The notes beneath the pieces were generated by a model. It did not search any database, was not told the DNA's origin, and was given only the letters and a program-made list of their open reading frames with translations. Made by a program: the position numbers and the translations under genes. A stretch of DNA of 64,000 bases from a virus. Location: positions 1 to 64,000 of the IMG/VR virus record IMGVR_UViG_3300028563_000018, one strand, 5' to 3'. This document shows positions 1-64,000 of the stretch, one piece after another. Every line of letters starts with the position of its first letter. Within the stretch, counting starts at the first letter, position 1.

Positions 1-2
1 TG

Positions 3-470
3 TTGAAGGACCCGGAAACGGGCGAACGCCGTCTCGTGACACCACCACCGGTTGTCCGGAACGCCTACGCCTTCATGCTCATGGCGATCAATCCCGCGTG
101 GGATCCGAAGTACCACGGCGCGACCGAGCTTGATCACGCGTTAGTCGACCGGCTCACGAAGTTCAAGGTCGAGATGCCGCCCGATCACATCGAGCGTGAG
201 ATCTTGATGCGTCGGTACTCGGAGGACACGAACGGCAAACCACCGCCGAAGAAGGTGCTGGACACCGTGATGGCGATCTCGAGCGAACTTCGATCGTTGA
301 TCGAGCAGGGGAGTCTCCCGATTTCGTGGGGCGTTCGTCCCAACATCGCAGTGTTGCGCAAGACACGGTTCTACAAGCTGGAGACGGCCTACAAGCGGGC
401 CGTTGCCGACTACTTCGAGCCGCAGATTGCCACCCAGATTCTCGACGTCGTGCGGGCTCACGCGTCATGA
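3..470 (+). CDS. MoxR/CbbQ/CobS-like AAA+ ATPase, C-terminal part (5' truncated by the window edge)
   Basis: 'FMLMAINP...GATELDHALVDRL' matches the sensor-1/arginine-finger region of MoxR-type AAA+ proteins; a VWA gene lies just downstream. Confidence 0.75.
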   Translation: MKDPETGERRLVTPPPVVRNAYAFMLMAINPAWDPKYHGATELDHALVDRLTKFKVEMPPDHIEREILMRRYSEDTNGKPPPKKVLDTVMAISSELRSLIEQGSLPISWGVRPNIAVLRKTRFYKLETAYKRAVADYFEPQIATQILDVVRAHAS

Positions 471-811
471 CTACCTACGAGGTCTTCAACAACACCTCGC
501 CGCTGTTTCGGTACGACGTCGGCGTGGTGAAGTCTCTTGGGCTCGTCGTGGATCACTCGGCCGTTATCGACTGGGTGTGGCGCGCGAAGCCAACGCCCGA
601 AGACGCTTCGATTCCCGAACTTCGCGTGTCTGTCGGCTGCGAGGGTCGAAACCTTGGCGCGTTGTTTCAGGACAAGTTTGTCATGGAGTCGATTCAAGCC
701 ATCGCTGGCATCGAGTGGTATGGCGTCGAGCCAGAAGAACAACATCGGCAAGCGCTGGAGCTTCTCTTGGTACTCGGATGGGTGCCTTGGAAGTCTCGCT
801 ACAAGCCGTAA
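467..811 (+). CDS. hypothetical protein
   Basis: ATGA overlap with upstream stop; starts MTTYEVFNN. Confidence 0.6.
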   Translation: MTTYEVFNNTSPLFRYDVGVVKSLGLVVDHSAVIDWVWRAKPTPEDASIPELRVSVGCEGRNLGALFQDKFVMESIQAIAGIEWYGVEPEEQHRQALELLLVLGWVPWKSRYKP

Positions 812-818
812 CGAGATC

Positions 819-868
819 CCCTGCTAGGTGGGCGCGTGCATCCCTGTCGCGTGTCCCACCTAGCAGGG
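819..868 (+). terminator. long hairpin, possible terminator or RNA-processing signal
   Basis: CCCTGCTAGGTGGG...CCCACCTAGCAGGG, 14-bp perfect stem followed by TTTA. Confidence 0.55.
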
Positions 869-876
869 TTTATGAA

Positions 877-922
877 GAGCGGAATGGTCCCGATGCTGGT
901 TCGACTCCAGCGCCGCTCACTA
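877..922 (+). ncRNA. tRNA-like minihelix (acceptor stem + T arm only)
   Basis: GAGCGG(877-882)/CCGCTC(913-918) stem, GCTGG-TTCGACT-CCAGC T arm, then ACTA; no D or anticodon arm. Confidence 0.5.
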
Positions 923-3618
923 TGAACATGACACTTACTCCAGACAGTCCCCAAGAACGCGCCATGCGGGCAGTTCGCGAGATGCGCAAGCTCTTGCCTG
1001 GTCTCCAGGGGTTCGGAAGAGCCCTGACTGGCGACCAGACTTTGCGCGTCGTGATGACAGCCGGCACTCCGTGCACAGACGGCAACACGGTCTTCATGCA
1101 CCCTCCCGCAGAGTTGGGCGATGTGCTGACTCATGACCGTTCGGTATGCGGTGAGCGCGACGAAGACAGTGTGCAGAAGTGTGCAGCCTGCCGGGCTCAC
1201 GAGAACGTGATGATCGTGCTCTACCACGAGTTGTCGCACATACGTGCCGACTCGTTCCAGACTGTCACACCAGAAGATCGTGCAGAGCTTGTGACGCGGG
1301 CGCTGACTGAAGTGGGTGTGAGCGAAGAAGCAACGTGCCCGCGTTGTAGCGCACATCGTGACGAGAACGAACCTCACGCTGACGATTGTGACTACGTTCC
1401 GCCGACTCGCGCTGGCAAGCTCAAGGCACGCCTCGATGCCCAACCCGTCAAGCACTATCTCGAAGCTGCACAGATCGTCAGTCCGTACCTTCCGATGCTG
1501 CTCAACGCGCTGGAAGACGCGCGGGTCAACGCCGAGATGTATCGGGCTCGGCCTGGAACGAAGAGCATGTTCCGCGCTCTCAACATCGAGACGTTCAAGA
1601 AGGGCATCGAACGCCCGGACGGTACACGCGGTCTCTGGTCCGAGATGAAGCCGAACGCCCAAGTGGTCGTTGGCTGTTACGCGGTCGCAAGTGGGCTGGA
1701 CGTGACGGGCTACTTCAATCCCGAGGTTGAGCAGGCACTCCAGGATCCCGAGCTTGTGTCGATGTTGAGCAGGATCGAGAGTGCTCGAGACGTTGGCACG
1801 ATCTACCGCAGCGCGTTCCCGGTTCTGGAGAACCTGCGGAAGCACGGTTTCTGCAAGGCGAAGGAAGATCCGAAAGATGATGCGCGTCCTCCGGAGCCTA
1901 CGCCGAGCGAAGAGCCGAGCGATGACGAGAGTGCCGGCGAGAGCGAATCCGGTCCCACGCCATCTGAAGATCAATCAGGCGCGGGTTCCAGCGAAGGTAC
2001 GCCTGACGCGTCGTCCATTCCCGAAGACGACGACGAAGATTCGACCCCTACATCGGCTCCTGAGCCGACCGATGACGCGACAGGCTCAGATGACGCGGCC
2101 GACGGTAACGACGACCCTACGGCCGATCCTGAGCCTACGGCCGACGGTACTGACGCGGGTTCAGATGAGCATGATGACGCGGCCGACGGTATCGACGAAC
2201 AGGACCCCGATGACTCGGACGATTCCGACTTCGACATAGACACAATGTCGGAAGAAGAACTCGATGGGGGGATCAACGAGTCACACGAAGACCAGGATGA
2301 CGAAGTCGGCGACGGTACTGCCGACATCGGCGATGCTGATTTCGAGAACGACCAGCCGGCTGAAGAATCACATGATCTCGAAGACGGTGAGGATAGCGAG
2401 TACGACGATCCCAACCTCGACTACGAAGACTTGTACGACGACGATGACGACGAAGAGTCTGACGATCTGACCGAAGACAGTATGGGTCAAGGTCACGGCG
2501 CCAAGATGACCAGCGCGCCCGGCGTTCCCGAGGAAGACGATCCCGAGCCGGAAGACGACTACGACTACGACTCGATGGGCTCGCCGGATGATCTACAGGA
2601 GATGCTCGACAAGTTTACTGGTCACGACGACATGCCCCAGAGTCCTGAGGAATATCAGGAAGGCTCTAGGGAGGACGCCGATCCGGAAGTCAAGCGTGCG
2701 ATCAATCAGAACGAGTACTTCGATGCGCCCAGCATGGAAGTGTCCGCGCTGTACGTGACGCGCACGTACGACGATCTTCCTGACAATGCGTATGGGCCGG
2801 GCAAGATGCAGTTCGGGTACGCCAGCGAAGAGATGAAGCGCGACTATCGCTACATCGATCACTACAACCTAGAGGTGTCGATCCCGCCGGAGAACATTCT
2901 GGCGCCGGCACTCCAGACGCTTCGGTCTGTGTTCACCGAGAACAAGCGCGCAAAGCACGAGACGAACCTGAAGTCGGGACACGTGAACACACGTGTTCTT
3001 GGCAGGCGTGTGCCTGTTCAGGATCCGCGGCTCTTTCAGAAGCGAGTCCGTCCGGGCAAGCGTGACCACTTCGTGGTGATCGGGCTCGACATCTCGAGTT
3101 CGACGGCGAGCAACGGTGCGATCAAGGTGCTCAAGGCGTCAGCTATGGCGATGGCCGAACTCATGAACCGGCTCGGCGTGAAGTGTGCCGTGTACGCGCA
3201 CACTGGAACGTATCGGCCGCAGGATCGCGCTTCGGGCCTTGGTGGGATGAGTGTCGAGATCATCGAAGTGAAGAGCGAACGGGATCCGTGGGACGCGAAC
3301 GCAAAGCAACGCCTCGCCGATCTGATCCCCGGCGGAGGCAACATTGATTCGCACTCGCTCGAGTTCTACCGGAAGCAGGCACAGAAGTCCGGCGCGACTG
3401 ATCGCACGATCATGTACTTCACAGACGGCGAGCTTCACGACGCTGAGGACGTCTTGCTGCGGGAGATCAACCTCTGCAAGCGAGAAGATATCGGCGTGGT
3501 CGGCATCGGCGTGGGTACGAACTCGCCGGAACAGTTCGGCCTGGAGACGATCGTCATTGACGACGTGAGCGATGTGCCGAGAGTTGTGAAGGATCTGCAA
3601 CGGAGGTTGTCGAGATGA
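922..3618 (+). CDS. CobT-like protein: N-terminal HExxH domain, long acidic linker, C-terminal VWA (MIDAS) domain
   Basis: 'YHELSH', 'LNALEDARVN', D/E-rich middle, 'GLDISSS' DxSxS and 'YFTDGE'; adjacent to the AAA ATPase. Confidence 0.8.
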   Translation: MNMTLTPDSPQERAMRAVREMRKLLPGLQGFGRALTGDQTLRVVMTAGTPCTDGNTVFMHPPAELGDVLTHDRSVCGERDEDSVQKCAACRAHENVMIVLYHELSHIRADSFQTVTPEDRAELVTRALTEVGVSEEATCPRCSAHRDENEPHADDCDYVPPTRAGKLKARLDAQPVKHYLEAAQIVSPYLPMLLNALEDARVNAEMYRARPGTKSMFRALNIETFKKGIERPDGTRGLWSEMKPNAQVVVGCYAVASGLDVTGYFNPEVEQALQDPELVSMLSRIESARDVGTIYRSAFPVLENLRKHGFCKAKEDPKDDARPPEPTPSEEPSDDESAGESESGPTPSEDQSGAGSSEGTPDASSIPEDDDEDSTPTSAPEPTDDATGSDDAADGNDDPTADPEPTADGTDAGSDEHDDAADGIDEQDPDDSDDSDFDIDTMSEEELDGGINESHEDQDDEVGDGTADIGDADFENDQPAEESHDLEDGEDSEYDDPNLDYEDLYDDDDDEESDDLTEDSMGQGHGAKMTSAPGVPEEDDPEPEDDYDYDSMGSPDDLQEMLDKFTGHDDMPQSPEEYQEGSREDADPEVKRAINQNEYFDAPSMEVSALYVTRTYDDLPDNAYGPGKMQFGYASEEMKRDYRYIDHYNLEVSIPPENILAPALQTLRSVFTENKRAKHETNLKSGHVNTRVLGRRVPVQDPRLFQKRVRPGKRDHFVVIGLDISSSTASNGAIKVLKASAMAMAELMNRLGVKCAVYAHTGTYRPQDRASGLGGMSVEIIEVKSERDPWDANAKQRLADLIPGGGNIDSHSLEFYRKQAQKSGATDRTIMYFTDGELHDAEDVLLREINLCKREDIGVVGIGVGTNSPEQFGLETIVIDDVSDVPRVVKDLQRRLSR

Positions 3619-3743
3619 GCATTCAGGATGTCAATGGCGTCGAGACGTGGCGCTGTAGCAACTGTGATCGAGTCAACGATGACTACGCGGATCACTGTGA
3701 AGGTTGCGGCATCAGGTTCGATGCCGACGAAGCACTTCCGTAA
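3615..3743 (+). CDS. 42-aa RanBP2-type zinc-finger peptide (absent from the ORF track)
   Basis: ATGA-coupled; MSIQDVNGVETWRCSNCDRVNDDYADHCEGCGIRFDADEALP fits W-x-C-x2-C-x3-N-x6-C-x2-C. Confidence 0.7.
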   Translation: MSIQDVNGVETWRCSNCDRVNDDYADHCEGCGIRFDADEALP

Positions 3744-3778
3744 GAAAGATTCAATTTTCCTAGGGGGAGGTGAAAATC

Positions 3779-3934
3779 ATGTTCAAGTGGATTGCGTTGT
3801 TCTTGGCGTTCGTCTTGGCACTACTCGTGATCGTCGGGATCTATGCGATCTCGGCCGTCAACTCGTTCGACAGCCAGTGTGCGAGTCGCCACGGCGTGCT
3901 CACGAGTTCGGGTACGTGCGTTTATCCGAAGTGA
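3779..3934 (+). CDS. 51-aa small membrane/secreted protein (absent from the ORF track)
   Basis: Strong RBS GGGGGAGGTG; MFKWIALFLAFVLALLVIVGIYAIS hydrophobic helix; two Cys. Confidence 0.7.
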   Translation: MFKWIALFLAFVLALLVIVGIYAISAVNSFDSQCASRHGVLTSSGTCVYPK

Positions 3935-3942
3935 AGTAAAGA

Positions 3943-3954
3943 CCAACCCGACAC
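3943..3954 (+). promoter_or_regulatory. start-associated CCAACCCGACA box, copy 1
   Basis: ACCAACCCGACAC...AGGGAG upstream of ATG 3970. Confidence 0.7.
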
Positions 3955-3969
3955 AGAAACAGGGAGTAC

Positions 3970-4131
3970 ATGATGAAACGGTTTGAAGTCCAGGTCGCGT
4001 TCTATGTGGACGCCGACGACGAAGAAGATGCGTTCCAACAGATCGACGAGGCGCTTATCTACACGCCGATCTCGGGATACGAGAGTGTGATCAATCCCGA
4101 CGTGGAAGCGTGCGACGCGGGGAGAATCTGA
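3970..4131 (+). CDS. small acidic hypothetical protein (absent from the ORF track)
   Basis: RBS AGGGAG; MMKRFEVQVAFYVDADDEEDAFQQ...; TGATG overlap with the next gene. Confidence 0.65.
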   Translation: MMKRFEVQVAFYVDADDEEDAFQQIDEALIYTPISGYESVINPDVEACDAGRI

Positions 4132-4517
4132 TGAGCTACAACACGCCAGTTCTCATCATCAACGACGCGCTCGGTGACATCGAGAGAAACCCCGAGCAGT
4201 TCGTGACGGGTCTTGTGAGCACCTGCCTCGGGAGTCACATCGCGCACCCGAATAAAGGCCATGTCGATGTGCGAGCGGGCGCGCACATGAACGCCGCGAG
4301 TGTCATCCCGGCTGCCCACGCCGATGTGACACGTGTGCTCGTGACTCACGGCAACTGGATGTGGGAGATCCCCGACAAGTACACGGCGCCGAGAGATGTC
4401 TACATGCTTCGCGCAGTGGACGAGAAGTTTCTTCGGGACGAGATGATCCGGCGCGTCGATGTCGCATTGTTCGAGAGCATTGCTGTGCTCAAGATGCTCA
4501 AGGGGATGGAGTCATGA
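4131..4517 (+). CDS. hypothetical protein
   Basis: Translationally coupled ORF MSYNTPVLII. Confidence 0.65.
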   Translation: MSYNTPVLIINDALGDIERNPEQFVTGLVSTCLGSHIAHPNKGHVDVRAGAHMNAASVIPAAHADVTRVLVTHGNWMWEIPDKYTAPRDVYMLRAVDEKFLRDEMIRRVDVALFESIAVLKMLKGMES

Positions 4518-4897
4518 CCCCTATCACACTCGACCAACTGGAAGTCGTCATCGGCAAGACCTGGCGGCAGACGACAATCGGTGATGTGACTCTGAACGTG
4601 TGGGTCAACCGCAACGGCAAGACCATGAAGGATCCCGCCTTCATTGCGACGGCATCACGTCCGGGGTTCGTCCAGAACTTGGTGCTGCCCTACGAGATCA
4701 CACATCTGGACCGTGCGTTCGAGCACGCCGTGCAGGAGGTTCTCGAAGATATAGCCAGACGGGAAGCAGCTCGAGCACTCGTGCAAGCTCACGTCGAAGA
4801 CGACGAGCCCCTGATGTGTGTGTTCTGTCTTCGTAAAGACTGCGTGTGCAGCGACGACCAGTACGAGAACTGGAAAGCAGGAGGTTCGTTCTCATGA
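4514..4897 (+). CDS. hypothetical protein
   Basis: ATGA overlap, MTPITLDQL. Confidence 0.65.
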   Translation: MTPITLDQLEVVIGKTWRQTTIGDVTLNVWVNRNGKTMKDPAFIATASRPGFVQNLVLPYEITHLDRAFEHAVQEVLEDIARREAARALVQAHVEDDEPLMCVFCLRKDCVCSDDQYENWKAGGSFS

Positions 4898-5012
4898 GCA
4901 AGTGGAAGCACTACCAGTTCGAGAAGATCATCACCGACGAACACCCGCAGGACTGCGAGTGCGCGTCGTGTTGCCGTTCGTTCGGCGAGAGCGATCCCGA
5001 CGAGGAGGAATC

Positions 5013-5977
5013 ATGCGAGTCGTAGTTCTGAACGACGGCGAGACGTACACAAGCGCCGAAGGTTGCATGATTCTGGACATCGAAGATGATTGCGTCGAGC
5101 TTGACGATCTCGACGAGGTCGTCAAGCTCGCACACGAGTTCTTCACGGACAACCTCGATCAAACCGAAGAACGCATCATCGTCGACACGAACGACGGCGT
5201 CGAAGGTCCGATCGTTCAGGTGATCGCGAGGTTGTCATGAACCGCATACCTCCGCCGGATACCGGCCCGAAGCAATGCGAGAAGACGGACCACCTCTTTG
5301 AAGGCGTCTACAGAAGATGTAAGCGCGCCGTCGAGTACCAGATCAAACTAAGTGACGACATCTGGATCGAGTTGTGCCCGTGGCACACGCTGTGCGTACT
5401 CGAGCCCGACCTGTTTGATCCTGAAAAGGCAGGTCATGATGTGTAGCGACTGCGCGCAGTTTGTCGCAGCTCTTCGTGCTTCTGACGCCGAGTGCTTCGC
5501 GTTGAAGGCACAACTGGCAGCGGTCTCGAAAGTCCTGTACGGCCTCGCCGACGTGATCGACCCGTGGGTTGGGGACGTTCTTGAACTGGAGGAAGCGGTA
5601 TGAAGGTCGCAGTAGCACTGTTGCTTGAAGTGCCCGATGGTGTTCACATCAGCAGCAACAAGTTCCAGTGGCAGAAGGTTCTCAATGGCGGGAATGATCT
5701 GATGATCCATCCGATCTTCGGCGACCTCTCGATGCACGTGAATGAGGTTCAGGTGCATTCCGATCCCGACGTGATCTTCGGAGATGATTCGGAAGTCTGG
5801 CTCATCCAGGAGCGGAACCCGTCAGGACTTCTTTCCGACCGTGGCTACTGGCACAACGACGTCGAGGGTTTTACGGGATGGGGAGACGTTCGCACGGCTA
5901 CCAGGTTCTCAGACCACGACCGCGCAACACTCTCGTTGCCATTCGACGGCGTATGGGTCGTTGACGCTCCGAAATAA
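5013..5977 (+). other. run of small coupled hypothetical genes (5013-5240, 5237-5446, 5436-5603, 5600-5977)
   Basis: Consecutive overlapping starts/stops with RBS-like GGAGG; typical phage early region. Confidence 0.55.
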
Positions 5978-6004
5978 AAGATCAAGCTAGGCGTTTCCAG
6001 AAAT

Positions 6005-6016
6005 CCAACCCGACAC
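6005..6016 (+). promoter_or_regulatory. start-associated CCAACCCGACA box, copy 2
   Basis: CCAACCCGACACGGTACACAAGGGAGA upstream of ATG 6036. Confidence 0.7.
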
Positions 6017-6035
6017 GGTACACAAGGGAGAACTG

Positions 6036-6323
6036 ATGGCGCTCTACGAAGCTGAGTTCGTGGTGAACCAGGGAACCTCTTTTGAACGCTGCATGACGCA
6101 GATCTTTGAGGCACCGATGCACCCGACGACGAAACGGCCCGCGACCAAATCGGCGTATGAGTACTTGCGCACATTGGCTCGCGACTTTGGGCACCCGACC
6201 ACCACGTCGGACGTGCACGTGCGCGTGTGTCTGTACTGGCCCCCGAAGTTCCACTACACGGCGGCGATGTCGCGGATCGGCCAGACCAGCGAGGTCGACG
6301 CGTTCGGGGTGCGCGTGCCATGA
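6036..6323 (+). CDS. hypothetical protein
   Basis: RBS AAGGGAG; coupled to the rIIA-like gene. Confidence 0.65.
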   Translation: MALYEAEFVVNQGTSFERCMTQIFEAPMHPTTKRPATKSAYEYLRTLARDFGHPTTTSDVHVRVCLYWPPKFHYTAAMSRIGQTSEVDAFGVRVP

Positions 6324-8353
6324 AGACCCACCTAGACATCAAACACGAAGGCACGCTCGGTACTGCCGATCTGAAAACGATCAAGTTCGACGAGGACGCC
6401 ACCGAGGTTCTGGAGGGCATCCTCATCGACCTGTACGGCGACTCCGAGCTTGCGACGATCCGCGAGATCGCCACCAACGCTGCGGACAGTCACGTCGCCG
6501 CCGGCAACTTGCGACCCATCGAAGTCGAGCTCCCGTCCGCGCTGCGCATGACCTACGTCGTGCGAGACCACGGCGTCGGTCTCGATCCCGACGACATCGA
6601 ACGGGTTTTCAAGTACGGCGCTTCCGACAAACGCGACACCGACGAGGCAGTCGGCATGCTCGGACTCGGCCTGAAGGCGCCACTGGCGTACACGAGTCAG
6701 TTCACGATGGTCGCCGTCAAGCACGGCACGAAGTCCACTGTGCTCGTCACCAGGAAAGAGTCCGGCGGCGGCGCATACCAGATCATCGACACCTGCGCGA
6801 CCGATGAACCGAACGGTGTTGAGATCACCATCCCGACGACCGGCTACACGAACTTCTGCGCGAAGGCCAACTTCTTCTTCCGGTTCTGGGAGCGCGGGTC
6901 TGTACTCGTCAACGGTGTGCTGCCGACGAACATCTTTCCTGGCCCGCGTGACCTTGTGCTCGACCCGGACGTGTTCATCACGACCCACCTCGAGCACGAC
7001 TACGTCGTCATGGGCAACGTGCCCTACGAGGTGCCGTGGGAAGAAGACGCTCTGGTGCGAGGCGATTCGCACGCGGTGGTGCGCGTTCCGATTGGGAGCG
7101 TCAACTTCACCCCGTCGCGCGAAGCGCTCAACATGACCAAGCGCACCAAGGAGGTGCTCCACGAAGCGCGTACCTTCATCAACGGCGGTCTGGAACGCCG
7201 GGTGCAAAACGAGATCGACGCGGCGCCGACCCACACCGCGGCGCTGCGCGTTGCCGCGTCATGGAACAAGGCGCTCAAGCTCTTCCCAAATCTGAACTAC
7301 CGCGGCGAGAGCATCCCGAGCGGGTTCATGATCCCGAAGGACGGCTCGAGCAAGCAGCATCTCTCGTGGGAAGTCTCGTCTAACTGGAACAAGGTCTACG
7401 GCAAGTTCATGTTCGAGGCCGAGTTCCTGTCGCGCCCCACCACACTGCACGTCGTCGGATCCAAGATCTACGGCCTGCGTGCCACCGTAAAGGACAAGAT
7501 CAAGCTCTACATCCAGGAGAACAACCTCGATGTCAAGCATGCGGTGCTGTACCCCGAGGCGCTCACTGACGGCAAGTGGCTCGACGACTGCCTCACGGTC
7601 GACTACTCGGTCATCCGAGAGATCAAGCTGCCCGACGACGGGATGGCGCGCAAGGCGCGTACCAAGACGTCGAAGGGTTCGTACCGCGTCGTCATGCAGT
7701 ACGGCGATGAGAAGGTTTACCCGGCCGACGAGATCATTCAGAATCATCTCGATCGCGTCGTCTACATGGGTGCCGGCATCCAGTTCGTCAAGCGCGAAGA
7801 GGTACGCAAGCGCGTCACGTCGGGCCATGCGTTGGTGATCGTGGAGAAGCCACAGCTCAACGGTTTCTTGAAGGACATCCCGAATGCTGTCAGTATCGAA
7901 CAGCACGTGCTCACGCGGTTGATCCCGTTCGTGAACCTGACACCCGTCGAGCAGTTCTTGTGTCACGCGAGCACGTGGGATCACACGCCGTTCGCGAAGT
8001 TGCCCGGCGGCAGCGCGAATGTGCTCGACCCTGAAGTGCGTGACCTGATCCAGTCCGTGAGCCAGGTGATCGGAAAGGGTCTGCACGTTGAGTTTGCTCA
8101 ACTGCGTTGGCTCGTCGCGAACTTCTGCGGCGTGGCGCCCCGAGTCAAGTTGCCCGAAACGCAGGCCGGTTTCAACGAGATCAACCAGCGAGTCCAAAAA
8201 CTGTCGCGTCGGTACCCGCTCGCGAGTTCCCGACCTTACGGAACGACGCCGAAGCACGTTCTCGATTACATCAACGCGATGCACCTCGCGCACGCGTGCC
8301 GATCGATCTTTACCAACCCGACACGCTCACCCAAGCAGGGAGAAACGAAATGA
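6320..8353 (+). CDS. rIIA: RIIA-like protein (N-terminal GHKL ATPase)
   Basis: 'IREIATNAADSH', 'DHGVGL', 'GMLGLGLK' GHKL boxes and 'FTPSREAL'; directly upstream of an rIIB-like gene. Confidence 0.85.
   Translation: MKTHLDIKHEGTLGTADLKTIKFDEDATEVLEGILIDLYGDSELATIREIATNAADSHVAAGNLRPIEVELPSALRMTYVVRDHGVGLDPDDIERVFKYGASDKRDTDEAVGMLGLGLKAPLAYTSQFTMVAVKHGTKSTVLVTRKESGGGAYQIIDTCATDEPNGVEITIPTTGYTNFCAKANFFFRFWERGSVLVNGVLPTNIFPGPRDLVLDPDVFITTHLEHDYVVMGNVPYEVPWEEDALVRGDSHAVVRVPIGSVNFTPSREALNMTKRTKEVLHEARTFINGGLERRVQNEIDAAPTHTAALRVAASWNKALKLFPNLNYRGESIPSGFMIPKDGSSKQHLSWEVSSNWNKVYGKFMFEAEFLSRPTTLHVVGSKIYGLRATVKDKIKLYIQENNLDVKHAVLYPEALTDGKWLDDCLTVDYSVIREIKLPDDGMARKARTKTSKGSYRVVMQYGDEKVYPADEIIQNHLDRVVYMGAGIQFVKREEVRKRVTSGHALVIVEKPQLNGFLKDIPNAVSIEQHVLTRLIPFVNLTPVEQFLCHASTWDHTPFAKLPGGSANVLDPEVRDLIQSVSQVIGKGLHVEFAQLRWLVANFCGVAPRVKLPETQAGFNEINQRVQKLSRRYPLASSRPYGTTPKHVLDYINAMHLAHACRSIFTNPTRSPKQGETK
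8313..8324 (+). promoter_or_regulatory. start-associated CCAACCCGACA box, copy 3
   Basis: TACCAACCCGACAC...AGGGAGA upstream of ATG 8350. Confidence 0.7.
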
Positions 8354-9462
8354 CACTCAAATACAACATCGTCCAAAACGACGGAGAGCAGTCCAGCGTG
8401 ACTGTCTTCATTCCTGGGAAGGACCCACTGGTTGCGACGCGCGAGCACCCGAAGTTCGATCAGATCGTGCGCGAGGTCTCGCAGCAACGTCCGGATCTCA
8501 CTGACACGTTCGTGAGTGGATTGGAAGGCTTGTTCGACGAGTCCCGCAAGCTCGCTGAGCACTTCAACCGGCTGTCCGATCGCATCAGTGTTGGTGCGGG
8601 TCGGGTTTACTTCGACATGATGCCGGTCGACAACGCGATCACGGCCGAGATCCTGCGGTACGTGAGTGCCGGCCTCGACGACTACAAGCCGCTCGTCAAC
8701 TTCATGGAGAAGATCGAGACGAACCCGCTTGAGCACAGCCGCCAGAACTTGTTCCGGTGGTTGGAGAAGCACGACTTCGCCATCGCTCCGGACGGCGACT
8801 TCTACGCCTACAAGGGGCTCGGTACCGGCTGGCTCTCGAGCAACTCGGGCCGGGCGATCGTCAACGGAGAAGTCCACCAGGGTCGCATCCCGAACCGACC
8901 TGGTTCGGTCATCGAGATGCCGCGCAACGAAGTCCAGCACGATCCGCGTCATGGGTGCTCGACGGGTCTGCACGTCGCCAACTGGATGTTCGCCAAGGAC
9001 TTCGCTCGTGGTGGTGGCGTCGTAAAGGTGAAGGTGAACCCACGCGACGTCGTGAGTGTGCCGACCGAAAGCAACGACGACAAGATGCGTGTCTGTCGCT
9101 ACGTCGTGATCGAGGTCGCCACCAGCGAGGACAAGAGCCTGTTGTTGCGGTCCGCAGAACGCACGGCGCGTGTCGTCGGCCAGGTCGACCCGAACGGCAA
9201 GAAGCTCAGCGAGCACGGACAAGCTCCTGCGAAAGCTCGCGTGCCCGGCAAGAAGAAGGCGCCCGCCAAGAAGGCAAAGCCGGTCGCGAAACTGCCCGAG
9301 TACTACGAGCAGTTCAATCGCACCCACTTCAACGCGCTTCCGTTGGCCGAGGTGAAATGGCTCGCTGGCGAGTGGGGGATCGTCGGTCGCTCAAAGATGT
9401 TCCCGTATGACCTCATCTCGGCGCTCATCAAAGAGGCACACGCTCGATTGAAGACCTGGTGA
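8350..9462 (+). CDS. rIIB: RIIB-like protein
   Basis: 'DGDFYAYK', 'EMPRNEV...CSTGLHV', 'VKVNPRDVVSVP...KMRVCRY' are RIIB motifs. Confidence 0.85.
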   Translation: MTLKYNIVQNDGEQSSVTVFIPGKDPLVATREHPKFDQIVREVSQQRPDLTDTFVSGLEGLFDESRKLAEHFNRLSDRISVGAGRVYFDMMPVDNAITAEILRYVSAGLDDYKPLVNFMEKIETNPLEHSRQNLFRWLEKHDFAIAPDGDFYAYKGLGTGWLSSNSGRAIVNGEVHQGRIPNRPGSVIEMPRNEVQHDPRHGCSTGLHVANWMFAKDFARGGGVVKVKVNPRDVVSVPTESNDDKMRVCRYVVIEVATSEDKSLLLRSAERTARVVGQVDPNGKKLSEHGQAPAKARVPGKKKAPAKKAKPVAKLPEYYEQFNRTHFNALPLAEVKWLAGEWGIVGRSKMFPYDLISALIKEAHARLKTW

Positions 9463-11286
9463 TGAGCCAGCAAGAGATCACTCGATGGACCTGCGATCGG
9501 TGCGGTCACACTGTGGATCAACCCGATCGGCCCGAGGTCTGGCAGACAGTCGGAGGTCGTGACGTTTGCTTCACGTGCATGCAAATCGTCAATCGGTTCG
9601 TGAACTCCGGGCCACCCGATGTCGCGAAGCTAGAGAAGTACCTCCAGACCATTCAGACCGTGACGCCCGCGGTCGTTCGACGAGTGTTGAAGCTCACGAC
9701 CGGCAGCGAGGAGGTCGGTCGTGGCTAAGAAGAAAGTGCCCCAGGAACGCTGCCTGGTGTGTCTCCAGAAGCCGTGCGAGTGCAAGCGTGTGCCCGCGTC
9801 ATCGTGGAAATCTGACGAGGAATATCTACCGCTCGACTACTTCGGACCGACCGCATCGTCAGTCGACGCCGTTCTCCAGATTCTAAACGCCGAGGAGGTG
9901 AGCGATGCCCCCGAAGGGTAGAACCCTGTACGACCCCGACAACAAGTTGGTGCGTGCGTTCGTCGAAGCGAGCGAAAAGACGAAGACGCCTGCCGAGCTG
10001 CGGGAGCTCGCACGCCGGCGCCCGCTGCTCGAGCTGACTTCGCCCGGTCTACTTCGGGTGCTCGATATGGTTGCCGGTCGGAGTTCCTACTCGGCACGTC
10101 GTGTCGGGAGATTGCGACGTGACCTGAAGTACGTGTACGACGAGGCGAAGCGCGCGGGGATCCTGCCGTGAACAGCGCTCCCAAGGTGTCACTCGTCAAC
10201 ATGAACGACGACGCTCTCTACTGCATTGAGTGTTCAGACAGATTCGCCTGCGACCACGTCCTCAACTACATGCGTGAGAACAAGGATATTCATCTCCCGA
10301 TCGGCTCTGTTTGGGTACCGATGTTCAAGACAGTAACGGTCGCCGCGTACGAACTTAAACCCTGGTCGATCCCCGTAATCGTCGGTCCCGAAGACTCCAA
10401 CCACATCGGGACCGTCCACTACGCCGCACCTAGCGATCATCTCGCGATGGGTGATGTGCTCTGTCTCGTCGGTCAGTACGACGGCCGCTACGCGATCCGC
10501 ACAGCGATCCTGAACGACCTGCACGCAATCGAGAAGGAGGGCCAGGGGCACTGTGGGGGCGAGTATCACGATGGTCGGTTCGATGTGCAATACGCGGGAT
10601 CCTCGATGGCACGCGCAAGACTGGTCGACACGTACTACCGCCGATACATCGGAGAGTGTTATCCGTGTCACCTCAGAAGCCAGTCCGGAAACGCGATCCC
10701 AGGAGGACTGAACGAGATTCAGCAGAACCTGCCGCCGAGGGCAGTCAAGTCAGTAAACCGGAAGACGGCGCGACGAGTATGAGCGCGTCCGACCTGATCA
10801 GCACGGAGGGGCGCGTTCGGGGTCGCGAGAACATCGACTACCGCTGCGACGAGTGCGGCACGCGCAAGAAGCGTGACGAACTCTTCGTGAAGCACATCCA
10901 GTGGCGCACGATGGGGAAAGGTCCACAGACGGTCCGAGCCCGCGTCGTCGCGTGGGTGTGCGGCGCGTGCATGAAGAAGGACCCCGACTACAACCGCACC
11001 CGGTTCGCCGACGCGCATGGGCACGCCCACACGAGTATCGGCAGACGGGCGATCATGGAGAAACAACCCGACAAGGAGAAATTCGATGGCTGAGCGGCTT
11101 CCAGAGCCTCACAAGAGTACGTTCCAGGGCGCCTTAGAGCGCAACTACGAAGAGGCTATCGAACTACTTCAACAGGTGGACCAGGCCGCACCAAAGAAGA
11201 AGAATACATACGCTCACAACGCCACCGTCCGCTGGACGATCATCGGCGAGATTCGCAAATACCTCCGCGAAGTTGGGCGTGGATGA
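9459..11286 (+). other. cluster of small hypothetical genes, several with CxxC zinc-ribbon motifs (9459-9728, 9721-9921, 9905-10171, 10168-10782, 10779-11093, 11086-11286)
   Basis: Coupled ORFs; CDRC...CFTC and CDEC...CGAC motifs; a CAACCCGACAAGG box at 11064 precedes 11086. Confidence 0.55.
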
Positions 11287-11933
11287 GAATGCCGCGCCGG
11301 ATAGCTAAATCTTCACAGCCCGGCTACTACGCCAAGAAGGAGTGGAACAAGGGCCGCGACTCTTGGGCGCAACTCAACGGAACAGAGTTCACCCTGTTCG
11401 TCGGCGACGGCGATCCCGAGAACGACGACCACATCGAGACGCCCGGCATCCCGTCCGTGCGAGTGCTCATCCGCAACGGGAACCGCGCTCCCACTCCGAT
11501 CACCCTGTCGAACATGACGGCCAACGAACTAGAGGTAATGCGCCTCTTTTGGGAACGCGCCATCAGCACAGCCCGACCGATCTGCGCGGCACTCGATGAA
11601 CGCGCTCAGGACAATCTTCAAGGAGGAACCGATGACGACGACTCTCTGCTCAGGCTCTATCGGCCAGTACCTCGACTCATTGTGCGCAATGGGCATGAGC
11701 CCACACACCGTGCGGGCTTACTCGTCGGACCTGAGAGCGATGGCGAGTTGGTTGGACCTGCACCCGGACGCCCAAGCGACTACCGAGACTCGGATAGCGA
11801 CCTATTTGACGACCCACCGTTCGAGTTGGAGCGCGAACACGACCAACCGGAAGTTGACAGCGGTGCGGTCCTGGGCGCGCTTCCAGGGGGAGCCGACGTT
11901 CCTGGAGAACTACCGGGCGCCGAAGGCGGCTGA
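11283..11933 (+). CDS. hypothetical protein; 3' part overlaps the recombinase gene
   Basis: ATGA-coupled start; acidic tail encoded in an alternate frame of the recombinase 5' region. Confidence 0.5.
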   Translation: MRMPRRIAKSSQPGYYAKKEWNKGRDSWAQLNGTEFTLFVGDGDPENDDHIETPGIPSVRVLIRNGNRAPTPITLSNMTANELEVMRLFWERAISTARPICAALDERAQDNLQGGTDDDDSLLRLYRPVPRLIVRNGHEPTHRAGLLVGPESDGELVGPAPGRPSDYRDSDSDLFDDPPFELEREHDQPEVDSGAVLGALPGGADVPGELPGAEGG

Positions 11934-12462
11934 CCAAGAGCCCCACCCCATCAGGGAGGGAATACCAGGGATCGACCGGATGCTCGAGATTCCGGTTACG
12001 CCATCCAAGAAAGCTCTTGTCGCCTTGTGTGGCCTGTGCGGATTGCGCGTTTCGGAAGCGTGCGCAGTACGTCCAGAAGATATCGACATCGACCGTTTAC
12101 TCCTTCGTGTTCGTGGGAAGGGTGACAAGACGCGCTACGTTCCGATCTCACGCAAAGCATGGATGCACATCATGCCTGCCGTCTTGGATGCGAGCATCGC
12201 GGGCGCTGTAGGGCGCTCTACGCTCGTCGGAACAGGTGAACGGTCCGCACGGGCGTCCATCACGTCGATTGCCCGGAGAGCGAAGCTCAGGCGGCGTGTG
12301 GCGTCGCATGATCTGCGCGCCACCTTCGCCACCGCGGCGCTCGACGCGACGAAGGATCTGCTCGCGGTCCAGCAGTTGTTGGGACACGCGGATCCGGCGA
12401 CGACGCAGATTTACACGAGTGTCTCGGAAGCACGTCGGCGTGACGCGGTGGAGGCGTTGTGA
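11632..12462 (+). CDS. XerC/D-like tyrosine recombinase (no arm-binding domain)
   Basis: RBS AGGAGG; 'GLRVSE', 'VRGKGDKTR', 'HDLRATFAT', 'LLGHADPATTQIY' give the R-K-H-R-H-Y catalytic set. Confidence 0.9.
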   Translation: MTTTLCSGSIGQYLDSLCAMGMSPHTVRAYSSDLRAMASWLDLHPDAQATTETRIATYLTTHRSSWSANTTNRKLTAVRSWARFQGEPTFLENYRAPKAADQEPHPIREGIPGIDRMLEIPVTPSKKALVALCGLCGLRVSEACAVRPEDIDIDRLLLRVRGKGDKTRYVPISRKAWMHIMPAVLDASIAGAVGRSTLVGTGERSARASITSIARRAKLRRRVASHDLRATFATAALDATKDLLAVQQLLGHADPATTQIYTSVSEARRRDAVEAL

Positions 12463-12659
12463 TGGAATACGAGTGCGGCACATGCGGCTCGCGCATTCTT
12501 GTGTTCTACGCGCAACCAGATCACCCCGCTGGACGCGTGTTCTGTGCTGATGGGTCACCAGAAAAATCGCACTGGGAGGTGATGTGCGGCGAGGGTCACC
12601 CGTTTGTGCCATACCCCGGTATGCGAATCGAGATCGATAGTCGAACGCAGCCGTTGTAA
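12462..12659 (+). CDS. small Cys/His-rich hypothetical protein
   Basis: Coupled ORF; 'YECGTCG'. Confidence 0.5.
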   Translation: MEYECGTCGSRILVFYAQPDHPAGRVFCADGSPEKSHWEVMCGEGHPFVPYPGMRIEIDSRTQPL

Positions 12660-12739
12660 TAGATAAAGATCCATCCAGCAGCTTGTAGAAGAGCATTCCC
12701 CTTCTTGTAGGGTCGGGCGGAACAGAAGTACCAGCCTCA

Positions 12740-12794
12740 TCGGGACCTGCCGGCAAAGCGTCTCCCGAGCCGAACCCCACAGGAGTTGCAGATC
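12740..12794 (+). promoter_or_regulatory. leader element A (hairpin loop CCTGCCGGCAAAGCG + AACCCCACAGGAG + GCAGATC)
   Basis: Stem TCGGGA/TCCCGA encloses the conserved loop, immediately upstream of ATG 12796. Confidence 0.8.
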
Positions 12795-12795
12795 A

Positions 12796-13416
12796 ATGAG
12801 TATTTTCAATCGCGACCGCGATCAAGAGGAAGAGCAAGTCGAAGCTGGTGACGGGAGTGAGGGCATCGCAGCCCCGGTAGTCGCCGACCCGCCGGTCGAG
12901 GCCGTCGAAGCTGTCGAAGAGCAGCAGGACGAAATCGACGGTTGGGAAGACCCCGAGCCTGCGCACGCGAGCACGGAGTCGCCCGAGGAACCGCCGACCG
13001 AGGAAGAGCAGCTCGACGACGACGAGCGTCGCCCTCGCGGGTGGCTCGAGTCCGACATCGAGAAGCTGATCAAGGCGATCCAGTCGGGTGAGGTGACGAT
13101 CGATCCGGTCGGCGCTCCGCTCACGCCGCACCTTCTGTCCAAGACCCTCACTAACGTCGAGGGGCTCGCGAAGGCGCCGTCCACTGGTGCCGTCTCGGCG
13201 GTGCTCGACCGGTGGGTCAACGTCGGTGCGGCCGAGACGAGTTCCAGGCCGTACGCGTTTGTCGACTTCACCCCCCAGGCGAAGGAGCACGGTATCGCCG
13301 GTCTCAAGCAGGCAATCAAGGACCAGCGCAAGGCCGAGAAGCAGGCCCAGAAGGACGCCGACACCGAGGCAGCGAAGCAGGCCGCGATCGAGGCTGCGGC
13401 TGACGCGGCGGAGTAG
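12796..13416 (+). CDS. acidic hypothetical protein, possibly nucleic-acid binding
   Basis: RBS AGGAG; E/D/P-rich N-terminus, compact central domain, K/A-rich C-terminal helix. Confidence 0.7.
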   Translation: MSIFNRDRDQEEEQVEAGDGSEGIAAPVVADPPVEAVEAVEEQQDEIDGWEDPEPAHASTESPEEPPTEEEQLDDDERRPRGWLESDIEKLIKAIQSGEVTIDPVGAPLTPHLLSKTLTNVEGLAKAPSTGAVSAVLDRWVNVGAAETSSRPYAFVDFTPQAKEHGIAGLKQAIKDQRKAEKQAQKDADTEAAKQAAIEAAADAAE

Positions 13417-13517
13417 TTACCAGGTGGAGCGGCCGGTGTACTACGCTTGGTGCCGTCTCCCTTACCTTGTCGGGTTGGTAGACACGTGGAGGGCCTGGAG
13501 CGATCCAGGTCCTTCAC
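13417..13517 (+). ncRNA. candidate 3'-UTR-derived antisense sRNA-2 ending in a GNRA-capped hairpin
   Basis: TCTCCCT-TA-CCTTGTCGGGTTGGTA (13456-13480) is the reverse complement of the CCAACCCGACA box + AGGGAGA; 14-bp stem 13486-13517 with GCGA loop. Confidence 0.6.
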
Positions 13518-13536
13518 CGCGTCAGGTTGCGATCTC

Positions 13537-13866
13537 GTGACGGACCTGATCGTCCAGGAAGACCCCGAGCCCGACCCCCTTCGCGGCGGCAAGCATTACG
13601 AGCACACGCCGGAGCTACCCCCGAGGCCGTTCCTCTACTCGATCGATCAGGTCGCCGCCCTTCTGTACGTCGACCTGGGCTACCTGAAGAGCAGGTACCT
13701 CCACTACGAGGGACGCACGCTCGGGCCGCACTACCCCGACTACATCTTGGTTCGCAACATCGCACCGAAGGGCAACGCTCCCGACTGGCGATGCGCTGAG
13801 CAGGAGTTCGCGCGCTGGTTGAAGCACAAGGGGTTTCGACTGCACCAGCGCGGGTGGGTGTCCTAA
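13537..13866 (+). CDS. putative HTH DNA-binding protein
   Basis: 'LYSIDQVAALLYVD' resembles an excisionase/MerR-like HTH start. Confidence 0.5.
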   Translation: MTDLIVQEDPEPDPLRGGKHYEHTPELPPRPFLYSIDQVAALLYVDLGYLKSRYLHYEGRTLGPHYPDYILVRNIAPKGNAPDWRCAEQEFARWLKHKGFRLHQRGWVS

Positions 13867-13962
13867 AACAACACGAGAACAACGGATACTGAGCACAAGA
13901 CACTCGAATTTGCTCACGCCACAAGCAGAAATAAAGATTTTCTAGGAATGACGGTTACCAGC

Positions 13963-13991
13963 TTGAAGCGTGATCTATCACGCAATAGCTT
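13963..13991 (+). promoter_or_regulatory. sigma-A-like promoter with a palindrome in the spacer
   Basis: TTGAAG-N17-TAGCTT; GCGTGAT-CT-ATCACGC at 13968-13983. Confidence 0.6.
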
Positions 13992-14006
13992 GCTTTCTTA
14001 CCAGGG

Positions 14007-14076
14007 GGCGGCGCGTCCTGCCGGCAAAGCGAACGCGCGCCACCTGCCTTTGCCGAACCCACAGGAGTACCTTCAG
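14007..14076 (+). promoter_or_regulatory. leader element B
   Basis: GC stem around CCTGCCGGCAAAGCGAAC (14017-14034), then AACCCACAGGAG (14056-14067), upstream of ATG 14077. Confidence 0.8.
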
Positions 14077-14898
14077 ATGGCCCTTGTTCCCAGCGCGCCC
14101 GGACTCGAGAACTACACCGGGATGGACGACCTCAGTCCTGAAGACCTGACGATGCCTCGGTTGGCAATCGGGTCGAACGAGAACGCAGGTGTGTTCATCG
14201 ACAGCCAGACCTCGCAGAAGTTCAGCGAGGTCGACATCATCATCCTCGGGATCATCAAGCAGCGGATCTTGTGGCCCGCCACGATGGGCGACCAGAAGTC
14301 GAACCCGCTGTGCCGGTCGTACGACTTCGACCGCGGTCATCCCGACGAGGACAAGTTCCCCTGGAAGCAGAGCGGCTACGACAAGGCCGTCATCCTCGGA
14401 ACCGAAGACAAGACGATCCCCTGCGACGCGTGTCCGTTGAAGGACTGGGGTTCGCACCCGGCGCGCGAGAAGGTGCCGTGGTGCAACGAGCAGATCGTGC
14501 TCGCGATCCTGTTGGCGCCGAGTTACTCCCCGGCGATCCTGACAGTGCAGGGATCGGGGCTCAAGCCGACCAGGGCGTACCTGACGAGCTTCACGCGTGA
14601 TCGGCTCCCGCCCTTCAACTGCGTCACGCACGTCGAATTGGACGTGAACACGCGCGGCACCGTCACCTACAGCGTGCCGAGGTTCAGCAAGCCCGGCGAG
14701 CAGACCGACGTCGACAAGTACGGCGAGTACGTCACGACGTACGAGGGCATGCGCAGGTTCGTGCAGACGCCCAGGTCTCGTGATGACGAGAATACCGACG
14801 CGACTCCCGCTACGTCTACGGCGAAGAGCACGCCCGCACCAGCTCCCGTAGCTGCGAGTGATGTCGATGCCGACGACGACGGGCCGCTTCCCTTTTAG
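14077..14898 (+). CDS. single-stranded DNA-binding-like protein
   Basis: Flexible P/A/T linker and acidic 'DDDGPLPF' SSB-Ct-like tail; replication-gene context. Confidence 0.6.
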   Translation: MALVPSAPGLENYTGMDDLSPEDLTMPRLAIGSNENAGVFIDSQTSQKFSEVDIIILGIIKQRILWPATMGDQKSNPLCRSYDFDRGHPDEDKFPWKQSGYDKAVILGTEDKTIPCDACPLKDWGSHPAREKVPWCNEQIVLAILLAPSYSPAILTVQGSGLKPTRAYLTSFTRDRLPPFNCVTHVELDVNTRGTVTYSVPRFSKPGEQTDVDKYGEYVTTYEGMRRFVQTPRSRDDENTDATPATSTAKSTPAPAPVAASDVDADDDGPLPF

Positions 14899-14904
14899 TT
14901 CTTC

Positions 14905-15002
14905 GCGCGCGTCCGGCTCCCCCAATACGGACGTGCGTTGGGTCGGCCCCATCGCTCGCGAGGACCCCCAACCTCGTTGAGCATCCCCGCTGGGGCCGAC
15001 CC
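14905..15002 (+). ncRNA. 6C-like structured RNA with C-rich loops
   Basis: Hairpin 14905-14938 with loop GCTCCCCCAATA; hairpin 14940-15002 (GGGTCGGCCCCA/TGGGGCCGACCC) with apical loop ACCCCCAA. Confidence 0.55.
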
Positions 15003-15049
15003 GCCGTTCTATCTCCGCGTGGAAACCCAACCCGATATCGAGGTACGGC

Positions 15050-15988
15050 ATGTGGTTCCTGAAGGCAGTTGCTAGAGGTAATGCCGGCAAGACCCTGGAC
15101 GGCAACGGCTGTCTCGCCGTGATCATCGTCATCGCTTTGGTTTGGGTCATCTCTGCCTTCTGGTGGGGATGGCTCTTCATGGTCATCACTGGTGCGTGCG
15201 GATGGCACATCCCGTACTTCCCGACAGGCGTTGCGTTCGGGTTCCTTCTCTCAATGGTGCTCGGCTGATGGTCTGGGCCATGTTCGGCTACGGCAGCGAG
15301 GACGAGTACAACGCCGCCCGCGCTGAACGCGAGAAGCAGATGGACGAGGCCCAGGCGCAGAGCGACCTGACCAACCATCAAGTCGTGCGCGTGATGAACG
15401 AGCTCGACGAAGAGCACTGCACGGTGTTCTACAAGGTGCTCGCCCAGGTCCGTGATGCTGGGAACGTGAGTTCCCTGGAAGCAGTCACCGCGGCCTTCTG
15501 GATCGGCGTGCTCCGTGGGCGCCTCAATGCCGTGTTCGGCGTGTGCATGTCGTGCGGCAAGAAGCACGACGACGAGTTCGCACGTCTCATCGAAAACCAA
15601 CCCGACAAGGACACTCCCTCATGAAGAAGCGCACCCTGCGCGTATGGCTCGCGAGCCATCCGTGGCACAAGGACGACGTGCGTGGCGTGGCGATCTTCAC
15701 CGTTTTGGCGGGGGCGCTCTACTGCTACGACCGTCCGTTGGACGACGACAATGCCGAGTGCGTGCACGTGTACGCGCCGGGTGCGTGGGTCAGCGCGGAG
15801 TGGTTGGGATGAAAATCAAGAGCCGAGTCGAGGCACGCAATCAGATCCTCGACGCCGCAAACCGAGCGCGTCGAGAACCGAGCCATCCGTGGCTGACGAT
15901 GAAGCATCTTCAGCGCGCGGTATTTCGGTGTCGCCAGCGCGGGCTCGTCAGCGCTCAGACACTCGTCGACGCGGGATTCAGATCATGA
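15050..15988 (+). other. small genes: membrane protein 15050-15268; hypotheticals 15268-15624, 15621-15812, 15809-15988
   Basis: Coupled ORFs; CCAACCCGA boxes at 15027 and 15597. Confidence 0.55.
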
Positions 15989-17439
15989 CCCTCACGACGG
16001 CGACCCGCGGGTCGCTCAAGAAGATCCGTGATGATCTCGCGCTGTACCCCCACCAGATCGACGGGATCCGAACCCTCGCGCGCCGCAGCAGCTTCCTTCT
16101 CGCCGACGAGATGGGGCTCGGCAAGAGCATCCAGGCGCTCACGGTCGCAGCGATCGACTTCGAGAAGAACCCGAACGCTCGCGTGCTCATTGTGGCGCCC
16201 GCCTCCCTGAAGTGGAACTGGCAAGCCGAGATCTTGGCCTTCACCTACTTCAACTGCCTGATCCTGGACGGCACGCGCAAGCAACGCGACATGCAGTTGC
16301 TCCAGTTCTCCAGTAACGAGTTCGACATCCTGATCGTCAACTACGAACAAGTCGTCGCCCATCTCGACGACATCAACGCTCTGCACTTCAACATCGTGAT
16401 CGCCGATGAAGCGCACCTGATCAAGTCACCGAAAGCGAAGCGCACGAAGGCTCTCCAGGGCATCGAGGCTGACCGGTTCTTCCTGCTGACCGGGTCGCCG
16501 TTGCTCAACCAGGCCAACGATCTCTGGTCGCTGATCTACCGGATCGACCCGAATCTGTTCCCCAAGTATTACTCGTTCATCCAGAGATTTTGCGTCATGG
16601 GTGGCTACCAGGGCAAGCAGATCGTCGGTGTGAAGCACCACCGAGAGCTGTCCGAGAAGCTCAACTCCGTCATGCTGCGGCGCGAGAAGAAGGACGTGCT
16701 CGATCTGCCCGACAAGATCCGCATCCCGATCGTAGTGGACCTTCATCCCGAGCAGGCGAAGCTCTACAAGCAGGCCGTCGAGGAACTCCAGATCACGTTG
16801 CCGGATCGCCCGGATGCGATGGAACTTGAGAACGCGCTCACGAAGATGCTGCGCCTCAAGATGATTTGCGGGACGACGGCCTGCATTCCCGGCTACCCCG
16901 ACCATTCTTCCAAACTCGATATTGCTGTCGAGAGAGCGTGCGAAGTGATTGCGGGGGGCGAGCCAGTCGTAATCTTCACGCAGTTCCGCGAGGTACAGCG
17001 GTGCATGGTCGAGCGGCTCAAGAAGTTGGGTCACGAATCGTTCGTACTCAACGGCGATACGCCGATGAAGGATCGCGTGCCGACCGTGCAGCGATGGGAG
17101 GCGACAGCGACGCGCCAGGGCCTCACCCCGAAGAACCCAAGCGCACTTGTCGCCATGCTGCAAGTCGCCGGCGTCGGGCTCAACATGACCGCTGCCTCGA
17201 CTGCGATCTTCATCGACAAGCTCTGGGTGCCCGCGCTGAACATCCAGGCCGAAGATCGTCTGCACCGCATCGGGCAGAAGAGCACGGTGACCATCATCGA
17301 GGTCATCGCTCGTAAGACCGTCGAGCAGCGCGTGCTCCAGATCTTGCAACGCAAATCGAAGTTGTTCGGCACGTTGATCGGAGACAACGACAAGTTCAAG
17401 CGCGCTCTCGTGGAGAGCCTGATGGATGAGGACTTCTGA
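15985..17439 (+). CDS. SNF2-family helicase
   Basis: 'LADEMGLGKS', 'DEAH', 'LTGSP', 'GVGLNMT', 'QAEDRLHRIGQ'. Confidence 0.92.
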   Translation: MTLTTATRGSLKKIRDDLALYPHQIDGIRTLARRSSFLLADEMGLGKSIQALTVAAIDFEKNPNARVLIVAPASLKWNWQAEILAFTYFNCLILDGTRKQRDMQLLQFSSNEFDILIVNYEQVVAHLDDINALHFNIVIADEAHLIKSPKAKRTKALQGIEADRFFLLTGSPLLNQANDLWSLIYRIDPNLFPKYYSFIQRFCVMGGYQGKQIVGVKHHRELSEKLNSVMLRREKKDVLDLPDKIRIPIVVDLHPEQAKLYKQAVEELQITLPDRPDAMELENALTKMLRLKMICGTTACIPGYPDHSSKLDIAVERACEVIAGGEPVVIFTQFREVQRCMVERLKKLGHESFVLNGDTPMKDRVPTVQRWEATATRQGLTPKNPSALVAMLQVAGVGLNMTAASTAIFIDKLWVPALNIQAEDRLHRIGQKSTVTIIEVIARKTVEQRVLQILQRKSKLFGTLIGDNDKFKRALVESLMDEDF

Positions 17440-17648
17440 TGCCCCGCACGGCTGGCGAACTCACGCAGAAGGCAGAGACGCCCGAGCAGGTGTTCTACAC
17501 GATCCAGCAGGTCGCCGTGATGTTCCAGGTGAGCGCCGAGACGATTCGGAAGTGGATCAAGGAAGACAAGCTCAACGCGAAGAAGTACGGCAAGAACTGG
17601 CGCATCACGCGGCAGAACATCACGGATTTTGTGGAGGCAAGCAAGTGA
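17439..17648 (+). CDS. excisionase-family HTH DNA-binding protein
   Basis: 'YTIQQVAVMFQVSAETIRKWIKEDKLNAKKYGKNWRI'. Confidence 0.85.
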   Translation: MPRTAGELTQKAETPEQVFYTIQQVAVMFQVSAETIRKWIKEDKLNAKKYGKNWRITRQNITDFVEASK

Positions 17649-17751
17649 ATGAGATCGATGACCCACTGAGCCCCGCCAAGGGAATCATCCTCGGCGTGGT
17701 ACTCGGGAGCGTGTTCTGGCTGGTCGTCGCGCTCGTCGCCTGGAGGGCACT

Positions 17752-18381
17752 GTGATCATCTTGGATTGCGAGACAACAGGCCTTGACCCCAATGAAGATC
17801 TCATGCTCGAGATCGCGCTGCTGCACGTCACTGACGACCTGACGCGAGTGCTCAGTCGGTTCGACAGCCTCATCAGGTTCGATTTCGCCTGGTGGGGTGG
17901 GCAGATCAACTCCCGCAAGACCGGCGAGCCGCATCCGGCACATGTCGTGATGGAGATGCACCAGAAGTCCGGCTTATGGGACGAGCTGGAGTTCACGAAG
18001 CACTCGGCGCCGCATCTGCGCACCGTCGAGGAGAGCATCTTCACCTGGTTAGACGACCAGGAGTCGCGCTTCGGCATCGAGGTCGCACAGGAACCACTCG
18101 TGGGTTCGACAATCTCGTTCGACCGGTCGTTCCTGAAGGTCCACATGCCTGATGTCGAGAAGCGGTTCCACTACCGCAACATCGACGTGTCGAGCGTGAA
18201 GGAACTGACGCGCCGCTGGCGCGCGCCGGTGTACGCACACCTGCCGGAATCTCGCAAGATCCACCGAGCCGTGCCCGACTGTTACGACACGCTGAACGAA
18301 CTTCTCTTCTACAAGCAGCGCGTGCTCGACCTACTGAGCACGCCGTACACGCCCTTCAAGCACGAATGGCCCGAGACGTGA
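17752..18381 (+). CDS. orn: oligoribonuclease (DEDDh exonuclease)
   Basis: 'LDCETTGLD', 'MHQKSGL', 'FDRSFL', 'FHYRNIDVSSVKEL', 'HRA' are Orn motifs. Confidence 0.85.
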   Translation: MIILDCETTGLDPNEDLMLEIALLHVTDDLTRVLSRFDSLIRFDFAWWGGQINSRKTGEPHPAHVVMEMHQKSGLWDELEFTKHSAPHLRTVEESIFTWLDDQESRFGIEVAQEPLVGSTISFDRSFLKVHMPDVEKRFHYRNIDVSSVKELTRRWRAPVYAHLPESRKIHRAVPDCYDTLNELLFYKQRVLDLLSTPYTPFKHEWPET

Positions 18382-18720
18382 GCGCGCCCTACGTCAATCG
18401 CATCGAGCACGTCGAGTGTGGTGTTGACGAGATCGACGCGAAGATTGCCGACTACCTGCGTGGCTGGCGACTGACGCACGTTGTGCCGCCGCTTGAAGGG
18501 CAGTCGACCGTCAGCAGGTGGCATCTTTTCTTTCAACGCGAGACGGAGGACGCGTGACGACCGTCGCGGAACTCATCCCCGGCCAAATCGTGTCGCACCT
18601 GTGGCCCGAGGTGCCGAATGGCATCAAGCGCGCAGTGTTCGTAGCGCGCACCGAACATCCGGTCTACCCGTCACTGCAACTGCGACCTACAACGAATGGG
18701 CTCGCAGGAGACGCGTTCGC

Positions 18721-19839
18721 GTGAAAACCGTCACCCTCGAAACGGCGACTCTCGCCGACGCGGTCATGCGGGCCGCGCGCGTTGCACCCACCAAGGGCGC
18801 GGCGTGGGACAAGGCCGCGGGCGTGCTCATTGAGGTCTACCCACAGAACGGTGGCACCTTGCGCGTCTCGGCCACCGACTTGGACGTCACCTACTACCAG
18901 CGCGTGCCCGTCGTCGAGGTGGGCGACGAGCCGGTGAAGTGGCGTGTGCCCTCTGCCCTTGCGTCTGGTTGGCTGTCGAACCTCCCGATGAGCGCGGGCA
19001 AGCAGATCGTGCTCACACAGACCGACGACGACAATCGATTGCAGATGAAGGCGGGAAGGTCCCGCACGAAGCTGCGCCTGCTCCCCGCAGAGTTCTTTCC
19101 CAAGATCACCCCCTTCGATCCGGCGCTTCTGGCCGACGTGCCGCATTTCGCACGACGGGTCGAGCAGGTCGAGTGGTGCACTCGCAAGGAACCCGGCGCT
19201 CTCGCTGGTGTGTATTTCGACGGCGACGAACTGATCGCCTGTGACGGTGTGCGGTTCGTGACGATGCCGCTGGTCTGTCCGGTGCCGAGCGACGACCAAG
19301 GCCGTCCTAGCCCGTTCAGCGTGCCCCTCGGCTCACTGGTGAACGTGATGCGGAACGCCGACGACGTGAAGCTGCGCGTCACCGACCGGCGACTGGAAAT
19401 CATGCCGGATCCCGACATTCAACTCACGGCAAGTCTCTACGCCGAACCGTATCCAGATGTGCGACGGCTGACCGCCGGCATTGTGCTCGAGCACGAGCTC
19501 ACGTTCTCGCGGGAGCAACTTCTCGATGCGCTCCAGCGCATGCTGGTTCTCGTGAAGACCGAGCGTTACCCGAAGGTCACGTGCTCGTTCCACAAGGACA
19601 CTCTCGAAATGAAGATGGTGCTTCCCGAAGTGGGGGAGACCGAAGACGAGATCGACGTGACCGACGGTCCCGAGACGCCGTTCCAGATCTTCTTCAACCC
19701 GACGAACCTTCTGGGCGTCGTGCAGAACGCCGCGCGCGAGAGCTTGCACCTGCATTTTGAACCCAACGCAGCGAAGCCAGTGAAGTTCACGGACGAGAGC
19801 GGGTTCACCGCCTGGCTGATGCCAATGGAGGTTGCGTGA
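18721..19839 (+). CDS. dnaN: DNA polymerase III beta sliding clamp-like protein
   Basis: ~372 aa; 'SATDLD', 'ACDGVR', 'YPDVRRL', C-terminal 'LMPM'. Confidence 0.8.
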   Translation: MKTVTLETATLADAVMRAARVAPTKGAAWDKAAGVLIEVYPQNGGTLRVSATDLDVTYYQRVPVVEVGDEPVKWRVPSALASGWLSNLPMSAGKQIVLTQTDDDNRLQMKAGRSRTKLRLLPAEFFPKITPFDPALLADVPHFARRVEQVEWCTRKEPGALAGVYFDGDELIACDGVRFVTMPLVCPVPSDDQGRPSPFSVPLGSLVNVMRNADDVKLRVTDRRLEIMPDPDIQLTASLYAEPYPDVRRLTAGIVLEHELTFSREQLLDALQRMLVLVKTERYPKVTCSFHKDTLEMKMVLPEVGETEDEIDVTDGPETPFQIFFNPTNLLGVVQNAARESLHLHFEPNAAKPVKFTDESGFTAWLMPMEVA

Positions 19840-20811
19840 TGGCCGCAATCAACCTCAATGCCGAAGACGAACGTGTCATCGTTGCGGCCCTTGAAGGCTA
19901 TGCGCGACACCTCGGGGCGCGCCGGGCGAAGCTGGAGCAAGACGCCACCGACGTGGCGCCGCTCACCGGCGTCCTGAACAACCTCGCGCGCGACCAGGAA
20001 CGGTCAGCGCGGATCGCACGCGTGATTCGGGAGTGGCGTGCAAGCGCTGATCGCACGTCATGAACGAACCGTCTCTCGCCGCAGCGAAAGCACGCGCCAT
20101 CCGACGCGTGCAAGCCAACCACTGGGACGAGTTCCTACGCGAGATGCGTGTGCTCGGGTGGGAGTACACGCCCGACTTCACTGGGCCACCCGGAACAACC
20201 ATGAAGCAGTGGCACAAGGTCGAGGAGCAGGAGCGAGTGAATGCCTGACGAAATCCCGATGGTTGAGCAGACCTGGGAACTCCCTTGCGGGTGTGTCGGC
20301 AGCTTCGGCCCCGACGCCCAGACATGCGATCACGAGTGCCACTGGATCCATCGGATGGTGTTCGCATGAGGCACTTGCAGTACGTCGAGCCGACGATCGC
20401 CCGCGCGCTCCTGACGCTCATGGAGAACGACGGGACCGTGATCAAGACCTACGACTCACCTCGTTCGTTCCTGCGCATCGAGCACGACGGTCGCATGTTC
20501 CGACTGAACGGTCAGGACCGCGAGACGTTGGAGCACGTGTATCTACCGGAGGTCGTGTGATGCAGCCAGCGAAGTTCGGTCCGGTCGGTGACCGCAATGC
20601 TCCTGTCGACCTTCACTTCCACGTGACGCTCACGACGACAGCGACGCCCGAGAACCGACACAAGGTCATCGAGCGGTTCAACCGCGAGCTGGAACTCCAG
20701 TTCGGTTCAGCCATCACAGTCAAAGAGATGAAAGCAGCCCAAATCCAAGTGCCTATCGGGGGGAGCAGCCCAGACCATGCTGCAACAACTTCACGAAGAG
20801 ATACTCACTGA
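19836..20811 (+). other. small hypothetical genes (19836-20063, 20060-20248, ~20345-20560, 20560-20811)
   Basis: Coupled ORFs in the operon. Confidence 0.45.
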
Positions 20812-21160
20812 CCCTGACACAAACTCCTGGCAGCAGTACGGAGCCTGCCGCACGGTGACAACCCTTACCCTCGCTGATTTTTTCTTCGAGGGCCGGTTCA
20901 AGCCTGGATCTGAAAACGAGAAGGCTCACATCAGTCGACTGCGTGCTGTGTGCGCGTCGTGTCCGGTGAACGAAGAGTGCGACAACTGGGCGACCCGCAA
21001 CCACGAGGCCGGGTACTGGGCGGGACTCACGGAAGACGATCGACGTAAGCGCAAGAGCCGACTCAAGCGTGAGCGGTGGCGAGCGTCCGACAAACAAAGG
21101 GAGAGAAGACGTGCTCAACGAGAAATGCTCGAGTTGTCGTTTCTTTCATCCGACGACTGA
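20777..21160 (+). CDS. whiB: WhiB-family transcription factor 1
   Basis: 'GAC...FF...CASCPVNEEC...GYWAG'; basic C-terminal extension. Confidence 0.8.
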   Translation: MLQQLHEEILTDPDTNSWQQYGACRTVTTLTLADFFFEGRFKPGSENEKAHISRLRAVCASCPVNEECDNWATRNHEAGYWAGLTEDDRRKRKSRLKRERWRASDKQRERRRAQREMLELSFLSSDD

Positions 21161-22114
21161 ACGACAGGGGGAGTGCCGGCTCGAGCCGCCGAGCGTGCAC
21201 GTGATCATCCCGCCGGTTCCGGTCGGCGCGGCGGCGCTGATTCAGAACAGCCCTTCGCCGATCAACGTGTCGCAGTGGCCGATCGTGCAGCCCGACCAGT
21301 GGTGCGGGAAGTACGTCGTTCATCCCGACACGCCAGAGTTCTGATGACCGTCGAAATCAAGGAGGAGGAACGACGCACACTCGCCGAGCGTCTGCGCGAG
21401 CGCTACGGCGACGACATCGCGGATCGGATCCTGGCGCCAGGATGGATGGATGACGCGGTGCGGGAAGTACGGGATTCAAGCTCGACGGCGCGCGCTCGTT
21501 TCGACGACGCCGCGATGACGCGCACAGAAGCACTCCCTCGTCAGGAGATCGTGAAGCAGGTTGCGGCTGCACGGTGGAAGTCACGGCGCGAGAACGAAGC
21601 GACGAGAGAGAAGACGCCTCTCCCGTCATGCCCGACGTGCGAGCCCGAGAAGTCTCAGGTTGTGCCGTGGACTGGTGACGGCGTCGGCAACGTGACGACG
21701 TGGCACTGCATCTCGTGTCAGAGCTACTGGGAGGTGTCGTGAGGACAATCATGGCAACCGCAGAATCATTGGTCGCCACATCGTTACAGATGGTGCCGTC
21801 GCGATGATGATGCTCTCAATAGACGGCGACCGTCGCAAGTACATGATCGCACCGAGCGCCTACTTGAAGATGAAGATCGCATGACGACGCGTCCCGAGAA
21901 CGGTCACGACGATGGTCCCGACGGCGACAAGGTGCGGAACATCGTCTCTGGGTCCAACTGGACCGCGGTCTGTAGTCGCTGCCCATTCACGATCTCTCCG
22001 ACCGATGAGCGCGGCCCTGCAATCGACGCCGCACAAACCCACGTCCGCGAAACCGGCCATGAGACGACATTCGTTGCCGAGATCACCTGGTCGTTGTCGA
22101 AGGTGGACCCGTGA
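21111..22114 (+). other. small zinc-binding hypothetical genes (21111-21344, 21344-21742, 21881-22114)
   Basis: CSSC...WCG, CPTC...CISC and CSRC...H..H motifs. Confidence 0.5.
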
Positions 22115-22341
22115 CAACGACGTTCTTTGAGCGCGCCGCCTGCAAGGGTCTACCGACAGAAGTGTTCTTTCCTGAGCACGGACGCCGCGGCACAGAAGCC
22201 ATCGCTGTGTGCAAGGTCTGCCCAGTGATCACCGACTGTCTTCGCTACCACGTCGCCGTCTCGGACGAAAGCAACGACGGCGGCGGCGTGTGGGGCGGCA
22301 CGACCGAACGCGAGCGCAAGCGAATGAGGAGAAGCGCATGA
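22111..22341 (+). CDS. whiB: WhiB-family transcription factor 2
   Basis: 'AACKG...FFP...CKVCPVITDC...GVWGGTTERER'. Confidence 0.9.
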   Translation: MTTTFFERAACKGLPTEVFFPEHGRRGTEAIAVCKVCPVITDCLRYHVAVSDESNDGGGVWGGTTERERKRMRRSA

Positions 22342-22561
22342 CATTACGCGAGCCAGCCGAGGTCACAGTGCAGCACATCGCCTTTGGTTACACGTTGCGC
22401 TGGCGCAGGCTCAACAAAACTTATGATACTCCGTATTGGACTCCGTATTGGAAGTGGCTCCCCTCCAAGCGTTGGGCAAATTGGAGTGCACGACGTATCG
22501 CAGCGCGCCTCGATCGTCAGATCGATCGTCACTACAACGCGTTCTGGAAGGTTCGTGCATC

Positions 22562-23065
22562 ATGATCACCCCGACGTTTTATCTCGTGAAGGGCGTTCAG
22601 CCTCAGCCGTGGACGGCGCCGACGTTTACGCGCGGTCGCAGTAAGACCGTCACGTTCAAGAATGGTCCGCTCGACATCTACCAACGTGCGCTCGCCGAGG
22701 CGATCCTCGACATCCGACCCGACGTCGTTCCCACCACCGAGGACATCGCGCTCGACCTGTGGATCTGGCGAGAGCTTGAGCAGTACGAAACCGAGAGCGG
22801 TCGCAAACAGACGACGCACCGCGCCGACCGGTCGAACATCCTGAAGGCCACCGAGGACGCGCTACAGAAGTCGAAAGAGGCGCTTCGTGGAATTCTCTTC
22901 TTGAATGACGTTCAAGTCGTGAGTGGAAACACCGTCATCGTTGAGCAGGAGATCGGCACAGAGCCGTGCGTGCTCGTCAAAATCGGACCACCCTCCTTCG
23001 GGATCGGACCCTTGGCGCGCGCGAACCTTGAAATTAACGGTAGATCGTGGGTAGAGATCTCATGA
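22562..23065 (+). CDS. rusA: RusA-like Holliday junction resolvase
   Basis: 'ADRSNILKATEDAL...LNDVQV' matches the RusA D-N-K-D pattern. Confidence 0.7.
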   Translation: MITPTFYLVKGVQPQPWTAPTFTRGRSKTVTFKNGPLDIYQRALAEAILDIRPDVVPTTEDIALDLWIWRELEQYETESGRKQTTHRADRSNILKATEDALQKSKEALRGILFLNDVQVVSGNTVIVEQEIGTEPCVLVKIGPPSFGIGPLARANLEINGRSWVEIS

Positions 23066-23760
23066 TCCAACACGAGATTCGCCACGGCGACTGCCGTGAA
23101 CTGATCAAGCGGATCGACGAGCCCGTTCAGTGCGTGATCACCGATCCGCCTTACGGCAAGAACTTCCTTTCGCACCGTGCCATCACTCCGCACGGCAAGA
23201 CCTTCGCTCAGGAAATCGCCGGCGACGAAACGCTTGAGGGTGCCATCTCGCTGTTCAGCGAGACGATGGACCTGTTGCTCCCGAAGTGCAGTGACCCTTC
23301 CGAGCTCTACGTGTTCACGAACTACGACATCATCGACACGTGGCTGCCAGCAATCCGCGACCTCAAGCGGCATGGATTCTCTTATAAAATGCTGCTTGTG
23401 TGGCAGAAGGGCGTCCCTGGTCAGGGAGATATCGATGCCTGCTGGGGATGCGGCCATGAGTTGATCATGTACTGTAAGCGCGGGCGGCGCGACGTGCCGT
23501 TCCGACGCTCAGGCATCATCGCCGTGGACAAGGTTGCGAACATGCACCACATCCACAGTTCGGAAAAGCCCGTAGCTCTCATCGAGAAGCTCATCGAGAT
23601 GAGCACCGATCCCGGCGACCTGGTGGTCGACCCGTTCAGCGGCTCGGGCAGCACGGTGCTTGCCGCTCGGAACCTGGGCCGACGCGGACTCGGCATCGAA
23701 CTCGACGAGAAGTATGTGCAGGGTTCGCGCAGGCGTCTAGAACAGAAGGTGTTTGGGTGA
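23062..23760 (+). CDS. N4-C/N6-A DNA methyltransferase (beta class)
   Basis: 'TDPPY' precedes 'EKP' and 'DPFSGSGS'. Confidence 0.9.
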   Translation: MIQHEIRHGDCRELIKRIDEPVQCVITDPPYGKNFLSHRAITPHGKTFAQEIAGDETLEGAISLFSETMDLLLPKCSDPSELYVFTNYDIIDTWLPAIRDLKRHGFSYKMLLVWQKGVPGQGDIDACWGCGHELIMYCKRGRRDVPFRRSGIIAVDKVANMHHIHSSEKPVALIEKLIEMSTDPGDLVVDPFSGSGSTVLAARNLGRRGLGIELDEKYVQGSRRRLEQKVFG

Positions 23761-23966
23761 ATGAGGAACGCAAGCTCCTGATCGCCATCCTCAAAGAGAT
23801 GGAAGCGACCAGGGGTTGGTACTTCCGATGCCTTCAGCCGCACAGCAAGTCCATCGCGGCTGCGCGGAAGTTCTTGAAGCGTCGCGCTGACCGGGAATAC
23901 AGATACGAATAAAAGACCCCCCCACCAGCTTCAAAGTCTAAACACGATTCTGACACGCTTTCTGCG

Positions 23967-24356
23967 GTGCCCCCGCAGGACCCGCAAAGACAGCAAATTG
24001 CGCGGTTCTTCACGTTCGACGACAAGGATCGCGAATGGCGAGAACGTGCGCTCTGTCGAACTCTCGACATGCCCGTTGCCGAAAGGGTGAGGCTCTTCTT
24101 TCCTGTACGCGGCTCAGCGCAGAAAGAAGCCAAGGCGATCTGCGCCGCGTGCCCGGTCAAACGCGAGTGCCGGGCGTACGCCGAAAAGTCGAAGTCCTAC
24201 TACGGGATCTGGGGCGGCGAAGCTCGACCGCACTTCGTGCAGCGGGAAAAAGTTGCTTCCCCGTCGGAGACGCTGACACTGGTGTTCGGCGATGAGCCAG
24301 ACAAGTCTGGACAATGGCGCCTGCCAGCACTTGAACGCTTCTACCGCGGCGAATGA
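23967..24356 (+). CDS. whiB: WhiB-family transcription factor 3
   Basis: 'WRERALC...FFP...AKAICAACPVKREC...YGIWGG'. Confidence 0.9.
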   Translation: MPPQDPQRQQIARFFTFDDKDREWRERALCRTLDMPVAERVRLFFPVRGSAQKEAKAICAACPVKRECRAYAEKSKSYYGIWGGEARPHFVQREKVASPSETLTLVFGDEPDKSGQWRLPALERFYRGE

Positions 24357-24359
24357 GCA

Positions 24360-25514
24360 ATGAAGCTGCGAACGCTTTCGGCTAGCGCGGCGGATTGCTA
24401 TGAGTCGTGCCCGGCGCGCTACAAGGCGCAGTACCAGGGCGAACGCGTTCAGGAAGTCGCATCCGGCGCGGCGGATATCGGGACGGCCTGTCATGAAGCG
24501 CTCGAGCTGTTCGTCCAGGAGATGATCCACGCAGGCCAACCTGCCGGAGAACCGCGTCTGAAGGAACTTCTCGAGTACTTCAACACCGCCTACTGGAAGC
24601 TCTTCACAGATCGCGAACGCTACGACGAAGGCGTCGCCATGCTGAAGACCTGGCACGCCCGCATGGACTGGACTGGGCGCACCGTCTTGTCGACCGAGAC
24701 GAAAGAGTTCTTCCCACTCCCGACGTCGATAGGCGACGTGCGGGTGAACTACATCTACGACCGACTCGATCAACACGCCGACGGCACGGTCGAAGTCATC
24801 GACTACAAGACGGTGTCGCAGCCGATTCAGCCGGGCGAGCTCAAGCACCGGATCCAACCGCGGCTCTATGCCCTGGCCGCAGCGATCAAGTTCCCCGACG
24901 CACCGAAGATCAAGGTCACGCTCGACCTCCTGCGCTACGACCAGGTCGGCACCGTGTTCACGCGCGACGACAACGTCACGACGTGGAAGTACCTCAAACA
25001 CCTGGCCGAGCGCATCATCGCCGACAACACCGCGAAGGAGCGCGTCAATGCTGACTGTCGTTGGTGCATCCGACGTGATATCTGTGCGTCTCTTCGTAGG
25101 CACGTTGCCATCGGAGGACCCCTTTCCTTGGACGACCCCGTCGCAGCAGTCGATCTTCGCCGCGAGCTTGTCGATCAAAAGTCTGCCATCGGCAAAGTCC
25201 TCGACGACATCGACGACTACCTGATCGACTGGGCGCGCGAGCACGACACGCTCGTCCTGGAAACTGACCAGACGGTCATGGAGATCGGGGCGCGCCAGAC
25301 CCGCGGAATTGACGCCGAGCGCGCCGCCCAGGTCATCGGTGCCGAGATTGTTGCTCGCCACGGATCTTTGACAATGACCGAAGTCGACCGTTTGCTCAAA
25401 GGGTCGGAACTGAGCGACGAGCAGAAGATGTCGTTGCGCGCACTGATCACGCGCAACTACGGCTCGCCAAGCGTCAAGACGAAGTCTAAGCCTGCTCACG
25501 AGAGGAATCCATGA
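24360..25514 (+). CDS. PD-(D/E)XK (RecB/Cas4-like) exonuclease
   Basis: 'CPARY', 'GTACHEALE', 'YDRLD...IDYKT', 'QPRLYA', 'CRWC...C'. Confidence 0.85.
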   Translation: MKLRTLSASAADCYESCPARYKAQYQGERVQEVASGAADIGTACHEALELFVQEMIHAGQPAGEPRLKELLEYFNTAYWKLFTDRERYDEGVAMLKTWHARMDWTGRTVLSTETKEFFPLPTSIGDVRVNYIYDRLDQHADGTVEVIDYKTVSQPIQPGELKHRIQPRLYALAAAIKFPDAPKIKVTLDLLRYDQVGTVFTRDDNVTTWKYLKHLAERIIADNTAKERVNADCRWCIRRDICASLRRHVAIGGPLSLDDPVAAVDLRRELVDQKSAIGKVLDDIDDYLIDWAREHDTLVLETDQTVMEIGARQTRGIDAERAAQVIGAEIVARHGSLTMTEVDRLLKGSELSDEQKMSLRALITRNYGSPSVKTKSKPAHERNP

Positions 25515-26377
25515 GAGTCGCAGTCTCCGGTGGCGCAGGCTTCTTGGGCCGTGCCACCGTCAATCGCCTCCACGGGCTGGGTCACGACACGCTCTCGATC
25601 GACCGATCTACTGACGGCCACAACGCCGAGGACCGGTGGGCCTTCGACGTACGCAACGCCGAGGCGATGATGAAGGCAATCGACGGCTGCGACGCCGTGA
25701 TTCACCTGGCGGGCGTGCTCGGAACGTCGGAACTGTTCGACACGCCCGAACTCGCGATCGACGTGAACGTGCACGGCACGCTGAACGTCCTACGTGCGTG
25801 CGTGGCTGCCGGAGCGACCTACACCGGCATCGCAATGCCGCCGGTCTTCCCGTCGATCTACACAGCCACCAAGGTCTGTGCGACACGACTGGCGTCGGCG
25901 TTCCACAACAAGTATGAGCTGCCGGTGTCGCACGTGAAGGCCTTCAACGCCTTCGGCCCCGGCCAGGCGCACGGACACGGACACCCGCGCAAGATCGTTC
26001 CGGCGTTCTCGGTGGAAGCGTGGCAACGCAAGCCGTTGACGATCTGGGGTGATGGCGAGCAGACGGTCGACCTCATCCACACCGATGATCTTGCTCACCT
26101 GCTTGTCGACGCGATCGGCTTTGGCAACGACGAGACCTTCGACGGCGGTACCGGTACCTCGATGACGGTCAACGAGGTGGCCCGCTGGGTGAACATGGTA
26201 GCGATGAACCAGCACAGCGGCGTGCAACACATGCCGATGCGCCCTGGCGAGATTCCGACGAAGATCCAAGCGCAGGGTGAGGGTTGGGATCTCCTCGACT
26301 GGCGACCGCGTCTTCAGATGCAGTCGTTCGCTGACGCGGTGTTGTCGTACAAAGAGCTTGCCGAGCGCAGCGCGTGA
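25511..26377 (+). CDS. NAD-dependent nucleotide-sugar epimerase/dehydratase
   Basis: 'GGAGFLG', 'HLAG', 'YTATK', 'IWGDGEQTVD'. Confidence 0.9.
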   Translation: MRVAVSGGAGFLGRATVNRLHGLGHDTLSIDRSTDGHNAEDRWAFDVRNAEAMMKAIDGCDAVIHLAGVLGTSELFDTPELAIDVNVHGTLNVLRACVAAGATYTGIAMPPVFPSIYTATKVCATRLASAFHNKYELPVSHVKAFNAFGPGQAHGHGHPRKIVPAFSVEAWQRKPLTIWGDGEQTVDLIHTDDLAHLLVDAIGFGNDETFDGGTGTSMTVNEVARWVNMVAMNQHSGVQHMPMRPGEIPTKIQAQGEGWDLLDWRPRLQMQSFADAVLSYKELAERSA

Positions 26378-27042
26378 AGCTCGCCATCTACACCGCAAAC
26401 TTCGGCGGCATCGACACGTTCCACACACTGGCTGACCTCCCGAAGAGTGACCTGTACGACCGGGTGCTCTTCACTGATGACCAGACCTGTCGCTGGCGAG
26501 CAAACGAACTGGCCGACCACGTCTTCGTCGTCCCGCCACAAGCCAACCCGCGCCTCCAGGCCAAAGCCTTCAAATGTCAACTCCACTCGTTGCAGCATCA
26601 CGTCTCGATCTGGGTCGACAGTTCGGCGGTCATTCCGGACGGGGAAGCGCTCGTCCGGATGGCGCTCGAGCACCTGCCGTTCGGACTCTGGGCGCACCCG
26701 GATCGCACGAATATCTACGACGAACTCAAGCTCTCGGAGACCCTCCCGAAATACCAAGATCAAGTGCAGGAAATGAAAGACATGGTCGCCGACTACGAAC
26801 GCTACGGCTTTCCGGTGCACCGCGGCCCGCTCTATGCCTCGGGTGTGATCGTTCGCGATCACCGCGATCCCGTCGTGAACGCTGCGATAGCGCGTTGGTG
26901 GCGCGAGATCACCCACTGGGGCGTGACGCAAGATCAGCTTTCCCTTCCCGTCGCACTGGAAGATGTTTCCGTTTCGACCTTCCCGCAGAACCTCTGGACC
27001 AACGACTGGGTCCAGTGGGCCGGCCATAACCATCAGAGGTGA
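26374..27042 (+). CDS. DUF616-like glycosyltransferase
   Basis: 'IYTANFGGID', 'LFTDD', 'SIWVD', 'HPDRTNIYDE', 'QDQLSLP'. Confidence 0.7.
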   Translation: MKLAIYTANFGGIDTFHTLADLPKSDLYDRVLFTDDQTCRWRANELADHVFVVPPQANPRLQAKAFKCQLHSLQHHVSIWVDSSAVIPDGEALVRMALEHLPFGLWAHPDRTNIYDELKLSETLPKYQDQVQEMKDMVADYERYGFPVHRGPLYASGVIVRDHRDPVVNAAIARWWREITHWGVTQDQLSLPVALEDVSVSTFPQNLWTNDWVQWAGHNHQR

Positions 27043-27046
27043 GCAC

Positions 27047-27262
27047 TTGCGAAGATTCCAGCTAGAGCGAGATGAGGATGAAACCGGTGTATCCGGCGAA
27101 GGCATCGTCGCTTGGGGTATCGAGTTCCCTGACGGCGTGTGCGTGACGCGCTGGTGCGTGACCGACATTCGTCAGACGTGCGTGTGGGCCTCGATGACCG
27201 ACATCGAATACGTGCACGGTCACGGCGGCAAGACGCGCATCGTCTACTTGGATGTAGCATGA
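27047..27262 (+). CDS. small hypothetical phage protein
   Basis: 'RFQLERDEDETGVSGEGIVAWGIEFPDG...HGHGGKTRIV' with an RBS-like GAGGTG. Confidence 0.6.
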   Translation: MRRFQLERDEDETGVSGEGIVAWGIEFPDGVCVTRWCVTDIRQTCVWASMTDIEYVHGHGGKTRIVYLDVA

Positions 27263-27693
27263 AACTCGAACTTGGCGGTGGGCATCTCTGCCCTCCTGAC
27301 GCAGTGAATCTGGACCCCGTGCACGGGCAGAACGAGTGGCGTCGACTCGCCCAAAGCGCGCCCTGGCCTTGTGAGCCCGAGACTTTCGACTCCATCATGG
27401 CGAGTCACGTGATGGAGCACATCCCCGCCGGCCAGGACCGCATCAACGTGATGAACGAAGCCTGGCGCGTAATCAAGCCTGGTGGGGTCTTCACGATCAT
27501 CGTTCCCCTCATGCCTTCGTGGCAAGCCCTAGCGGATCCGACGCACGTCTCGTTCTGGTGCCCGCAAAGCCTGGAGTATTTCACCGGGCGGTTGAGCGCG
27601 CAGGCTGATTACGGAATCAAGTACTGGGACGCCGAAGCCATGATCGTCGAGGACGAGTGGCTTGGCACGTGGAAGGGAACGAAGCGCTCATGA
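27259..27693 (+). CDS. class I SAM-dependent methyltransferase
   Basis: 'LELGGG', 'SHVMEHI', 'WRVIKPGG', 'DPTH'. Confidence 0.85.
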   Translation: MKLELGGGHLCPPDAVNLDPVHGQNEWRRLAQSAPWPCEPETFDSIMASHVMEHIPAGQDRINVMNEAWRVIKPGGVFTIIVPLMPSWQALADPTHVSFWCPQSLEYFTGRLSAQADYGIKYWDAEAMIVEDEWLGTWKGTKRS

Positions 27694-27847
27694 TCTCTAC
27701 TTCTGATGACGAATTCGTCACACCACCAGAGAAACGAGCGGCCGTTCGTCGATGGAATGTCGAGAACCGTGATCGCAAACGCGAGAACGATCGACGATAC
27801 CGCGAGACCCATAAGGAAAAGAAGCGCGAAAACCTGGAGGCGCATTC

Positions 27848-28561
27848 ATGATCGTTGTAGCAACGACGATGGCGCCTTGGAAGGCCAGACTCGGTCAGGT
27901 CAACACCTGGCTAGAGAACGCCGAGGAGATGGTCGATTCAGTCGATCCCACAGAGGTGCGATTCTTTGCCGCCATCGAGGTCGACGGCGAAGGACTGGAC
28001 CCCTACGCGCACTTCCTCGATGATTACGAGGGCGTCTGTCGAGTGACTGAGACATCATGTGACTACTGGCGCTTCGCAATGGATGATGGTCATTCCGCCG
28101 TAACCGGAAATGACAGACTCTTGAGAATTTGCTGCGGACGCAACATGGCCCACGAGTACGCCCAACGTAACGGCGCGTCGCACATCTTGTTCGTGGACAG
28201 CGACGTGCGCGTGCCCGGCGACACGATCCCGAAGCTGCTGGAACTCGATCATCCGATCGTCGGCGGCTTCATCGGCGCGTACGCAGGCGTGCACTGGTAT
28301 GACGGGCCGAGCGTGCCGACGGCGCCGGGCGACACTCGCATCCACTGGGACAGCGCTGGCTGCCTGATGGTCGCGTCCGAAGTGTTCTCGCGCGTCGCGT
28401 GGAACTACGACCTGAGTGCTGGCAACACCGACGATCCGGCCTTCCAGCGCAACGTCGAAGAACTACTCGGCTACCAGACCTGGGTGCGGCATGACTTGTT
28501 GTGCGAGCACGTCGGCCCCTGTGGCGTCGAAGGCCGCGGAGCGGAGCGCGTCCCGTGGTGA
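27848..28561 (+). CDS. GT-A fold glycosyltransferase
   Basis: 'GRN...HILFVDSD', 'AGCLMV', 'TDD...F'. Confidence 0.7.
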   Translation: MIVVATTMAPWKARLGQVNTWLENAEEMVDSVDPTEVRFFAAIEVDGEGLDPYAHFLDDYEGVCRVTETSCDYWRFAMDDGHSAVTGNDRLLRICCGRNMAHEYAQRNGASHILFVDSDVRVPGDTIPKLLELDHPIVGGFIGAYAGVHWYDGPSVPTAPGDTRIHWDSAGCLMVASEVFSRVAWNYDLSAGNTDDPAFQRNVEELLGYQTWVRHDLLCEHVGPCGVEGRGAERVPW

Positions 28562-29214
28562 GAACAGTCGTCGGCATCCCGACGCTCGGCGAGTCGGAGT
28601 TGCTCGGCCCGCTCGTCGATGAGCTCGTCCGGCAGGGCGGCTTCGACGACCTGTTGATCATGGACGACCGCAACCGTGCCGGGTTGGGATCTTTCTACTC
28701 GACGTGGAATCGCTCATGGCGATATGCCGCGCACAAGATCTCTGAATTCGACAGCACGCCAATCGTTTGTGACCCCGCGAACCTCGTTCTCCTCAACGAC
28801 GACATCGTGATTCCGAAGCGCTTCGTAGAGCGGCTGTGTGACGCTCTGCGCTCACGCGAAGACGCGTGGCTCACGTACCCCGATTACACGCTGGCGATCG
28901 AGCAGGACGGCAACGTGCCGTTCAGGCTGACACCTACGCTCGGGACGTACCGCCAAGGTGGGATGTGGGGGGCAGCCTTCGCTCTGCGCGCCGAACTGTT
29001 GAACGATCCGTTGCCGTCTATTGACGAGACCTACAAGATTTGGGCTGGCGATGACATGCTCGTGGAGGAAATCAGACTACACGGCGGCAAGACGTACCGC
29101 GTCGAGGGACTCGCGCTCGAGCACGCTGCGAGCACGACATTCTCTAAGCACCCTGAACTTCAAGCGCCGGGTTGGGAAGACCTGGAACGGTTCCAGAAGA
29201 AGTACCACTCGTGA
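28558..29214 (+). CDS. GT2-like glycosyltransferase
   Basis: 'WN...LVLLNDDI', 'GAAFALR', 'WAGDD'. Confidence 0.7.
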   Translation: MRTVVGIPTLGESELLGPLVDELVRQGGFDDLLIMDDRNRAGLGSFYSTWNRSWRYAAHKISEFDSTPIVCDPANLVLLNDDIVIPKRFVERLCDALRSREDAWLTYPDYTLAIEQDGNVPFRLTPTLGTYRQGGMWGAAFALRAELLNDPLPSIDETYKIWAGDDMLVEEIRLHGGKTYRVEGLALEHAASTTFSKHPELQAPGWEDLERFQKKYHS

Positions 29215-30311
29215 GAGTCGCCTACATCTCTCTCGATTGGTCGGGCATGCGTGATGAGAACGATCACCCGACGCCAGGGGGTTCTGGTTGGTACCGGCTC
29301 GCGATGCCGGTGCAGTACCTCCAGGAGCACGCCGCCGAGCACGGACATACGTTCATCCTCGGCAACCGAGTCTGGTTCGACGTGAAGAAGGAAGTCTTCA
29401 CGACGACAGACTGGGACGAGAACTCCTACGAGGATCTCGACTTCGTCGTCCTCTCTCGCTGGATGGACCACATAGCTCCTGACGCAATTCGTGCAGCGCG
29501 CGCGTCGGGGCAGGTCGTGATCAACGACGTCGATGACTACTTCGACGGGCTGCATCCATCTAACGCCGCCTGGAAGGTGACACACCCGGCTTACAGCCCT
29601 CAGTCGAACCGCAACATCTACCGGCAGGTGCTCGGCGCCAGTTCGGGCATCACCGTCAGTACGCCGTTTCTGAAGACGAAGATGTCGGAGTTGAACGAGC
29701 GTGTTGTGTTATTACGCAATGCCATTGACCTGGAGAGATGGCAAGCGCGCGATGTCTCGGGTGATCCGATCGTCGGCTGGGTTGGCGCGACGCCGTATCG
29801 GTCTGAAGATCTACAGACCGTCGTGCATCCGGTGCAGGAATTCCTACGCTCGCATCCCGAGAGCGCGTTCTTCCACGGTGGAGCGATGCCAAATCAAGGA
29901 GTCGAGATCCCCGAGCTGATGGGTGCGTCGGGCCGGCGAGCTCGAGCCAGCTCCATGCGCTCGATCCTGACTTACCCGGAATTCTTTGCGAACTTCAACA
30001 TCGGAGTCGTGCCGCTGAACAATATTCCCTTTAACGCAGCGAAGTCGGCTTGTAAGGGGCTCGAGTACGCAGCGTCAGGGATCCCGTTCATTTCGACTTG
30101 CACACCCGAGTATGAATGGCTCGCTCGAGCGCACCTGATCGGGCACGTTGTTCGGAAGCCTAAGTACTGGAAGCCAGCACTCAACTGCTTCGCCGACGCC
30201 GACTACCGCATCCAGGTCGGGCGTGACAATCGGGCTCGCGTCGAAGCCCTCGACATGGAACTGCACTGGCGGGACTGGCTCGACGCGATCCTAGAGATCG
30301 CCCGTGGTTAG
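29211..30311 (+). CDS. GT-B fold glycosyltransferase
   Basis: 'WYRLAMP', 'DVDD', 'TVSTPFL', 'LRNAID', 'GWVG', 'KSACKGLEYAASGIP'. Confidence 0.8.
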   Translation: MRVAYISLDWSGMRDENDHPTPGGSGWYRLAMPVQYLQEHAAEHGHTFILGNRVWFDVKKEVFTTTDWDENSYEDLDFVVLSRWMDHIAPDAIRAARASGQVVINDVDDYFDGLHPSNAAWKVTHPAYSPQSNRNIYRQVLGASSGITVSTPFLKTKMSELNERVVLLRNAIDLERWQARDVSGDPIVGWVGATPYRSEDLQTVVHPVQEFLRSHPESAFFHGGAMPNQGVEIPELMGASGRRARASSMRSILTYPEFFANFNIGVVPLNNIPFNAAKSACKGLEYAASGIPFISTCTPEYEWLARAHLIGHVVRKPKYWKPALNCFADADYRIQVGRDNRARVEALDMELHWRDWLDAILEIARG

Positions 30312-30670
30312 GTCGATCCGCACTTCGCCTTGATGGTGTCGAACACGTTCGGCGCCGACTGAAGGTGTTTGGCCGAGGCCAGGGCTGACGCGTCGTCGCG
30401 GTTGAACGAAGCCAGGATGATCTTGCCGATGTCGATGCGGAACTGTTGCTCGGCATCGTCGGCGACCTTCGACTTGCAGTCACCGTGCGACGACAGTGAC
30501 GCAACCGCGTGCAGGCTGTTGTCGCTGCTGAACGAGACGAACATGGTCGTCATCGTCACGATCAGGATGATGAAGGCGAGTAAGAGCGCCGACCAGAGCG
30601 TGCGAGGTGACAGAAGGTGCACGGTGTCGGTACTCCGTTGCAGTGCGTCGTCGCGGTCGGGCTCAATCAT
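30308..30670 (-). CDS. membrane protein (holin or lysis-accessory candidate)
   Basis: One TM helix; last gene of the late operon. Confidence 0.45.
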   Translation of the reverse strand: MIEPDRDDALQRSTDTVHLLSPRTLWSALLLAFIILIVTMTTMFVSFSSDNSLHAVASLSSHGDCKSKVADDAEQQFRIDIGKIILASFNRDDASALASAKHLQSAPNVFDTIKAKCGST

Positions 30671-30914
30671 TGAAGAACTCCTGTGGGATCTGAATCCGAC
30701 CGTCGCGGCGAATCGCCTCGACGAGCATTTCAAGTCGTCGATCGCACCGCGCGTTCTCGGCTTCCAAGGCTTCACATCTTTTTCTGAGCGGATCGATCAA
30801 CTGCGTGCGGCTCATTCGGTTCGCACCGATGAGTTGGATAACGAGATACACAACGACGGCAAACAAGCCGAGTACGCCGCCGCCTGCAACCCACTGCGAA
30901 AGTTCCTGCGGCAC
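30663..30914 (-). CDS. membrane protein with coiled coil (holin-like candidate)
   Basis: 'GGGVLGLFAVVVYLVIQLI' TM segment + coiled coil; end of the tail operon. Confidence 0.5.
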   Translation of the reverse strand: MPQELSQWVAGGGVLGLFAVVVYLVIQLIGANRMSRTQLIDPLRKRCEALEAENARCDRRLEMLVEAIRRDGRIQIPQEFFND

Positions 30915-31063
30915 GGCAACCCCAACGCGACTTACGTGATACCCGCGACCGCCGAGGTCGAATCCGTTCTTCCCCGACGGCCCGCGAGCGCCGAACCGCC
31001 ACAAGTGCGGTCCTGTGATTCTGTCAAGGACGCCACGCTCGGTGCGAGTGATCGCGCGCGTCT

Positions 31064-32050
31064 TTAGTGGGGTGCACCAAGTCTTCCGATGTCATGCACC
31101 GAGAACGAGAGGAACGTCGTCGCGTTCTGGATCCCCATCACTCCAGTCGCGCACGTGGCACGCAACTTGCGTGTGACCGCAGGGTTGCCGATGCCCGCCT
31201 CGATGTAGGTCCAGTTGAGCGTTTCGAAGTCACCAGCGTTGGGAACGCGCAGCACCGCGTGATCGAGCTCGACGTTGGTGTCCGTGCAGAGTCGGATCAC
31301 GCAGTCGCCATCGTTCGTGTTGTTCGACACGAGCGCCCTGATCCGGAACTCGTACACGCGATTCAGATACGAGGTGTAAGTCAATGCGGCCGGGACGGCT
31401 CCGTTCGCCAGGACATCGACCTCGGTGGTGATCGACCCCTGGTTGATGCCGTTGAAGAGCGAGTTGATGTAACCCCAGGAGGTATTCCATGGCGGTGTCC
31501 AACCAATGATGGGGTCCTGGAAATAGAGGGTATTCCCGGTGTCAGTCTCGTAGATGCAGTCGCCCTCCACCGGGAACGCAGGGCGTGTGGTCGACGTGCA
31601 AATCGTGTAGTGCGTAATGGCGGGACTGCTCACTGCCAGTCGAGCGATGTCCTCGGTAGTCGTGCTGAAGATTCCGCCCGCTTGGAGAATTTCAAGCTGT
31701 TCACCGCCGGTGAGGGGCGTCGCGGCGACGGTCAGACCAGAGATGTCAGTAGGCACAGTGATTGTCGTAGACGAGTCTGCGCCGAGCCCGGCGATGTAGC
31801 GCGACCCAGAGCGCCCGACCACGCGCACCGTGTCGCCCGCGACGGGAGCGATCCCGAATCCGTAGGCGATTGAGACGGGGAGTGTCGCTCCGGTCATGAG
31901 GACGCTTGCGTGGCGCGACACGTCGTCGACCACCTGGACGACTCCAAACTCGTCGGGAGGTACGAGCTTGTTGACGGTGTCCGTCGCGATCTTTCGCATG
32001 TAGTCGCGCATGCGCGCTGCGACGTGAACATCCTTGAAGGTCGCGCTCAT
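31064..32050 (-). CDS. minor tail protein
   Basis: Position after the tail hub; OB-like N-terminus; 'STTRP...EGDCIYETDTG' fibre motif. Confidence 0.65.
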   Translation of the reverse strand: MSATFKDVHVAARMRDYMRKIATDTVNKLVPPDEFGVVQVVDDVSRHASVLMTGATLPVSIAYGFGIAPVAGDTVRVVGRSGSRYIAGLGADSSTTITVPTDISGLTVAATPLTGGEQLEILQAGGIFSTTTEDIARLAVSSPAITHYTICTSTTRPAFPVEGDCIYETDTGNTLYFQDPIIGWTPPWNTSWGYINSLFNGINQGSITTEVDVLANGAVPAALTYTSYLNRVYEFRIRALVSNNTNDGDCVIRLCTDTNVELDHAVLRVPNAGDFETLNWTYIEAGIGNPAVTRKLRATCATGVMGIQNATTFLSFSVHDIGRLGAPH

Positions 32051-33825
32051 ACGACGGACACCACCCTCTTCATCACGCCCGTCATTGGGTCGATCCCCAT
32101 CGGGATCTCAAAACTCGACAACAGGTAGTTGGTCGGCTGACCGAGTTCGGGATCAGGATCGACGTACGAGACGACATCGCCGCCGTCGAGCCAGGGGACA
32201 ACGATGCTCGTGAAGTCAATTTCGTAGCTCTCGAGCGCCATGACTTTGAGGTAGGCCGCGGCGAGCGTGGCGGCTTCCTGGTCACTGGCGACCAGGCTCG
32301 ACAGGAACGACCATGTCCGGTCGCCGATGCCGGGGTTACTTCCGTCACCCAGGCCAGATGTCGCGTCGCCGACGTACACGGGCGAGCTCGGGTCGGTGAC
32401 CAACGCCTCGGCGAAAACGAGGGAGTTACTCTGGCCCGATCCGCGCACGACGATGTGGTTGTAGAGGCTGGAGTCGTTCGTGCTGCGCACCGGTGGCGAA
32501 TCGCCCGCGACCAAACTGCCATCGGGATCGCCACCCTTGAAGGTCCACACCGGAGCGAAGGTCGTGGGATCTTGGAACGGTCGCACAAGCAAGGTGCTCT
32601 GCGCCGTGAAGAAGATTTCGTAGCCCAGAGCGTTGAGAATGGTTTGCAAGGATGCCAGTCTCGTGCTGTCGGCTTGGAAGGTCTGGTCGAACGCCAGACG
32701 CGGCGCCGTACCCGCCGCCCACGGCACTGACACGTTCGTGATGCCGGCATCGGCAGCGACGGCTTGGACGATCACTCCGACGTCTGTACCGGCCGTGAAA
32801 GTCACTGTGTTGGCGTACTGGGAAGTGATCAAGCGCTTCGTGAGATCTCGTCCAGTTACGTGGATGGTCGACGGCACATGCGAGTCTTCGACGCGGTCGA
32901 TCATGAAGTCGCCGATCGGCACCTCAAAGAGTTGCGAGTTCCCGTAGTAGAAGCCGTAGTAGGCGCGAATGATCTTGTCGTACCAGAGTTGTCCGACACC
33001 GATCCGAAGACGGCTATCGGTGGGGACGAAGTTGATGTCGAGCGTGCGGCGCTCATCGCGTGTGATGTCGACCGAAACGCTGCCACCAGCGTTCATCTCG
33101 ATCGGGCACGCACTCGATGGCATCCAAAGCGTCGACTGATCAGCCTCGTAAATCTCCAACCGACGCGAAATCTGCACACGGCCGGCGAGCAGTCGCTTCG
33201 TTTGCGAGACGGTGGGCGGTCCACCGGTGCCGATGCCGCCGCCACCGACCGTGCCGGTTGGAGGTCCACCAGTGGAGGGTGGTCCACCGCCGCTCCCACC
33301 GCCGCCGGGAATGGTGCCGTACTCGAGGAGAAGATCCTGTCCGTTTTCGAGAAGTAGTTCGGCGCCGGATTCCAACAGAAGAGAAACGCCAGGGCCACCG
33401 GCGGTGCCACCGCCAGGGCCACTGCCACTGCCCCCGCCGCCCGACCCTCCACCTCCAGAGCCCCCGCCGCCGGTTGGGACCACAACCTCAAGTGCAAGCG
33501 GTTGACCCGATTCAAGAAGAAGTGAACCTCCCGACTCGGCCAAAAGTGCGACGGTGTCGCCGCCGCCCCCTGGAGCCGGAGTAGGTGGGTCGGTGATGGC
33601 AGCACCGAACGCATGCGCAGCAGGGGACGTTCCGTTGACGCCCCGGATTACATTCCAAAAGGTGAGATCGGAAGGATACGACAGCCCCGTCACCGTCATC
33701 TGTTCCGAGTCGATCAGAATGTTGAAAGGGAACGATGTCAGTGGAAAGGTACTGCTGAGCGCCTGGATGTTGAGTTGGATGCCGGGCGGTCCCGCAACGG
33801 TCTCGCCAAGGGTTGCGTGACTCAT
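32047..33825 (-). CDS. minor tail/baseplate hub protein with Gly-rich linkers
   Basis: Second gene after the tape measure; C-terminal hub-like region ('YNHIVVRG', 'PWLDGGD'). Confidence 0.7.
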   Translation of the reverse strand: MSHATLGETVAGPPGIQLNIQALSSTFPLTSFPFNILIDSEQMTVTGLSYPSDLTFWNVIRGVNGTSPAAHAFGAAITDPPTPAPGGGGDTVALLAESGGSLLLESGQPLALEVVVPTGGGGSGGGGSGGGGSGSGPGGGTAGGPGVSLLLESGAELLLENGQDLLLEYGTIPGGGGSGGGPPSTGGPPTGTVGGGGIGTGGPPTVSQTKRLLAGRVQISRRLEIYEADQSTLWMPSSACPIEMNAGGSVSVDITRDERRTLDINFVPTDSRLRIGVGQLWYDKIIRAYYGFYYGNSQLFEVPIGDFMIDRVEDSHVPSTIHVTGRDLTKRLITSQYANTVTFTAGTDVGVIVQAVAADAGITNVSVPWAAGTAPRLAFDQTFQADSTRLASLQTILNALGYEIFFTAQSTLLVRPFQDPTTFAPVWTFKGGDPDGSLVAGDSPPVRSTNDSSLYNHIVVRGSGQSNSLVFAEALVTDPSSPVYVGDATSGLGDGSNPGIGDRTWSFLSSLVASDQEAATLAAAYLKVMALESYEIDFTSIVVPWLDGGDVVSYVDPDPELGQPTNYLLSSFEIPMGIDPMTGVMKRVVSVV

Positions 33826-35573
33826 AGTGTGCTCGTGTTCGGCAGGACGCCCATGTAGGGGATCGTCAGCACGCCGTATTCACGGACACTCAACCCGGCC
33901 TCTCGCGCAAAGTTCATCTTGTCTACGTCGACCGTGTAGACATCGCCGAAGGGCGTGCGGATCATCAGGTCAAAGCTCTCGTTGATCGCGAGATCCTTGA
34001 GACCGGCGATGATTTGACGCTTCTCGCGCGCGGTTGCGTAGGCGGTGTCGGTCAGGTGCACGGTCAGCGAGCCGTTCACTCCTAGCTTCGTGCTGTACTC
34101 GACGCGTCGCCCACGCCCGAGCAGATGCAACTCGTTCGTGTCGTACTCGTCGTCGAAGGCGTCGCTTGTCACGCCCTCTAGAAGAAAGAAGGAACCAACT
34201 GAACGAAGCACGTACGAGCTCGCCGGCGTGCTGTCCAGGTTCGACGCGAGGAACAGGCTGTAGTTGGAGTTGATCGCAGCGATGTTCGTCTGGACGTTGG
34301 TAGGATCCGAGAGCACGTTCGCGCCGAACCGCGTCGCGACCTGCACAACCTTGTAGTCGTTCAGATCTCCTGCGGCGTAGTCGTGGAAGGTGTAATTCGA
34401 CGAGTTGACCGTCTCGACGTCGATAAGTTCCCACTGATTCGGATCGACGATGCCGCCGAAGCCGGTGACCGTGGTATCCCAGCGACGACGACGGAACACC
34501 CACCAGGCGACCCATGTGCTGTCCTTGGAGGCGTTGGTCCACGCGACCGTCACGTAACCAAGAGTGGCGAAGGGGGAGGGGTCGACCGTGAACGACGGCG
34601 CCGCTGGCGACGACCAGGCAGTCGTGAACGCGTGCGTCCCGTCGCTGGTGAGACCAACTCCGTCAGTGACGTTGACCTGGACGGTGTAGCTGTTGCTGTT
34701 CTTGAGGATCCCGCTCGGCAACGCGAACGAGAGCGGGTTGCCCGCGAGCACGCCTGACAGGTAAACGACGGTGCCACCGGCGGTGACGTCGTAGATGATC
34801 ACCTCATAGAACGCACCAGCCGTCGAATCCGAATACGTCCAGGTGACCGTCGGCGTCGGGTTGGTGATCGCTCCGGTGGGAGCGGTGACGGTGATGACCG
34901 GCGCGTCGGCCAACACGAACGGTACGAGGTCGGAGACTGGTCCTTGCTGGCCGTCCCGATCCCACAAGGTGACAGACCAGTAGAGCTGCTCACCTTTGTG
35001 GCCGACAGCAATCGAGATGCCGCTGATCACGTTGTTGGGCGACGTGACCTTCGTGGTGTCAACGATCGGCGTCAACGTGTGGTCGTAGATGATGATCTGG
35101 TAGGCGGTCTGCGTGTCGCCGGGATCTGTGTCGTTGAACCCCCAAGCGAACACCTGCGAGCCATACAAGGTCGCCGTGCTCGCCAGACTCGACGGCGACA
35201 TATTGATCGCCTTCGGTGGATGCGAGATCGGGAAGACAACATACGGCGACCAGTCACTCGCGACCCAAATGCCTCCGTTGGCGGCGGGTACTGCTCGAGC
35301 GCGCACGTACCAGGTGCCGACACTCAGGCGCTGCGCGTCGGGAATCGTCGCGTTGTGGATCGTGCCGACCTGAGCGAGTGCGCTGTCGGGCTCGACGTAG
35401 TTTCCGGTGTTGGTGGTGAAACCAGCGTCCGACGCCCACTGCCATTCGACCTTGATGAACGGGAACGGCGAGAAGGTCGAGTTGATGATGTTCGCGCTGA
35501 GCACCGGCGTGTCGGTACCCTGCTGCGTCGTGGGACCGATCGCGTGCGGTGGGACAGGCCAGGGATTGCTCAC
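33822..35573 (-). CDS. minor tail protein (Ig/FN3-like domains, distal-tail-like C-terminus)
   Basis: Immediately follows the tape measure; beta-rich repeats. Confidence 0.7.
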   Translation of the reverse strand: MSNPWPVPPHAIGPTTQQGTDTPVLSANIINSTFSPFPFIKVEWQWASDAGFTTNTGNYVEPDSALAQVGTIHNATIPDAQRLSVGTWYVRARAVPAANGGIWVASDWSPYVVFPISHPPKAINMSPSSLASTATLYGSQVFAWGFNDTDPGDTQTAYQIIIYDHTLTPIVDTTKVTSPNNVISGISIAVGHKGEQLYWSVTLWDRDGQQGPVSDLVPFVLADAPVITVTAPTGAITNPTPTVTWTYSDSTAGAFYEVIIYDVTAGGTVVYLSGVLAGNPLSFALPSGILKNSNSYTVQVNVTDGVGLTSDGTHAFTTAWSSPAAPSFTVDPSPFATLGYVTVAWTNASKDSTWVAWWVFRRRRWDTTVTGFGGIVDPNQWELIDVETVNSSNYTFHDYAAGDLNDYKVVQVATRFGANVLSDPTNVQTNIAAINSNYSLFLASNLDSTPASSYVLRSVGSFFLLEGVTSDAFDDEYDTNELHLLGRGRRVEYSTKLGVNGSLTVHLTDTAYATAREKRQIIAGLKDLAINESFDLMIRTPFGDVYTVDVDKMNFAREAGLSVREYGVLTIPYMGVLPNTSTL

Positions 35574-38500
35574 GACATCGACTCCAGGTTCCGAATAAAG
35601 GCTTCCGCGTCGTCGCCGTTCTTGACATTCGGGAAGACGAGGTCGCCATGGAAATGATTCTCCGTCTTCGAGGAACCACTCGTCACGAGCGTGTTACCGC
35701 CCTTGTCGATGAACTTCTCCATGCGGTCCATCGTTCCGACGAGTCGAGACATTGAGAACCCAGACGGCAACGGTGCCACGAGCTCGGGACGGCCGGCTTC
35801 GGCGATTCGTGCGTGGATGCCGCCGGGTACCGGCTGCGCGATGCCACCTTCGGCCAGGTGGAACCCGAGCACCGACTTCACGATCGGGCCGACGATTGGC
35901 AGACCTTCGATGACACCCACGCCGGGGATGTTCTTCGCTGCATTCTGCATGCCCGTGAGCAATCCACCGAACAGGCTCTTGCCAGTGTCCAGCAGCCACG
36001 TAGACGTGTCGCCAAGCGCACCAAGGATCGTGTTCTTCAAGCCCGAGAAGAAGGGCGAGACGAAGTTGTTCCACACGCTCTGGATGCCGTTCCACGCGTC
36101 GTTCATGAGGTTCGATCCCCACGTCAGGAACCGACCACCGGTGCCTGCGACGGCGCCTGAGATCCGATCCCAGGTCCGAGCGAAGAACGGTTGGATGTAC
36201 TGATTCCAGACCTGGCCGATGCCGCCGAACATCTGCACCATGAGGCCTTCGCCCCAGTTGAAAAGGTCACGTCCGATGTTGCCGAGCGCGTGCACGATCT
36301 TCGACGGCAGCTTCTTGAACCAGGTCTCGATCCCGTTGACGATGTCGGGGATGATCGAGTGACCGAGGAGCTTGTCGTACGCCCACACAAATGGATGGAT
36401 GATCGCTTCGCCGACGCCGATGAGACCTTCCCAAAGATTCCTCCCCAAGCTCTTGAACCCGTCCACCATCGCACCAGGGAGACTCTTGATCCAAGGGAAT
36501 GCGGTCTTGTCCCACCAGTCCTGGAATGAGTGCCAGTTCTGCTTGAACTCGTCGAAGCTTGGGCTCGGCATGTGGATGTTCAGGATGTCGAGCTTCGTCT
36601 GGACGTGCTGCTGCCACCAGCCGCCGGGGCCAGCGAACTCGTTCCAGGAGTCCTTGAAAGGCTTCGTAAAGATGTCGCCGAACTTCACCCTGCCGAATGC
36701 CTTCTTGACTCCGTTCTGGTATGAGTCGACGAGCTTCTGAAGATCCTCGGGGTCGGACGGCACGGATGTCGGCAAACCCGGTACCTTGATGTTCCCGGCG
36801 CCAGCAGCGTCGGCGAGCGCGCTGTTGAAGTCTCCTGCGCTCGATGCTGCGTTCTTGAACGTCTGGTCGATCGCCTGGATCATCGACTGGATCGTGTCGT
36901 AGGTATCGCCGAGCGCAGAGAGCTTGTCGTTCTGCGTCTCGTACGTCGCGTTCAGCTTGTCGTGCGCGACCTGGGCGTTCTTGACGACGACCTCCTGATC
37001 CTTCACGCGGTCGTTCGCGAAGCGGTAGCTCGTCGTGAGGGCGTCGACCTTGCGCTTCTCGAATTCGACGCCTGCGATGATGCGGTCGAACGGCATCGCC
37101 TTCATGGCGGTCGCGGCCTGGTTGATCTGGCGAGTCAGCGGATCGAACTCGATCGACTGCTGGAGGTTGAGTTCGTCGCCCTTCTTCTGGAGGTTCGTGA
37201 TTTCCTGCTCGAGCTTCGTCATCTGGTCGACGGCGTCCGACAGACCCGAACCCGAACCAGTGATCGCGTTGATCTGGTCGTTGAACGGCGCGAGCACATC
37301 GGACCCTGCGCCCTGGAGTCGGAGCGCGTTGCGTTGACCTGTGAGCAGCTCGAGTTGGCCGTGGATGTCGTCGAGGTTGCCCTTGGCGTCTTGGAGCTTG
37401 TCGAGCTTAAGTTGGAGTTTGTCAATCGCGATCCCGTTGTTGAAGATCGCGTTGGACATCTTCGTTTGGCCGGGCAACGGGGTGTTCGACCATTTGTCGA
37501 GGGCGGTCTGCGCGTCGTTCAGCTTGGAACTGAACCCGTCAGCGACGGCCTGCAAATTCGTGAGCTTCGTCTGCTCGACGTCGAGGATCTTCTGCGAGGC
37601 AGTGAGCTTCGCGTTCAGCTTGTCGACGACAATCTCCTGGCGACCGTAGGCCGCGGTAACGCGATCGAGGTCTGTGTAGAGCGTGCCCTCGATGCCAAGA
37701 CCGCGAGCCGCGGCGTTCCCCGCAGCGGACCCTCCTTGTGAGCCGATCGCCTTGATGGCCTGAGCGTTCTCAAGCGCGCGCTGGCCCGCGATGACGTCCG
37801 TCATGGCGCCGTTGAAGGCCTTGATGTCGGAGACGGCAGCCCGGAATGCCGTCCCGAGGTTCCCAAGCGACTTGTACTTCGCAGAGATGACGTCCACGCC
37901 AGCGACAACCAGGTCGACCAGAGAGGGACTGTGTCGCTGGAAGGGGTTCAAGTAATCCTGGAGCGCCTGCCAGATCGCCTGGCCGAACTGGACGACGACT
38001 CGCAGAACGCCGAGGAGTGCGTTGCCGACGTAGCCCGGAAGTTTTCCGAGAGCCGATACGACCGATTGAATCCCGTCGTTGATCTGGCTGCTGAAAACTG
38101 CGAGCAGTGCGATGACGCCTGCCGCGAGCGCGCCGATCGCGATCTCGGGGCCAGCGGCGAGCGCTGCGGCAAAAGCCTCCGCGGCGAATGCTCCGATCGC
38201 AGGAAGCGTGATGCCGATCCCAGCGAACGCCGCCTCGAAAACGGCCGCTGCTGCGGCTCCGATCGGCGCCATGGCGGGGACGATGACGCCATCCCAGATG
38301 ATCAACATCGCTACGGCCAGCGCAGCCAAGGTCTCCTTCGTGGCTTCAAACGCTGTGATGAACGCGACTCCGGCCGCGGTCCCGATCGTTGCCATCGCAG
38401 GAACGATCGTGTCTTCCCAGAGGACCAACAGGGGAAGTGCGATTGCTGAAAACACCTTTTGGGCGACCGTGAACGCGGTCTCGAATGCGAGTGCGGCAGC

Positions 38501-40159
38501 GGCGCCGATGTCACCCATGATCGGAAGAATCACGTCTTCCCAGGCGACAAGCGCAGCGGTAGCCGCAGTCTCGAATGCACCCATCACGGCGGTGCCCGCC
38601 GCAGCGAAGACCGGCTCGAGCGCGAGCAACGCCTCCTGGAAACCGCCTACGAGAATTCCCACAGTGGCGGCGATGAGTTGAATCACACCCCCGAGCACAG
38701 CATCGAGGCCCATGAAAAGTGCCTGAACGCTCCCGCTCAGGATCGACATGATCCCTTCGGAACCAAGGACCTTCGCGAACGTGTCAGCGAGTAGACCAAG
38801 AGCCTTGATGGGCAGCAAAAGCGCCTTGCCGACGCCACCCAACACGACGATGAGACCGCCGACGATGCGAACGACTGGCCCAAGTACCGCAAGCAGTCCC
38901 AGCCAGTAGAGAATTTGCTTCTGCGTCTGGGGGCTCAGGTTGGTGAATGACTTCACGAGTTGAGTCACCATCTGGGCGAGCTCGAACAGCGCCGGCAACG
39001 CCGGGATGATGGCGTCAGCCAGGGCGTTCTCAAGCGACGTCTTGATGATCTGGAAGCGCTGCGGGTTCGACGACAGGATCGTGTTCAAGTCCTGCGTCAT
39101 GCGCTTGAGTGCGTCGGTCTGGTTGCCCGTCTCGTGGAGCACCTTGTTGTAGTTGGAGAGCGGGTCGACGATGGCGCGTAGGAGGGTGTCCAGACCGTTG
39201 ACCTGAATCTTGCTGGCAGCCGTTGTGCCAATCAAAGCCTGCTGGGCCGGATTCAGCTTGTTGAACTTCTGGGCGAGAAGTTCCAGCCGTTGGGCACCGT
39301 TCAAACTTTGGTAGCTGGCGTCCAGCACGTTGATGCCGAACTCCTTCATCAAGTCGGAAGTCGCCTTCGTTGGAGTGAAGAGCTTCTCCAGGATTCTCGA
39401 AAGAACGGTTCCGGCGTTCTGTGCGGATCCTGACGCCGGCACGAGCGCAGCCACCATGGCGCCGTAGTGCTGGAGGTCGACTCCGACCGTGCGCGCCGTT
39501 CCTGCGCCCTTGGTCATCGAGTCGAACAGATCGGCGAGCGAGACCTGCGTCGTATCCGAGATCAAGTTGAGTTCGGCGATGGCCTTGTGCAGTCCGTCGG
39601 CGGTGAGCCCCCACTGCTGACGGAGCGCGATCACGGCCGACGCGGCATCGGATGCGCTCTGCCCTGACAGCAACATTGCCTGCGCAGTGAGGTCGGTCAG
39701 CTTGAGTAGTGCTGAGCCCTGAGCGCCCGCCTTGGCCCACGCTGTGCCGATGTTGATGATGTCGGACTGCTGGATACCGTAGAGCGAGGACAGGGCTTCA
39801 AAACCCTGTCGAAGAAGCGTGATGTCTTTGATCGGCCCTTGGTACACGCGCTGCAACTGCGCGCCCGCCGTCTCGTTCTGGAGAGCGAAATGGGTCGCGG
39901 CTGCACCCGCGATAACTATCGGGAGGGTGAACGTGTTGGTCAGTTGTCGACCGGCCGTCTGGAGTCGCTGACCGAACTTTTCGACGGTGCTGATCGCAGA
40001 CGAGACCTTGGCGATTGCCTGGTCGATCGCAGAGGTGTTCGTGATCGATCCGCTGCCGAGCCCACGACCAATAGAACTGAGGCGCTTGTTGATTGCTGCA
40101 ACTTGCGCGTCGAGGTTCTGGGCTCGTACCACCACCTGGATGTTGAGAACCGAGTCCAT
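35570..40159 (-). CDS. tape measure protein
   Basis: 1529 aa, Ala/Gly-rich helical repeats with W/F periodicity; follows the tail chaperones. Confidence 0.92.
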   Translation of the reverse strand: MDSVLNIQVVVRAQNLDAQVAAINKRLSSIGRGLGSGSITNTSAIDQAIAKVSSAISTVEKFGQRLQTAGRQLTNTFTLPIVIAGAAATHFALQNETAGAQLQRVYQGPIKDITLLRQGFEALSSLYGIQQSDIINIGTAWAKAGAQGSALLKLTDLTAQAMLLSGQSASDAASAVIALRQQWGLTADGLHKAIAELNLISDTTQVSLADLFDSMTKGAGTARTVGVDLQHYGAMVAALVPASGSAQNAGTVLSRILEKLFTPTKATSDLMKEFGINVLDASYQSLNGAQRLELLAQKFNKLNPAQQALIGTTAASKIQVNGLDTLLRAIVDPLSNYNKVLHETGNQTDALKRMTQDLNTILSSNPQRFQIIKTSLENALADAIIPALPALFELAQMVTQLVKSFTNLSPQTQKQILYWLGLLAVLGPVVRIVGGLIVVLGGVGKALLLPIKALGLLADTFAKVLGSEGIMSILSGSVQALFMGLDAVLGGVIQLIAATVGILVGGFQEALLALEPVFAAAGTAVMGAFETAATAALVAWEDVILPIMGDIGAAAALAFETAFTVAQKVFSAIALPLLVLWEDTIVPAMATIGTAAGVAFITAFEATKETLAALAVAMLIIWDGVIVPAMAPIGAAAAAVFEAAFAGIGITLPAIGAFAAEAFAAALAAGPEIAIGALAAGVIALLAVFSSQINDGIQSVVSALGKLPGYVGNALLGVLRVVVQFGQAIWQALQDYLNPFQRHSPSLVDLVVAGVDVISAKYKSLGNLGTAFRAAVSDIKAFNGAMTDVIAGQRALENAQAIKAIGSQGGSAAGNAAARGLGIEGTLYTDLDRVTAAYGRQEIVVDKLNAKLTASQKILDVEQTKLTNLQAVADGFSSKLNDAQTALDKWSNTPLPGQTKMSNAIFNNGIAIDKLQLKLDKLQDAKGNLDDIHGQLELLTGQRNALRLQGAGSDVLAPFNDQINAITGSGSGLSDAVDQMTKLEQEITNLQKKGDELNLQQSIEFDPLTRQINQAATAMKAMPFDRIIAGVEFEKRKVDALTTSYRFANDRVKDQEVVVKNAQVAHDKLNATYETQNDKLSALGDTYDTIQSMIQAIDQTFKNAASSAGDFNSALADAAGAGNIKVPGLPTSVPSDPEDLQKLVDSYQNGVKKAFGRVKFGDIFTKPFKDSWNEFAGPGGWWQQHVQTKLDILNIHMPSPSFDEFKQNWHSFQDWWDKTAFPWIKSLPGAMVDGFKSLGRNLWEGLIGVGEAIIHPFVWAYDKLLGHSIIPDIVNGIETWFKKLPSKIVHALGNIGRDLFNWGEGLMVQMFGGIGQVWNQYIQPFFARTWDRISGAVAGTGGRFLTWGSNLMNDAWNGIQSVWNNFVSPFFSGLKNTILGALGDTSTWLLDTGKSLFGGLLTGMQNAAKNIPGVGVIEGLPIVGPIVKSVLGFHLAEGGIAQPVPGGIHARIAEAGRPELVAPLPSGFSMSRLVGTMDRMEKFIDKGGNTLVTSGSSKTENHFHGDLVFPNVKNGDDAEAFIRNLESMS

Positions 40160-40434
40160 CTACCGACCGCCGCGCTGTTTGTACGCCTGCTTCTCTGCTT
40201 CGATTGCTTGCTTGTTGCGCTCGTAAATGGCTCGGCGGCTGAATATGAGGGTGATGTCCTCGAGAAATTGAGGGTGCTGGTCGTACAGCCCTCCGGTATT
40301 CGGCAGGTGCGCCCAGCTCATCGCTTCACACAGGGCGAACAGCCGAATGGACTCCGGAAGCCAGGGAAGTGGTTGCGGATCCGCCTTGGAGTCGCCCGCT
40401 TCGATCCAGCTATCGACTAGCTCGAGGAACGCGC
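40160..40434 (-). CDS. tail assembly chaperone, frameshifted (G-T) extension
   Basis: -1 frame after GGGAAAA reads SAFLELVDSW...'HLPNTGGLYDQHP'. Confidence 0.8.
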
Positions 40435-40971
40435 TTTTCCCTCCTCCTCCTCGACCTTCTTGGCTCGGAGTTCGTTCAGGTTCTCGATCTCTTGGTCGAT
40501 CCCCTCGACGGTGACCTCGGAGAGCAACCAGGGGTTGTGCTTGCGGATGTCCTTCTCGACGATGTCGAGTTCCTTCGGTGGGAACTTCTCCAGAATGAGG
40601 TTCAAGTTCTGCGGCGTGAAGGGGAATGCCGCGCCATCCTTGAGAAGGTTCCAACCGACGATCGCGAGCTTGAGCAACTCGGTACGGTCGTCGCCGGGCG
40701 CCAGCTTCATGCGAGCGTCTTCGGTCTTGCGGTTGATGACGAGGTCGCGGTTGACCGCGTTCATGTACTTGCGCTTCTCACCCTCCATGAGGGTGCGGTG
40801 CGTGATCGTCGAAACCCCATCCGAAAGCGTGACGGTGTTCTCGTCGGCAGCACCGAAGAAGTCGACCTGGATGTGATCCTCTGCGCGACCGTGGCCTGGC
40901 GTCGGCATCGCATCCAGCACGGCCTGACGCTTCGCCTTGAGCTCGTCGTCCAGTTCCTTTACGTCGGTCAT
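40417..40971 (-). CDS. tail assembly chaperone
   Basis: Between tail tube and tape measure; RBS AGGAGG; slippery site. Confidence 0.85.
   Translation of the reverse strand: MTDVKELDDELKAKRQAVLDAMPTPGHGRAEDHIQVDFFGAADENTVTLSDGVSTITHRTLMEGEKRKYMNAVNRDLVINRKTEDARMKLAPGDDRTELLKLAIVGWNLLKDGAAFPFTPQNLNLILEKFPPKELDIVEKDIRKHNPWLLSEVTVEGIDQEIENLNELRAKKVEEEEGKARSSS
40435..40441 (-). other. programmed -1 ribosomal frameshift slippery site G GGA AAA
   Basis: TTTTCCC on + strand, in frame at ...EEEGK near the chaperone 3' end. Confidence 0.85.
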
Positions 40972-41015
40972 GATGAGCCTCCTGTGCTCTGTTGGGACCT
41001 TGTTGACTTGCGGGA

Positions 41016-42035
41016 TTACGCGACAGCGGCGAGGTCGTTGTAGAGGGTCGCGGTGAGGATCGGCGTCGCTGCGACCGGGCGCACGGCCTGGATCTCGATG
41101 TCGAACTCGATGACGTCGTCACCGCTGGGCTGCAAACCGAACGGCTTGATGACGGCCGACCCAATGTCGAACGAGCACGAATACAACGTCGCCGCGGTAC
41201 CCGTGATGAACTCGTAGGTCTGGACCGTGATGACGACGTGCTCGTGTGTGACGAGCCCGCCAGCGGCAGTGGCGGAAGACGTGCCGAACACGGCCTCCCG
41301 GTAGAACGCCGCCGACGCGGGACGCACCTTGGCGCCACAGGTGACCAGGCGCCGCTTCTCGGTAGTGTCCCCGAGGAACAGTGAGCCGATTCGGAAGTCG
41401 TTATCCTCGAGCTGGTTGTTGATGTCGAAGCTGAACGTCTTCGCCGGAAGCGCAACACCGCCGAGGGTGATCGTGCAGTTCGACGCCACCACTGCGGGCG
41501 TGTTGTCGAAGCTCGGGCTCGCCGTCGCCGACGCGGTGGGAACTGCGATCTGCGAGAGAGCGACGAGGTCGCAGGTGCCCATGAGCAAGCCAGTGGCGTC
41601 GGCCTCCAGGTGAAGCGCGTTCACCTTGGCGTCGGTGTACCGGAAGTGGTCGAAGTTATTGCCGATGTTCTCTTCGACGGAGAGCCAAGGAAGGTTGCTC
41701 ACGTCGACCGGAGTCATGACGTGCTTCATGGCGCCGGACTCGGGGTTGTTGTTGGTGTCAGTGTTCGTCCCGAGTGCTCCGTAGAGCAGCGTCGCGAACG
41801 AATCCATGCGGGGGTAGAAGGCGTACTGCCCCTTGAATGCGATCGGGCCGAGGTACGCGTCCACCACGTCGCGACCGCCACCGATTTCGGCGTCGGGGAT
41901 GATCAGGTCGCGCGTGCCTGCAAGCGCACCACTGCGCGTCTTCATGAACACGCCACCGCTGCCGGGGCTGCGGTAGGTGCCCTTGGACACCTGGGTGCGG
42001 AAACCAACGCTGCCCGACTGAGCGGTGAACCCCAT
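41016..42035 (-). CDS. major tail (tube) protein
   Basis: ~339 aa, beta-rich, starts MGFTAQSG; synteny. Confidence 0.8.
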   Translation of the reverse strand: MGFTAQSGSVGFRTQVSKGTYRSPGSGGVFMKTRSGALAGTRDLIIPDAEIGGGRDVVDAYLGPIAFKGQYAFYPRMDSFATLLYGALGTNTDTNNNPESGAMKHVMTPVDVSNLPWLSVEENIGNNFDHFRYTDAKVNALHLEADATGLLMGTCDLVALSQIAVPTASATASPSFDNTPAVVASNCTITLGGVALPAKTFSFDINNQLEDNDFRIGSLFLGDTTEKRRLVTCGAKVRPASAAFYREAVFGTSSATAAGGLVTHEHVVITVQTYEFITGTAATLYSCSFDIGSAVIKPFGLQPSGDDVIEFDIEIQAVRPVAATPILTATLYNDLAAVA

Positions 42036-42091
42036 GATCTGCCTCGCTGTGGGTTTGTGCGGCCCGTTCGCTTTGCCGGCAGTGGGCCTGC
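42036..42091 (-). promoter_or_regulatory. leader element C
   Basis: GGCCC/GGGCC stem around ACTGCCGGCAAAGCGAAC, then AACCCACAGCGAGGCAGATC-ATG. Confidence 0.8.
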
Positions 42092-42102
42092 GGTTTAACT
42101 TC

Positions 42103-42591
42103 TTATGATGAGATTTCTGTCTCGAACCAACACTGCGTGACACTTGCAAAGACGAACGCACCATTGATGCGATTGTCTTGGTATCGCTGGCCTTGAACTC
42201 CCCAGCGAAGGACTCGCTCAGTCACTCCGAGAATCGTCTCATTCAGACCGCCCAAAGCTAGTTTCAATGCGGAGTCCCTGTATAGGGTCGCCCGCAATGA
42301 CTTTACGAATTTGCTCGAAATAGCAGCACCTTCGTCGCGCTTTGCGTGCTTCATCAAAGTCTGGATATAGACGTAGTACCTGCCGCGCGGCTCACCCGCG
42401 CCGATCTCCCAGTCGAGAGGCACCCAGTTGTCGGTGAACACGCCAATGGCGCCGTTCGCGGAAGTATCTGCGAGCGCGTTCTTCTCGATCGTTTTCACAT
42501 CAGCGAGAGTCCAGAGCCCTGTGGGCGTCGGAGTCTTCACACCGACGAGGGTGTCGACGATGTTGGCCGGAAAGGCAGCGTCAGAGGGCAT
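42103..42591 (-). CDS. tail terminator-like protein
   Basis: Size and position just upstream of the tail tube. Confidence 0.55.
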   Translation of the reverse strand: MPSDAAFPANIVDTLVGVKTPTPTGLWTLADVKTIEKNALADTSANGAIGVFTDNWVPLDWEIGAGEPRGRYYVYIQTLMKHAKRDEGAAISSKFVKSLRATLYRDSALKLALGGLNETILGVTERVLRWGVQGQRYQDNRINGAFVFASVTQCWFETEISS

Positions 42592-43114
42592 GAGCGTTAC
42601 CTCGCGCCATCTCTGTCGTGAACCACTGCATCAGGTCTTCCAGGATGAGGGCTGCGTCGGTCTCGTCGACTGCGACAACGGGGCGCGGAACGGTCGCTCC
42701 GAAGTTGGCCTGCTTCGGCTTGCCGCGCTGTGCCGTGTTGAGTTTCTCGAATAGTTCTCCGCCGGGACTGGACGGCCACACGAGGATGGCGCCATCGCCA
42801 TCAGACATCGTGACGCCAGTGCTGGATGTCATGAACGACTCCAACTCGCCCGTACGCTTGTTGATCGGGTTCGCGCCGGGAAAGCCCGCGCGATCGCGGA
42901 TGGCGACAGTGCTGAATCGCAGAGGCGCCCACTTGCCTGACGCCTGGTCCCCCTCGGCGTCGAAGCGTGCTTGTGCTCGAGCTTGCAGCGTCTTCGTTGG
43001 GCCGACGCGCAGGAACTCTTGTAGTGTCACGGGTTGGAAGATCGACCGCATACGGTCAAGGACCGCGACGACATCCTCCTTCTCGACCTCGATATTGATC
43101 AGTGCTTCGGCCAT
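42581..43114 (-). CDS. virion morphogenesis/tail completion protein
   Basis: 'RFDAEGD...WAPL...RTGEL...VPRPVV' resembles Mu gpG-like neck proteins. Confidence 0.65.
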   Translation of the reverse strand: MAEALINIEVEKEDVVAVLDRMRSIFQPVTLQEFLRVGPTKTLQARAQARFDAEGDQASGKWAPLRFSTVAIRDRAGFPGANPINKRTGELESFMTSSTGVTMSDGDGAILVWPSSPGGELFEKLNTAQRGKPKQANFGATVPRPVVAVDETDAALILEDLMQWFTTEMARGNAHAL

Positions 43115-43115
43115 A

Positions 43116-44504
43116 TCACGCAGCCGTGGTGACGTTCGTCCAGCCGGTCGTGCCGTTGGTGTTTACATAGAGGCGCGTCGAGGACGACGATCCGTCCAGC
43201 CGGATGTAGACCGAACCCTTCGCCGCAGAGAACGAAGGCACGCCGGTCCCCTGAGAAATGCTTGGCCCAGCGGCACCCCCGAGAGAGATCTTGGCGGTCG
43301 CATCGGGCGTTCCGTAACCCTCACCAATGATGAGGTTGTGCATGACGAAAACGTCGTTGTAGATCCCGAGAGCGCCGGTGGCGTACTCTTGGATCACGGC
43401 GGTGTTCATGTGTAACTCGGCACCCTTGTCCCAGACGGTGTTCGTGCCAGCATTGCTGACCGGAGTCGAGACGGCGACAAAGTTGTTGTTCCGGATAAGT
43501 GTTCCGTCGGCGGTCGAAAGAACCGAGACTCCCGTCGCAGTGCCACCCATCGCAGAGGCATTGAAGGTGTTATTCGAGATGATGTCGTAGTCGCCAGCAG
43601 TCTTTACGCCGACGAAGCAACCTTCGAACCGGCAGCCGATCACCGTTGACTGTGAGTTGCCAGCGTTCTGGTTGTCGACCCCGATGGCCGCGCCCTGGAT
43701 GATCGTCCCAAGCACCTTCAGGGTGTCGCCGATCGTGTTGCGGATCCCTGTCGTGCTCGCCGCGTATGCAGTCGTGTCGTTGAAGTGGGCGTCGATGTAT
43801 CCGCCGATGACCTTCAACCCATTGGTGTCGTTGTTGTCGATGCCGATGAGGCAGTTGGCAGCGAGGAAGTTGCGCACTTCGGGGTACTGCGACAGCGGAT
43901 TGCCAGTGCCAGTACCGTCCGAGCGGAGGCCGTAGCCGGCATTGAAGTCGACCGCTGCGCAGTCCTCGACAATCCAGCCATTCGCACGCTTGATGAGGAT
44001 GGCGCCGGTGGCAGTCCCAGCCGTGTCGTGGAAACAGAGACCTCGAAGGACGGGTCCCTGGAAGATCGTTGACGCAGCGGCCGAGTTGAAGGTGAAACCG
44101 ACAACACTCGCTGGCACCTGAATCACGACAGCACCGAGCCCGACCGCAGCCCAGCCGCCGTTACCGGCGTCTTCGCCGATCAGGGCGATGTTCGGCGTCG
44201 AACTGGTGAGCCCCGACGTGATCTTGTAACCACCGACAGGGAAGACAACCGTGCCGCCCACACTGGGACATGCGTTGAGGGCGTTCTGGATCGCGGTGGT
44301 GTCGTTGGTGTTGCCATCACCCTTAGCACCAAACGCCATCACATTGAGGCGAATCCCGAGCTGACGAGGGTTCGCCTTGAGGTCGGTTCCAGTTGTCGCC
44401 ATCGAAGTGTTCGACACATCGACCATAGGAATGAGGTCGTTCGTCGGGTCGATGCCCTGAGCAACGGCGCTGAGTCCACTCGTTCGGATCGGTATTGCCG
44501 TCAT
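43116..44504 (-). CDS. pectate-lyase-like beta-helix spike (putative depolymerase)
   Basis: 'NVMAFGAKGDGNTNDTTAIQNAL...VVFPVGGYKIT' followed by parallel beta-helix repeats. Confidence 0.8.
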   Translation of the reverse strand: MTAIPIRTSGLSAVAQGIDPTNDLIPMVDVSNTSMATTGTDLKANPRQLGIRLNVMAFGAKGDGNTNDTTAIQNALNACPSVGGTVVFPVGGYKITSGLTSSTPNIALIGEDAGNGGWAAVGLGAVVIQVPASVVGFTFNSAAASTIFQGPVLRGLCFHDTAGTATGAILIKRANGWIVEDCAAVDFNAGYGLRSDGTGTGNPLSQYPEVRNFLAANCLIGIDNNDTNGLKVIGGYIDAHFNDTTAYAASTTGIRNTIGDTLKVLGTIIQGAAIGVDNQNAGNSQSTVIGCRFEGCFVGVKTAGDYDIISNNTFNASAMGGTATGVSVLSTADGTLIRNNNFVAVSTPVSNAGTNTVWDKGAELHMNTAVIQEYATGALGIYNDVFVMHNLIIGEGYGTPDATAKISLGGAAGPSISQGTGVPSFSAAKGSVYIRLDGSSSSTRLYVNTNGTTGWTNVTTAA

Positions 44505-45349
44505 AATGTGCTCTCTGTCTCGAGTGGCGGCACAGAAACGGGAGCACCAGGACGCCACACCGTTTTGCTGATCCGCGGCGGGAACTGCGGGCGCATGAAT
44601 GCCTGCTCAAAAGCGTCCACTGCGCTGTAGGTGTCGTGGTTGGTGATGCTCGGCGCGTTCGCTTGGAAGCTCGTCGGCTCGATCGTCAGGCCGGGGAGCG
44701 CGGTGCCACCGTTCAGGATGGAGTTGAGGTCGGTGATGGCTCCGTCGATGAGCTTCTGGCCGTAGTCGTGCACCGAGTTGTCCTCGTGCGCGATGGCGAG
44801 GCTCTGAATCAGACGACCGGTGGCGAGCTTGCTATTGATCGTCTTGAGCTTGAGCGTCACCCAAGCGGGAGCCGAGTCGAGGGCGAGTGGCAACACGTAC
44901 CGCTGACCCAGCATTCCGTTCATCTCGTCAGCAGTGCCGTTGATGTAGTCGTAGTGGTTGATGTCGGGCGAGAGCGTCATGTCTCCAAGGAGAAGGTCAC
45001 TGATTTCGCAGTAGCCGAAGTTCGGCGCGTTGACCCGGAAGATCAACTCGCCGTATTGCTCGTTGTTGTGGTCGTCCGTGAACTTCAGGACGTACGAGCC
45101 AGGCTCTAAGCCGTCGAGCTCGTCGCCCGGAGTCGTCGACCAACTCACCACGAGATTCGGCGACTGCACAACGCTGTCGACGAGCGGCGGGATCGTAAAG
45201 CCCGTCGTCTTTGTGAACAGGACCGGACCGCCAAAGGCGAAGCAGTCGAGTTGAATCACGTGCCCGGTCAGGTCAAGCAGGTACCCAGAGTTGTCCCATT
45301 GGACCTCAAGATCAAAGTACTTGCCTTTACTGTAAACGGCGCGATTCAT
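44501..45349 (-). CDS. head-to-tail adaptor with an extra N-terminal domain
   Basis: C-terminal 'YCEISDL...MNGMLGQRYVLPL' resembles gp36/gp6-type adaptors. Confidence 0.55.
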   Translation of the reverse strand: MNRAVYSKGKYFDLEVQWDNSGYLLDLTGHVIQLDCFAFGGPVLFTKTTGFTIPPLVDSVVQSPNLVVSWSTTPGDELDGLEPGSYVLKFTDDHNNEQYGELIFRVNAPNFGYCEISDLLLGDMTLSPDINHYDYINGTADEMNGMLGQRYVLPLALDSAPAWVTLKLKTINSKLATGRLIQSLAIAHEDNSVHDYGQKLIDGAITDLNSILNGGTALPGLTIEPTSFQANAPSITNHDTYSAVDAFEQAFMRPQFPPRISKTVWRPGAPVSVPPLETESTL

Positions 45350-45357
45350 GGTCGTCT

Positions 45358-47103
45358 TTAGATCGGCGTGGACGGCACGAAGGTCGGACCACGTAAGCGT
45401 ATATGCGTCTTTTCCTGAACGACCATCGATACGGGTAGCTCTTTACGAACGTATTCAATCTTTGTTGCCCCGACACGAACAAGGCACGCCACTCCAAACG
45501 CATTGAGATAGGCAGTGGACTTCAAAGTCACATCACCTACGGTCAGCGAAGCTGACGCGCCTGTTGCGCTGATGACGCGCTTTCCCACGAAGGGCACTCC
45601 TACGTGTGCCGAGAATGGATTACCCGGAACATGAAGTGTGTAGTGAAGCGTGAACCCAGGAGACCCAACACCAACCGTGCATGAGACCCCCGTCGTATCG
45701 ATGATGCGCGTTCCCATACGAAGGAAAGACGCCCCCACCAACACGCCACAGGCGATTCCTGTGACCGAACGAGATACCGGACCGGGGTGAAGCGCGAGAA
45801 AACCAGCGGCAGCGACACACGTCACGCCAGTTGGCAACAGATGATTCGTCGAAGTCGCCGAGACGGTGCCGAAAATCGCAGACCCCGCGACGCCACCGGT
45901 CGTGATGTGCGCTGTCGACTTGACGCCAGGAGCGCCAATAGAACACGTCACAGCCTTGCCGGTGGGAAGAATGCGAGTGATCTTCTTGGCAACGGAGGAT
46001 CCAACCGTAACCGTGCAACTCACGCCAGACAACGAAAGTGTCTGCGTCGGCGGGATGAGGAAGGTCGCAAGCGCAGAGGCGATCGTGGCGTGACCCGTCG
46101 AATTGGCATGAACGGTGTCGCTCATCGAGATCGTCCCGATGGTCCGTAGATCAAGGAACGCGACGTTGCTCGGATCCGCAGCGGCGATTGCGGCCAGAGC
46201 GGTGTTGTAGGGACCGATGTCGGGATGACCCGAGGCTGACGAGATGTCGTAGGGACCAAGCAACAGGAACGATGGATTTTGAGAACACATCGACTTCACA
46301 TTTGCGATGATCTGCGTGATGTTCGCCTGATACGTCGCCGTCGACACGCCGAGTACGCAGTCGTTGATCCCGAGAAAAATGATGCAGAGCGCCGGGTTCA
46401 CGCAGAGGGTCGCCGAGAGCGGATCTGTCAGTCCAGCGACGCTGAACATATCGGCCACACCACCCGACACCTGACCAACGCGGCCATGATTGAAGACCCG
46501 AATACCTTTGCCCTCATCGCTGTCGAAAATTTGGGCACCACAGATGAAAGGAGTCTTACCGGAGGACGGGGTGACAACGGAGGTGTGGGTCCCATGCGAG
46601 TAGAGAGCGGAGGTATAGCTACCTTGATAGTCGAGACCTCCTGTCGAGGCGGGAGTGATCGTGTCAGCGGATCCCCCGTCAGTGACTACCGACAATGTGC
46701 CGAGTCCACTGATCCCGCGTTGGTGTTGGAATTTGATCGAAGTGCCAGTCCAGTGCAGTGTGACCGTTTCGTTCGCAGCGATAGTCTCAATCTCGCCATT
46801 AAAGTTTCGTGAGTCGGTAGTGCCGCTATCGCCGCTCGACCAGGTCCAATACGCCGATCCAGCAGGACTGTTGTTGCTTAACTCGGAGCCGTTGACATAC
46901 CCGAGGCCACCCACACCGGCCTGATAGTGGGCCTGAAGGTTGCGCGCCAGCTTGGCCGAGTATCGAGAGTCGACGATCGGAAACGCCGCTCCAGGATTGT
47001 TCGATCCAAACCCCTGCGAGACGCTGTCCCCGAAGACAATGATGTTGCAAGGCGAAGTGCCAGCGGCACTAAGCGCCGATCGAACTCGGTCCAGTGCGGC
47101 CAT
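45358..47103 (-). CDS. SGNH/GDSL esterase fused to Cys-containing repeat stalk
   Basis: 'FGDSVSQG', 'LGINDC', 'DTVHANSTGH' catalytic blocks; C-terminal TG-x-x-C repeats. Confidence 0.8.
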   Translation of the reverse strand: MAALDRVRSALSAAGTSPCNIIVFGDSVSQGFGSNNPGAAFPIVDSRYSAKLARNLQAHYQAGVGGLGYVNGSELSNNSPAGSAYWTWSSGDSGTTDSRNFNGEIETIAANETVTLHWTGTSIKFQHQRGISGLGTLSVVTDGGSADTITPASTGGLDYQGSYTSALYSHGTHTSVVTPSSGKTPFICGAQIFDSDEGKGIRVFNHGRVGQVSGGVADMFSVAGLTDPLSATLCVNPALCIIFLGINDCVLGVSTATYQANITQIIANVKSMCSQNPSFLLLGPYDISSASGHPDIGPYNTALAAIAAADPSNVAFLDLRTIGTISMSDTVHANSTGHATIASALATFLIPPTQTLSLSGVSCTVTVGSSVAKKITRILPTGKAVTCSIGAPGVKSTAHITTGGVAGSAIFGTVSATSTNHLLPTGVTCVAAAGFLALHPGPVSRSVTGIACGVLVGASFLRMGTRIIDTTGVSCTVGVGSPGFTLHYTLHVPGNPFSAHVGVPFVGKRVISATGASASLTVGDVTLKSTAYLNAFGVACLVRVGATKIEYVRKELPVSMVVQEKTHIRLRGPTFVPSTPI

Positions 47104-47104
47104 C

Positions 47105-48955
47105 TCAGGCGTCCCGCAACGACCAGGAGTTCTGCTTCGTCACATAGAAGGTGCTCAAGCGAACGTGCCCTTTCTCGTGCAGGGCAATTCGCACGCCTGG
47201 AGGCGTGACTGTGTGCATCGCCACGGCGTGACCCGGTGTCATCGAAACGCCGACACCAGTCAGGAACAGCGTCCTTGAGGCGTAGTCGGCGAAGGACACC
47301 CCAAAATGGACGGAACACACCGCGCCAGATGGCAACACCGTCACGTGTGTATGAAGATTCGGAACTCCGACGTGGATCACACAAGACGCACCGGTTGCCA
47401 TGATTCCGTTCGAGCTCACCAGCGGCGAACCAGCGGCAGCGGCACTCGCCAATCCAGAGGGCAAGATCACGTAACGACTATGAAGAGTGCACGAGCCAGC
47501 ACTCGCGGACGACGCAACACCCGAAGGATGAATCTTTATCGTGCTAAGGAGCGTCACGGAGCCAGGGGTGGCAGCAACCGCCAGACTAGGGACCGCGATC
47601 GAGCCAGCTCGCGAAATAACGGTGTTGCCGGCCGTCACAGAAACGGCCTTCCCTGCGGGATGCATCGCGTAGCTCGGCGTCACGCTCGTTGATCCGGCGG
47701 TACAGGAAATCGACTTCCCTGTGGTGCTGATGTGCGCAATCGACTTCACACCCGGCGCGCCTGGCGTAACAGAGCAAACGAACCCCGTCGAAGAAATCGA
47801 TACGGCGCCGGGATGCAGCACGACAGATCCACATGTCACCGAGCACGCGAGTCCAGACGGAAGGACGTGTGCGATCGACTTGACGGCAGGGGTCCCGGTG
47901 GCAACCGAACACGAGAACCCAGTCGTCGAGACAGTAACGGCGCCTGCGTGCATTGAGATGGATCCCGCGGTGACGCTGCATGAAGCGCCCGTCACGGCAA
48001 CAGTGTTACGTCCCTTGACGGTCGGCGAACCCACATTGACCGAGCACGAGAACCCAGTCAGCGACCTCGAAACGGACCCCGGATGCAAGATCGGCGCACC
48101 ACACGCGACCGAACAGGAGAAACCAGTAGCCGAGATATATGAAATACCTTTCACAGTTGCGGATCCCGCCGTGACCGTGATGGCTTTTCCGGTTGTCGAA
48201 AGAGTGTTCTTGCTCTTTACGCTGACTGATCCTGGAGTCACCGTGCAAGCGACGCCAGTCGGGCTGATCGTTTGGAGCGGAGGTGCCGCCTTCCAGAGGG
48301 CGACACAAGCCGCCCACGTACCCGAGACGCTGAGCGTGGCCTGGTAAGTCTGTGCAGTCGCCGAAGAGAGAATGGCAGACCCAGTGATGGCGTTGTTCGA
48401 TGACGCCGTCAGCGCTCCATGCGTGACTTCGGTCCCAGCGCCGAACGGTGAAAACTGTCGCGACGACACGGTGGTCGCACTACCACTGCCAGACAGAAAC
48501 GCTATGCAGCCGATCGCCAGGTCCGCAGATCCGGCAGGAGTACCCGACGACCCAGAGGACGGAGACGTACTCGAAGCAGGCGTTCCTGCGTGAGAAACGT
48601 CAAGCGCCCCGGCGCCAGCGACCTCATAGAACTGCGATTGAACACCAGTCGAGTCGGCGAGCGCGATCGTAAAACTCGTGATGGATGCGGCGTTGGTGGT
48701 TGCCCAAATCGACGCTTCGCGATTGAACGCCGCGGTCGAAGAGACAATGCGCGTCCAAGTGTTGCCGGCGCTGTCGGTGACGCCCGTGACTTCCGGGTTG
48801 CCCGAGAAGTCAAACTTACTCAGCGTTGCGATCGCAAGGATCAGAAGCGCTCCTGCGGCAGTTGCCGTCAGTCCAGTCTTCTGATGTGAGGTTGCATTGG
48901 TCGCATCGTCGTAGGTGACGCCTGCGCCGCTACCATTCGTGATCGTGATTGCCAC
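47105..48955 (-). CDS. Ser/Thr-rich fibre/appendage protein with ~20-aa repeats
   Basis: Repeated 'TGFSCSVxxG' units; same repeat family as the adjacent esterase gene. Confidence 0.65.
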   Translation of the reverse strand: MAITITNGSGAGVTYDDATNATSHQKTGLTATAAGALLILAIATLSKFDFSGNPEVTGVTDSAGNTWTRIVSSTAAFNREASIWATTNAASITSFTIALADSTGVQSQFYEVAGAGALDVSHAGTPASSTSPSSGSSGTPAGSADLAIGCIAFLSGSGSATTVSSRQFSPFGAGTEVTHGALTASSNNAITGSAILSSATAQTYQATLSVSGTWAACVALWKAAPPLQTISPTGVACTVTPGSVSVKSKNTLSTTGKAITVTAGSATVKGISYISATGFSCSVACGAPILHPGSVSRSLTGFSCSVNVGSPTVKGRNTVAVTGASCSVTAGSISMHAGAVTVSTTGFSCSVATGTPAVKSIAHVLPSGLACSVTCGSVVLHPGAVSISSTGFVCSVTPGAPGVKSIAHISTTGKSISCTAGSTSVTPSYAMHPAGKAVSVTAGNTVISRAGSIAVPSLAVAATPGSVTLLSTIKIHPSGVASSASAGSCTLHSRYVILPSGLASAAAAGSPLVSSNGIMATGASCVIHVGVPNLHTHVTVLPSGAVCSVHFGVSFADYASRTLFLTGVGVSMTPGHAVAMHTVTPPGVRIALHEKGHVRLSTFYVTKQNSWSLRDA

Positions 48956-48983
48956 CGTGTTACCTCCCGGCGGATAACCCCGA

Positions 48984-49412
48984 TCAGTTCAGGCTGAAGA
49001 TGCGGTTGTTCCCGTTGTCGAAGGACACTGCGATGTCGCCGCCGTTGGGCGTGACGGCCGTGAAACCATCGATGTAGAGAATCGGCGTCGACCCGGCGTC
49101 GTTCGTCACGAACTTGTAGACGACGAGCGCAGCAACGGTCTTCGATCCGGATACCGAAACGGCCGTGAAGGTCGCGTCAGCCGCGTCGAATGCGATGACG
49201 TGCGAGTTGGTCACGATCGACAATGAACCGAGGGTCTGGTCTGTCGTCGATGCGTACCGAGTGATCGGCGTCATCGACGTCTGAGTGAGGTCAACCGTGT
49301 AGTCGGTGGCGACGTTGATCAGACCGATCTTGATCGTGTCCGAGTCGAGGTCGATGCGCGTTCCGGTCCCAAGGAACGCCTGCTTCGCAACGTCGTACAG
49401 GGCGGATGCCAT
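48984..49412 (-). CDS. virion structural protein
   Basis: 'IDLDSDTIKIGL...FDAADATF...TPNGGDI'; head-gene context. Confidence 0.55.
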   Translation of the reverse strand: MASALYDVAKQAFLGTGTRIDLDSDTIKIGLINVATDYTVDLTQTSMTPITRYASTTDQTLGSLSIVTNSHVIAFDAADATFTAVSVSGSKTVAALVVYKFVTNDAGSTPILYIDGFTAVTPNGGDIAVSFDNGNNRIFSLN

Positions 49413-49413
49413 G

Positions 49414-49716
49414 TCAACTCACTTCCCCGGCGGTGACTTCGGCCACTACGCCATCGGCTTCGATCGCCTGTGCTGCTGGTTGCACAGCGCCGCAGTTCTT
49501 GCAGAAGTTCTCTCCGCCTGACTGCGAACCACAGCTCGCGCAGATCGCGGGTCCACCAAGTGCCGACTGCAACGCCGCGTCGGCCTTGCGATACGCGTCG
49601 TTTACTGCGACACGCTTGGCCTTCCACTCGGTTTCGACGACTGCGTACTCGGCCTCGAACGCGCCGATCGCTTCGGCCGCTGCGTCGTGCTGGGCTTGCA
49701 GTTCTGCGAGTTCCAC
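49414..49716 (-). CDS. coiled-coil + zinc-ribbon protein
   Basis: RBS AAGGAG; 'CASCG...FCKNCG'. Confidence 0.55.
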   Translation of the reverse strand: MELAELQAQHDAAAEAIGAFEAEYAVVETEWKAKRVAVNDAYRKADAALQSALGGPAICASCGSQSGGENFCKNCGAVQPAAQAIEADGVVAEVTAGEVS

Positions 49717-49744
49717 GAGAATTTCTCCTTGGTTGGGATGACCC

Positions 49745-49780
49745 GCCTCCGACCGTGACCGCAAAACCACGGTCGGAGGC
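49745..49780 (-). terminator. hairpin downstream of the major capsid gene
   Basis: GCCTCCGACCGTG/CACGGTCGGAGGC 13-bp perfect stem. Confidence 0.6.
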
Positions 49781-49799
49781 GTCTCTCAGCCCCCCGAGA

Positions 49800-50972
49800 T
49801 CAGGTAGCAAGCACCTCGAGCACATAGGACAGGTCGAGGTGAGGGAACACCGGGAACGCCTTGATGCCGGTGCCTGCGTCGATGCCCCACGGGTCTTGCG
49901 AGGGCGGCGTCTCCCACTCGTAGTACCCGGAGGTCCAGTTGCCCTCGGGGTGTGGCGAGGTGAGCGTCTTGCCCCAACCCATCGCGTCGTCGAGCGCGTC
50001 GACCGACTGCTGCGAAGGCAGGAACAGGATCTTGTTGTCCGGCGAGAAGCGGTGCATGGTCCGCGTCGTCGCACCGTGCGCCCGAGTGAAGAACACCGAG
50101 TCGTACGGCTGAATCGAGATGCCTGTCGCTCGCTGGAACACGGCGAGTGCGGCTTGGATGCCGTCGCCCCAGTCGGGCAGCACGTACCGAGGGTCGATGA
50201 CCCCCGACGACGGACCACCAGCGACCGCCATGCCGGTGAGCGCAGCGAACTTGGAGCTCGTGACGATGTTGCGGATGACCTTCTCGGAAGCGAGAGCACG
50301 AGTGATCTCGACGCCGTAGTTGTCACGCATGAACTGCTTGACGGTGAGAGCGTTGCCGATTGGGTCGGCAGAGGTGCTGTCCCACGGCGTCACCGACGCG
50401 CCAGCCGAAGTCGTGGACAACGGAGCGCCACCGGTCTGCTGACCCGCCGGACGCTTGTAGTCGACGCTCAGGATGACCTTGCCGTCGTTGTAGGCGATCA
50501 CGCCTTCCCACATGGCCTGCATGATCAGCCACTCGAGACGGTTGTCGAGCTTCTTGCGCCGAAGGACCGCGTCACGCGCGTACCGACGATTGAAGTCGTC
50601 GAGGATGCCCGTCGTGATGGTGAGCGGAAGCGCGGACGGAAGCAGACCGTTGAGGTAGATCGCCTCCTGATACTTCGACACGTCGCTCGCCTGGTAGTGG
50701 TCCTTGATCGCCCAGTCGATGAGCGACGCCTGCCCCGTACCGAAGGTGTCTTCCTTCGCTGCGAGTTCGGACTCAGCGTCCTCTGCGCGAGCAGAGGCCA
50801 GACCGTCGGCCGTGTTCTGCACGTACTGGAAGATCACGTCATCGCTGTTGACGCTCTCAAACGGTGCGTACAGGTTGAGCCCGATGTGATCCTCAGGGAA
50901 GGAGCGCTCGCGGATGAGCCCGAGCATCTCTTCCTTGCGAACCAAACGATCCTGTGACGGGAACGTCGCCAT
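49800..50972 (-). CDS. major capsid protein (lambda gpE-like)
   Basis: 390 aa after protease and decoration genes; 'RLEWLIMQAMWEG...VDY', 'QDPWG...AFP'. Confidence 0.85.
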   Translation of the reverse strand: MATFPSQDRLVRKEEMLGLIRERSFPEDHIGLNLYAPFESVNSDDVIFQYVQNTADGLASARAEDAESELAAKEDTFGTGQASLIDWAIKDHYQASDVSKYQEAIYLNGLLPSALPLTITTGILDDFNRRYARDAVLRRKKLDNRLEWLIMQAMWEGVIAYNDGKVILSVDYKRPAGQQTGGAPLSTTSAGASVTPWDSTSADPIGNALTVKQFMRDNYGVEITRALASEKVIRNIVTSSKFAALTGMAVAGGPSSGVIDPRYVLPDWGDGIQAALAVFQRATGISIQPYDSVFFTRAHGATTRTMHRFSPDNKILFLPSQQSVDALDDAMGWGKTLTSPHPEGNWTSGYYEWETPPSQDPWGIDAGTGIKAFPVFPHLDLSYVLEVLAT

Positions 50973-51032
50973 CTTCCGAATCTCCTCGTACCGTGGGTTT
51001 GTGACGGAGTCGCTTTGCCGGCAGGCCCGTCA
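50973..51032 (-). promoter_or_regulatory. leader element D
   Basis: TGACGG/CCGTCA stem around GCCTGCCGGCAAAGCGACT, then AAACCCACGGTACGAGGAG upstream of the capsid ATG. Confidence 0.8.
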
Positions 51033-51049
51033 GGGATTGATCTTGCGTG

Positions 51050-51589
51050 TTACGACGGCAGCGGGAACTGGCCGTAGTCGGGCCCGAGGACCGCGGTTGC
51101 GGCCTGGCGGAAGATGATCTGCATCTTGGCGCCCTGAAAATCGGTGAGCGCCAAAATCGAGTCGGTCACGAGCTGGTCGAGCGTCTTCTGCACGCCGGAC
51201 TCGTATCCGTGGACATTGGCGGAGTTGCCAACCCCTTCGTAGACGATCGCGATGTCCACATCGCGCTCGTTCAACTGCCAGGGCAGGAACGTGTTGTTGA
51301 TGCCGATGATGTTCGCCTTCGTCTGGCGGCCATCCGAGGCACCACTGTCGAAGGGACCGACCTTGCCGACGTCGGCTGCGACGGTCCCACCAGCGGCGCT
51401 GGTGATCTTCGCCATGATCTGGCCGGTGTCGAGAATCACCATCGCGTTGCCGTCGATCGTGACACTCGGGCAAACCGCACACGCGACAGTCCACGACTCG
51501 AAGCGCAGACCCTTCGTGCTGCCGAGCCACTCGTTCTTGCCGAACGGCGTGCGGTAGTTCGGTCCCTTTTGGAAGCGGCCGGTGGTCAT
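51050..51589 (-). CDS. head decoration protein
   Basis: 'GQIMAKIT...GKVGPFDSGASDGRQ'; sits between protease and capsid. Confidence 0.7.
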   Translation of the reverse strand: MTTGRFQKGPNYRTPFGKNEWLGSTKGLRFESWTVACAVCPSVTIDGNAMVILDTGQIMAKITSAAGGTVAADVGKVGPFDSGASDGRQTKANIIGINNTFLPWQLNERDVDIAIVYEGVGNSANVHGYESGVQKTLDQLVTDSILALTDFQGAKMQIIFRQAATAVLGPDYGQFPLPS

Positions 51590-51635
51590 GCTGACTCCTC
51601 GTGATCTCTTTCAGGAAACTGGTGGAAACGCGAAC

Positions 51636-52700
51636 TCAGACGATCGCGTCGGCCGGACTGAGGACGATCAACCGCTGATAGCCAGCGGTCTTCTTGATCG
51701 CTTCGTCGCTCATGTTGGTGGAGCGGTGCATCGAGATCGTCTTGCGAAGACTCGCGATCTCCTGCTCCTGAGCATTGGCGCCCCCGTTGTTGTCGGTGTT
51801 GCCGTCGCCGGAGCTGGTCTGCTTCTTGAAGAGCGTCGGCGCGTTGTCGTAGGTCTTGCACCACGCCGCATACGCCGCGTCGTCGAGGGACTTGGCGAAG
51901 GTCTTGAGGTCATCCGCTTGCGGAGCGCCAACCTTGTTGTCGGTGACGAGCTTGTCGACGAAGGCTTCGCGACCGGCCGTCAGTTGCTCCGAGCGGAAGG
52001 TCTGGAGAGCCATGTTCTCGGTCTCCAGTGAAGCGATGTGCTCCTGCACCTTCGCGTAGTCGGCGACGTCGGCACCGGCGATGCGGAACGTCTGCCCAGC
52101 TTCGGGGCGCTTTTCGAGCTCGGCGATGTACGCCTGCACGTCCTCGACGTTAGAAGTCTCGACGCCGCGGATGCGAAAGGTCGTGGTCACTGGATCCTCC
52201 GTTGATTCACGGCGAAAGCCCAAGCCTTCGACCGCCGAAATGTCGACAAACGCCATCCCGAGTAGTGCCGGGTACAGCGTTTCGGGGGTTGCTCCGTTGG
52301 TCTCGTACGGGCCAACTTCGATGGAGCGGTTGCGGTACGTCTTGCGGGCGTACTTCTCGGCGCCGTCGGGTTCGGTGAACTCGATGTCACCAGTGAGGAA
52401 CTCGCCGTCGACGCGAACGCCGGTGAAGTAACCCTTGACCTTCTCGACCGAGAACCCGTGGTCAGCGCGCACGGGCGGGCTCGGGAACACGGGCTGCAAC
52501 TTCTGGAAGTTGGCAACGATGTTCTGAAGGTCGTCAGTCGTCCAGGTGCGCTGGACACCGCGCGAGTCCTTGAAGGTCCCGGCGCGGAAGATCTTCAAGC
52601 CACGAACGATCTTCGTCCCTCGATCCGTATCTTCCAGAGGCGGCATACCCTCGGAGATTGCGAAGAGGTGGCTCGTGTGCTCGAGCTCGGTAACGGTCAC
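51636..52700 (-). CDS. capsid maturation protease/scaffold (Mu gpI-like)
   Basis: 'IFRAGTF', 'VRADH', 'YRNRSIE', 'AVEGL', then a coiled scaffold region. Confidence 0.75.
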   Translation of the reverse strand: MTVTELEHTSHLFAISEGMPPLEDTDRGTKIVRGLKIFRAGTFKDSRGVQRTWTTDDLQNIVANFQKLQPVFPSPPVRADHGFSVEKVKGYFTGVRVDGEFLTGDIEFTEPDGAEKYARKTYRNRSIEVGPYETNGATPETLYPALLGMAFVDISAVEGLGFRRESTEDPVTTTFRIRGVETSNVEDVQAYIAELEKRPEAGQTFRIAGADVADYAKVQEHIASLETENMALQTFRSEQLTAGREAFVDKLVTDNKVGAPQADDLKTFAKSLDDAAYAAWCKTYDNAPTLFKKQTSSGDGNTDNNGGANAQEQEIASLRKTISMHRSTNMSDEAIKKTAGYQRLIVLSPADAIV

Positions 52701-52759
52701 GAGTGAGCACGATAAATGGACGTCTTACGAGTGCGCCACGGTTGCACGCAAATCTTTAT

Positions 52760-53029
52760 CTAAATAACGCGCGCCAGCACTCTCGGGATAGGTTCATCAG
52801 GTTGAACCTCGACGCGGTCTTTGCCAACAATGACCTGCGTCCACCTGAGACATTCCCGGCATGCGACGTCCACAGTGCCGGCCGTCACGACGACTTCACC
52901 GAACACGCGACCCTGCTTGAACACCTTCAGGTGGACATACGCCTCACCGCGTTCGGTGATACCGTAGACCGCGAGTTTGGGATGGCGCGAACAGAAGCAG
53001 CGCAAGTCGTGCTCTGTGCGCGCGGGCAT
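52760..53029 (-). CDS. small zinc-ribbon protein (Mu Com-like)
   Basis: 'DLRCFC...KLA...VACREC'. Confidence 0.5.
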   Translation of the reverse strand: MPARTEHDLRCFCSRHPKLAVYGITERGEAYVHLKVFKQGRVFGEVVVTAGTVDVACRECLRWTQVIVGKDRVEVQPDEPIPRVLARVI

Positions 53030-54795
53030 CAGACCAGCTCGCCCTCAAGCACCGTCTCGAACATGCTTCGGAACTCCGACGTGAGGTCCACGACCGGGAA
53101 CACATCCGTCGCCCACACCTCAAGCCGGTACAAGATCTCATCGGCCTCGTCGGCGTCGCCCACCACGTCGGCGAACTGACGACGGAATCCCAGGTCGGGA
53201 TCGAACTGCTCGACGCCGTCGTACTTCGCCTTTTGGAACTGCGCTGTGATGCGCTCGGCGAGCTTGTGTCGAATGACGCCAGCGTCGCCAGACTTCGGGA
53301 CCTTGCGGTCCTGGTGCGACCCACGCGAGATCCGCTTGTCGCGTTGACGCGTAGTGGCTGGCGTGCTCGACGGGGGCGTGCTCGACGTGGGAATCGTTGG
53401 CGCTTCGGGGATCGGGCCACTCGGATTCGCTGTCGGATGGTCCGGATCCTCGCCCAGCACATTCGTCGGACGCACGAGCATCGAGATGTCTTCCAGGGTG
53501 ATCCCGATGGCTTCACCGAGCTCGAATGCCGACGGCTTCACGTCGCCGACACGAACCGACTCCATCACAAGAGCGCGCAGCGTCTCCTGGTTGTCCTTCC
53601 CGAACTTCTTCGGAACCCACTGGGCCGGCGGAGCATTCACGCCGAAGTTCAGGTCCTTGATGCGCTTGATGAGATAGCGATCGATGTACTCTTTCCAGTC
53701 TCCAGAGAAGGCGTTGAGACTCCACATGTAGACCATCATGTGGACCTGCACCTGGTTGAGACTGCCGTTCTCGCCAAGTCGCATGCTGGACAGCGGCGTG
53801 AACATCCCAAGCGAGATCTCCTCGTCGAGACGCATCAAGTACCGCTCCCAGTCGGCACCGCGCATCTGGGACTCAAGAAACTCGATATCGAAGTCGTATT
53901 CGCTCGCCCCACCGTTGCCGACCGGCGTGCGCGAACTCGGCAGCACGACGACGCCACGGTTCCTCAAGTTCATGAGGATGTCTTCCATTGCAGTCTTGCC
54001 GTTGACGGTGTTGCCGTTAGCGTCGACCACTTCGCTCTCGAAATCGGCACGTCCTACCGGCACGGGCTCGCCGAACCGTTCGTAGTACCGATTTGAGAAC
54101 AAGTGGATCAACTGCGAGAAGAACCAAGGGATGAAGGCGGGCTTGAGGAGCTTGCGACCGTAGTAGTCGCCGTTCCGCATGAGGCACGGGTACCAGAGCG
54201 TGTAGTCAGCCGGAATCACATTGGCGCCACCGGCACGCCCGAACGCCGTCTGCCAGATGCCGTCGTACTCGTAGAGTTTCACTGGAGCAAAGCCGCCGGG
54301 GAGCGACGGCGACCCCTGAACCTCTTTCCAGTTGACGCGACACTCTTCGGGAAGAAGATCTTTGATCTTGGAGACGATGATGCTCTTACTGGGACCGTCG
54401 TTGTCGTACTCGACTACGTTGGGCGAGAAGCCGAGCGTGAACGCCTGCGAGAGCCCGCGCACGAGTCGCGTCCAAACTGGACGTAGGATGTCGTCGATCT
54501 TCTTGGCGATGCGCGCGTCGTCGCACTGAATTTGCCAATCATTCTGGTGCATCATGAACATCAGGATCGACGTGGACGCGTTCACCTGGTAATGCGGCTC
54601 CATCGCTCGGTAATCGGCGAGCGTCAGCTTCGACAGGTCGAATGCGAGGGTCGCACCCCCCGGGAAGTTCAAGTAGGTGAGATCGCGCCCCGCCCATGCG
54701 CCGTACTGTGGACCGAGCTTCGGCGCTGGAGCCTTCGTGTAAGTCGCGTCAGCTCGCGCACTCTGTGGGATCCAGAGCGAGGACGCAGCACTCAT
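53029..54795 (-). CDS. portal protein (Mu gp29/DUF935-like)
   Basis: Follows terminase; 'YGRKLLKPAF', 'ERFGEPVP'. Confidence 0.8.
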   Translation of the reverse strand: MSAASSLWIPQSARADATYTKAPAPKLGPQYGAWAGRDLTYLNFPGGATLAFDLSKLTLADYRAMEPHYQVNASTSILMFMMHQNDWQIQCDDARIAKKIDDILRPVWTRLVRGLSQAFTLGFSPNVVEYDNDGPSKSIIVSKIKDLLPEECRVNWKEVQGSPSLPGGFAPVKLYEYDGIWQTAFGRAGGANVIPADYTLWYPCLMRNGDYYGRKLLKPAFIPWFFSQLIHLFSNRYYERFGEPVPVGRADFESEVVDANGNTVNGKTAMEDILMNLRNRGVVVLPSSRTPVGNGGASEYDFDIEFLESQMRGADWERYLMRLDEEISLGMFTPLSSMRLGENGSLNQVQVHMMVYMWSLNAFSGDWKEYIDRYLIKRIKDLNFGVNAPPAQWVPKKFGKDNQETLRALVMESVRVGDVKPSAFELGEAIGITLEDISMLVRPTNVLGEDPDHPTANPSGPIPEAPTIPTSSTPPSSTPATTRQRDKRISRGSHQDRKVPKSGDAGVIRHKLAERITAQFQKAKYDGVEQFDPDLGFRRQFADVVGDADEADEILYRLEVWATDVFPVVDLTSEFRSMFETVLEGELV

Positions 54796-56666
54796 CAAGG
54801 TCTCCAGGTCGTAGGAGGCAACGGAGCACGGACACCCGAAGCCCCCATAAATGCGGGGTGCGAGAGGCCGGATCCGCCAACTGCAACTTGTTGTTCCTGT
54901 CGCTCTTGCCGACGGTTCTCAAACGAGACGACTTTGCGTCGAAAGGCTCGATCGCCCATCAGCTTGTAAGTGACAGCCGCTACAGCATCGGCTACGTCCT
55001 TGGAGCCGCGCAAGGCTGGGTGGTCGATCTTCTTGCCCTGATCGACGAGTTCAGACATCTCTTTCAAGATGATCGGCACCAACTCCGTCGAGCCATGATC
55101 GATGTGAACCATGTAAGGAGGCAATTCGATGCGGTCTTCGTACAGAGCGTCGCGCAGGTCGTAGTAAGGCACGAGATCCTTGTCGACCGAAACAACCTCA
55201 CTGAAGATTCGACGCGCCTGCAACTGCTGGCGCGTGTCGACGCCCTGGAAGCCGTCGAGGCTCACGAACTTCAACTTGAACTTTCGATAGTCCTTCAACG
55301 AATAGATGAACTGGCGAACAGCTTGCAGGTATACCTCGCCACCTGCGGGAGCCTTCACGCGGTAGCAGAGGTCGATGACGATGTAGGGCTTGAGTTCGCC
55401 GCCGACTTCCTCGACGCCCTGAACGTGACCCATCGCGAACCCAAGGCTGTCGCCCTTGGCGCTGTAGGCGATGTCGATGTGACCGACACGCGGGATCGAA
55501 TCCGTCGCCATGAAATCGCGATCGAGAATTCCCTCCGGCGACACCGGCGACACCGGGCCGTATCGTTGCTGCCAGCGATCGATCGCTTCCTCGATCTTGT
55601 GCGGCATGCTGATGAATGGATCGCCGACCGCCGGCGGGATGCCAGCGAGGTCTTTCAGTGCCTTCTCGGGCGCCGAGTCGAACTCGCGCTTGTAGAGCGT
55701 CGGGATTCTGATGATCGTGTCGCTCGAGCCGAGCACCGTCGCGAGCTGTTCGGTGATGACCTGCTTGCGCTTCGTGTCGTACGGAAAGGTGTGGTACTCG
55801 CCACACGTAGCGCCGACAGCAAGCGCCTCATTCTCGGGGTGCGGGCCAACCTTCTTGCACTGATACTGCTCATGCTTGAGCCCGTACGACTCCCAAATCG
55901 TCATACGCTTCGCGTAGGCGTCGTCCCGATCGCTGAACTCTTCAAACATCCGGTGAGCGAACCCGTCCCCGCTCTTCATCTGCCCGATGACGAGCACGAA
56001 ACCCTTGTCGCCGAACCGGGAATCGACACGGTTGGCGATGGTCTCGTAACCGATCTGCGCGTAGTCCTTGGTCGCCGTGACGATGTGCGAGTCGGCCTCG
56101 TCGAGGATGCCGCCCAGGATGTTGTAGCCCTCAAAGGTCGTCTCGTGACTGTCGCCAGGAAGGATCCAGATCTCTTTCGGAAATCGAAGTTGGTTCTTGA
56201 AGATCGGATCGTACGGGAAGTTCTGAAACCACCGCGAGTGCTTGATCCGTGCCTTAATATCGCCGAAGACGACTTCCTTGGCTTGCGTCTCACTCGTCGA
56301 CATCTGCATGAAGGCGATGCGCGAACCGGGCAGCAGGTTGTAGTACTCCTGCGGATCTTCCATGCAGAGCACGTAGTGGGAGAGATAACTCAGAATCACC
56401 GATGCAATTGTCGTCTTGCCGATCCCAATCGCGCCGGTCAAGATCCCGCGCGCGACCTCCGTGATGTGGTCGCCTGAGGTCTCCTCGCCAAACAGATCAA
56501 CGAGACACTCCTTGATGGAGGTGCGGATCCGAGCGGCGACATCGAGGTAGCCGACATCGAGAAACTCTAGGATCGTTGCCGGCCGTTGCTCAAACTGGGA
56601 ATTCTTCTTCAGCCAGTTGAGTTCGTAGACCTGGTCAAAACTCGGAGTCGTCAGGCTCTTCGCCAT
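54795..56666 (-). CDS. terL: terminase large subunit
   Basis: Walker A 'GAIGIGKT', Walker B 'GILDEA', nuclease 'HIDIA', 'LDGFQ', 'SKDVADAV'. Confidence 0.9.
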   Translation of the reverse strand: MAKSLTTPSFDQVYELNWLKKNSQFEQRPATILEFLDVGYLDVAARIRTSIKECLVDLFGEETSGDHITEVARGILTGAIGIGKTTIASVILSYLSHYVLCMEDPQEYYNLLPGSRIAFMQMSTSETQAKEVVFGDIKARIKHSRWFQNFPYDPIFKNQLRFPKEIWILPGDSHETTFEGYNILGGILDEADSHIVTATKDYAQIGYETIANRVDSRFGDKGFVLVIGQMKSGDGFAHRMFEEFSDRDDAYAKRMTIWESYGLKHEQYQCKKVGPHPENEALAVGATCGEYHTFPYDTKRKQVITEQLATVLGSSDTIIRIPTLYKREFDSAPEKALKDLAGIPPAVGDPFISMPHKIEEAIDRWQQRYGPVSPVSPEGILDRDFMATDSIPRVGHIDIAYSAKGDSLGFAMGHVQGVEEVGGELKPYIVIDLCYRVKAPAGGEVYLQAVRQFIYSLKDYRKFKLKFVSLDGFQGVDTRQQLQARRIFSEVVSVDKDLVPYYDLRDALYEDRIELPPYMVHIDHGSTELVPIILKEMSELVDQGKKIDHPALRGSKDVADAVAAVTYKLMGDRAFRRKVVSFENRRQERQEQQVAVGGSGLSHPAFMGASGVRAPLPPTTWRP

Positions 56667-58017
56667 CGTCCTCAACCTCGATGACGACATCTGGGGGTGC
56701 CGGAAGTGCAACCTGCGGGTTGAACGACGCGATCAACTCAGGTGTGATCTGGTCGATCGTGTAACCCTGGCCTTTGAGTTCCTGAATCGTCCGGGCCATC
56801 TGAACCTGGGGTGTCTCGACAGCCTGTGCACTGCCACCGACACTGATTGCCACCTTTGGCCCAGTGAATCGACCTGGAGCGAGGAGCTTCGCCATCGTCA
56901 CGCCCCGGTCGAACAGGCTGTTGGCGAGCCTCGTCACTTCCGGGTCGAGAGGAGTGCCGTCTTTGCCGCCGAACTCCACCTCAACATCAAGGGCGTGCTC
57001 GAGCCGTTCGGTGTGCACAGACAAGACCGCGCCCAGGCCGTCGATGACCTGGTCAGCGTCACGAGACCGAAACAGCTTGGCGAGCGAGGCCGTCTCAGAT
57101 TGAGGCAAGGAACACACCTGTCCGTCACGGAAGTACTTGCAACTTGGCGCCAAAGAGCACGTGTCGCAGTGGACTTTGTCGCCGACGGTAGCATTGACTT
57201 GTTTGCTCATGGGACTCAATGTCGTCGGAATCACATGATCTTTTGCGTCAGGATCCACGACAATCTTGCCGCGCGAGCGGAATGGAATGTCCTCCTTGAA
57301 ATGTTCAGCCGCCCATTCGGCACTCCGCATGTTGTAGAGCGTCCGGTTGCGTGGAACCTTCAGGTCCGCGTTCTTGAATCCGAGCAGCGCGATCCACTTG
57401 GCCCAGCGACCTACGTCCTTCTCGTGAATGCGTTTGCCGTTCGGCAGCATCACCATGTCGCCGCGACCGAGCTCGAAAGGATCCAGATCAATCGACTTGA
57501 AATCGAGCCCAAACATCACACGGAAACTCGCGAGACCCGTCATGTGCAATGTCGCCGTCGGGTATTCAGCTTGAAGATCGCGGATGGTCGAAGCAAACCG
57601 ACGACCGATGCCAAGTTGCATACCGGGAGCGCTGGTGATGACGACCCGGTGTTCCTGTCCGTAAACCGGACGTTCGTGCAGCCCACAACGAGTGTCGTTG
57701 CACGCAGCCCAATCGGCGCCCACGGGGGTTGCGATCAATTCCTCCAACGTGGCGATGTCGTCGAGCTTGTAATCCCACGTGGGATACACGGCTTTCGGCC
57801 TCGCTCGCGTCCAACCACGGCGTAGCTCGGCGGTCCCGTCAGGAGCGATGACGAGCATTCGATAGTCAAGGGGGGGCGCTAGAAAGAGATCGGCGAAGCG
57901 ATCGATGTCAACGCTGCGTCGCTCAAGAAAGCTCGCGTTGAACGCGAAGAGCGTTGCCCCGTGTTCCAGTGCCTCACGCACGTACGGTTCCGCGTTGCGG
58001 TACCAGACTTCCACCAT
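56635..58017 (-). CDS. large protein in the small-terminase position
   Basis: First gene of the late operon, overlapping terL; Cys cluster 'CDTC...C...C' and helical C-terminus. Confidence 0.5.
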   Translation of the reverse strand: MVEVWYRNAEPYVREALEHGATLFAFNASFLERRSVDIDRFADLFLAPPLDYRMLVIAPDGTAELRRGWTRARPKAVYPTWDYKLDDIATLEELIATPVGADWAACNDTRCGLHERPVYGQEHRVVITSAPGMQLGIGRRFASTIRDLQAEYPTATLHMTGLASFRVMFGLDFKSIDLDPFELGRGDMVMLPNGKRIHEKDVGRWAKWIALLGFKNADLKVPRNRTLYNMRSAEWAAEHFKEDIPFRSRGKIVVDPDAKDHVIPTTLSPMSKQVNATVGDKVHCDTCSLAPSCKYFRDGQVCSLPQSETASLAKLFRSRDADQVIDGLGAVLSVHTERLEHALDVEVEFGGKDGTPLDPEVTRLANSLFDRGVTMAKLLAPGRFTGPKVAISVGGSAQAVETPQVQMARTIQELKGQGYTIDQITPELIASFNPQVALPAPPDVVIEVEDDGEEPDDSEF

Positions 58018-58156
58018 TGCGACATTGTCGCGGGCTTGCGCTCTGTCTCGGAAACGTGCAGGGCGATCCAGAATAAAGATGTACCCCAGGCAGTTCCAGA
58101 TACAACGGTGCAGTGGTTACGTTGTGAACCCGGCATGCACGCTGGGTGAGGTTCGG

Positions 58157-58208
58157 AAAAAGAAAAGGGGCCAGGGGTGCCTGCCGGCAAGCGAACCACC
58201 CCTGGCCC
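58157..58208 (-). terminator. intrinsic terminator of sRNA-1
   Basis: 12-bp stem GGGCCAGGGGTG/CACCCCTGGCCC followed on the - strand by TTTTCTTTTT. Confidence 0.8.
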
Positions 58209-58248
58209 AACCCACAGCGAGCAGATCCGTAGATCCTCCTGCCGTGTC
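58157..58248 (-). ncRNA. candidate antisense sRNA-1 (terminated late-operon leader)
   Basis: Own promoter, 5' hairpin with cUACGg loop, terminator hairpin whose loop GUUCGCUUGCCGGCAGG is complementary to leader elements A-D. Confidence 0.75.
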
Positions 58249-58254
58249 CACGCA

Positions 58255-58283
58255 ATCATATTCTCAAGATGATGCCGTGACTA
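58255..58283 (-). promoter_or_regulatory. sigma-A-like promoter
   Basis: TAGTCA-N17-TATGAT on the - strand. Confidence 0.7.
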
Positions 58284-58332
58284 GCCAAGGATCTGTTACC
58301 AAACCACTCAACGTGGTCAACTAGGAACAGCC

Positions 58333-59061
58333 TTGAGTAATGATCTGGTCAACGCTCTGGCCCGCAGGTTCATTCATCGAACCGACGTGAAGGCTTGGCA
58401 ACACACCGATGGTGCGTACTACCCAGATCGCACCCCAATCACACGTGCCGATCTGAACGCGCACGTTGCAGGCACAAAGACTCTCGGCCACTACCTGCTC
58501 GGTACAGACAACAAGTGTAAATTCGCCTGCTTTGACATCGACCTGAACGTCGATGGTCTCTGGGACGGCGAACCCTACAAACCACGCGAAGAGTTCGCGA
58601 ACCCGGACAGTCCCTACCGAGAGGGCTTAATCGGTCAGCTCGCTTCGACGGCCGAAGTCTTGGCGCGCCATGCACACAAGATACTTGGTGTCGATGTAGC
58701 CATCTCGTTTTCCGGGGCGAAGGGCTGTCATGTTTACCTTTTGACCGGCCTGGACATCGCCGCCGACGTACGTGCTGCCGCGGTAACCGTGCTCGAAGCT
58801 GTCGGGCTTTGGCATCCCACGCGCGGCCAGAACTTCTACGGGAGTGACAACCCCGAGTCGGCATACACGATCGAGGTCTTTCCCAAGCAAGACACACTCG
58901 ATTCCAAGGATCTCGGAAACCTGCTCAGGTTGGCTCTCGGGATAAACCGTAAGTCTGGCAAGCCAGGACTCTTCCTGCGCGTCGGCGGCGGAAAGCGCGC
59001 CTCGTTCCACGCGATGGATCCCATTGCGGCGCTGAGCGGGGAACTGCCGTGGAAGAACTAA
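58333..59061 (+). CDS. archaeo-eukaryotic primase (prim-pol) domain protein
   Basis: 'CFDID', 'SGAKGCHVY', 'EVFPKQ...GNLLRL'. Confidence 0.8.
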   Translation: MSNDLVNALARRFIHRTDVKAWQHTDGAYYPDRTPITRADLNAHVAGTKTLGHYLLGTDNKCKFACFDIDLNVDGLWDGEPYKPREEFANPDSPYREGLIGQLASTAEVLARHAHKILGVDVAISFSGAKGCHVYLLTGLDIAADVRAAAVTVLEAVGLWHPTRGQNFYGSDNPESAYTIEVFPKQDTLDSKDLGNLLRLALGINRKSGKPGLFLRVGGGKRASFHAMDPIAALSGELPWKN

Positions 59062-60911
59062 CCGTCGCGCAGCGTCTAGCGCGAGCTCGCGAGCGAGGGC
59101 TCATCAAGGCTGTCCCTGAACCGACACCAGAGGTTCCCGACACTCTCGCTGACCTCGCCAAGACGGATCACGCCCGAGATGACGTCGATGTCGAGATCGA
59201 CGGCATCCTGAACATCGGCATCGACGAGGCCTACCGCAAATGGTGCGGCAAGTCTGAGCCGAACCTGACGGGCAAGCGCGAGTCGATCATGGTCTCGTGC
59301 CCGAAGCCCGACCATCTCGACAAGAACCCGTCGGCGTGGCTGAACCTCGACAAGGGCACGTGGTTCTGTGGGGGTTGCCAGGAGGGTGGGGACGGCTACG
59401 ACATCGCGGCCTACCACTTCGGCTACGCCGTGCCGGGCTACAAGCAGGGCGAGTCGTTCCGGAAACTGCGCGTCGACATGGCCAAGTCGCTCGGTTACAG
59501 AGTCAAGACGACCATCAGCGGCACAAGCTATGTCGACAACGAGCCAGAAGCGCGCCGTGACGACACGCCAGCCGCGCCGGCGCAGCTCGAGCAGGACTCC
59601 GACCAACAGCCTTCGGCGCAGATCATCGAGTTTCCACTACCACAGGAACTTCAGCCGCTTTCAATCGACTGGAAGAGCATCCTTCCGGCCGAGACGTTCC
59701 TCGCTCAATGGATGCAAGCCACCTCAGAGGACGACTTGCCCGAGGAGTATTACTTCTGGCTCGGCTTGATGGCGGTAGGGCTCGCTGCTGGCGACCAGGC
59801 GGTGCTCACCGACGACCCCTGGATCAAAGGCAACCTCTTCGTCTGTCTGTACGGCCCATCAGGAATCGGCAAGACCCGAGCAGCCTCGCGCCTCGTGCGC
59901 CTTTTGTCGAAGGCGCTACCTCACGACGATCAGGATCCCGCTAGCACAGGCACAATGCTTGTACCGATGCCCGGTTCTGCCGAAGCCCTCATTGACGCCT
60001 TCTCGAAACCCATCTTCGACCCGGCTGACCCTAAGAAGATCATCGGGTACGCAGGAGTTAGGGGTCTCGTTCGTTTCGACGAACTGTCATCTCTGATCGC
60101 TCGTTCCAATCGCGTCGGCAGTGCCATCAAGCCGACGCTCATGGAGTTCTTCGACAGCTACACCGCCGTTGACATCGTGAGCCGAGGAGCGGGCCGCGTC
60201 CGCGCCGAGCACCACTTCGCAGCCTCGGTCGCTTCTACCCAGCCAGGAGCGATTCGTGATCTCCTCGTTCAAACCGATGCTGACTCTGGATTCATCAACC
60301 GATGGGTCTTTGCTTCGGGACCGCTCAAGCCGCTCCGCTCATACCGAACCACGTCTATCGACATCGACCACTTGAAACAACCCCTCAATGAACTGCGTCA
60401 ATGGAGTTCATTGAGACATCACGAAATCAAGCTCGAGGGACCTGCGCTGAGCGTGTGGACTTCGTTCTTTCAATCAACGATCGAGCCGATCAGAGTCTCC
60501 AGCGATAAGCCACTCCTCACGAGGATTGACCTCCTGCTCAAGAAGATCATCCTTCTGTTCTGTATCAACGAGAAGAGCGATGCCCCCGACGCCGCGCTCG
60601 TCGAACGCGCGATCAGCCTGTTTCCGTACCTGGAGCGCAGCTACAACCTCCTTGTCGGCGAAATCGGAGTCGGCCCTCAACAGGACTGTCGCACGAAGAT
60701 TCTCGCCGCCGTCGAAACGATCCAAGCCAAGACAGGGAAGGGTGCAACCGTGCGACAGATACATCAACGCCTCGGGAAAAGATTCGCTCCCGACATGATC
60801 GTGCGAACGATCCGAGCGATGGAAGATCTCCGAGATATTCAAGAGGTCATTCAACAAGGAGCACGCGGCCCCAAGACGGTCGCCTACATGCTGGTCGGTA
60901 ACGATGCCTGA
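59049..60911 (+). CDS. primase-associated helicase-like protein (CHC2-type zinc finger + DUF3987-like P-loop)
   Basis: 'CPKPDHLDKNPS...WFCGGC', 'GPSGIGKT', 'FDELS', 'SGFINRW'. Confidence 0.75.
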   Translation: MEELTVAQRLARARERGLIKAVPEPTPEVPDTLADLAKTDHARDDVDVEIDGILNIGIDEAYRKWCGKSEPNLTGKRESIMVSCPKPDHLDKNPSAWLNLDKGTWFCGGCQEGGDGYDIAAYHFGYAVPGYKQGESFRKLRVDMAKSLGYRVKTTISGTSYVDNEPEARRDDTPAAPAQLEQDSDQQPSAQIIEFPLPQELQPLSIDWKSILPAETFLAQWMQATSEDDLPEEYYFWLGLMAVGLAAGDQAVLTDDPWIKGNLFVCLYGPSGIGKTRAASRLVRLLSKALPHDDQDPASTGTMLVPMPGSAEALIDAFSKPIFDPADPKKIIGYAGVRGLVRFDELSSLIARSNRVGSAIKPTLMEFFDSYTAVDIVSRGAGRVRAEHHFAASVASTQPGAIRDLLVQTDADSGFINRWVFASGPLKPLRSYRTTSIDIDHLKQPLNELRQWSSLRHHEIKLEGPALSVWTSFFQSTIEPIRVSSDKPLLTRIDLLLKKIILLFCINEKSDAPDAALVERAISLFPYLERSYNLLVGEIGVGPQQDCRTKILAAVETIQAKTGKGATVRQIHQRLGKRFAPDMIVRTIRAMEDLRDIQEVIQQGARGPKTVAYMLVGNDA

Positions 60912-61125
60912 GTACCTAGACATCCCCCAAGTAGCCGAGATGTTCGGCGTCAACCCACGCACCGTCTACAAGTGGACAGTCGAACGCAAGATTCCATTCT
61001 TCAAGCTGAACAAGATGATCCGGTTCAGCCGAACCGAGATCGAGGCGTGGCTCGAGCAGCATCATCACCGCGTGATCGATGAGACTACGTTGGCGGAACG
61101 TACAGACGTCCGACTCGATCACTGA
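60904..61125 (+). CDS. xis: excisionase-like HTH protein
   Basis: 'YLDIPQVAEMFGVNPRTVYKW...IPFFKL...IRF'; convergent with the integrase. Confidence 0.8.
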   Translation: MPEYLDIPQVAEMFGVNPRTVYKWTVERKIPFFKLNKMIRFSRTEIEAWLEQHHHRVIDETTLAERTDVRLDH

Positions 61126-62191
61126 ACGCTTCGTCTCCATGTGGGAACAGGTGCCCGTAGCGGTCGAGCACGAACGCCGCCGACGCATGCCCGGCACGCA
61201 GTGCGATCTCCGCTGGTGACACGTTGGCGGATATCCAGATCGACACCGCGGTGTGACGCAGAGCGTGCGGCGTGAGGGGCGCTAGGCCAGCCCTCACGGC
61301 TGCGGGGTTGAACGTCCGCGCTCGCCATGCGCTCGGCGTGATCCAGCCGCCCTGCGAGGCGTGAAAGACTAGATCGTCAGTGCCGCCGTGTTGCTCCTGG
61401 TGGGCTCGCAGGAGGTCGGTGACGGCCGAGGGGATCGGCACGCGTCGAGTCGAGCGTCTCGTCTTCGGAGGACCGAACGCTACGCGCCCTTTCACCTCTA
61501 CGAGGATCTCGCTCACCTGCACCGCGCTGGCATTGAAGTCGACCCGCGACCATTTGAGGCCGGCGAGTTCACTGATTCGCAGCCCTCCGTATGCGCCCAA
61601 CATGACGAGTGCGCTGTACTGCGGCTCGATGACACCTGCGAGCTTCGACACCTCCTCGGGCGTCAGGAATCGCATGTCCCGGTGCACGCGCTCGGGAAGC
61701 ATGATGTCTCGACAGGGATTTCGACTGAGCATCTGCGCCTGCACGGCGCCAGCAAGTGTCTTGTTGAGAATCTGGTAGCACAGTCGGACCGTATTCGCCG
61801 ACAACCCTTTCGCTACCAGGTCGTCGACTGCCGTCTGGATCGAACGCTGCGTGATCTCATCCAACCGCAGCTTGCCCAGCGCGGGCACCAGATGGTTCTT
61901 AAAGATGTGTGCGTGCTGAGCGCGCGTGTTTCCTCGCAGCGAGGGCGCCTGACTCACCTGGAACGCTGCGGCCCACGCGTCGAACTTCATGCGCGTGTTG
62001 CGCGGATCGGTCGCGGTGCCACGCTCGACGGCAAGCACGAGCTCGTGCTGCCAGTCGTCAGCGGAGCGCTTCGCCTCGCGGAGCCCGAACTTGCTCACAG
62101 AGAACCGCTTGGATCGTCTCGAGCCATCCGGCATACGAACGACACCCTTGAAGGCGCCGCGATCGTTCTCCACCCAACCGGAAGCTCGCAC
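61085..62191 (-). CDS. int: tyrosine integrase
   Basis: N-terminal arm domain; 'GLRISELAGLKW', 'PKT', 'HALRHT', 'AGH...RYGH'; GTG start 6 nt after a TACGAT -10 (leaderless). Confidence 0.92.
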   Translation of the reverse strand: MRASGWVENDRGAFKGVVRMPDGSRRSKRFSVSKFGLREAKRSADDWQHELVLAVERGTATDPRNTRMKFDAWAAAFQVSQAPSLRGNTRAQHAHIFKNHLVPALGKLRLDEITQRSIQTAVDDLVAKGLSANTVRLCYQILNKTLAGAVQAQMLSRNPCRDIMLPERVHRDMRFLTPEEVSKLAGVIEPQYSALVMLGAYGGLRISELAGLKWSRVDFNASAVQVSEILVEVKGRVAFGPPKTRRSTRRVPIPSAVTDLLRAHQEQHGGTDDLVFHASQGGWITPSAWRARTFNPAAVRAGLAPLTPHALRHTAVSIWISANVSPAEIALRAGHASAAFVLDRYGHLFPHGDEAFSDRVGRLYVPPT

Positions 62192-62202
62192 GGTCGCATC
62201 GT

Positions 62203-62466
62203 AGTGGGGGCAGAGTGGGGGCAAATCGCGTCGCGTGTAAATGCGGCGCGTTGTGCTACATCGTGCTCGGGTATCAAAAAGATCCGAGAAACACGGGATT
62301 TTTGTGCGCTAGATCGTGCAAGATCGTTTCATTCCGTGTGTCTGGAATGGGCGATATTCGATTGCATGTACTAACACTCCCCAAATCTCGGGATCGAGCC
62401 CTTGACCAGGGCTTTTACTGCCCTTTTACGGGTTCCACGGGGGATGTGGGGACAGAAATAGGGGCA
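62203..62466. other. probable attP with paired arm-type sites
   Basis: AGTGGGGGCA x2 (62203, 62214) and TGTGGGGACA/AATAGGGGCA (62445, 62457) flank an AT-richer non-coding stretch next to int. Confidence 0.6.
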
Positions 62467-62500
62467 GACTTGACGCGGTTCATACATTTTCCTCATGGGA

Positions 62501-62869
62501 ATGGACACGGCGAGGGAATGCCAGCGATGCCAGTACCGGTGGTGGGGCCAGCGTACGGCGTGGTCGCCGAAGCCCAGCGCCATCCTGCACGGAGCGCGAG
62601 CGAACACCGGGCTCGACTACCAGCGGCGCCAGTACGACGCGTTCAAGACCTGCCCCAACTGCGGCGCCACGAAGGTGCGGACGGTAGACAAAGAGGGTTT
62701 CATGCCGACCGGAGCGATCACACAGACACCAACCATCACCGCGACAGTTAGTAACGATGAATCCTTCATCGATCCTGCGCTCATCGAGAAGGCGATCGTC
62801 AAGCCCCGCAAGATGGGACGCCTGGAACGTCGCCTCTACGAGGCAGGCCGTCGCTCAGCTCGCGGTTAG
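62501..62869 (+). CDS. zinc-ribbon protein
   Basis: 'CQRCQYRW' and 'CPNCG'. Confidence 0.55.
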   Translation: MDTARECQRCQYRWWGQRTAWSPKPSAILHGARANTGLDYQRRQYDAFKTCPNCGATKVRTVDKEGFMPTGAITQTPTITATVSNDESFIDPALIEKAIVKPRKMGRLERRLYEAGRRSARG

Positions 62870-63826
62870 GCGCGCCGTCACTGCCTGAACCCACTCGCGC
62901 AACGCGTACGGGATCAAGTGGTGATACGCCTCGACTAGCTGAGCGAGAACGACAAGCTCGTCGGGTTCAGGAGTAGGTTCCGGTGGCACCGGGTCGGGAA
63001 CGGGCGGTACGGGATCCGGCGCAGGCGGCTCGGGCGTCGGCTCGGGCTCGGGCGTGGGTGCCGGTGGAACGGGGCTCGGTTCGGGCGCAGGTGGCTCGAC
63101 GGGCGCCGGAGGAGCAACGGGCGGCGGCACGTCCGTCGCATGCGGCAGCGCGCTCAGGTCGGCAAGCAGCGCAGCGTAGGCCGCGTCGCCCATGTCGTCC
63201 TTCGTGACGATGGCCCACGCTTCGTCGATACATGCCTTCCCCCACTCAAGCGTGTACTCCTGATCTGCGCCCCACGTGACGACCGTCTTCGGGCCATCGA
63301 CCGACTGCGACTTCACGAGTAAGATGCCGTGACCCTCACTCGGGTCAGCGGTCTCGCCGTTCGCGACGGTCCACGGCTTGCCGTCGGTGAAGAGTTGCTC
63401 AGCGTCGTCGGTCAGGCTCACGCCGAGCAAGATGCCGCGGTTGAACTCGGCCATGATCGGATCGACGGTTGCCGGCGCCACCGGTGCGAAGCCCTCGATG
63501 AGCTTCTGGTGGAACAGCCACAGCAAGAAGTCGGCGATGACGACGCCCTCGTCTTGATTCTTGTCGTACTTCATGTAGAGCGCGACGACTTCGTCGGTCG
63601 TCGGCGCCGCGCCAGCGAGCATGCGGTCGTGTGCGATGGCCGCAGGGACGCAGTCGCCGACCTGGTCGTTGCCGAGCATCCCCCAGTCGGTGATGCCCTT
63701 CGACACGTCGATCGGGTACGCCGGCGTCGGTGTCGCCTCCAGGTACTCGTGCATCCACTTGATCGCGAAGCGATCTTCGCCTTGGCGCTGCGGCTTGCGA
63801 CCCCTGAGACCTGGTGTGCGTGACAT
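62855..63826 (-). CDS. papain-like cysteine peptidase with Pro-rich linker
   Basis: 'GNDQVGDCVPAA', 'GHGILL', 'VVTWG'; PEP/PAP-rich linker. Confidence 0.6.
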   Translation of the reverse strand: MSRTPGLRGRKPQRQGEDRFAIKWMHEYLEATPTPAYPIDVSKGITDWGMLGNDQVGDCVPAAIAHDRMLAGAAPTTDEVVALYMKYDKNQDEGVVIADFLLWLFHQKLIEGFAPVAPATVDPIMAEFNRGILLGVSLTDDAEQLFTDGKPWTVANGETADPSEGHGILLVKSQSVDGPKTVVTWGADQEYTLEWGKACIDEAWAIVTKDDMGDAAYAALLADLSALPHATDVPPPVAPPAPVEPPAPEPSPVPPAPTPEPEPTPEPPAPDPVPPVPDPVPPEPTPEPDELVVLAQLVEAYHHLIPYALREWVQAVTARLTAS

Positions 63827-63859
63827 GCGAATCAGGTTGCCCTTCCTGCGCGCGCGTCT

Positions 63860-64000
63860 TCAAGCGTCTGCGTCGACCTTTTCGTTTGCTTCACGGAAGA
63901 GCACAACAGCAATAGCCGCGAGCACTGCGATGTCGAGCACGGAATCGTCAGCGCTCTCATTCGCAAGCTCGCCCTTCAGTGAGAACTGCCTCAGACGTTG
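63860..64000 (-). CDS. C-terminus of a DUF1599/Nmad1-like protein (partial; absent from the ORF track)
   Basis: QRLRQFSLKGELANESADDSVLDIAVLAAIAVVLF resembles the 'RL...ES..D...D.A.Y' pattern. Confidence 0.5.
   Translation of the reverse strand, partial: QRLRQFSLKGELANESADDSVLDIAVLAAIAVVLFREANEKVDADA

What the first reader, a model, noticed from the sequence alone, without database searches (positions are those of the whole stretch)
12740..51032. Four dispersed 5'-leader hairpins with different stems but the same loop (elements A-D)
Seen in sequence at 12740-12794 (+), 14007-14076 (+), 42091-42036 (-) and 51032-50973 (-). The loop CTGCCGGCAAAGCG is closed by stems with unrelated sequences (TCGGGA/TCCCGA; GCGCG/CGCGC; GGCCC/GGGCC; TGACGG/CCGTCA). 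It is always followed by AACCC(C)AC(A/G)G, the SD and an AGAT-containing spacer, in the sense orientation of the gene. Pairing conserved without sequence conservation points to an RNA structure. Inference: these are the targets of sRNA-1 and mark the genes that need the highest copy number. An alternative or additional role is as operators for an RNA-binding protein; the TGCCGGCA core is also a palindrome.
Basis: partly seen in the sequence, partly recalled or inferred. Interest (0 to 1): 0.85.

Follow-up and report, generated by a model that had tools for sequence, protein, structure and literature searches.

The report
Phage leader hairpins with anti-leader RNA
An uncultured soil phage puts the same small folded RNA tag in front of its capsid, tail-tube and two early genes, and carries one further copy that, read on the other strand, looks like a small antisense RNA able to pair with those tags.

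Summary
The 14-mer CTGCCGGCAAAGCG occurs exactly four times in the 72,872-bp virus record, always sense and just upstream of a start codon (major capsid, tail tube, an SSB-tailed protein, a winged-helix protein). It is closed by unrelated stems and followed by AACCC(C)AC(A/G)G and the SD. I found a fifth copy, E (58168-58231, one A fewer, 12-bp stem, no start codon). A covariance model finds these five and nothing else. All 6 outer-stem pairs change on both sides (29 of 30 cells paired), and the apical UGC/CGGCA(A)A/GCG is invariant.

On the minus strand E is the strongest terminator-like hairpin plus U-tract in the genome. A promoter-like site lies about 40 nt upstream, which predicts a ~94-nt RNA antisense to loop, box and SD. 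In predicted net pairing the four leaders rank 1-4 of 90 gene starts.

Rivals are a protein operator and a purely cis element. There are no expression data, and no homologue in Rfam, cultured phages or IMG/VR relatives, which lack the leader.

This scan has noted anti-leader RNAs in other phages. It has also read this stretch as five copies in another window.

The parts
12740..12768 (+). Leader A hairpin: stem TCGGGA/TCCCGA, internal loop CC/UC, inner stem UGC/GCG, loop CGGCAAA
   Evidence: 43.5 bits
12773..12798 (+). Leader A box AACCCCACAG, SD AGGAG, GCAGATCA spacer, ATG of gene 12796-13416 (206 aa, acidic N-terminus plus winged-helix-like domain, phrog_15020)
14011..14040 (+). Leader B hairpin (GCGCGU/ACGCGC or the GGCGCG/CGCGCC register)
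   Evidence: 28.6 bits
14048..14055 (+). B-only cis anti-loop CUUUGCCG, a perfect complement of loop CGGCAAAG (14022-14029); possible pseudoknot
   Evidence: 8 nt in B; 3-5 nt in A, C, D, E
14056..14079 (+). Leader B box AACCCACAG, SD AGGAG, ATG of gene 14077-14898 (273 aa, phrog_5686, C-terminus DDDGPLPF like an SSB tail)
42059..42091 (-). Leader C hairpin (GC + bulged A + GGCCC / GGGCC + GC), starting 12 nt after the upstream gene's stop codon
   Evidence: 18.1 bits
42033..42055 (-). Leader C box AACCCACAG, SD GAGG, CAGATC, ATG of tail tube gene 42035-41016 (PF18906)
51002..51032 (-). Leader D hairpin UGACGGG/UCCGUCA (one G-U pair); fills the 77-nt gap between the head decoration gene and the capsid gene
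   Evidence: (43.0 bits)
50970..50999 (-). Leader D box AACCCACGG, SD GAGGAG, ATG of major capsid gene 50972-49800 (PF03864, phrog_29)
58168..58208 (.). Element E hairpin: 12-bp all-Watson-Crick stem GGGCCAGGGGTG/CACCCCTGGCCC, apical CCTGCCGGCA-AGCGAAC (one A fewer)
   Evidence: (23 bits)
58209..58231 (+). E box and tail AACCCACAGCGAGCAGATCCGTAG. Matches leader C in 13 + 6 nt but has no start codon; the next + strand gene (primase-like) starts at 58333
58155..58248 (-). Candidate ~94-nt antisense RNA: 5' hairpin, linker GGGUU, terminator hairpin (= E), tail CCCCUUUUCUUUUUCC
   Evidence: -51.6 kcal/mol, z -3.29; -34.3 kcal/mol, best of 10 terminator-like sites in the genome
58255..58283 (-). 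Promoter-like site TAGTCA-17-TATGAT pointing into E
   Evidence: 9 of 12 matches; 1 of 2 sites in 19 kb, 3.8 expected by chance, so weak on its own

Best explanation
The five elements are one phage-private RNA module.

Shown. Four sense copies (A-D) form the last 55-70 nt of the 5' leaders of the capsid, tail-tube, SSB-tailed and winged-helix genes. Each has a hairpin whose stem can be any sequence. The hairpin displays an invariant top (CC / UGC-CGGCAAA-GCG). It is followed by the single-stranded box AACCCACAG, which abuts the SD.

Inferred. The fifth copy, E, sits in the divergent control region between the small-terminase and primase genes. It works on the minus strand. A promoter-like site is followed about 40 nt later by a 12-bp GC hairpin and a U-tract. 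That would give a ~94-nt RNA whose body (GCUCGCUGUGGGUU) is antisense to the box and SD, and whose hairpin top is antisense to the leader loop. This RNA pairs in trans with the four leaders, covers their ribosome-binding regions and so sets the timing or level of their translation. It most likely represses, in the manner of P1/P7 c4 RNA on ant. Because the partner is one RNA, loop and box must stay constant in every target while the stems are free to drift.

Leader B carries in addition a cis copy of the anti-loop, which would give the SSB-like gene its own fold.
For: Structure: all 6 of 6 outer-stem pairs change on both sides, 29 of 30 cells pair, and 0 of 500 shuffles reach this; the inner helix and loop never vary. 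The stems exceed a null of 333 chance loop words.

Orientation: 4 of 4 are sense, start-adjacent and non-intragenic.

E differs from A-D in just the features a minus-strand terminator needs. It has a 12-bp all-Watson-Crick stem and CCCCUUUUCUUUUUCC after it on the minus strand, and no start codon on the plus strand. It is the strongest of the 10 hairpin + T-tract sites on both strands of the 72.9-kb genome (-34.3 against next -21.0 kcal/mol).

Promoter-like TAGTCA-17-TATGAT lies upstream. The 106-nt minus-strand fold gives two hairpins, z -3.29, matched by 1 of 200 shuffles.

Net cofold energy after paying for unfolding puts the leaders at ranks 1-4 of 90 gene starts (-25.2, -18.7, -15.3, -13.6; mean -3.6, sd 3.9). 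The plus-strand E RNA, used as a control, shows no preference. D's A-to-G change in the box keeps pairing as G-U.

Analogy within the genome: a second start-associated box, CCAACCCGACA (11 matches against 1.5 expected), also has exactly one exact reversed copy, in a 3' UTR. Its early-gene targets rank 1-5 and 11 of 90.

B's cis anti-loop (8 nt) shows that the loop is used as an RNA pairing surface.
Against: No transcript evidence on either strand.

Complementarity follows by construction, because E is a copy of the leader. The ranking therefore shows feasibility and specificity, not function.

The promoter-like site is not significant on its own (2 found in 19 kb, 3.8 expected).

In the predicted fold the anti-loop is mostly buried in the terminator's top, leaving only UGCC free. 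The predicted pairing with C and D runs through the box/SD part, not the loops.

All four targets have AAA where E has AA, so each loop duplex would carry a bulged A. This fits a constraint shared by A-D that is independent of E.

The plus strand upstream of E carries the same ATAAAGAT word that precedes A and B. E may therefore also, or only, be a plus-strand leader of the primase operon.

The terminator could simply insulate the late operon.

The hairpins are not thermodynamically exceptional.

All evidence comes from one genome, and the covariation alignment was fitted to the model.
Confidence: 0.42

Rival explanations
1. Protein operator. The invariant apical module and box are the binding site of a phage or host RNA-binding protein. 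The protein activates or represses translation, or stabilises the mRNA, of the tagged genes. E is a fifth sense site, either the leader of the primase operon or a decoy, and its minus-strand terminator is a separate, coincident function.
For: The architecture (stem, CC/NN internal loop, 3-bp stem, heptaloop) is typical of protein-bound hairpins. A-D are identical to each other in 14 of 14 loop positions yet differ from E by one A. The 8-nt palindrome UGCCGGCA reads the same in both orientations. ATAAAGAT lies upstream of A, B and E on the plus strand. The SDs are mostly unpaired in the folds, so the hairpin stands alone as a handle.
Against: No candidate binder was found. The 89-aa four-Cys protein suggested by another note has no Pfam match at E up to 1, so no Com family match. 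It also has homologues in 12 of 21 loci of relatives that lack the leader. No RNA-binding family was recognised among the 54 products scanned. This reading does not explain E's long stem, its U-tract and its missing start codon, nor B's cis anti-loop.
Confidence: 0.3
2. Cis-only element. The hairpin acts by itself as a 5' stabiliser or processing boundary, and the box as a translation enhancer. Together they raise the yield of capsid, tube and SSB-like proteins from polycistronic or short transcripts, with no dedicated trans factor.
For: C and D lie inside the long late operon, directly before its two most abundant virion proteins. Relatives have only 11-12 nt (Kvothe, GTE7) or similarly short gaps at that place. 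A related box, AACCCGACA, precedes the SD of at least five further early genes without a hairpin.
Against: A passive stabiliser needs no invariant 14-nt loop across five copies whose stems have fully diverged. Loop and box show no more complementarity to three actinobacterial 16S rRNAs than shuffled words do: loop -19.9 to -21.2 against -21.4 +/- 2.0, box -14.7 to -14.9 against -13.2 +/- 1.8 kcal/mol. The stems are too short for RNase III (recalled requirement of about two helical turns).
Confidence: 0.13
3. DNA-level site. TGCCGGCA with its flanks is an operator for a dimeric DNA-binding protein (for example the winged-helix product of gene A). It would act as an orientation-dependent roadblock, like the stoperators of cluster A mycobacteriophages.
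For: The palindrome occurs 8 times against 1.6 expected. Gene A encodes a winged-helix-like protein and carries a copy itself. Stoperators are likewise one-orientation intergenic sites (named in the passages read of PMC3203893; their details recalled).
Against: Duplex DNA binding does not require flanking arms that keep pairing while changing sequence. G-U pairs (inner U-G in 5 of 5; one in D) are meaningful only in RNA of the sense strand. The spacing between loop and box varies from 11 to 24 nt, which is poor for a bipartite DNA site.
Confidence: 0.07

Closest known systems
c4 antisense RNA of phages P1/P7 acting on ant mRNA (passages of the review PMC12197685 read; P4 CI RNA and P22 sar recalled)
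   Same: A phage-encoded small RNA that pairs in trans, through short segments presented by its fold, with sites at and before a ribosome-binding site and blocks translation.
   Different: c4 has one target operon and is processed from the same transcript. Here four dispersed genes, including capsid and tail tube, share the target, and each target presents it on its own covarying hairpin. The candidate RNA is an inverted copy of the leader that doubles as a terminator. Nothing is shown experimentally. The word 'capsid' does not occur in that review's main text.
Start-associated sequences (SAS) and extended SAS of cluster K mycobacteriophages (Pope et al. 2011, PMC3203893; passages read)
   Same: A phage-private, one-orientation motif abutting the SD of a subset of genes, with an extra inverted-repeat element just upstream in part of them. 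Function unknown; a role in translation was suggested.
   Different: ESAS arms are conserved in sequence, their spacer varies, and departures do not support RNA pairing; the authors favour DNA-binding sites. Here the arms are unrelated but compensatory and the loop is invariant. SAS are confined to non-structural genes, whereas two of these leaders serve capsid and tail tube. The consensus differs (GGGATAGGAGCCC against AACCCACAG).
Lambda late promoter PR' - tR' (6S RNA) arrangement (recalled)
   Same: A promoter, a short RNA and a strong intrinsic terminator stand directly ahead of the terminase gene and the late operon.
   Different: No Q-like antiterminator was identified. The short RNA here is antisense to leaders of genes inside and outside the late operon.
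Lambda-type nut sites (boxA + boxB with N protein) and Mu Com-mom (both recalled)
   Same: A hairpin with a conserved loop plus a linear box, in sense orientation, read as RNA by a small phage protein.
   Different: boxB has a 5-nt GNRA-like loop and lies near promoters, not at ribosome-binding sites. Com has a single target. No N-like or Com-like protein was detected here.
T4 gene 32 mRNA leader pseudoknot (recalled)
   Same: Leader B, in front of the SSB-tailed gene, can form a hairpin-loop to downstream pairing (a pseudoknot) just 5' of the ribosome-binding region.
   Different: Resemblance of logic only. No sequence or protein homology was tested or claimed.

Membership tests
Any Rfam 15 family | Match at or above a family's gathering score | tested here: not met
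   0 matches in the 64-kb window at gathering scores. Permissive scans of 58100-58340, 12700-14100 and 50940-51070 gave only sub-threshold hits (best sX2, 17.9 against 40 bits, E 0.097, minus strand).
Cluster K SAS/ESAS | SAS: a 13-bp asymmetric consensus GGGATAGGAGCCC 3-7 bp before the start codon | tested here: not met
   The box here is AACCC(C)AC(A/G)G placed 5' of the SD. Position and one-orientation logic are shared; the sequence is not.
Cluster K SAS/ESAS | ESAS: 17-bp inverted repeats conserved in sequence, variable spacer, departures not compensatory | tested here: not met
   The reverse holds here. The arms are unrelated in sequence, 6 of 6 pairs change on both sides, and the loop is invariant.
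Intrinsic (Rho-independent) terminator, for E on the minus strand | GC-rich hairpin directly followed by a U-tract | tested here: met
   A 12-bp GC stem extended by 5 more pairs, then CCCCUUUUCUUUUUCC. Best of the 10 such sites in the genome. The tool's own terminator scan does not list it, because its loop limit is 3-8 nt.
Trans-acting antisense sRNA (c4-like) | Own promoter and terminator giving a discrete small transcript | tested here: inconclusive
   Terminator: met. The promoter-like site matches 9 of 12 but is at chance frequency. No RNA run is available.
Trans-acting antisense sRNA (c4-like) | Complementarity to targets at or near the ribosome-binding site, specific to those targets | tested here: met
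   The leaders rank 1-4 of 90. The other box class ranks 20-74. The plus-strand control shows no preference. This is partly by construction.
Mu Com-mom | Com-type zinc-finger protein that co-occurs with its target hairpin | tested here: not met
   The 89-aa CxC...CxxC protein (52760-53029, minus strand) has no Pfam family at E up to 1. It belongs to phrog_6679 and has homologues in 12 of 21 loci of leaderless relatives.
Lambda-type nut site | boxB: short stem with a 5-nt GNRA-like loop; boxA; promoter-proximal position (recalled) | tested here: not met
   The apical part is 14-17 nt with an inner 3-bp stem and a 6-7-nt loop. C and D sit at ribosome-binding sites deep inside the late operon.
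N4-type hairpin promoter | 5-7-bp stem with a 3-nt loop, read by a virion RNA polymerase (recalled) | tested here: not met
   The loop is far larger. No RNA polymerase was found among the products scanned.
Translational enhancer pairing with 16S rRNA | Complementarity of loop or box to 16S rRNA beyond chance | tested here: not met
   Three actinobacterial 16S rRNAs give a longest match of 6-7 nt and duplex energies within the shuffled range. The host is unknown, so these are stand-ins.

The most novel reading that the evidence does not exclude
The phage runs a two-class private leader / anti-leader RNA network.

Each class of start-associated box has its own single reversed copy. The AACCCACAG box with hairpin sits on capsid, tube, SSB-like and winged-helix genes. 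The CCAACCCGACA box sits on six early genes.

The anti-leader for the first class is the attenuated transcript of the late-operon promoter itself, in a lambda PR'-tR'-like gate. Before late transcription is released, the short RNA silences capsid, tail and SSB translation. Read-through of the same terminator both starts the late operon and stops making the repressor.

The second anti-leader rides in the 3' UTR of a gene controlled by the first, which would make a cascade.
Probability: 0.15. Interest if true: 0.85.

Novelty: new variant of a known kind. Interest (0 to 1): 0.62.

Why it matters
Structural-gene dosage in tailed phages is usually put down to promoters, RBS strength and mRNA decay. 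A dedicated, self-encoded RNA tag on capsid, tail-tube and SSB-like genes, with a cognate antisense RNA at the head of the late operon, would be a compact post-transcriptional timer. I found no such timer described for actinobacteriophages. Searches returned nothing of the kind, and the 2025 phage-sRNA review never mentions capsid in its main text.

It would also give a testable answer to what start-associated sequences in actinophages are for, a question left open since 2011. It adds one more case to the anti-leader RNAs that this scan has noted in unrelated phages. Practically, the module is a small orthogonal handle of about 60 nt for tuning expression in high-GC Gram-positive hosts.

Tried and rejected
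Homologues by exact word:
- The 14-mer alone gave more than 118 single chance hits in IMG/VR.
- The word plus the box gave 1 IMG/VR hit, L123. It is a single copy with no stem, so chance.
I screened those stretches for closing stems. The two best outsiders are chance: L317 lies between ABC-transporter genes and L258 inside a hydrolase-like ORF.

Homologues by model or BLAST:
- R1 found nothing in 5 whole related virus records or in 25 related loci totalling 121 kb.
- blastn of leaders C and A against 50,697 phage records gave only intragenic hits at E of 2 or more.

Relatives:
- The 19 IMG/VR capsid relatives (43-55% identity) and 118 cultured phages (up to 46%) have no leader. Their capsid gene follows the upstream gene closely.
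- Closer capsid relatives exist (79%, 75% and 66% identity), but their contigs could not be fetched.
- The search for related loci with protein B and with the tail tube found no relative.

Sequencing runs: no RNA holder is listed among the 13 runs. Contigs of four DNA runs laid on 41900-58400 were near-identical and showed no difference in C, D or E, so they gave no population covariation.

16S pairing: rejected.

Com-like zinc finger: not supported.

duplexfold over sliding windows ignores self-structure and gave unrelated windows as good as A and D. I replaced it with net cofold energies.

MAFFT alignments of whole leaders and of upstream regions were poor.

Promoters:
- The sigma-70 scan found none in 11000-16000. 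The promoters that I and a first-stage note read upstream of A and B (TTGTAG-N19-TAGGGT, TTGAAG-N17-TAGCTT) are therefore weak.
- I could not show that the ATAAAGAT / AAAGAYCC-N7-AGCT word is a promoter.
- Upstream regions of the small-terminase gene in relatives show no comparable element.

Not seen: supplementary files of papers.

Full report
Observation. The window is bases 1-64000 of a 72,872-bp IMG/VR virus record. Its GC content is about 60%, it has no tRNA, and it has no Rfam match at gathering scores. The 14-mer CTGCCGGCAAAGCG occurs four times in the whole record at up to 1 mismatch, twice on each strand. The eight further window matches at three mismatches are what chance gives (12 found in all, 9.0 +/- 3.0 expected).

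Each copy lies in the sense orientation 47-59 nt before a start codon. The genes are 12796-13416 (206 aa, phrog_15020), 14077-14898 (273 aa, phrog_5686), 42035-41016 (tail tube, PF18906) and 50972-49800 (major capsid, PF03864).

A fifth copy. A motif script found TGCCGGCA at 58182 and AACCCACAG at 58209 on the plus strand. The sequence there is a full copy of the module with three differences:
- a 12-bp stem, GGGCCAGGGGTG/CACCCCTGGCCC;
- a loop lacking one A (CTGCCGGCAAGCG);
- the box and tail AACCCACAGCGAGCAGATCC, closest to leader C, but with no start codon.

It lies in the 316-bp gap between the small-terminase gene (56635-58017, minus strand) and a primase-like gene (from 58333, plus strand). 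A covariance model built from A and D scores every position of the window. It finds these five (43.5, 43.0, 28.6, 23.0 and 18.1 bits) and then noise (16.2 bits, E 0.19, inside a gene). Nothing appears in the last 8,973 bases.

Structure. The minimum-energy folds agree on one design:
- an outer stem of 5-12 bp;
- a small internal loop (CC or AC on the 5' side, 1-3 nt on the 3' side);
- an invariant inner stem UGC/GCG with a U-G pair;
- a loop CGGCAAA (CGGCAA in E).

On the model-fitted alignment of the five, all 6 outer pairs change on both sides. 29 of 30 cells pair, no shuffle of 500 reaches this, and slid registers give 22-62% pairing. The inner helix never varies.

As an independent null I used 333 distinct chance occurrences of the loop word in unrelated contigs. 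Closing stems of at least 5, 6, 7 and 12 bp occur in 33, 12, 4 and 0 of them. The five copies have 6, 7, 5, 7 and 12 bp.

Two caveats apply. There are only five paralogous copies in one genome, and the alignment was fitted to the model. The hairpins are also no more stable than shuffled sequence (z +0.47 to +1.43). The case for structure therefore rests on compensation, not on energy.

Context. The phage is a siphovirus-type actinophage. Its capsid protein is 43-46% identical to those of Gordonia, Tsukamurella, Rhodococcus and Nocardia phages. The late operon runs on the minus strand: small terminase, large terminase, portal, an 89-aa four-Cys protein, protease, decoration protein, [leader D] capsid ... 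[leader C] tail tube, tape measure. C and D are thus internal to a long operon. D fills the whole 77-nt gap after the decoration gene. Kvothe and GTE7 have 12 and 11 nt at that place, and 19 IMG/VR relatives have similarly short gaps with no hairpin.

A and B follow an integrase on the plus strand. Protein B ends in DDDGPLPF, like the acidic tail of bacterial SSBs (the SSB tail motif is recalled). Its family is otherwise unnamed. Protein A has an acidic N-terminal third and a weakly winged-helix-like domain. "Bulk proteins" therefore fits two genes well, one plausibly and one not.

The box belongs to a wider habit of this genome. AACCCGACA, usually within CCAACCCGACA, lies just 5' of the SD of at least five further early genes. 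The 11-mer occurs 11 times at up to 1 mismatch against 1.5 expected. There is one exact reversed copy at 13468-13478, in the 3' UTR of gene A, where the plus strand reads the complement of box plus SD. Five related virus records carry neither box above chance.

E on the minus strand. Read on the minus strand the region gives TAGTCA-17-TATGAT (58283 to 58255). About 40 nt follow, then the 12-bp GC hairpin, then CCCCUUUUCUUUUUCC. The 106-nt stretch folds into two hairpins at -51.6 kcal/mol, z -3.29.

A genome-wide scan for a T-rich window directly preceded by a hairpin finds 10 sites on both strands. E is by far the strongest (-34.3 against -21.0 kcal/mol for the next, which is intragenic). The features that set E apart from A-D are exactly those of an intrinsic terminator on the minus strand: the long all-Watson-Crick stem, the A-tract before it in plus-strand view, and the missing start codon.

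The predicted ~94-nt RNA is antisense to the leaders in three places:
- Loop: 11 contiguous nt, then a bulged A, then 3-6 more.
- Box and SD: 13 nt for C, 9 for B, 9 with one G-U for D, and 5+4 around a bulge for A.
- The CAGAUC just before the start codon.

These counts are read.

I scored each target by the energy of the joint fold minus the two separate folds. The four leaders rank 1-4 among 90 gene starts (-25.2, -18.7, -15.3 and -13.6 kcal/mol; mean -3.6, sd 3.9; next best -10.3). The plus-strand E RNA shows no preference. The stretch 13440-13520, which holds the reversed early box, prefers the six early-box genes (ranks 1-5 and 11). Since E is a copy of the leader, this shows feasibility and class specificity, not function.

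Against the antisense reading:
- The promoter-like site is no more than chance gives.
- The anti-loop is largely buried in the terminator top.
- The predicted duplexes with C and D use the box/SD part while both hairpins stay folded.
- A-D all have AAA where E has AA.
- The plus strand upstream of E carries ATAAAGAT, an 8-mer present 8 times in the genome that also precedes A and B. E may therefore be read on the plus strand too.

Leader B has a 12-nt insertion that contains CUUUGCCG (14048-14055). This is a perfect complement of the loop's CGGCAAAG; the other four copies have at most 5 nt. It could close a pseudoknot just 5' of the box. That shows the loop being used as an RNA pairing surface. 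By logic only, it recalls the pseudoknot leader of T4 gene 32 (recalled).

Other explanations tested:
- 16S rRNA pairing: not above shuffled words for three actinobacterial 16S sequences.
- Com-like activator: the 89-aa four-Cys protein has no Pfam family at E up to 1, and 12 of 21 loci of leaderless relatives encode a homologue.
- DNA operator: the palindrome is enriched (8 against 1.6 expected). But compensatory arms, G-U pairs and loop-to-box spacing of 11-24 nt speak for RNA.
- RNase III site and N4-type promoter: the dimensions do not fit (recalled criteria).
- Permissive Rfam scans: only sub-threshold hits.

Distribution. No homologue turned up in IMG/VR, metagenome or genome contigs by exact word. 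None turned up in 50,697 phage records by blastn or in related records by the model. The phage itself occurs in 13 listed rhizosphere DNA runs. Four of those, laid on 41900-58400, are near-identical across C, D and E. The decisive comparative test could therefore not be run.

Comparison and novelty. In logic the module is nearest to P1/P7 c4 RNA acting on ant (passages read). In layout it is nearest to the SAS/ESAS of cluster K mycobacteriophages (passages read). It fails the defining features of ESAS, because it has variable compensatory arms and a fixed loop rather than fixed arms and a variable spacer. Full-text searches returned nothing describing a conserved-loop hairpin before capsid and tail genes of actinophages (listings only, apart from the two papers read in passages). 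I file it as a new variant of a known kind: a phage cis leader with a likely cognate antisense RNA. Other notes of this scan describe anti-leader hairpin RNAs in unrelated phages, and the same stretch was read as five copies in another window.

Limits. The evidence comes from one genome with no transcript data. The host is unknown. Promoters are inferred from weak consensus matches. In relatives the small-terminase gene lies within 200-500 nt of the genome end. The physical ends of this phage may therefore lie in or near the E region, which could give E a further, DNA-level role.

Noticed in passing
window 3943-15607 (plus strand copies) and 13456-13480: A second start-associated box, CCAACCCGACA: 11 matches at up to 1 mismatch against 1.5 expected, six of them just 5' of the SD of early genes. 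One exact reversed copy, with an anti-SD, lies in the 3' UTR of gene 12796-13416 and is followed by a 9-bp hairpin. The early genes rank 1-5 and 11 of 90 as predicted pairing partners of that stretch.
   Followed up: partly
I could not show that it is a promoter.
   Followed up: partly
whole genome: CTGCAG (a PstI-type site) is absent (0 against 20.4 expected). GATC is over-represented (697 against 476) and so is GGCGCC (69 against 39). This hints at restriction avoidance and at the phage's own methyltransferases (23047-23760; 71244-71522 on the genome).
   Followed up: no
window 14077-14898: The 273-aa product (phrog_5686, weak Pam3 gp34-like) has Cys motifs (CDAC...WC) and ends in DDDGPLPF, like the acidic tail of bacterial SSBs. 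It may be a non-OB single-strand-binding or annealing protein.
   Followed up: partly
window 58018-58332; loci L388, L390: In related virus records the small-terminase gene starts 180-480 nt from the genome end; one of these records has direct terminal repeats. The physical ends of this phage may therefore lie in the same gap that holds element E, and the record may be a permuted assembly.
   Followed up: partly
window 52760-53029 (-): An 89-aa CxC...CxxC protein (phrog_6679) lies between the portal and protease genes. It has homologues (34-49% identity) in 12 of 21 related loci, and no Pfam family.
   Followed up: partly
window 11596-12462 (+) and 61085-62224 (-): Two tyrosine-integrase-like genes (288 and 379 aa) in one phage. 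The shorter matches only the catalytic half of the integrase profiles.
   Followed up: no
window 403-3618, 6227-9462: A 1071-aa CobT-like protein (phrog_5298) and an RIIA-like / RIIB-like pair in an actinophage early region.
   Followed up: no
window 45908-45936 (-): Best sub-threshold model hit (16.2 bits, E 0.19): CCUGGCGUCAAGUCGAC inside gene 45358-47103, loosely like the leader top. Probably chance.
   Followed up: no

What the first reader, a model, noticed from the sequence alone, without database searches (positions are those of the whole stretch)
13417..13517. Candidate sRNA-2 in the 3' UTR of gene 12796, antisense to a start-associated box of six early genes
Seen in sequence: 13456-13480 reads TCTCCCTTACCTTGTCGGGTTGGTA, the only reverse-orientation copy I found of the CCAACCCGACA box. 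It is joined to an anti-SD UCUCCCU that matches the AGGGAG(A) RBS of genes 3970, 6036 and 8350. Contiguous complementarity reaches 15 nt at 15596 (ACCAACCCGACAAGG) and 13 nt at 8311 and 11064. On the - strand no start codon follows it, so it is not another start-associated copy. A 14-bp GCGA-tetraloop hairpin (13486-13517) closes the unit. Inference: a processed 3'-UTR RNA that shuts off early-gene translation, including the rIIA/rIIB region.
Basis: partly seen in the sequence, partly recalled or inferred. Interest (0 to 1): 0.85.

Follow-up and report, generated by a model that had tools for sequence, protein, structure and literature searches.

The report
Inverted start-tag copy, candidate anti-leader RNA
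An uncultured soil phage marks six of its genes with the same 11-letter tag just before the ribosome-binding site and keeps one mirror-image copy of that tag next to a strong RNA hairpin, so one RNA may control translation of the whole set; nobody has yet seen this RNA.

Summary
CCAACCCGACA occurs exactly five times in the 72.9-kb phage contig, against 0.055 expected. Four exact and two one-mismatch copies lie 12-26 nt before ATG codons of + strand genes, including the rIIA-upstream gene and rIIB. The single exact inverted copy (13468-13478) lies in the 120-nt spacer between gene 12796 and an HTH gene that starts at GTG 13537.

The inverted copy also carries an SD-like AAGGGAGA and has no start codon. 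A 14-bp GNRA hairpin follows it, and that hairpin is far more stable in the + strand RNA (-26.4 vs -17.5 kcal/mol).

The best reading (about 0.42) is that the + strand RNA, as a 3'-end fragment or as part of the mRNA, pairs with the tagged leaders and blocks ribosome binding. No expression or conservation data could be obtained, and any inverted copy is automatically complementary to the forward copies.

The rivals are a DNA-binding site, an inverted leader cassette, and a local leader or uORF for the HTH gene.

The closest known systems are Cluster K SAS, whose single reverse copy I found in a conserved hairpin loop, and the P1 c4 and P4 CI antisense RNAs. This scan has noted the same layout on five other phage genomes.

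The parts
12796..13416 (+). Upstream gene (206 aa; acidic N-terminus, HTH-like C-terminal part). The spacer that follows its stop codon carries the candidate RNA.
   Evidence: ORF, GC3 0.81. Matches phrog_15020 'HTH DNA binding protein' at 2.3e-11. Homologues in Gordonia and Tsukamurella phages keep the same gene order.
13417..13536 (+). 120-nt spacer between gene 12796 and the HTH gene.
   Evidence: Sequence. No Rfam family at E<=1 within 11000-16000 falls here. The consensus scan finds no sigma-70-like promoter and no U-tract terminator. GC3 of the two open frames through it is 63% and 65% (hand count), against 0.81 in both neighbouring genes.
13456..13462 (+). Anti-SD segment TCTCCCT, the complement of AGGGAGA.
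   Evidence: AGGGAG(A) is the SD of genes 3970, 6036 and 8350.
13465..13480 (+). Anti-box: the exact reverse complement of CCAACCCGACA at 13468-13478, with matching flanks.
13486..13517 (+). 14-bp hairpin with a GCGA (GNRA) tetraloop and two G-U pairs. Possible 3' end, stabiliser or processing site of the + strand RNA.
   Evidence: -26.4 kcal/mol, z -5.7 on the + strand; -17.5 kcal/mol, z -2.4 on the - strand. Second strongest of 36 hairpins. No T run follows it.
13436..13540 (+). Possible 34-codon upstream ORF. GTG 13436 is preceded by GGTGGAG, and its TGA overlaps GTG 13537 as GTGA. This is the alternative, cis reading of the spacer.
   Evidence: Frame shown. SD score -6.0 is better than in 2/3 of 60 gene starts. 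GC3 is only 65% (hand count). No homologue was tested.
13537..13866 (+). Downstream MerR-like HTH gene (109 aa).
   Evidence: phrog_6746 at 2.2e-17. The N-terminus MTDLIVQED aligns with the MPSIFDED and MSSFDED starts of Demosthenes gp58 and Woes gp61. Gene callers are split between 109 aa and 126 aa.
3943..3953 (+). Forward box, 16 nt before ATG 3970.
6005..6015 (+). Forward box, 20 nt before ATG 6036 (the gene just upstream of rIIA). Its leader matches the inverted unit best: box + GGTA + AAGGGAGA.
   Evidence: The box is unchanged in a 96.7%-identical metagenome contig.
8313..8323 (+). Forward box, 26 nt before ATG 8350 (rIIB). It lies inside the last 13 codons of rIIA.
   Evidence: rIIA homologue alignments end at residue 686 of 708.
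11063..11073 (+). Forward box with 1 mismatch at its first base. It abuts the SD AAGGAGA of ATG 11086.
15027..15037 (+). Forward box with 1 mismatch (C10 to T, which still pairs with G13469 as a G-U wobble), 12 nt before ATG 15050.
15597..15607 (+). Forward box, 13 nt before ATG 15621. It shares a 15-nt contiguous match with the inverted copy.
12740..12795 (+). 'Class II' leader of gene 12796: a hairpin holding the conserved CTGCCGGCAAAGCG in its loop, then AACCCCACAGGAG and the ATG.

Best explanation
The spacer after gene 12796 is transcribed on the + strand together with that gene. Its 13456-13480 segment is the exact complement of the phage's private start-associated box plus a Shine-Dalgarno sequence. 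This segment base-pairs in trans with the 5' leaders of the six box-tagged genes (3970, 6036 just upstream of rIIA, 8350 = rIIB, 11086, 15050, 15621) inside the ribosome-binding window, and so lowers their translation. Pairing in cis within a polycistronic RNA is also possible.

The GNRA hairpin at 13486-13517 closes or stabilises the 3' side of the active RNA.

Gene 12796 has a different ('class II') leader, shared with the major head and a tail gene. The RNA would therefore appear with a second expression class and act on the first.

Shown: the anatomy, the non-random complementarity, the strand bias of the hairpin, and the predicted openness of the targets. Inferred: that the RNA exists as a stable species, that pairing occurs in vivo, the direction of the effect (repression), and the timing.
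For: 1. The inverted copy is not chance: 5 exact copies against 0.055 expected.

2. It matches the consensus 11/11, while 2 of the 6 start-associated forward copies deviate. Similarity stops at the box plus flanks, so it is not a recent large inverted duplication.

3. It carries AAGGGAGA 5 nt from the box, which a pure DNA-site reading does not explain, and no start codon follows on the - strand.

4. No terminator lies between the stop of gene 12796 and the anti-box. Any + mRNA of that gene therefore contains it.

5. The hairpin is strand-specific: -26.4 kcal/mol (z -5.7) with a GNRA loop on the + strand, against -17.5 (z -2.4) on the - strand.

6. The forward boxes are predicted open. Mean opening energy is 2.75 kcal/mol for 6 boxes against 6.21 for 105 control windows (one-sided Mann-Whitney p 0.0008).

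7. With opening costs included, the six tagged leaders rank 1, 2, 3, 4, 6 and 8 of 64 start regions. Net energies are -18.5 to -2.3 kcal/mol, and five of the six are at or below -8.6.

8. The internal mismatch in a start-associated copy (15027, C to T) keeps pairing as a G-U wobble.

9. The box is unlikely to be a promoter. The phage has an ordinary TTGACA-17-TTCAAT promoter at about 72385, and the box can abut the SD.

10. A parallel exists in Cluster K mycobacteriophages. Anaya has 16 forward SAS and 1 reverse SAS. The reverse copy sits in the loop of a hairpin that is kept in 9 of the 12 Cluster K phages fetched. That hairpin has 18 of 144 cells as G-U pairs valid only on the anti-SAS strand, and 1 compensatory pair.
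Against: - No RNA data exist for this phage, and no relative with DNA could be fetched, so there is no conservation or covariation test of this locus (see Tried and rejected).
- Any inverted copy is complementary by construction, so the energy ranking is not independent evidence.
- The anti-box is not displayed in a loop. The 5' domain 13417-13482 is no more structured than shuffles (z -0.3), and opening the seed costs 6.2-16.7 kcal/mol.
- The hairpin has no U tract, and no promoter was found.
- Read on the - strand, the locus has the order hairpin, box, SD, which is the architecture of the class II leaders.
- The spacer can also be read as a uORF coupled to the HTH gene.
- The function of the forward boxes themselves is unknown, and the box is absent from Demosthenes and Woes.
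- In 3 of the 12 Cluster K phages fetched (TClif, Yuna, Keshu) the anti-SAS loop is missing or unrecognisable.
- One close variant of this phage appears to break one stem pair. A13490T is inferred from the E2V change in P0001.
Confidence: 0.42

Rival explanations
1. The box is a DNA site for a phage- or host-encoded DNA-binding protein (stoperator- or operator-like). The inverted copy is simply one more bound site, here in front of the HTH gene, and no RNA pairing is involved.
For: The box is short and asymmetric. Its forward copies lie on the + strand, like the nearby genes, and near gene starts, as described for L5 stoperators (mentioned in PMC3203893, passages read; details recalled). Two HTH genes flank the inverted copy. 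The inverted box ends 7 nt before GTG 13486, which two gene callers took as the start. The phage has two tyrosine recombinase genes and so may be temperate.
Against: - It does not explain the SD-like AAGGGAGA beside the inverted copy, nor the + strand-specific hairpin.
- Copies are confined to about 12 kb of the + strand block, with none at start sites in the structural arm.
- GTG 13486 is the first base of a -26 kcal/mol stem, and alignment with homologues favours GTG 13537 as the start.
- Palindromic TGTGACA/TGTCACA repeats at about 72.2-72.35 kb look more like the repressor's operators.
Confidence: 0.15
2. The locus is an inverted copy of a whole leader cassette (hairpin, box, SD). It either serves a - strand transcript, such as an antisense RNA to the 3' end of gene 12796, or is a remnant of a lost leftward gene.
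For: On the - strand the order is hairpin, 8 nt, AACCCGACA, SD. This is the same order as in the five class II leaders. The unit closely resembles the 6005 leader: box, GGTA, AAGGGAGA.
Against: - No start codon follows, and frame 1 after the SD stops after 4 codons (and hand reading).
- No - strand promoter was found, and the surrounding genes identified by family matches are all + strand.
- The hairpin is 8.9 kcal/mol weaker on the - strand and loses the GNRA loop.
- An unconstrained relic would not be expected to keep 11/11 plus flanks when functional forward copies vary.
- Similarity does not extend beyond the box.
Confidence: 0.15
3. The spacer is a local cis-acting leader of the HTH gene. 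A short uORF (GTG 13436 to TGA 13540) is translationally coupled to GTG 13537, or an SD/anti-SD pairing together with the hairpin gates translation. Under this reading the match to the box has no trans function.
For: GTG 13537 has a weak SD (-3.2 kcal/mol; only 33% of 60 gene starts are as weak or weaker) and overlaps the uORF stop as GTGA. GTG 13436 has GGTGGAG 6 nt upstream. In Demosthenes and Woes the homologous HTH gene overlaps an upstream gene. In the predicted fold GGUGGAG pairs with the CUCCC of the anti-SD.
Against: It does not explain an exact 11-nt (15 nt with flanks) copy of a motif expected 0.055 times in the contig. The 5' domain fold is no better than shuffles (z -0.3). The uORF GC3 is 65% against 81% in real genes (hand count). 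This reading is compatible with the trans reading and does not exclude it.
Confidence: 0.15
4. Chance occurrence with no function.
For: Many phage windows were scanned, so rare coincidences will be picked up. One-mismatch hits in coding sequence do occur.
Against: The expected number of exact copies on both strands is 0.055 per contig. On top of that come the intergenic position, the adjacent SD-like heptamer and the adjacent second-strongest hairpin.
Confidence: 0.03

Closest known systems
Start-associated sequences (SAS/ESAS) of Cluster K mycobacteriophages (Pope et al. 2011, PMC3203893; passages read). Their function is still called unknown in 2024-2025 papers (PMC11373665 and PMC12699233, passages read).
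   Same: - A short asymmetric private motif lies in one orientation before the start codons of a subset of non-structural genes.
- Some copies have an upstream inverted repeat or hairpin.
[quoted passage not shown]
- I confirmed 16 forward and 1 reverse copy in Anaya. The reverse copy sits in a hairpin loop that is kept in 9 of the 12 Cluster K phages fetched.
   Different: - The motif sequence is different, and the SAS consensus is absent here (0 hits with up to 2 mismatches).
- SAS contains the RBS and lies 3-9 nt from the start. This box lies upstream of a separate SD, 12-26 nt from the start.
- Here the inverted copy is in a linear stretch before a hairpin, not in a loop.
- In Anaya a canonical terminator separates the upstream gene from the reverse copy. 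Here nothing does.
- The phages are unrelated (Gordonia-phage-like gene order).
c4 antisense RNA of phages P1/P7 (Citron and Schuster 1990; seen only as a passage and reference in the review PMC12197685; details recalled), and the CI RNA of satellite phage P4 (recalled, no call).
   Same: It works like these. One short RNA is made from the same transcription unit as its targets and carries the complement of short sequences repeated in direct orientation. Pairing with them blocks a ribosome-binding site (c4) or elongation (CI).
   Different: Those RNAs act on one or two sites of a single immunity operon and are processed by known RNases. Here six or more separate genes would be targeted, processing is unknown, and there is no sequence or structural similarity (no Rfam hit).
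3'-UTR-derived regulatory sRNAs of enterobacteria (for example CpxQ, SroC; recalled, no call).
   Same: The position is immediately after a stop codon and ends in a stable hairpin shared with the mRNA. The seed lies upstream of the hairpin.
   Different: Those sRNAs end in a U-tract terminator and depend on Hfq and RNase E. Here there is no U tract, and the likely actinobacterial host lacks Hfq (recalled). The host is inferred only from distant relatives.
Stoperators of mycobacteriophage L5 and Cluster A (named in PMC3203893; details recalled).
   Same: An asymmetric short motif near gene boundaries, oriented with transcription, with rare exceptions in orientation.
   Different: Stoperators number about 20-30 and cover both genome arms (recalled). 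Here there are 6-7 copies within about 12 kb. Protein binding could not be tested.

Membership tests
Cluster K SAS/ESAS | 13-bp consensus GGGATAGGAGCCC (up to 2 deviations) | tested here: not met
   0 matches in the window with up to 2 mismatches. The box here is CCAACCCGACA.
Cluster K SAS/ESAS | The motif contains the RBS and lies 3-9 nt from the start codon | tested here: not met
   The box ends 12-26 nt before the ATG, and a separate SD follows it or abuts it.
Cluster K SAS/ESAS | One orientation, non-structural arm only, plus a single reverse copy not at a gene start | tested here: met
   Six start-associated forward copies lie at 3.9-15.6 kb in the + strand block. There is one exact reverse copy without a start codon and no start-associated copies in the structural genes.
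Cluster K SAS/ESAS | A subset of copies has an upstream imperfect 17-bp inverted repeat (ESAS) | tested here: inconclusive
   A related core, AACCC(N)ACA, follows a hairpin in five 'class II' leaders. However, the hairpin loop is conserved rather than the arms, and these are not the box-tagged genes.
c4/CI-type processed antisense RNA | An RNA segment complementary to short direct repeats in the target transcripts, overlapping the ribosome-binding region | tested here: met
   11-15 nt of perfect complementarity to six leaders, plus an anti-SD.
c4/CI-type processed antisense RNA | A stable small RNA processed from the operon transcript | not testable with these tools
   No RNA run holds the locus, and the contigs that were laid cannot show RNA ends.
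c4/CI-type processed antisense RNA | Sequence or structure homology to c4 or CI | tested here: not met
   No Rfam family matches the spacer at E<=1.
3'-UTR-derived sRNA | Lies between a stop codon and the mRNA's intrinsic terminator (stem plus U tract) | tested here: inconclusive
   A stable stem is present. No T run follows it, and the terminator scan does not list it.
L5-type stoperator | Bound by the phage repressor on dsDNA; many sites across both arms | not testable with these tools
   Binding could not be tested. The distribution (6-7 sites within about 12 kb) does not resemble the genome-wide pattern.
Sigma-70/SigA-type promoter | -35 and -10 hexamers at 16-19 nt spacing upstream of a transcription start | tested here: not met
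   No promoter-like site lies at any box or in the spacer. The flanks of the boxes share no -35-like element.

The most novel reading that the evidence does not exclude
Phages may commonly run an 'anti-leader' switch. A private tag is placed in the 5' leaders of a gene set, and exactly one inverted copy of the tag is transcribed as RNA that pairs with all of them. A single RNA then times translation of a whole regulon. In this phage, an RNA made with the class II gene 12796 would turn down the box-tagged genes, including the rIIA/rIIB region. The same logic would give a function to the SAS of Cluster K mycobacteriophages, whose role has stayed unknown since 2011, and would fit the five similar loci this scan has already noted.
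Probability: 0.3. Interest if true: 0.85.

Novelty: new variant of a known kind. Interest (0 to 1): 0.6.

Why it matters
If true, one small RNA would coordinate translation of a set of phage genes through a tag that only the phage uses. Post-transcriptional control of this kind has not been described for actinobacteriophages. A 2025 review of phage sRNAs has no occurrence of 'Mycobacteri' or 'early genes' in my term search of it.

It would also give a testable function to start-associated sequences, which the 2024 and 2025 papers I read in passages still call unexplained. Those phages are cultivable, and an Adephagia RNA-seq study is published.

Practically, such tag and anti-tag pairs would be compact, orthogonal translation switches for actinobacterial genetics.

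Tried and rejected
Searches for relatives with DNA:
- IMG/VR by protein: the HTH gene, the 13948 gene and an alignment of the HTH protein with P0002 gave no relative.
- IMG/VR by a 21-nt stretch of the anti-box gave no match.
- IMG/VR by 'box, gap, GGAG' gave at least 118 loci. Every one of the 80 rows shown was a single hit on its own contig, so I treated them as background and did not analyse them further.
- JGI metagenomes by rIIA gave one 1,321-nt, 96.7%-identical contig that covers only the 6005 box.
- GTDB genomes by the SNF2 helicase gave two unrelated Clostridia MAG hits.
- The 'phages' collection by DNA gave one 149-nt match at 68%.

Expression:
- No RNA holder is listed for 13200-13900.
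- Laying four DNA runs gave only identical short contigs, and 13492-13535 had almost no cover. No variation data resulted.

Other checks:
- Rfam gave nothing at the locus.
- The consensus promoter and terminator scan found nothing at the locus.
- A first duplex calculation with full-length sequences gave meaningless end-to-end duplexes. I replaced it with a seed-limited calculation.
- In some searches I entered two start coordinates 10 nt off (14087 for 14077, 42025 for 42035). After correction the ranking was unchanged.
- The earlier-findings index had nothing for this genome or for look-alike sequence.
- I considered and rejected the box as a -35 element, because the start codon is too close (12-26 nt).
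- I considered and rejected GTG 13486 or TTG 13447 as the HTH start, because of the homologue N-termini and family length.

Full report
CONTEXT

The window is the first 64 kb of a single 72,872-bp contig with about 60% G+C. The contig is a tailed phage.
- On the - strand, 31-57 kb encodes terminase, portal, protease, major head, tail, tape measure and minor tail proteins.
- On the + strand, 0.4-31 kb encodes a CobT-like protein, small genes, rIIA (6227-8353) and rIIB (8350-9462), a tyrosine recombinase (11596-12462), gene 12796-13416, a MerR-like HTH gene, an SNF2 helicase, DnaQ, a sliding clamp and others.

The nearest named phages are Gordonia phages such as Demosthenes, Woes and GMA7, and Tsukamurella phages TIN2-4. 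They are only about 30-39% identical in protein but have the same gene order: CobT, small genes, gp60-like, HTH, gp57-like, helicase, DnaQ, clamp. The DNA occurs in rhizosphere metagenome runs.

CHECK OF THE OBSERVATION

- 13456-13480 reads as stated.
- CCAACCCGACA occurs exactly 5 times in the contig, against 0.055 expected in 200 Markov-1 shuffles. With up to 1 mismatch there are 11 hits in the window against 1.54 expected.
- Four exact copies (3943, 6005, 8313, 15597) and two one-mismatch copies (11063, 15027) lie on the + strand. They end 12-26 nt before the ATGs at 3970, 6036, 8350, 11086, 15050 and 15621.
- The only exact copy on the other strand is 13468-13478. The three other - strand hits have one mismatch and, on my crude ORF map, lie in coding sequence.
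- The contiguous matches of 15, 13 and 13 nt are as stated. There are also 12 nt to 3942 and 16 nt with one mismatch to 6005.
- The inverted copy is followed on its own strand by AGGTA and AAGGGAGA, and by no ATG, GTG or TTG.
- The hairpin 13486-13517 has 14 pairs (two G-U) and a GCGA loop. It folds at -26.4 kcal/mol with z -5.7. It is the second strongest of the 36 simple hairpins at or below -22 kcal/mol in the contig.

ANATOMY OF THE SPACER

The downstream HTH gene most likely starts at GTG 13537.
- Its family profile is 108 long and matches from residue 56 of the longest ORF.
- A 70%-identical homologue lacks the extension.
- The N-terminus MTDLIVQED aligns with the starts of Demosthenes gp58 and Woes gp61.
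- Gene callers on public copies chose either 13537 or 13486.

The spacer is therefore 13417-13536.
- It has no Rfam match.
- The consensus scan finds no promoter or U-tract terminator in it.
- Its third-position G+C is lower than in its neighbours: 63-65% by hand count, against 0.81.
- The hairpin is clearly built for the + strand RNA. On the - strand the two G-U pairs become mismatches, the GNRA loop is lost, and the energy falls to -17.5 kcal/mol, z -2.4.
- The part that holds the anti-box (13417-13482) folds no better than shuffles, z -0.3.
- A possible 34-codon uORF runs from GTG 13436, preceded by GGTGGAG, to a TGA that overlaps GTG 13537 as GTGA. I keep this as a rival reading.

WHAT THE FORWARD BOXES ARE

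- They are tied to translation starts rather than to intergenic space. The copy before rIIB lies within the last 13 codons of rIIA, beyond the part conserved in homologues.
- In three copies the box abuts the SD; in the others it lies 8-15 nt upstream of it.
- No shared -35-like element precedes them.
- The phage has an ordinary TTGACA-17-TTCAAT promoter with a leaderless ATG at about 72385-72425. A promoter role for the box is therefore unlikely.
- As RNA the boxes are predicted to be unusually open. Mean opening energy is 2.75 kcal/mol for 6 boxes, against 6.21 for 105 control windows taken from the upstream regions of 35 other + strand genes (p 0.0008).
- A second leader type exists. Five copies of a hairpin have stems that all differ and a conserved loop, CTGCCGGCAAAGCG(A). 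The hairpin is followed by AACCC(C)ACAG (ACGG in one copy), an SD and, in four of the five, an ATG. These lie before gene 12796, the gene starting at ATG 14077, the major head gene and a tail gene. A fifth copy lies 116 nt before the primase gene, with no start codon beside it.
- The core AACCC(N)ACA is common to both leader types.

PAIRING

I confined the seed to 13450-13485 and added opening energies for both partners. On this measure the six tagged leaders rank 1, 2, 3, 4, 6 and 8 of 64 start regions. Net energies are -18.5, -15.4, -14.9, -14.6, -8.6 and -2.3 kcal/mol. One class II leader (14077) ranks fifth.

The 6036 leader pairs over box, GGUA and AAGGGAGA. The internal mismatch of the 15027 copy keeps pairing as a G-U wobble.

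All duplexes lie between roughly -40 and -10 relative to the start codon, which is inside the region a 30S subunit covers (established knowledge, recalled). This ranking is expected for any inverted copy. It shows feasibility, not function.

COMPARATIVE EVIDENCE

For this phage there is none. Eight searches of public collections found no relative carrying this spacer:
- IMG/VR.
- JGI metagenomes.
- GTDB genomes.
- The 'phages' collection by DNA.

The box is absent from Demosthenes and Woes; hits there equal the control pattern.

I therefore tested the analogous case in print. Pope et al. [quoted passage not shown] They also state that SAS might be bound by an RNA or a protein.
- In Anaya I found 16 forward copies and 1 reverse copy.
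- The reverse copy lies in a 385-nt spacer after a canonical terminator.
- On the + strand, 10 of its 13 bases form the loop of a hairpin.
- The 171-nt segment around the reverse copy matches 142 Cluster K records, of which I fetched 12.
- In 9 of those 12 the two-tier hairpin is kept. It has 16 pairs, 1 compensatory pair, 2 broken cells and 18 of 144 cells as G-U pairs that are valid only on the anti-SAS strand.
- In 7 of the 9 the loop is identical.
- I left TClif, Yuna and Keshu out of that fold because the segment is diverged, deleted or replaced in them.

This supports the general idea that such inverted copies act as RNA. It does not prove it for this phage.

The scan's notebook lists five other phage genomes with the same layout. 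These are unchecked notes and I do not count them as independent evidence.

MECHANISM AND ODDS

Best reading (0.42): the + strand RNA of the spacer pairs with the box-tagged leaders and hinders ribosome binding, and the GNRA hairpin protects or defines its 3' side. The RNA could act as a fragment or as part of the gene 12796 mRNA. Because gene 12796 carries the other leader type, this would let one expression class turn down another.

Rivals:
- A dsDNA protein site (0.15).
- An inverted leader cassette serving a - strand RNA, or a relic (0.15).
- A local uORF or leader of the HTH gene (0.15).
- Chance (0.03).

The SD-like heptamer beside the inverted box, the perfect match to the consensus and the strand bias of the hairpin all favour the RNA reading. 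Against it stand the lack of any expression or conservation data, the unexposed seed, the missing U tract and the class II-like order on the - strand.

NOVELTY

The mechanism works like the c4 RNA of P1/P7 and the CI RNA of P4, and the motif system looks like SAS. The locus is a member of neither family: the sequence and position criteria are not met.

My two full-text searches did not turn up a multi-target anti-leader RNA in an actinobacteriophage:
- 'start-associated sequence' + 'phage' gave 8 papers.
- Phage-encoded sRNA terms gave 6 papers.

My term search of the 2025 review found no occurrence of 'Mycobacteri' or 'early genes'. I rate the finding as a new variant of a known kind, with interest 0.6.

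Noticed in passing
window 12740-12795 (+), 14010-14076 (+), 58163-58216 (+), 50973-51035 (-), 42036-42095 (-): A second leader element occurs in five copies. A hairpin has a stem sequence that differs in every copy, while its loop CTGCCGGCAAAGCG(A) is conserved. AACCC(C)ACAG (ACGG in one copy), an SD and, in four of the five, an ATG follow. The copies precede gene 12796, the gene at ATG 14077, the major head gene and a tail gene. The copy at 58181 lies 116 nt before the primase gene and has no adjacent start codon. All five fold the same way.
   Followed up: partly
window 13948-14898: The class II leader lies inside the 5' end of this ORF. The real start is therefore probably ATG 14077, not ATG 13948.
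   Followed up: partly
G000 contig 71523-72424 (beyond the window's end): A 0.9-kb non-coding region holds repeated CCGTAGAA/CCTGTAGAA words, TGTGACA/TGTCACA palindromic repeats, and a TTGACA-17-TTCAAT promoter directly before a leaderless ATG at 72425. It is probably the origin and/or the immunity and early control region.
   Followed up: no
G000 contig 72692-72722 (beyond the window's end): A two-mismatch box variant, CAAACCCGACC, is followed by GGGAG and ATG 72723. It may be a seventh start-associated copy.
   Followed up: no
window 11596-12462 (+) and 61085-62224 (-): The phage has two tyrosine recombinase genes. No integrase is annotated in the 18-kb syntenic stretches of Demosthenes and Woes. 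The 333-nt spacer after the first recombinase gene might hold an attachment site.
   Followed up: no
window 6227-9462: An rIIA/rIIB pair (phrog_612 at 5e-76, phrog_609 at 7e-57) sits in a 73-kb siphovirus-like genome. It is not annotated at this position in the syntenic Gordonia phage stretches. The best rIIA matches are large Streptomyces and Rhodococcus phages at 32-37% identity.
   Followed up: partly
L124 (Mycobacterium phage Anaya) 34850-34902; the same segment in L127-L134: The single reverse SAS of Cluster K phages forms the loop of a conserved two-tier hairpin on the + strand. It follows another strong hairpin at 34804-34840. Some records annotate a hypothetical protein across this segment.
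   Followed up: partly
L119 (Gordonia phage Demosthenes) upstream of locus 3458, 4097, 4639; L123 (Woes) upstream of locus 2655, 5193, 9387: The relatives use other repeated upstream words: GGTACCAC or GGTACCGT in Demosthenes, and SigA-like TTGACA...GGTACTAT or TAATAT in Woes. They do not have the box of this phage.
   Followed up: no
window 13490: A public variant of the HTH ORF begins MVGLERS instead of MEGLERS. This implies A13490T, which would turn one A-U pair of the hairpin into a U-U mismatch, with no compensating change visible at the protein level.
   Followed up: no

What the first reader, a model, noticed from the sequence alone, without database searches (positions are those of the whole stretch)
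58157..58283. Phage sRNA-1: a terminated late-operon leader that is antisense to four highly expressed phage mRNAs
Seen in sequence: on the - strand, TAGTCA-N17-TATGAT (58283-58255) precedes a ~90-nt unit ending in a 12-bp GC stem plus UUUUCUUUUU. Its terminator loop GUUCGCUUGCCGGCAGG is complementary, with one bulge, to the loop CUGCCGGCAAAGCG(AAC) in the leaders of the major capsid, major tail, SSB-like and 12796 genes. Its GAUCUGCUCGCUGUGGGUU segment is complementary to the AACCCACAG-SD-CAGAUC stretch covering those RBSs (19 of 20 nt for the tail leader). The unit points into the late operon that starts at 58017. Established: P1 C4 and P4 CI are antisense immunity RNAs acting through two target boxes, and lambda pR'-tR' makes a short terminated late leader. 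Inference: terminated leader RNA silences abundant lytic proteins in trans through loop-loop kissing and RBS occlusion, and read-through would remove the repressor while transcribing late genes. I do not recognise this as a described family.
Basis: partly seen in the sequence, partly recalled or inferred. Interest (0 to 1): 0.95.

Follow-up and report, generated by a model that had tools for sequence, protein, structure and literature searches.

The report
Phage late-leader hairpin mirrors gene leaders
An uncultured soil phage has, just upstream of its virion-gene operon, a short promoter-to-terminator unit whose hairpin loop and flank mirror a structured tag in front of four of its genes; it may be an antisense RNA regulator, but on the other strand the same DNA is a fifth copy of that tag ahead of the primase gene, and no transcript data exist.

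Summary
The sequence observation is confirmed. The 72.9-kb virus record holds exactly five copies of a hairpin with the loop CTGCCGGCAA(A)GCG. Stems differ but always pair, and each hairpin is followed by AACCCACAG. Four copies sit in sense orientation before the capsid, tail-tube, 12796 and 14077 genes. The fifth (58168-58227, + strand) is, on the - strand, a 12-bp GC stem plus TTTTCTTTTT downstream of TAGTCA-N17-TATGAT.

Copy 5 is therefore also in sense orientation to the primase operon.

For a - strand RNA:
- 15 of 30 distant relatives have a promoter-like site upstream of the strongest hairpin on the terS strand, against 2 of 30 on the other strand.
- The - strand 5' hairpin uses three G-U pairs.
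- No start codon follows copy 5 on the + strand.

Against it: the mirror relation is absent from relatives, an ATAAAGAT motif points to + strand transcription, and there are no RNA data.

Antisense late-leader RNA about 0.4; fifth sense leader about 0.3. Earlier, unchecked notes of this scan describe similar anti-leader hairpins in other phages.

The parts
58255..58283 (-). Promoter-like site TAGTCA-N17-TATGAT
   Evidence: 9 of 12 matches; the number of such sites in the region is at chance level. Its position is analogous to the TTGCGN-N17/18-TANNNT sites of relatives.
58157..58248 (-). Predicted short RNA of about 92 nt: a 5' hairpin, a terminator hairpin and a U-run. Its 5' end is inferred, not shown.
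   Evidence: Fold of 58248-58156: -50.6 kcal/mol, z -4.30, 0 of 200 shuffles as stable.
58213..58246 (-). 5' hairpin of 13 pairs, three of them G-U. Its 3' arm is the anti-RBS segment.
   Evidence: -17.8 kcal/mol (z -3.18, 3 of 200 shuffles) on the - strand. The same bases on the + strand give -8.6 kcal/mol (z -1.85, 11 of 200).
58209..58227 (-). Segment GAUCUGCUCGCUGUGGGUU, complementary to the AACCCACAG-SD-CAGAUC stretch of the leaders
   Evidence: 19 of 20 against the tail-tube leader; only partial against the other three.
58168..58208 (.). Hairpin of copy 5: a 12-bp stem and a 17-nt loop. The loop carries CTGCCGGCAAGCG on the + strand and its complement on the - strand.
58157..58166 (-). 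U-run TTTTCTTTTT directly after the stem (an A-run on the + strand). It makes the hairpin an intrinsic-terminator-like signal on the - strand only.
   Evidence: 8 T in 10, the highest of 31 regions. The other leader copies have no such A-run.
58073..58080 (+). ATAAAGAT motif 101 nt upstream of the copy-5 loop, co-oriented with the primase gene. TACGTT follows 37 nt further on.
   Evidence: 8 ATAAAGAT sites in the record, each co-oriented with the local genes. The spacing to the loop is 77 and 80 nt at copies 1 and 2.
56635..58017 (-). Terminase small subunit gene, first gene of the virion (late) operon
   Evidence: phrog_6902, 5.5e-54. The N-terminus aligns with terS of relatives.
58333..59061 (+). 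AEP-type DNA primase gene (TTG start, AGGAA Shine-Dalgarno), followed by the helicase gene 59049-60911
   Evidence: PF22548 3.5e-15 and phrog_5362 8.1e-60; helicase phrog_5311 2.5e-103
12740..12798 (+). Leader copy 1 (stem TCGGGA/TCCCGA) before gene 12796-13416
14007..14079 (+). Leader copy 2 before gene 14077-14898 (phrog_5686, function unknown)
42033..42091 (-). Leader copy 3 before the tail tube gene 41016-42035
50970..51032 (-). Leader copy 4 before the major capsid gene 49800-50972. The hairpin starts about 20 nt after the stop codon of the upstream gene.

Best explanation
The hairpin at 58168-58208 lies in the divergent control region between terS (-) and the primase gene (+).

Most likely, the - strand is transcribed from a housekeeping-type promoter near 58255-58283 as the leader of the late operon. 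Transcription stops, at least in part, at the hairpin plus U-run. This gives a two-hairpin RNA of about 92 nt, or the same sequence at the 5' end of read-through late mRNA.

The hairpin is built on an inverted copy of the phage's own structured leader tag. The RNA therefore shows the complement of the invariant 14-nt loop in its terminator loop. Just 5' of that it carries the complement of the AACCCACAG-SD-CAGAUC stretch.

It is the only candidate in this genome for an RNA partner that reads the tag on the capsid, tail-tube, 12796 and 14077 messages. Pairing would start loop to loop and then spread over the ribosome-binding site, most fully on the tail-tube message.

Shown: the sequence relations, the folds, the stem covariation and the conserved leader architecture. 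Inferred: that the RNA is made, its ends, that it pairs in vivo, and the sign of the effect. Repression by RBS occlusion is the simplest reading; guided processing or stabilisation is not excluded.
For: 1. There are exactly five copies in the record. Four are in sense orientation directly before start codons.
2. Stems covary around an invariant loop. Six of six hairpins have 6-13 pairs, with 2-5 pair types at each of the five inner positions, and the chance of 6 or more pairs is 0.010 per site.
3. The contig L203 has a tail-tube protein only 53% identical (68 of 129). It keeps the loop 14 of 14 and AACCCAC with a different stem. The loop sequence is therefore under selection and needs a sequence-reading partner.
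4. Copy 5 alone has a 12-bp perfect GC-rich stem and an A5GA4 run, which read as a terminator on the - strand only.
5. No start codon follows copy 5 on the + strand and its Shine-Dalgarno is weakened. Even so, 19 of 20 nt of the tail-tube RBS stretch are kept.
6. In relatives, a promoter-like site precedes the strongest hairpin on the terS strand in 15 of 30, against 2 of 30 on the other strand. Examples are L123, L125, L129, L130, L149 and L161.
7. The 5' hairpin is twice as stable on the - strand, because three G-U pairs become A-C mismatches on the + strand.
8. Pairing is favourable after unfolding costs. ddG is -10.8, -23.0, -19.1 and -13.5 kcal/mol, against -3.0 +/- 2.4 for 298 random windows, of which 2.3% reach -10.
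Against: - There are no RNA data of any kind.
- The promoter match is weak. The -35 TAGTCA fails the strict pattern, and such sites occur at chance frequency.
- Read on the + strand, the element is an ordinary fifth copy in sense orientation to the primase operon. An ATAAAGAT motif lies 101 nt upstream, as at copies 1 and 2.
- The copy-5 loop lacks one A, so loop pairing has a bulge.
- RNAfold pairs part of the terminator loop internally, and it sequesters the anti-RBS segment in the 5' hairpin.
- The mirror relation is absent from relatives. Six loci within +/-10 kb and four complete genomes give only 10-14-mers that lie in apparently coding sequence.
- T-rich tails are not clearly strand-biased in relatives: 8 against 5 of 31. 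Their hairpins may be leader structures rather than terminators.
- Duplex energies of the single segments are matched by a few unrelated windows.
- The loop contains the palindrome GCCGGC, so part of the complementarity holds for either strand.
Confidence: 0.4

Rival explanations
1. Copy 5 is a fifth sense member of the leader family. It is transcribed on the + strand as part of the 5' untranslated region of the primase-helicase operon. All five loops are read by a protein, from the phage or the host. The - strand U-run only serves to keep stray - strand transcription out of the late operon.
For: - The orientation and internal order (hairpin, then AACCCACAG) are the same as in the four other copies, and they point at the real primase gene 58333-59061.
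- ATAAAGAT lies 101 nt upstream of the loop, against 77 and 80 nt at copies 1 and 2. All 8 ATAAAGAT sites are co-oriented with the local genes.
- TACGTT lies 37 nt after ATAAAGAT, the same spacing as TAGGGT at copy 1 (read by eye).
- The hairpin-to-terS distance is 140 nt here but 34-42 nt in L123, L125, L129 and L130. This fits an inserted + strand promoter module.
- The inner UGC/GCG mini-stem of the sense hairpins is kept in copy 5.
Against: - No start codon follows the tag. The primase start is 105 nt further on and has its own Shine-Dalgarno.
- The Shine-Dalgarno-to-start stretch of the tail-tube leader is kept without anything to translate.
- Neither the 12-bp stem nor the A-run is needed for a sense role.
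- The downstream inverted repeat folds poorly on the + strand.
- The ATAAAGAT sites have no consistent -10 at a fixed distance.
- No RNA-binding protein was looked for or found.
Confidence: 0.3
2. The unit is only the late-operon leader hairpin, terminator or insulator that relatives also have. Its likeness to the leader tag is left over from an inverted duplication or recombination and has no function in trans.
For: - Relatives have a promoter plus hairpin at the same place, with unrelated loops and no mirror relation.
- Copy 5 shows signs of decay relative to copy 3: one A missing in the loop, one G missing in the Shine-Dalgarno, and no ATG.
Against: The stem of copy 5 shares nothing with any other copy, while the loop and the 19-nt flank are nearly intact. 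That is the pattern expected from selection on loop and flank, not from a recent neutral copy. A chance origin of a 13-nt plus 19-nt match inside a terminator is negligible.
Confidence: 0.15
3. The motif acts at the DNA level. It could be a hairpin extruded in single-stranded DNA and read by the phage primase or another replication or packaging protein, or a double-strand binding site centred on the palindrome GCCGGC.
For: - The loop holds the palindrome GCCGGC.
- The strands of the five copies (+ at 12.7, 14.0 and 58.2 kb; - at 42.1 and 51.0 kb) would also fit two replication arms leaving a point near the primase gene (inference).
Against: - Variable stems that always pair are not expected for a double-strand site.
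- Four of five copies, and L203, sit 11-24 nt before AACCCAC(A/G)G, a Shine-Dalgarno and a start codon. That points to mRNA.
- Gene orientation explains the strand pattern equally well.
Confidence: 0.05

Closest known systems
Phage P1/P7 c4 antisense RNA. I read passages of the review PMC12197685. The primary paper, Citron and Schuster 1990, is known only from that review's reference list.
   Same: A short phage-encoded RNA pairs through short complementary boxes, thought to lie in loops, with a phage mRNA and blocks its expression.
   Different: - c4 controls one operon (ant) for immunity; here there are four dispersed targets that include virion genes.
- There is no sequence or structure likeness: Rfam C4 (RF01695) gives no match in the record (the control genomes did not ring either) and none in the window at gathering scores.
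- c4 is cut out of a longer transcript; here a promoter and a terminator would define the RNA.
Phage P4 CI RNA and the lambda PR'-tR' 6S leader (both recalled from my own knowledge, not read here)
   Same: - P4: a leader-derived RNA complementary to two boxes controls an operon that includes the primase.
- Lambda: a short terminated RNA is made from the late promoter, upstream of the late genes.
   Different: - No Q-type antiterminator was found (PF06530 and PF03589).
- The lambda 6S RNA is not known to act as an antisense RNA.
- The P4 targets lie in the same transcript.
Start-associated sequences (SAS and ESAS) of Cluster K mycobacteriophages (PMC3203893, passages read)
   Same: - A phage-specific repeat lies directly before start codons of many genes, almost always in one orientation.
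[quoted passage not shown]
- The authors leave open whether an RNA or a protein reads it.
   Different: - SAS is a 13-bp box that includes the Shine-Dalgarno.
- ESAS has conserved inverted repeats whose departures do not support RNA pairing, and the authors favour DNA binding.
- Here the stems vary and covary while the loop is fixed, and the tag marks virion genes as well.
Loop-loop (kissing) antisense control of plasmids, such as CopA/CopT of R1 and RNA I/RNA II of ColE1 (recalled; PMC2879510 seen only as a search listing)
   Same: Regulator and target both present complementary sequences in hairpin loops. The regulator ends in a terminator hairpin.
   Different: The plasmid RNAs are cis-encoded and fully complementary to a single target. 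Here the RNA would act in trans on four targets, each through 13-14 loop bases and a second box.
Anti-leader hairpins noted earlier in this scan in other, mostly crAss-like, phages (e1-5797452, e1-6127544 and others; AI notes that I did not check)
   Same: A single hairpin whose loop mirrors a short tag next to the start codons of several virion genes.
   Different: Most of those hairpins sit at the 3' end of an operon. This one sits in the late-operon leader. Its targets are themselves hairpins that present the tag in a loop. It is also ambiguous between the two strands.

Membership tests
Intrinsic (Rho-independent) terminator, - strand | GC-rich stem directly followed by a U-run | tested here: met
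   The stem has 12 Watson-Crick pairs and folds at -26 to -32 kcal/mol. It is followed by TTTTCTTTTT, 8 T in 10. The consensus scan does not list it, because that scan allows loops of 3-8 nt only.
Intrinsic (Rho-independent) terminator, - strand | Transcription arrives on that strand and stops there | not testable with these tools
   No RNA run is available. The only support is a promoter-like site 47 nt upstream and the analogous architecture in relatives.
Trans-acting antisense sRNA of the c4 / CI kind | Two or more boxes complementary to the target next to its ribosome-binding site | tested here: met
   The loop box gives 13 pairs with one bulge on all four targets. The RBS box is 19 of 20 on the tail-tube leader and 9 plus 5-6 nt on the others. 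ddG is -10.8 to -23.0 kcal/mol.
Trans-acting antisense sRNA of the c4 / CI kind | The regulator RNA exists as a discrete species | not testable with these tools
   There are no expression data for this uncultured phage.
Trans-acting antisense sRNA of the c4 / CI kind | Regulator and targets change together in relatives | tested here: inconclusive
   - The only relative with the tag (L203, 2.5 kb) lacks the regulator region.
- Distant relatives have neither the tag nor the mirror relation.
- Closer relatives exist only in assemblies I could not reach.
Rfam C4 family (RF01695) and every other Rfam family | Match to the covariance model at the gathering score | tested here: not met
   There were 0 matches in the window at gathering scores. 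The best local hits are sX2 at 17.9 bits against 40 and ctRNA_p42d at 13.2 against 50. C4 gave no match, but the control genomes did not ring either.
Lambda-type late leader with Q antitermination | A Q-family antiterminator is encoded | tested here: not met
   PF06530 and PF03589 gave no match in the record. The record is 92% complete, and other antiterminator types were not searched.
Structured 5' leader family of this phage (conserved loop, variable stem) | Loop CTGCCGGCAA(A)GCG closed by a stem of 6 or more pairs and followed by AACCC(C)AC(A/G)G | tested here: met
   Copy 5 on the + strand has all three features.
Structured 5' leader family of this phage (conserved loop, variable stem) | A Shine-Dalgarno and a start codon within about 25 nt after the tag | tested here: not met
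   After CAGATC comes CGTAG with no start codon. The next gene start is TTG at 58333, 105 nt away.
Cluster K SAS / ESAS | A 13-bp box GGGATAGGAGCCC 3-7 bp before the start, and ESAS made of conserved 17-bp inverted repeats | tested here: not met
   The sequence is different and the logic is the opposite (variable stems, fixed loop). Compare with the passages of PMC3203893.

The most novel reading that the evidence does not exclude
Four messages (capsid, tail tube and two early or middle genes) display the same 14-nt loop on hairpins with freely evolving stems. The leader RNA docks on them loop to loop through 13 pairs, then zips over the ribosome-binding site. This would couple the translation of abundant proteins to the termination or read-through state of the late promoter. 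It would be a virus-encoded RNA regulon with structured kissing-loop targets in an actinophage-like virus. It would also offer an explanation for the single reversed copies of start-associated repeats seen in Cluster K mycobacteriophages.
Probability: 0.3. Interest if true: 0.85.

Novelty: new variant of a known kind. Interest (0 to 1): 0.55.

Why it matters
Phage antisense RNAs known from print control single immunity or switch genes. None is known to address several virion and replication messages through a shared structured tag.

The tag family itself looks like an undescribed RNA motif. The loop is invariant across relatives whose tail-tube proteins are only 53% identical. The stems covary, and no Rfam family matches.

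If the late-leader RNA reads the tag, that would give a simple and testable model of how a temperate actinophage-type virus times or limits production of its most abundant proteins. It would also suggest what the puzzling start-associated repeats of mycobacteriophages, with their lone reversed copies, might be for.

If copy 5 is instead only a fifth target, the open question becomes which protein or host RNA reads a 14-nt loop.

Tried and rejected
**Relatives by DNA**
- blastn of 56600-60900 against the phage collection found no match.

**Relatives by protein**
- tblastn with the primase, helicase and tail tube finds only Gordonia, Rhodococcus, Tsukamurella and Nocardia phages, at 45% identity or less.
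- The search for related loci with single proteins found none. With an alignment it gave 58 IMG/VR loci at 43% identity or less.
- I scanned all 58 loci for the loop at up to 2 edits. No hit lay in a hairpin-plus-AACCCAC context.

**Pattern scans**
I did not examine them one by one.
- The composite patterns gave these true hits:
  - viral contigs: 0 of 11
  - metagenome contigs: 1 of 12, which is L203
  - genome contigs: 0 of 13
  - the copy-5 loop variant in viral contigs: 0 of 1

**Loci used for the strand test**
- For some searches I used 37 of the 58 loci.
- I left out L127 (the same as L126 here) and L145, L151 and L157 (little upstream DNA).
- I also left out L162, L164-L167 and L169-L180 (short or weak matches).
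- Six of the 37 had no terS on the divergent strand within 2.5 kb.
- L160 was dropped because its start call ran into a stop codon.
- Some of the remaining 30 are near-duplicates (L153 and L154), so the rows are not all independent.
- My first regex for terS starts missed most of them and was replaced by tblastn.
- The hairpin finder missed the window's own terminator, because it tried only some lengths. One search repaired that.

**Other attempts**
- The MAFFT alignment of the six hairpins puts the 3' stems out of register. I therefore did not use the count of structure pairs or build a covariance model, and I counted pairs from the single folds instead.
- The alignment of the three ATAAAGAT-to-tag modules shows no likeness beyond the motifs.
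- Expression: no RNA holder was listed.
- Laying contigs of 4 DNA runs (rhizosphere metagenomes) showed identical sequence wherever it was covered. Records span 58149-58334 and 58203-58686 with 0 differences. There is therefore no natural variation to use, and parts of the stretch were uncovered.
- I looked for look-alike stretches in the scan's own index and found none.
- Single-segment duplex scans rank the targets high but not alone.
- Supplementary files of PMC3203893, which list the reversed SAS sites, could not be seen.
Full report
**Where the window comes from.** The window is bases 1-64000 of a 72,872-bp IMG/VR virus record, estimated 92% complete, with about 60% G+C. Its proteins resemble those of Gordonia, Rhodococcus, Tsukamurella and Nocardia phages of about 75 kb, at 45% identity or less. 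Genes run on the + strand up to about 31 kb. They run on the - strand from 58017 down to about 31 kb, in the order terS, portal region, capsid, tail tube, tape measure.

**The observation.**
- TAGTCA-N17-TATGAT lies at 58283-58255 on the - strand.
- A 12-bp stem pairs 58208-58197 with 58179-58168.
- The 17-nt loop is followed by TTTTCTTTTT at 58166-58157.

The loop motif CTGCCGGCAAAGCG occurs exactly four times, at 12747+, 14018+, 42069- and 51011-. With up to 2 mismatches the search finds these same four sites, against 0.92 expected. The site at 58181-58193 (+) lacks one A. No other site within two edits exists in the whole record. The segment AACCCACAGCGAGCAGATC (58209-58227) is unique and equals the tail-tube leader minus one G.

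**The leader family is real.** Each copy folds into a hairpin that presents the motif in a 16-18-nt loop. Within that loop, an inner U-G/G-C/C-G mini-stem closes a 6-7-nt apical loop. The stems have 6, 13, 7, 7 and 12 pairs and unrelated sequences. Each of the five innermost stem positions shows 2-5 pair types. The chance that a random site of this genome has 6 or more flanking pairs is 0.010.

A composite pattern scan of JGI metagenome contigs gave one true relative among 12 hits. This contig, L203, carries the same loop (14 of 14) and CAACCCACACAG, AGGAG and ATG before a tail-tube homologue. Its stem is again different (GCGCCCT/AGGGCGC). The hairpin begins 8 nt after the stop codon of the upstream gene. 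The tail-tube proteins are only 53% identical. Loop sequence and stem pairing are therefore both under selection, and the element works within mRNA. Rfam has no such family.

The ORF 58333-59061 (+) is a real AEP-type primase gene (PF22548 3.5e-15; phrog_5362 8.1e-60). A helicase gene follows at 59049-60911, and 56635-58017 (-) is terS. The region 58017-58333 is therefore a divergent control region. Copy 5, on the + strand, has the same orientation towards the primase operon as the other four copies have towards their genes.

An ATAAAGAT motif occurs 8 times in the record, always co-oriented with the local genes. By my own rough estimate from base composition, about 0.6 would be expected. One copy lies at 58073-58080 (+), 101 nt before the copy-5 loop. 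The same motif lies 77 and 80 nt before the loops of copies 1 and 2. This is the main evidence for the rival reading, in which copy 5 is a fifth sense leader.

**Evidence for a - strand RNA.**

1. *Features special to copy 5.* It alone has a long, perfect, GC-rich stem and an A5GA4 run on its 5' side. On the - strand these form a canonical terminator. A sense leader has no use for them.

2. *No gene behind the tag.* On the + strand the tag is not followed by a start codon (CAGATCCGTAG), and its Shine-Dalgarno is weakened. The primase start lies 105 nt further on, with its own AGGAA. The 19 nt that match the tail-tube RBS stretch are nevertheless kept.

3. *Comparative architecture.* In 31 of the 37 IMG/VR relatives I examined, terS is divergent from the primase gene. 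In 30 of these, I looked for a strict TTGNNN-N16-19-TANNNT site 15-130 nt upstream of the strongest intergenic hairpin (dG of -20 or below).
   - Such a site is present on the terS strand in 15 of 30 and on the primase strand in 2 of 30.
   - Typical cases are L123, L125, L129 and L130. They show TTGCGN-N17/18-TANNNT, then 26-44 nt, a hairpin of -25 to -42 kcal/mol, and 34-42 nt to the terS start.
   - A promoter plus hairpin leader in front of terS is therefore a family trait.
   - The window fits this by position. However, its -35 (TAGTCA) fails the strict pattern, and by itself the promoter match is at chance level.
   - T-rich tails are not clearly strand-biased in relatives (8 against 5 of 31). 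The window's tail is the strongest of all.

4. *Strand-specific folding.* The predicted 93-nt RNA (58248-58156) folds into two hairpins at -50.6 kcal/mol, z -4.3. Its 5' hairpin has 13 pairs, three of them G-U. It scores -17.8 kcal/mol (z -3.18) on the - strand but only -8.6 (z -1.85) on the + strand.

**Would it pair?** After paying for unfolding, cofolding the RNA with the four leaders gains energy, as listed below.

| Target | ddG (kcal/mol) |
|---|---|
| gene 12796 leader | -10.8 |
| gene 14077 leader | -23.0 |
| tail-tube leader | -19.1 |
| capsid leader | -13.5 |
| 298 random 75-nt windows | -3.0 +/- 2.4; 2.3% reach -10 |

Loop-loop kissing is not modelled by this program. Single-segment duplex energies are high but are matched by a few unrelated windows. 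The anti-RBS segment is sequestered in the 5' hairpin and must open. The loop also contains the palindrome GCCGGC, so part of the complementarity holds for either strand.

**Evidence against the trans-antisense reading.**
- No RNA data exist.
- Relatives' leader hairpins have unrelated loops and no complement anywhere near gene starts. Six loci and four complete genomes gave nothing, while the same script recovers copies 3 and 4 in this record.
- No Q-type antiterminator was found.

**Comparison with what is known.**
- The unit works like the c4 RNA of P1/P7, which uses short boxes in loops (review PMC12197685, passages). It is not a member of that family.
- It recalls the terminated late leader of lambda and the CI RNA of P4. 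Both comparisons are from memory.
- The target tags recall the start-associated sequences of Cluster K mycobacteriophages. For those, the authors report a single opposite-orientation copy in four genomes and leave an RNA reader open (PMC3203893, passages). SAS/ESAS have fixed repeats that do not support RNA pairing, the reverse of what is seen here.
- Abundant non-coding RNAs are known in mycobacteriophages (PMC5712189, passages), but not with this logic.
- Earlier notes of this scan describe anti-leader hairpins in other phages. I did not check them, and I treat them as leads only.

**Verdict.** My odds are as follows:

| Reading | Probability |
|---|---|
| Late-leader RNA that reads the tag in trans | 0.4 |
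| Fifth sense leader of the primase operon, read by a protein | 0.3 |
| Late-leader hairpin or terminator with no trans role | 0.15 |
| DNA-level site | 0.05 |
| Something else | the remainder |

The first two readings are not mutually exclusive, since both strands may be transcribed. In that case the short RNA would also be a perfect cis-antisense to the primase leader.

Noticed in passing
window 12663-12670, 13931-13938, 58073-58080 (+); 47533-47540, 52753-52760 (-); beyond the window at about 69.6, 71.2 and 72.4 kb of the record (-): ATAAAGAT occurs 8 times, always co-oriented with the local genes. Three sites read ATAAAGATCC-N7-AGCT, and a variant (AAAAGACCC-N7-AGCT) lies at 23912. It could be a phage-specific promoter or a regulator site. 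No consistent -10 lies at a fixed distance.
   Followed up: partly
window 11596-12462 (+), 61085-62224 (-), 60904-61125 (+): There are two tyrosine-recombinase genes. One is a 288-aa XerC/D-like gene just upstream of leader copy 1. The other is a 379-aa integrase convergent with the helicase operon. An HTH_17 excisionase-like gene also lies at the end of the helicase operon.
   Followed up: partly
window 47769-48087: Three direct repeats of 49 nt, spaced 135 nt apart and 67-73% alike, lie inside the long - strand ORF 47105-48955. This suggests a repeated protein module.
   Followed up: no
L217 (Gordonia phage Monty) 5660-5693; L123 - strand just before terS: In Monty and L123 a -10-like TACTAT / TACATT lies 6 nt before the terS ATG (consensus GGTACWWTCNGTCCATG). 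This suggests a leaderless terS message. The window has GGGGTACATC 55 nt before its ATG, overlapping the ATAAAGAT site on the other strand.
   Followed up: partly
G004:C1 about 26640-26703 (L232), before the tail tube gene: One 51%-identical relative has a 7-bp hairpin with a GGAA loop, followed by AAACCAAC and AGGAG before its tail-tube start. The layout is similar but there is no long conserved loop. Three other relatives and Monty have no hairpin there.
   Followed up: no
window 58230-58247: The 5' arm of the - strand hairpin reads like a sense tag with a strong Shine-Dalgarno (CACGGCAGGAGGAUC, close to the capsid leader). On the + strand it gives CCUCCU, like the anti-Shine-Dalgarno of 16S rRNA. 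The locus is thus an imperfect inverted duplication of the tag's RBS part.
   Followed up: partly
window 3943-15608 and 13456-13480 (earlier notes e1-6187670 and e1-6187669): The scan's notes report a second start-associated box (CCAACCCGACA) before six early genes, again with a single reversed copy. If true, this genome would have two tag families, each with one mirror copy. I did not check this.
   Followed up: no
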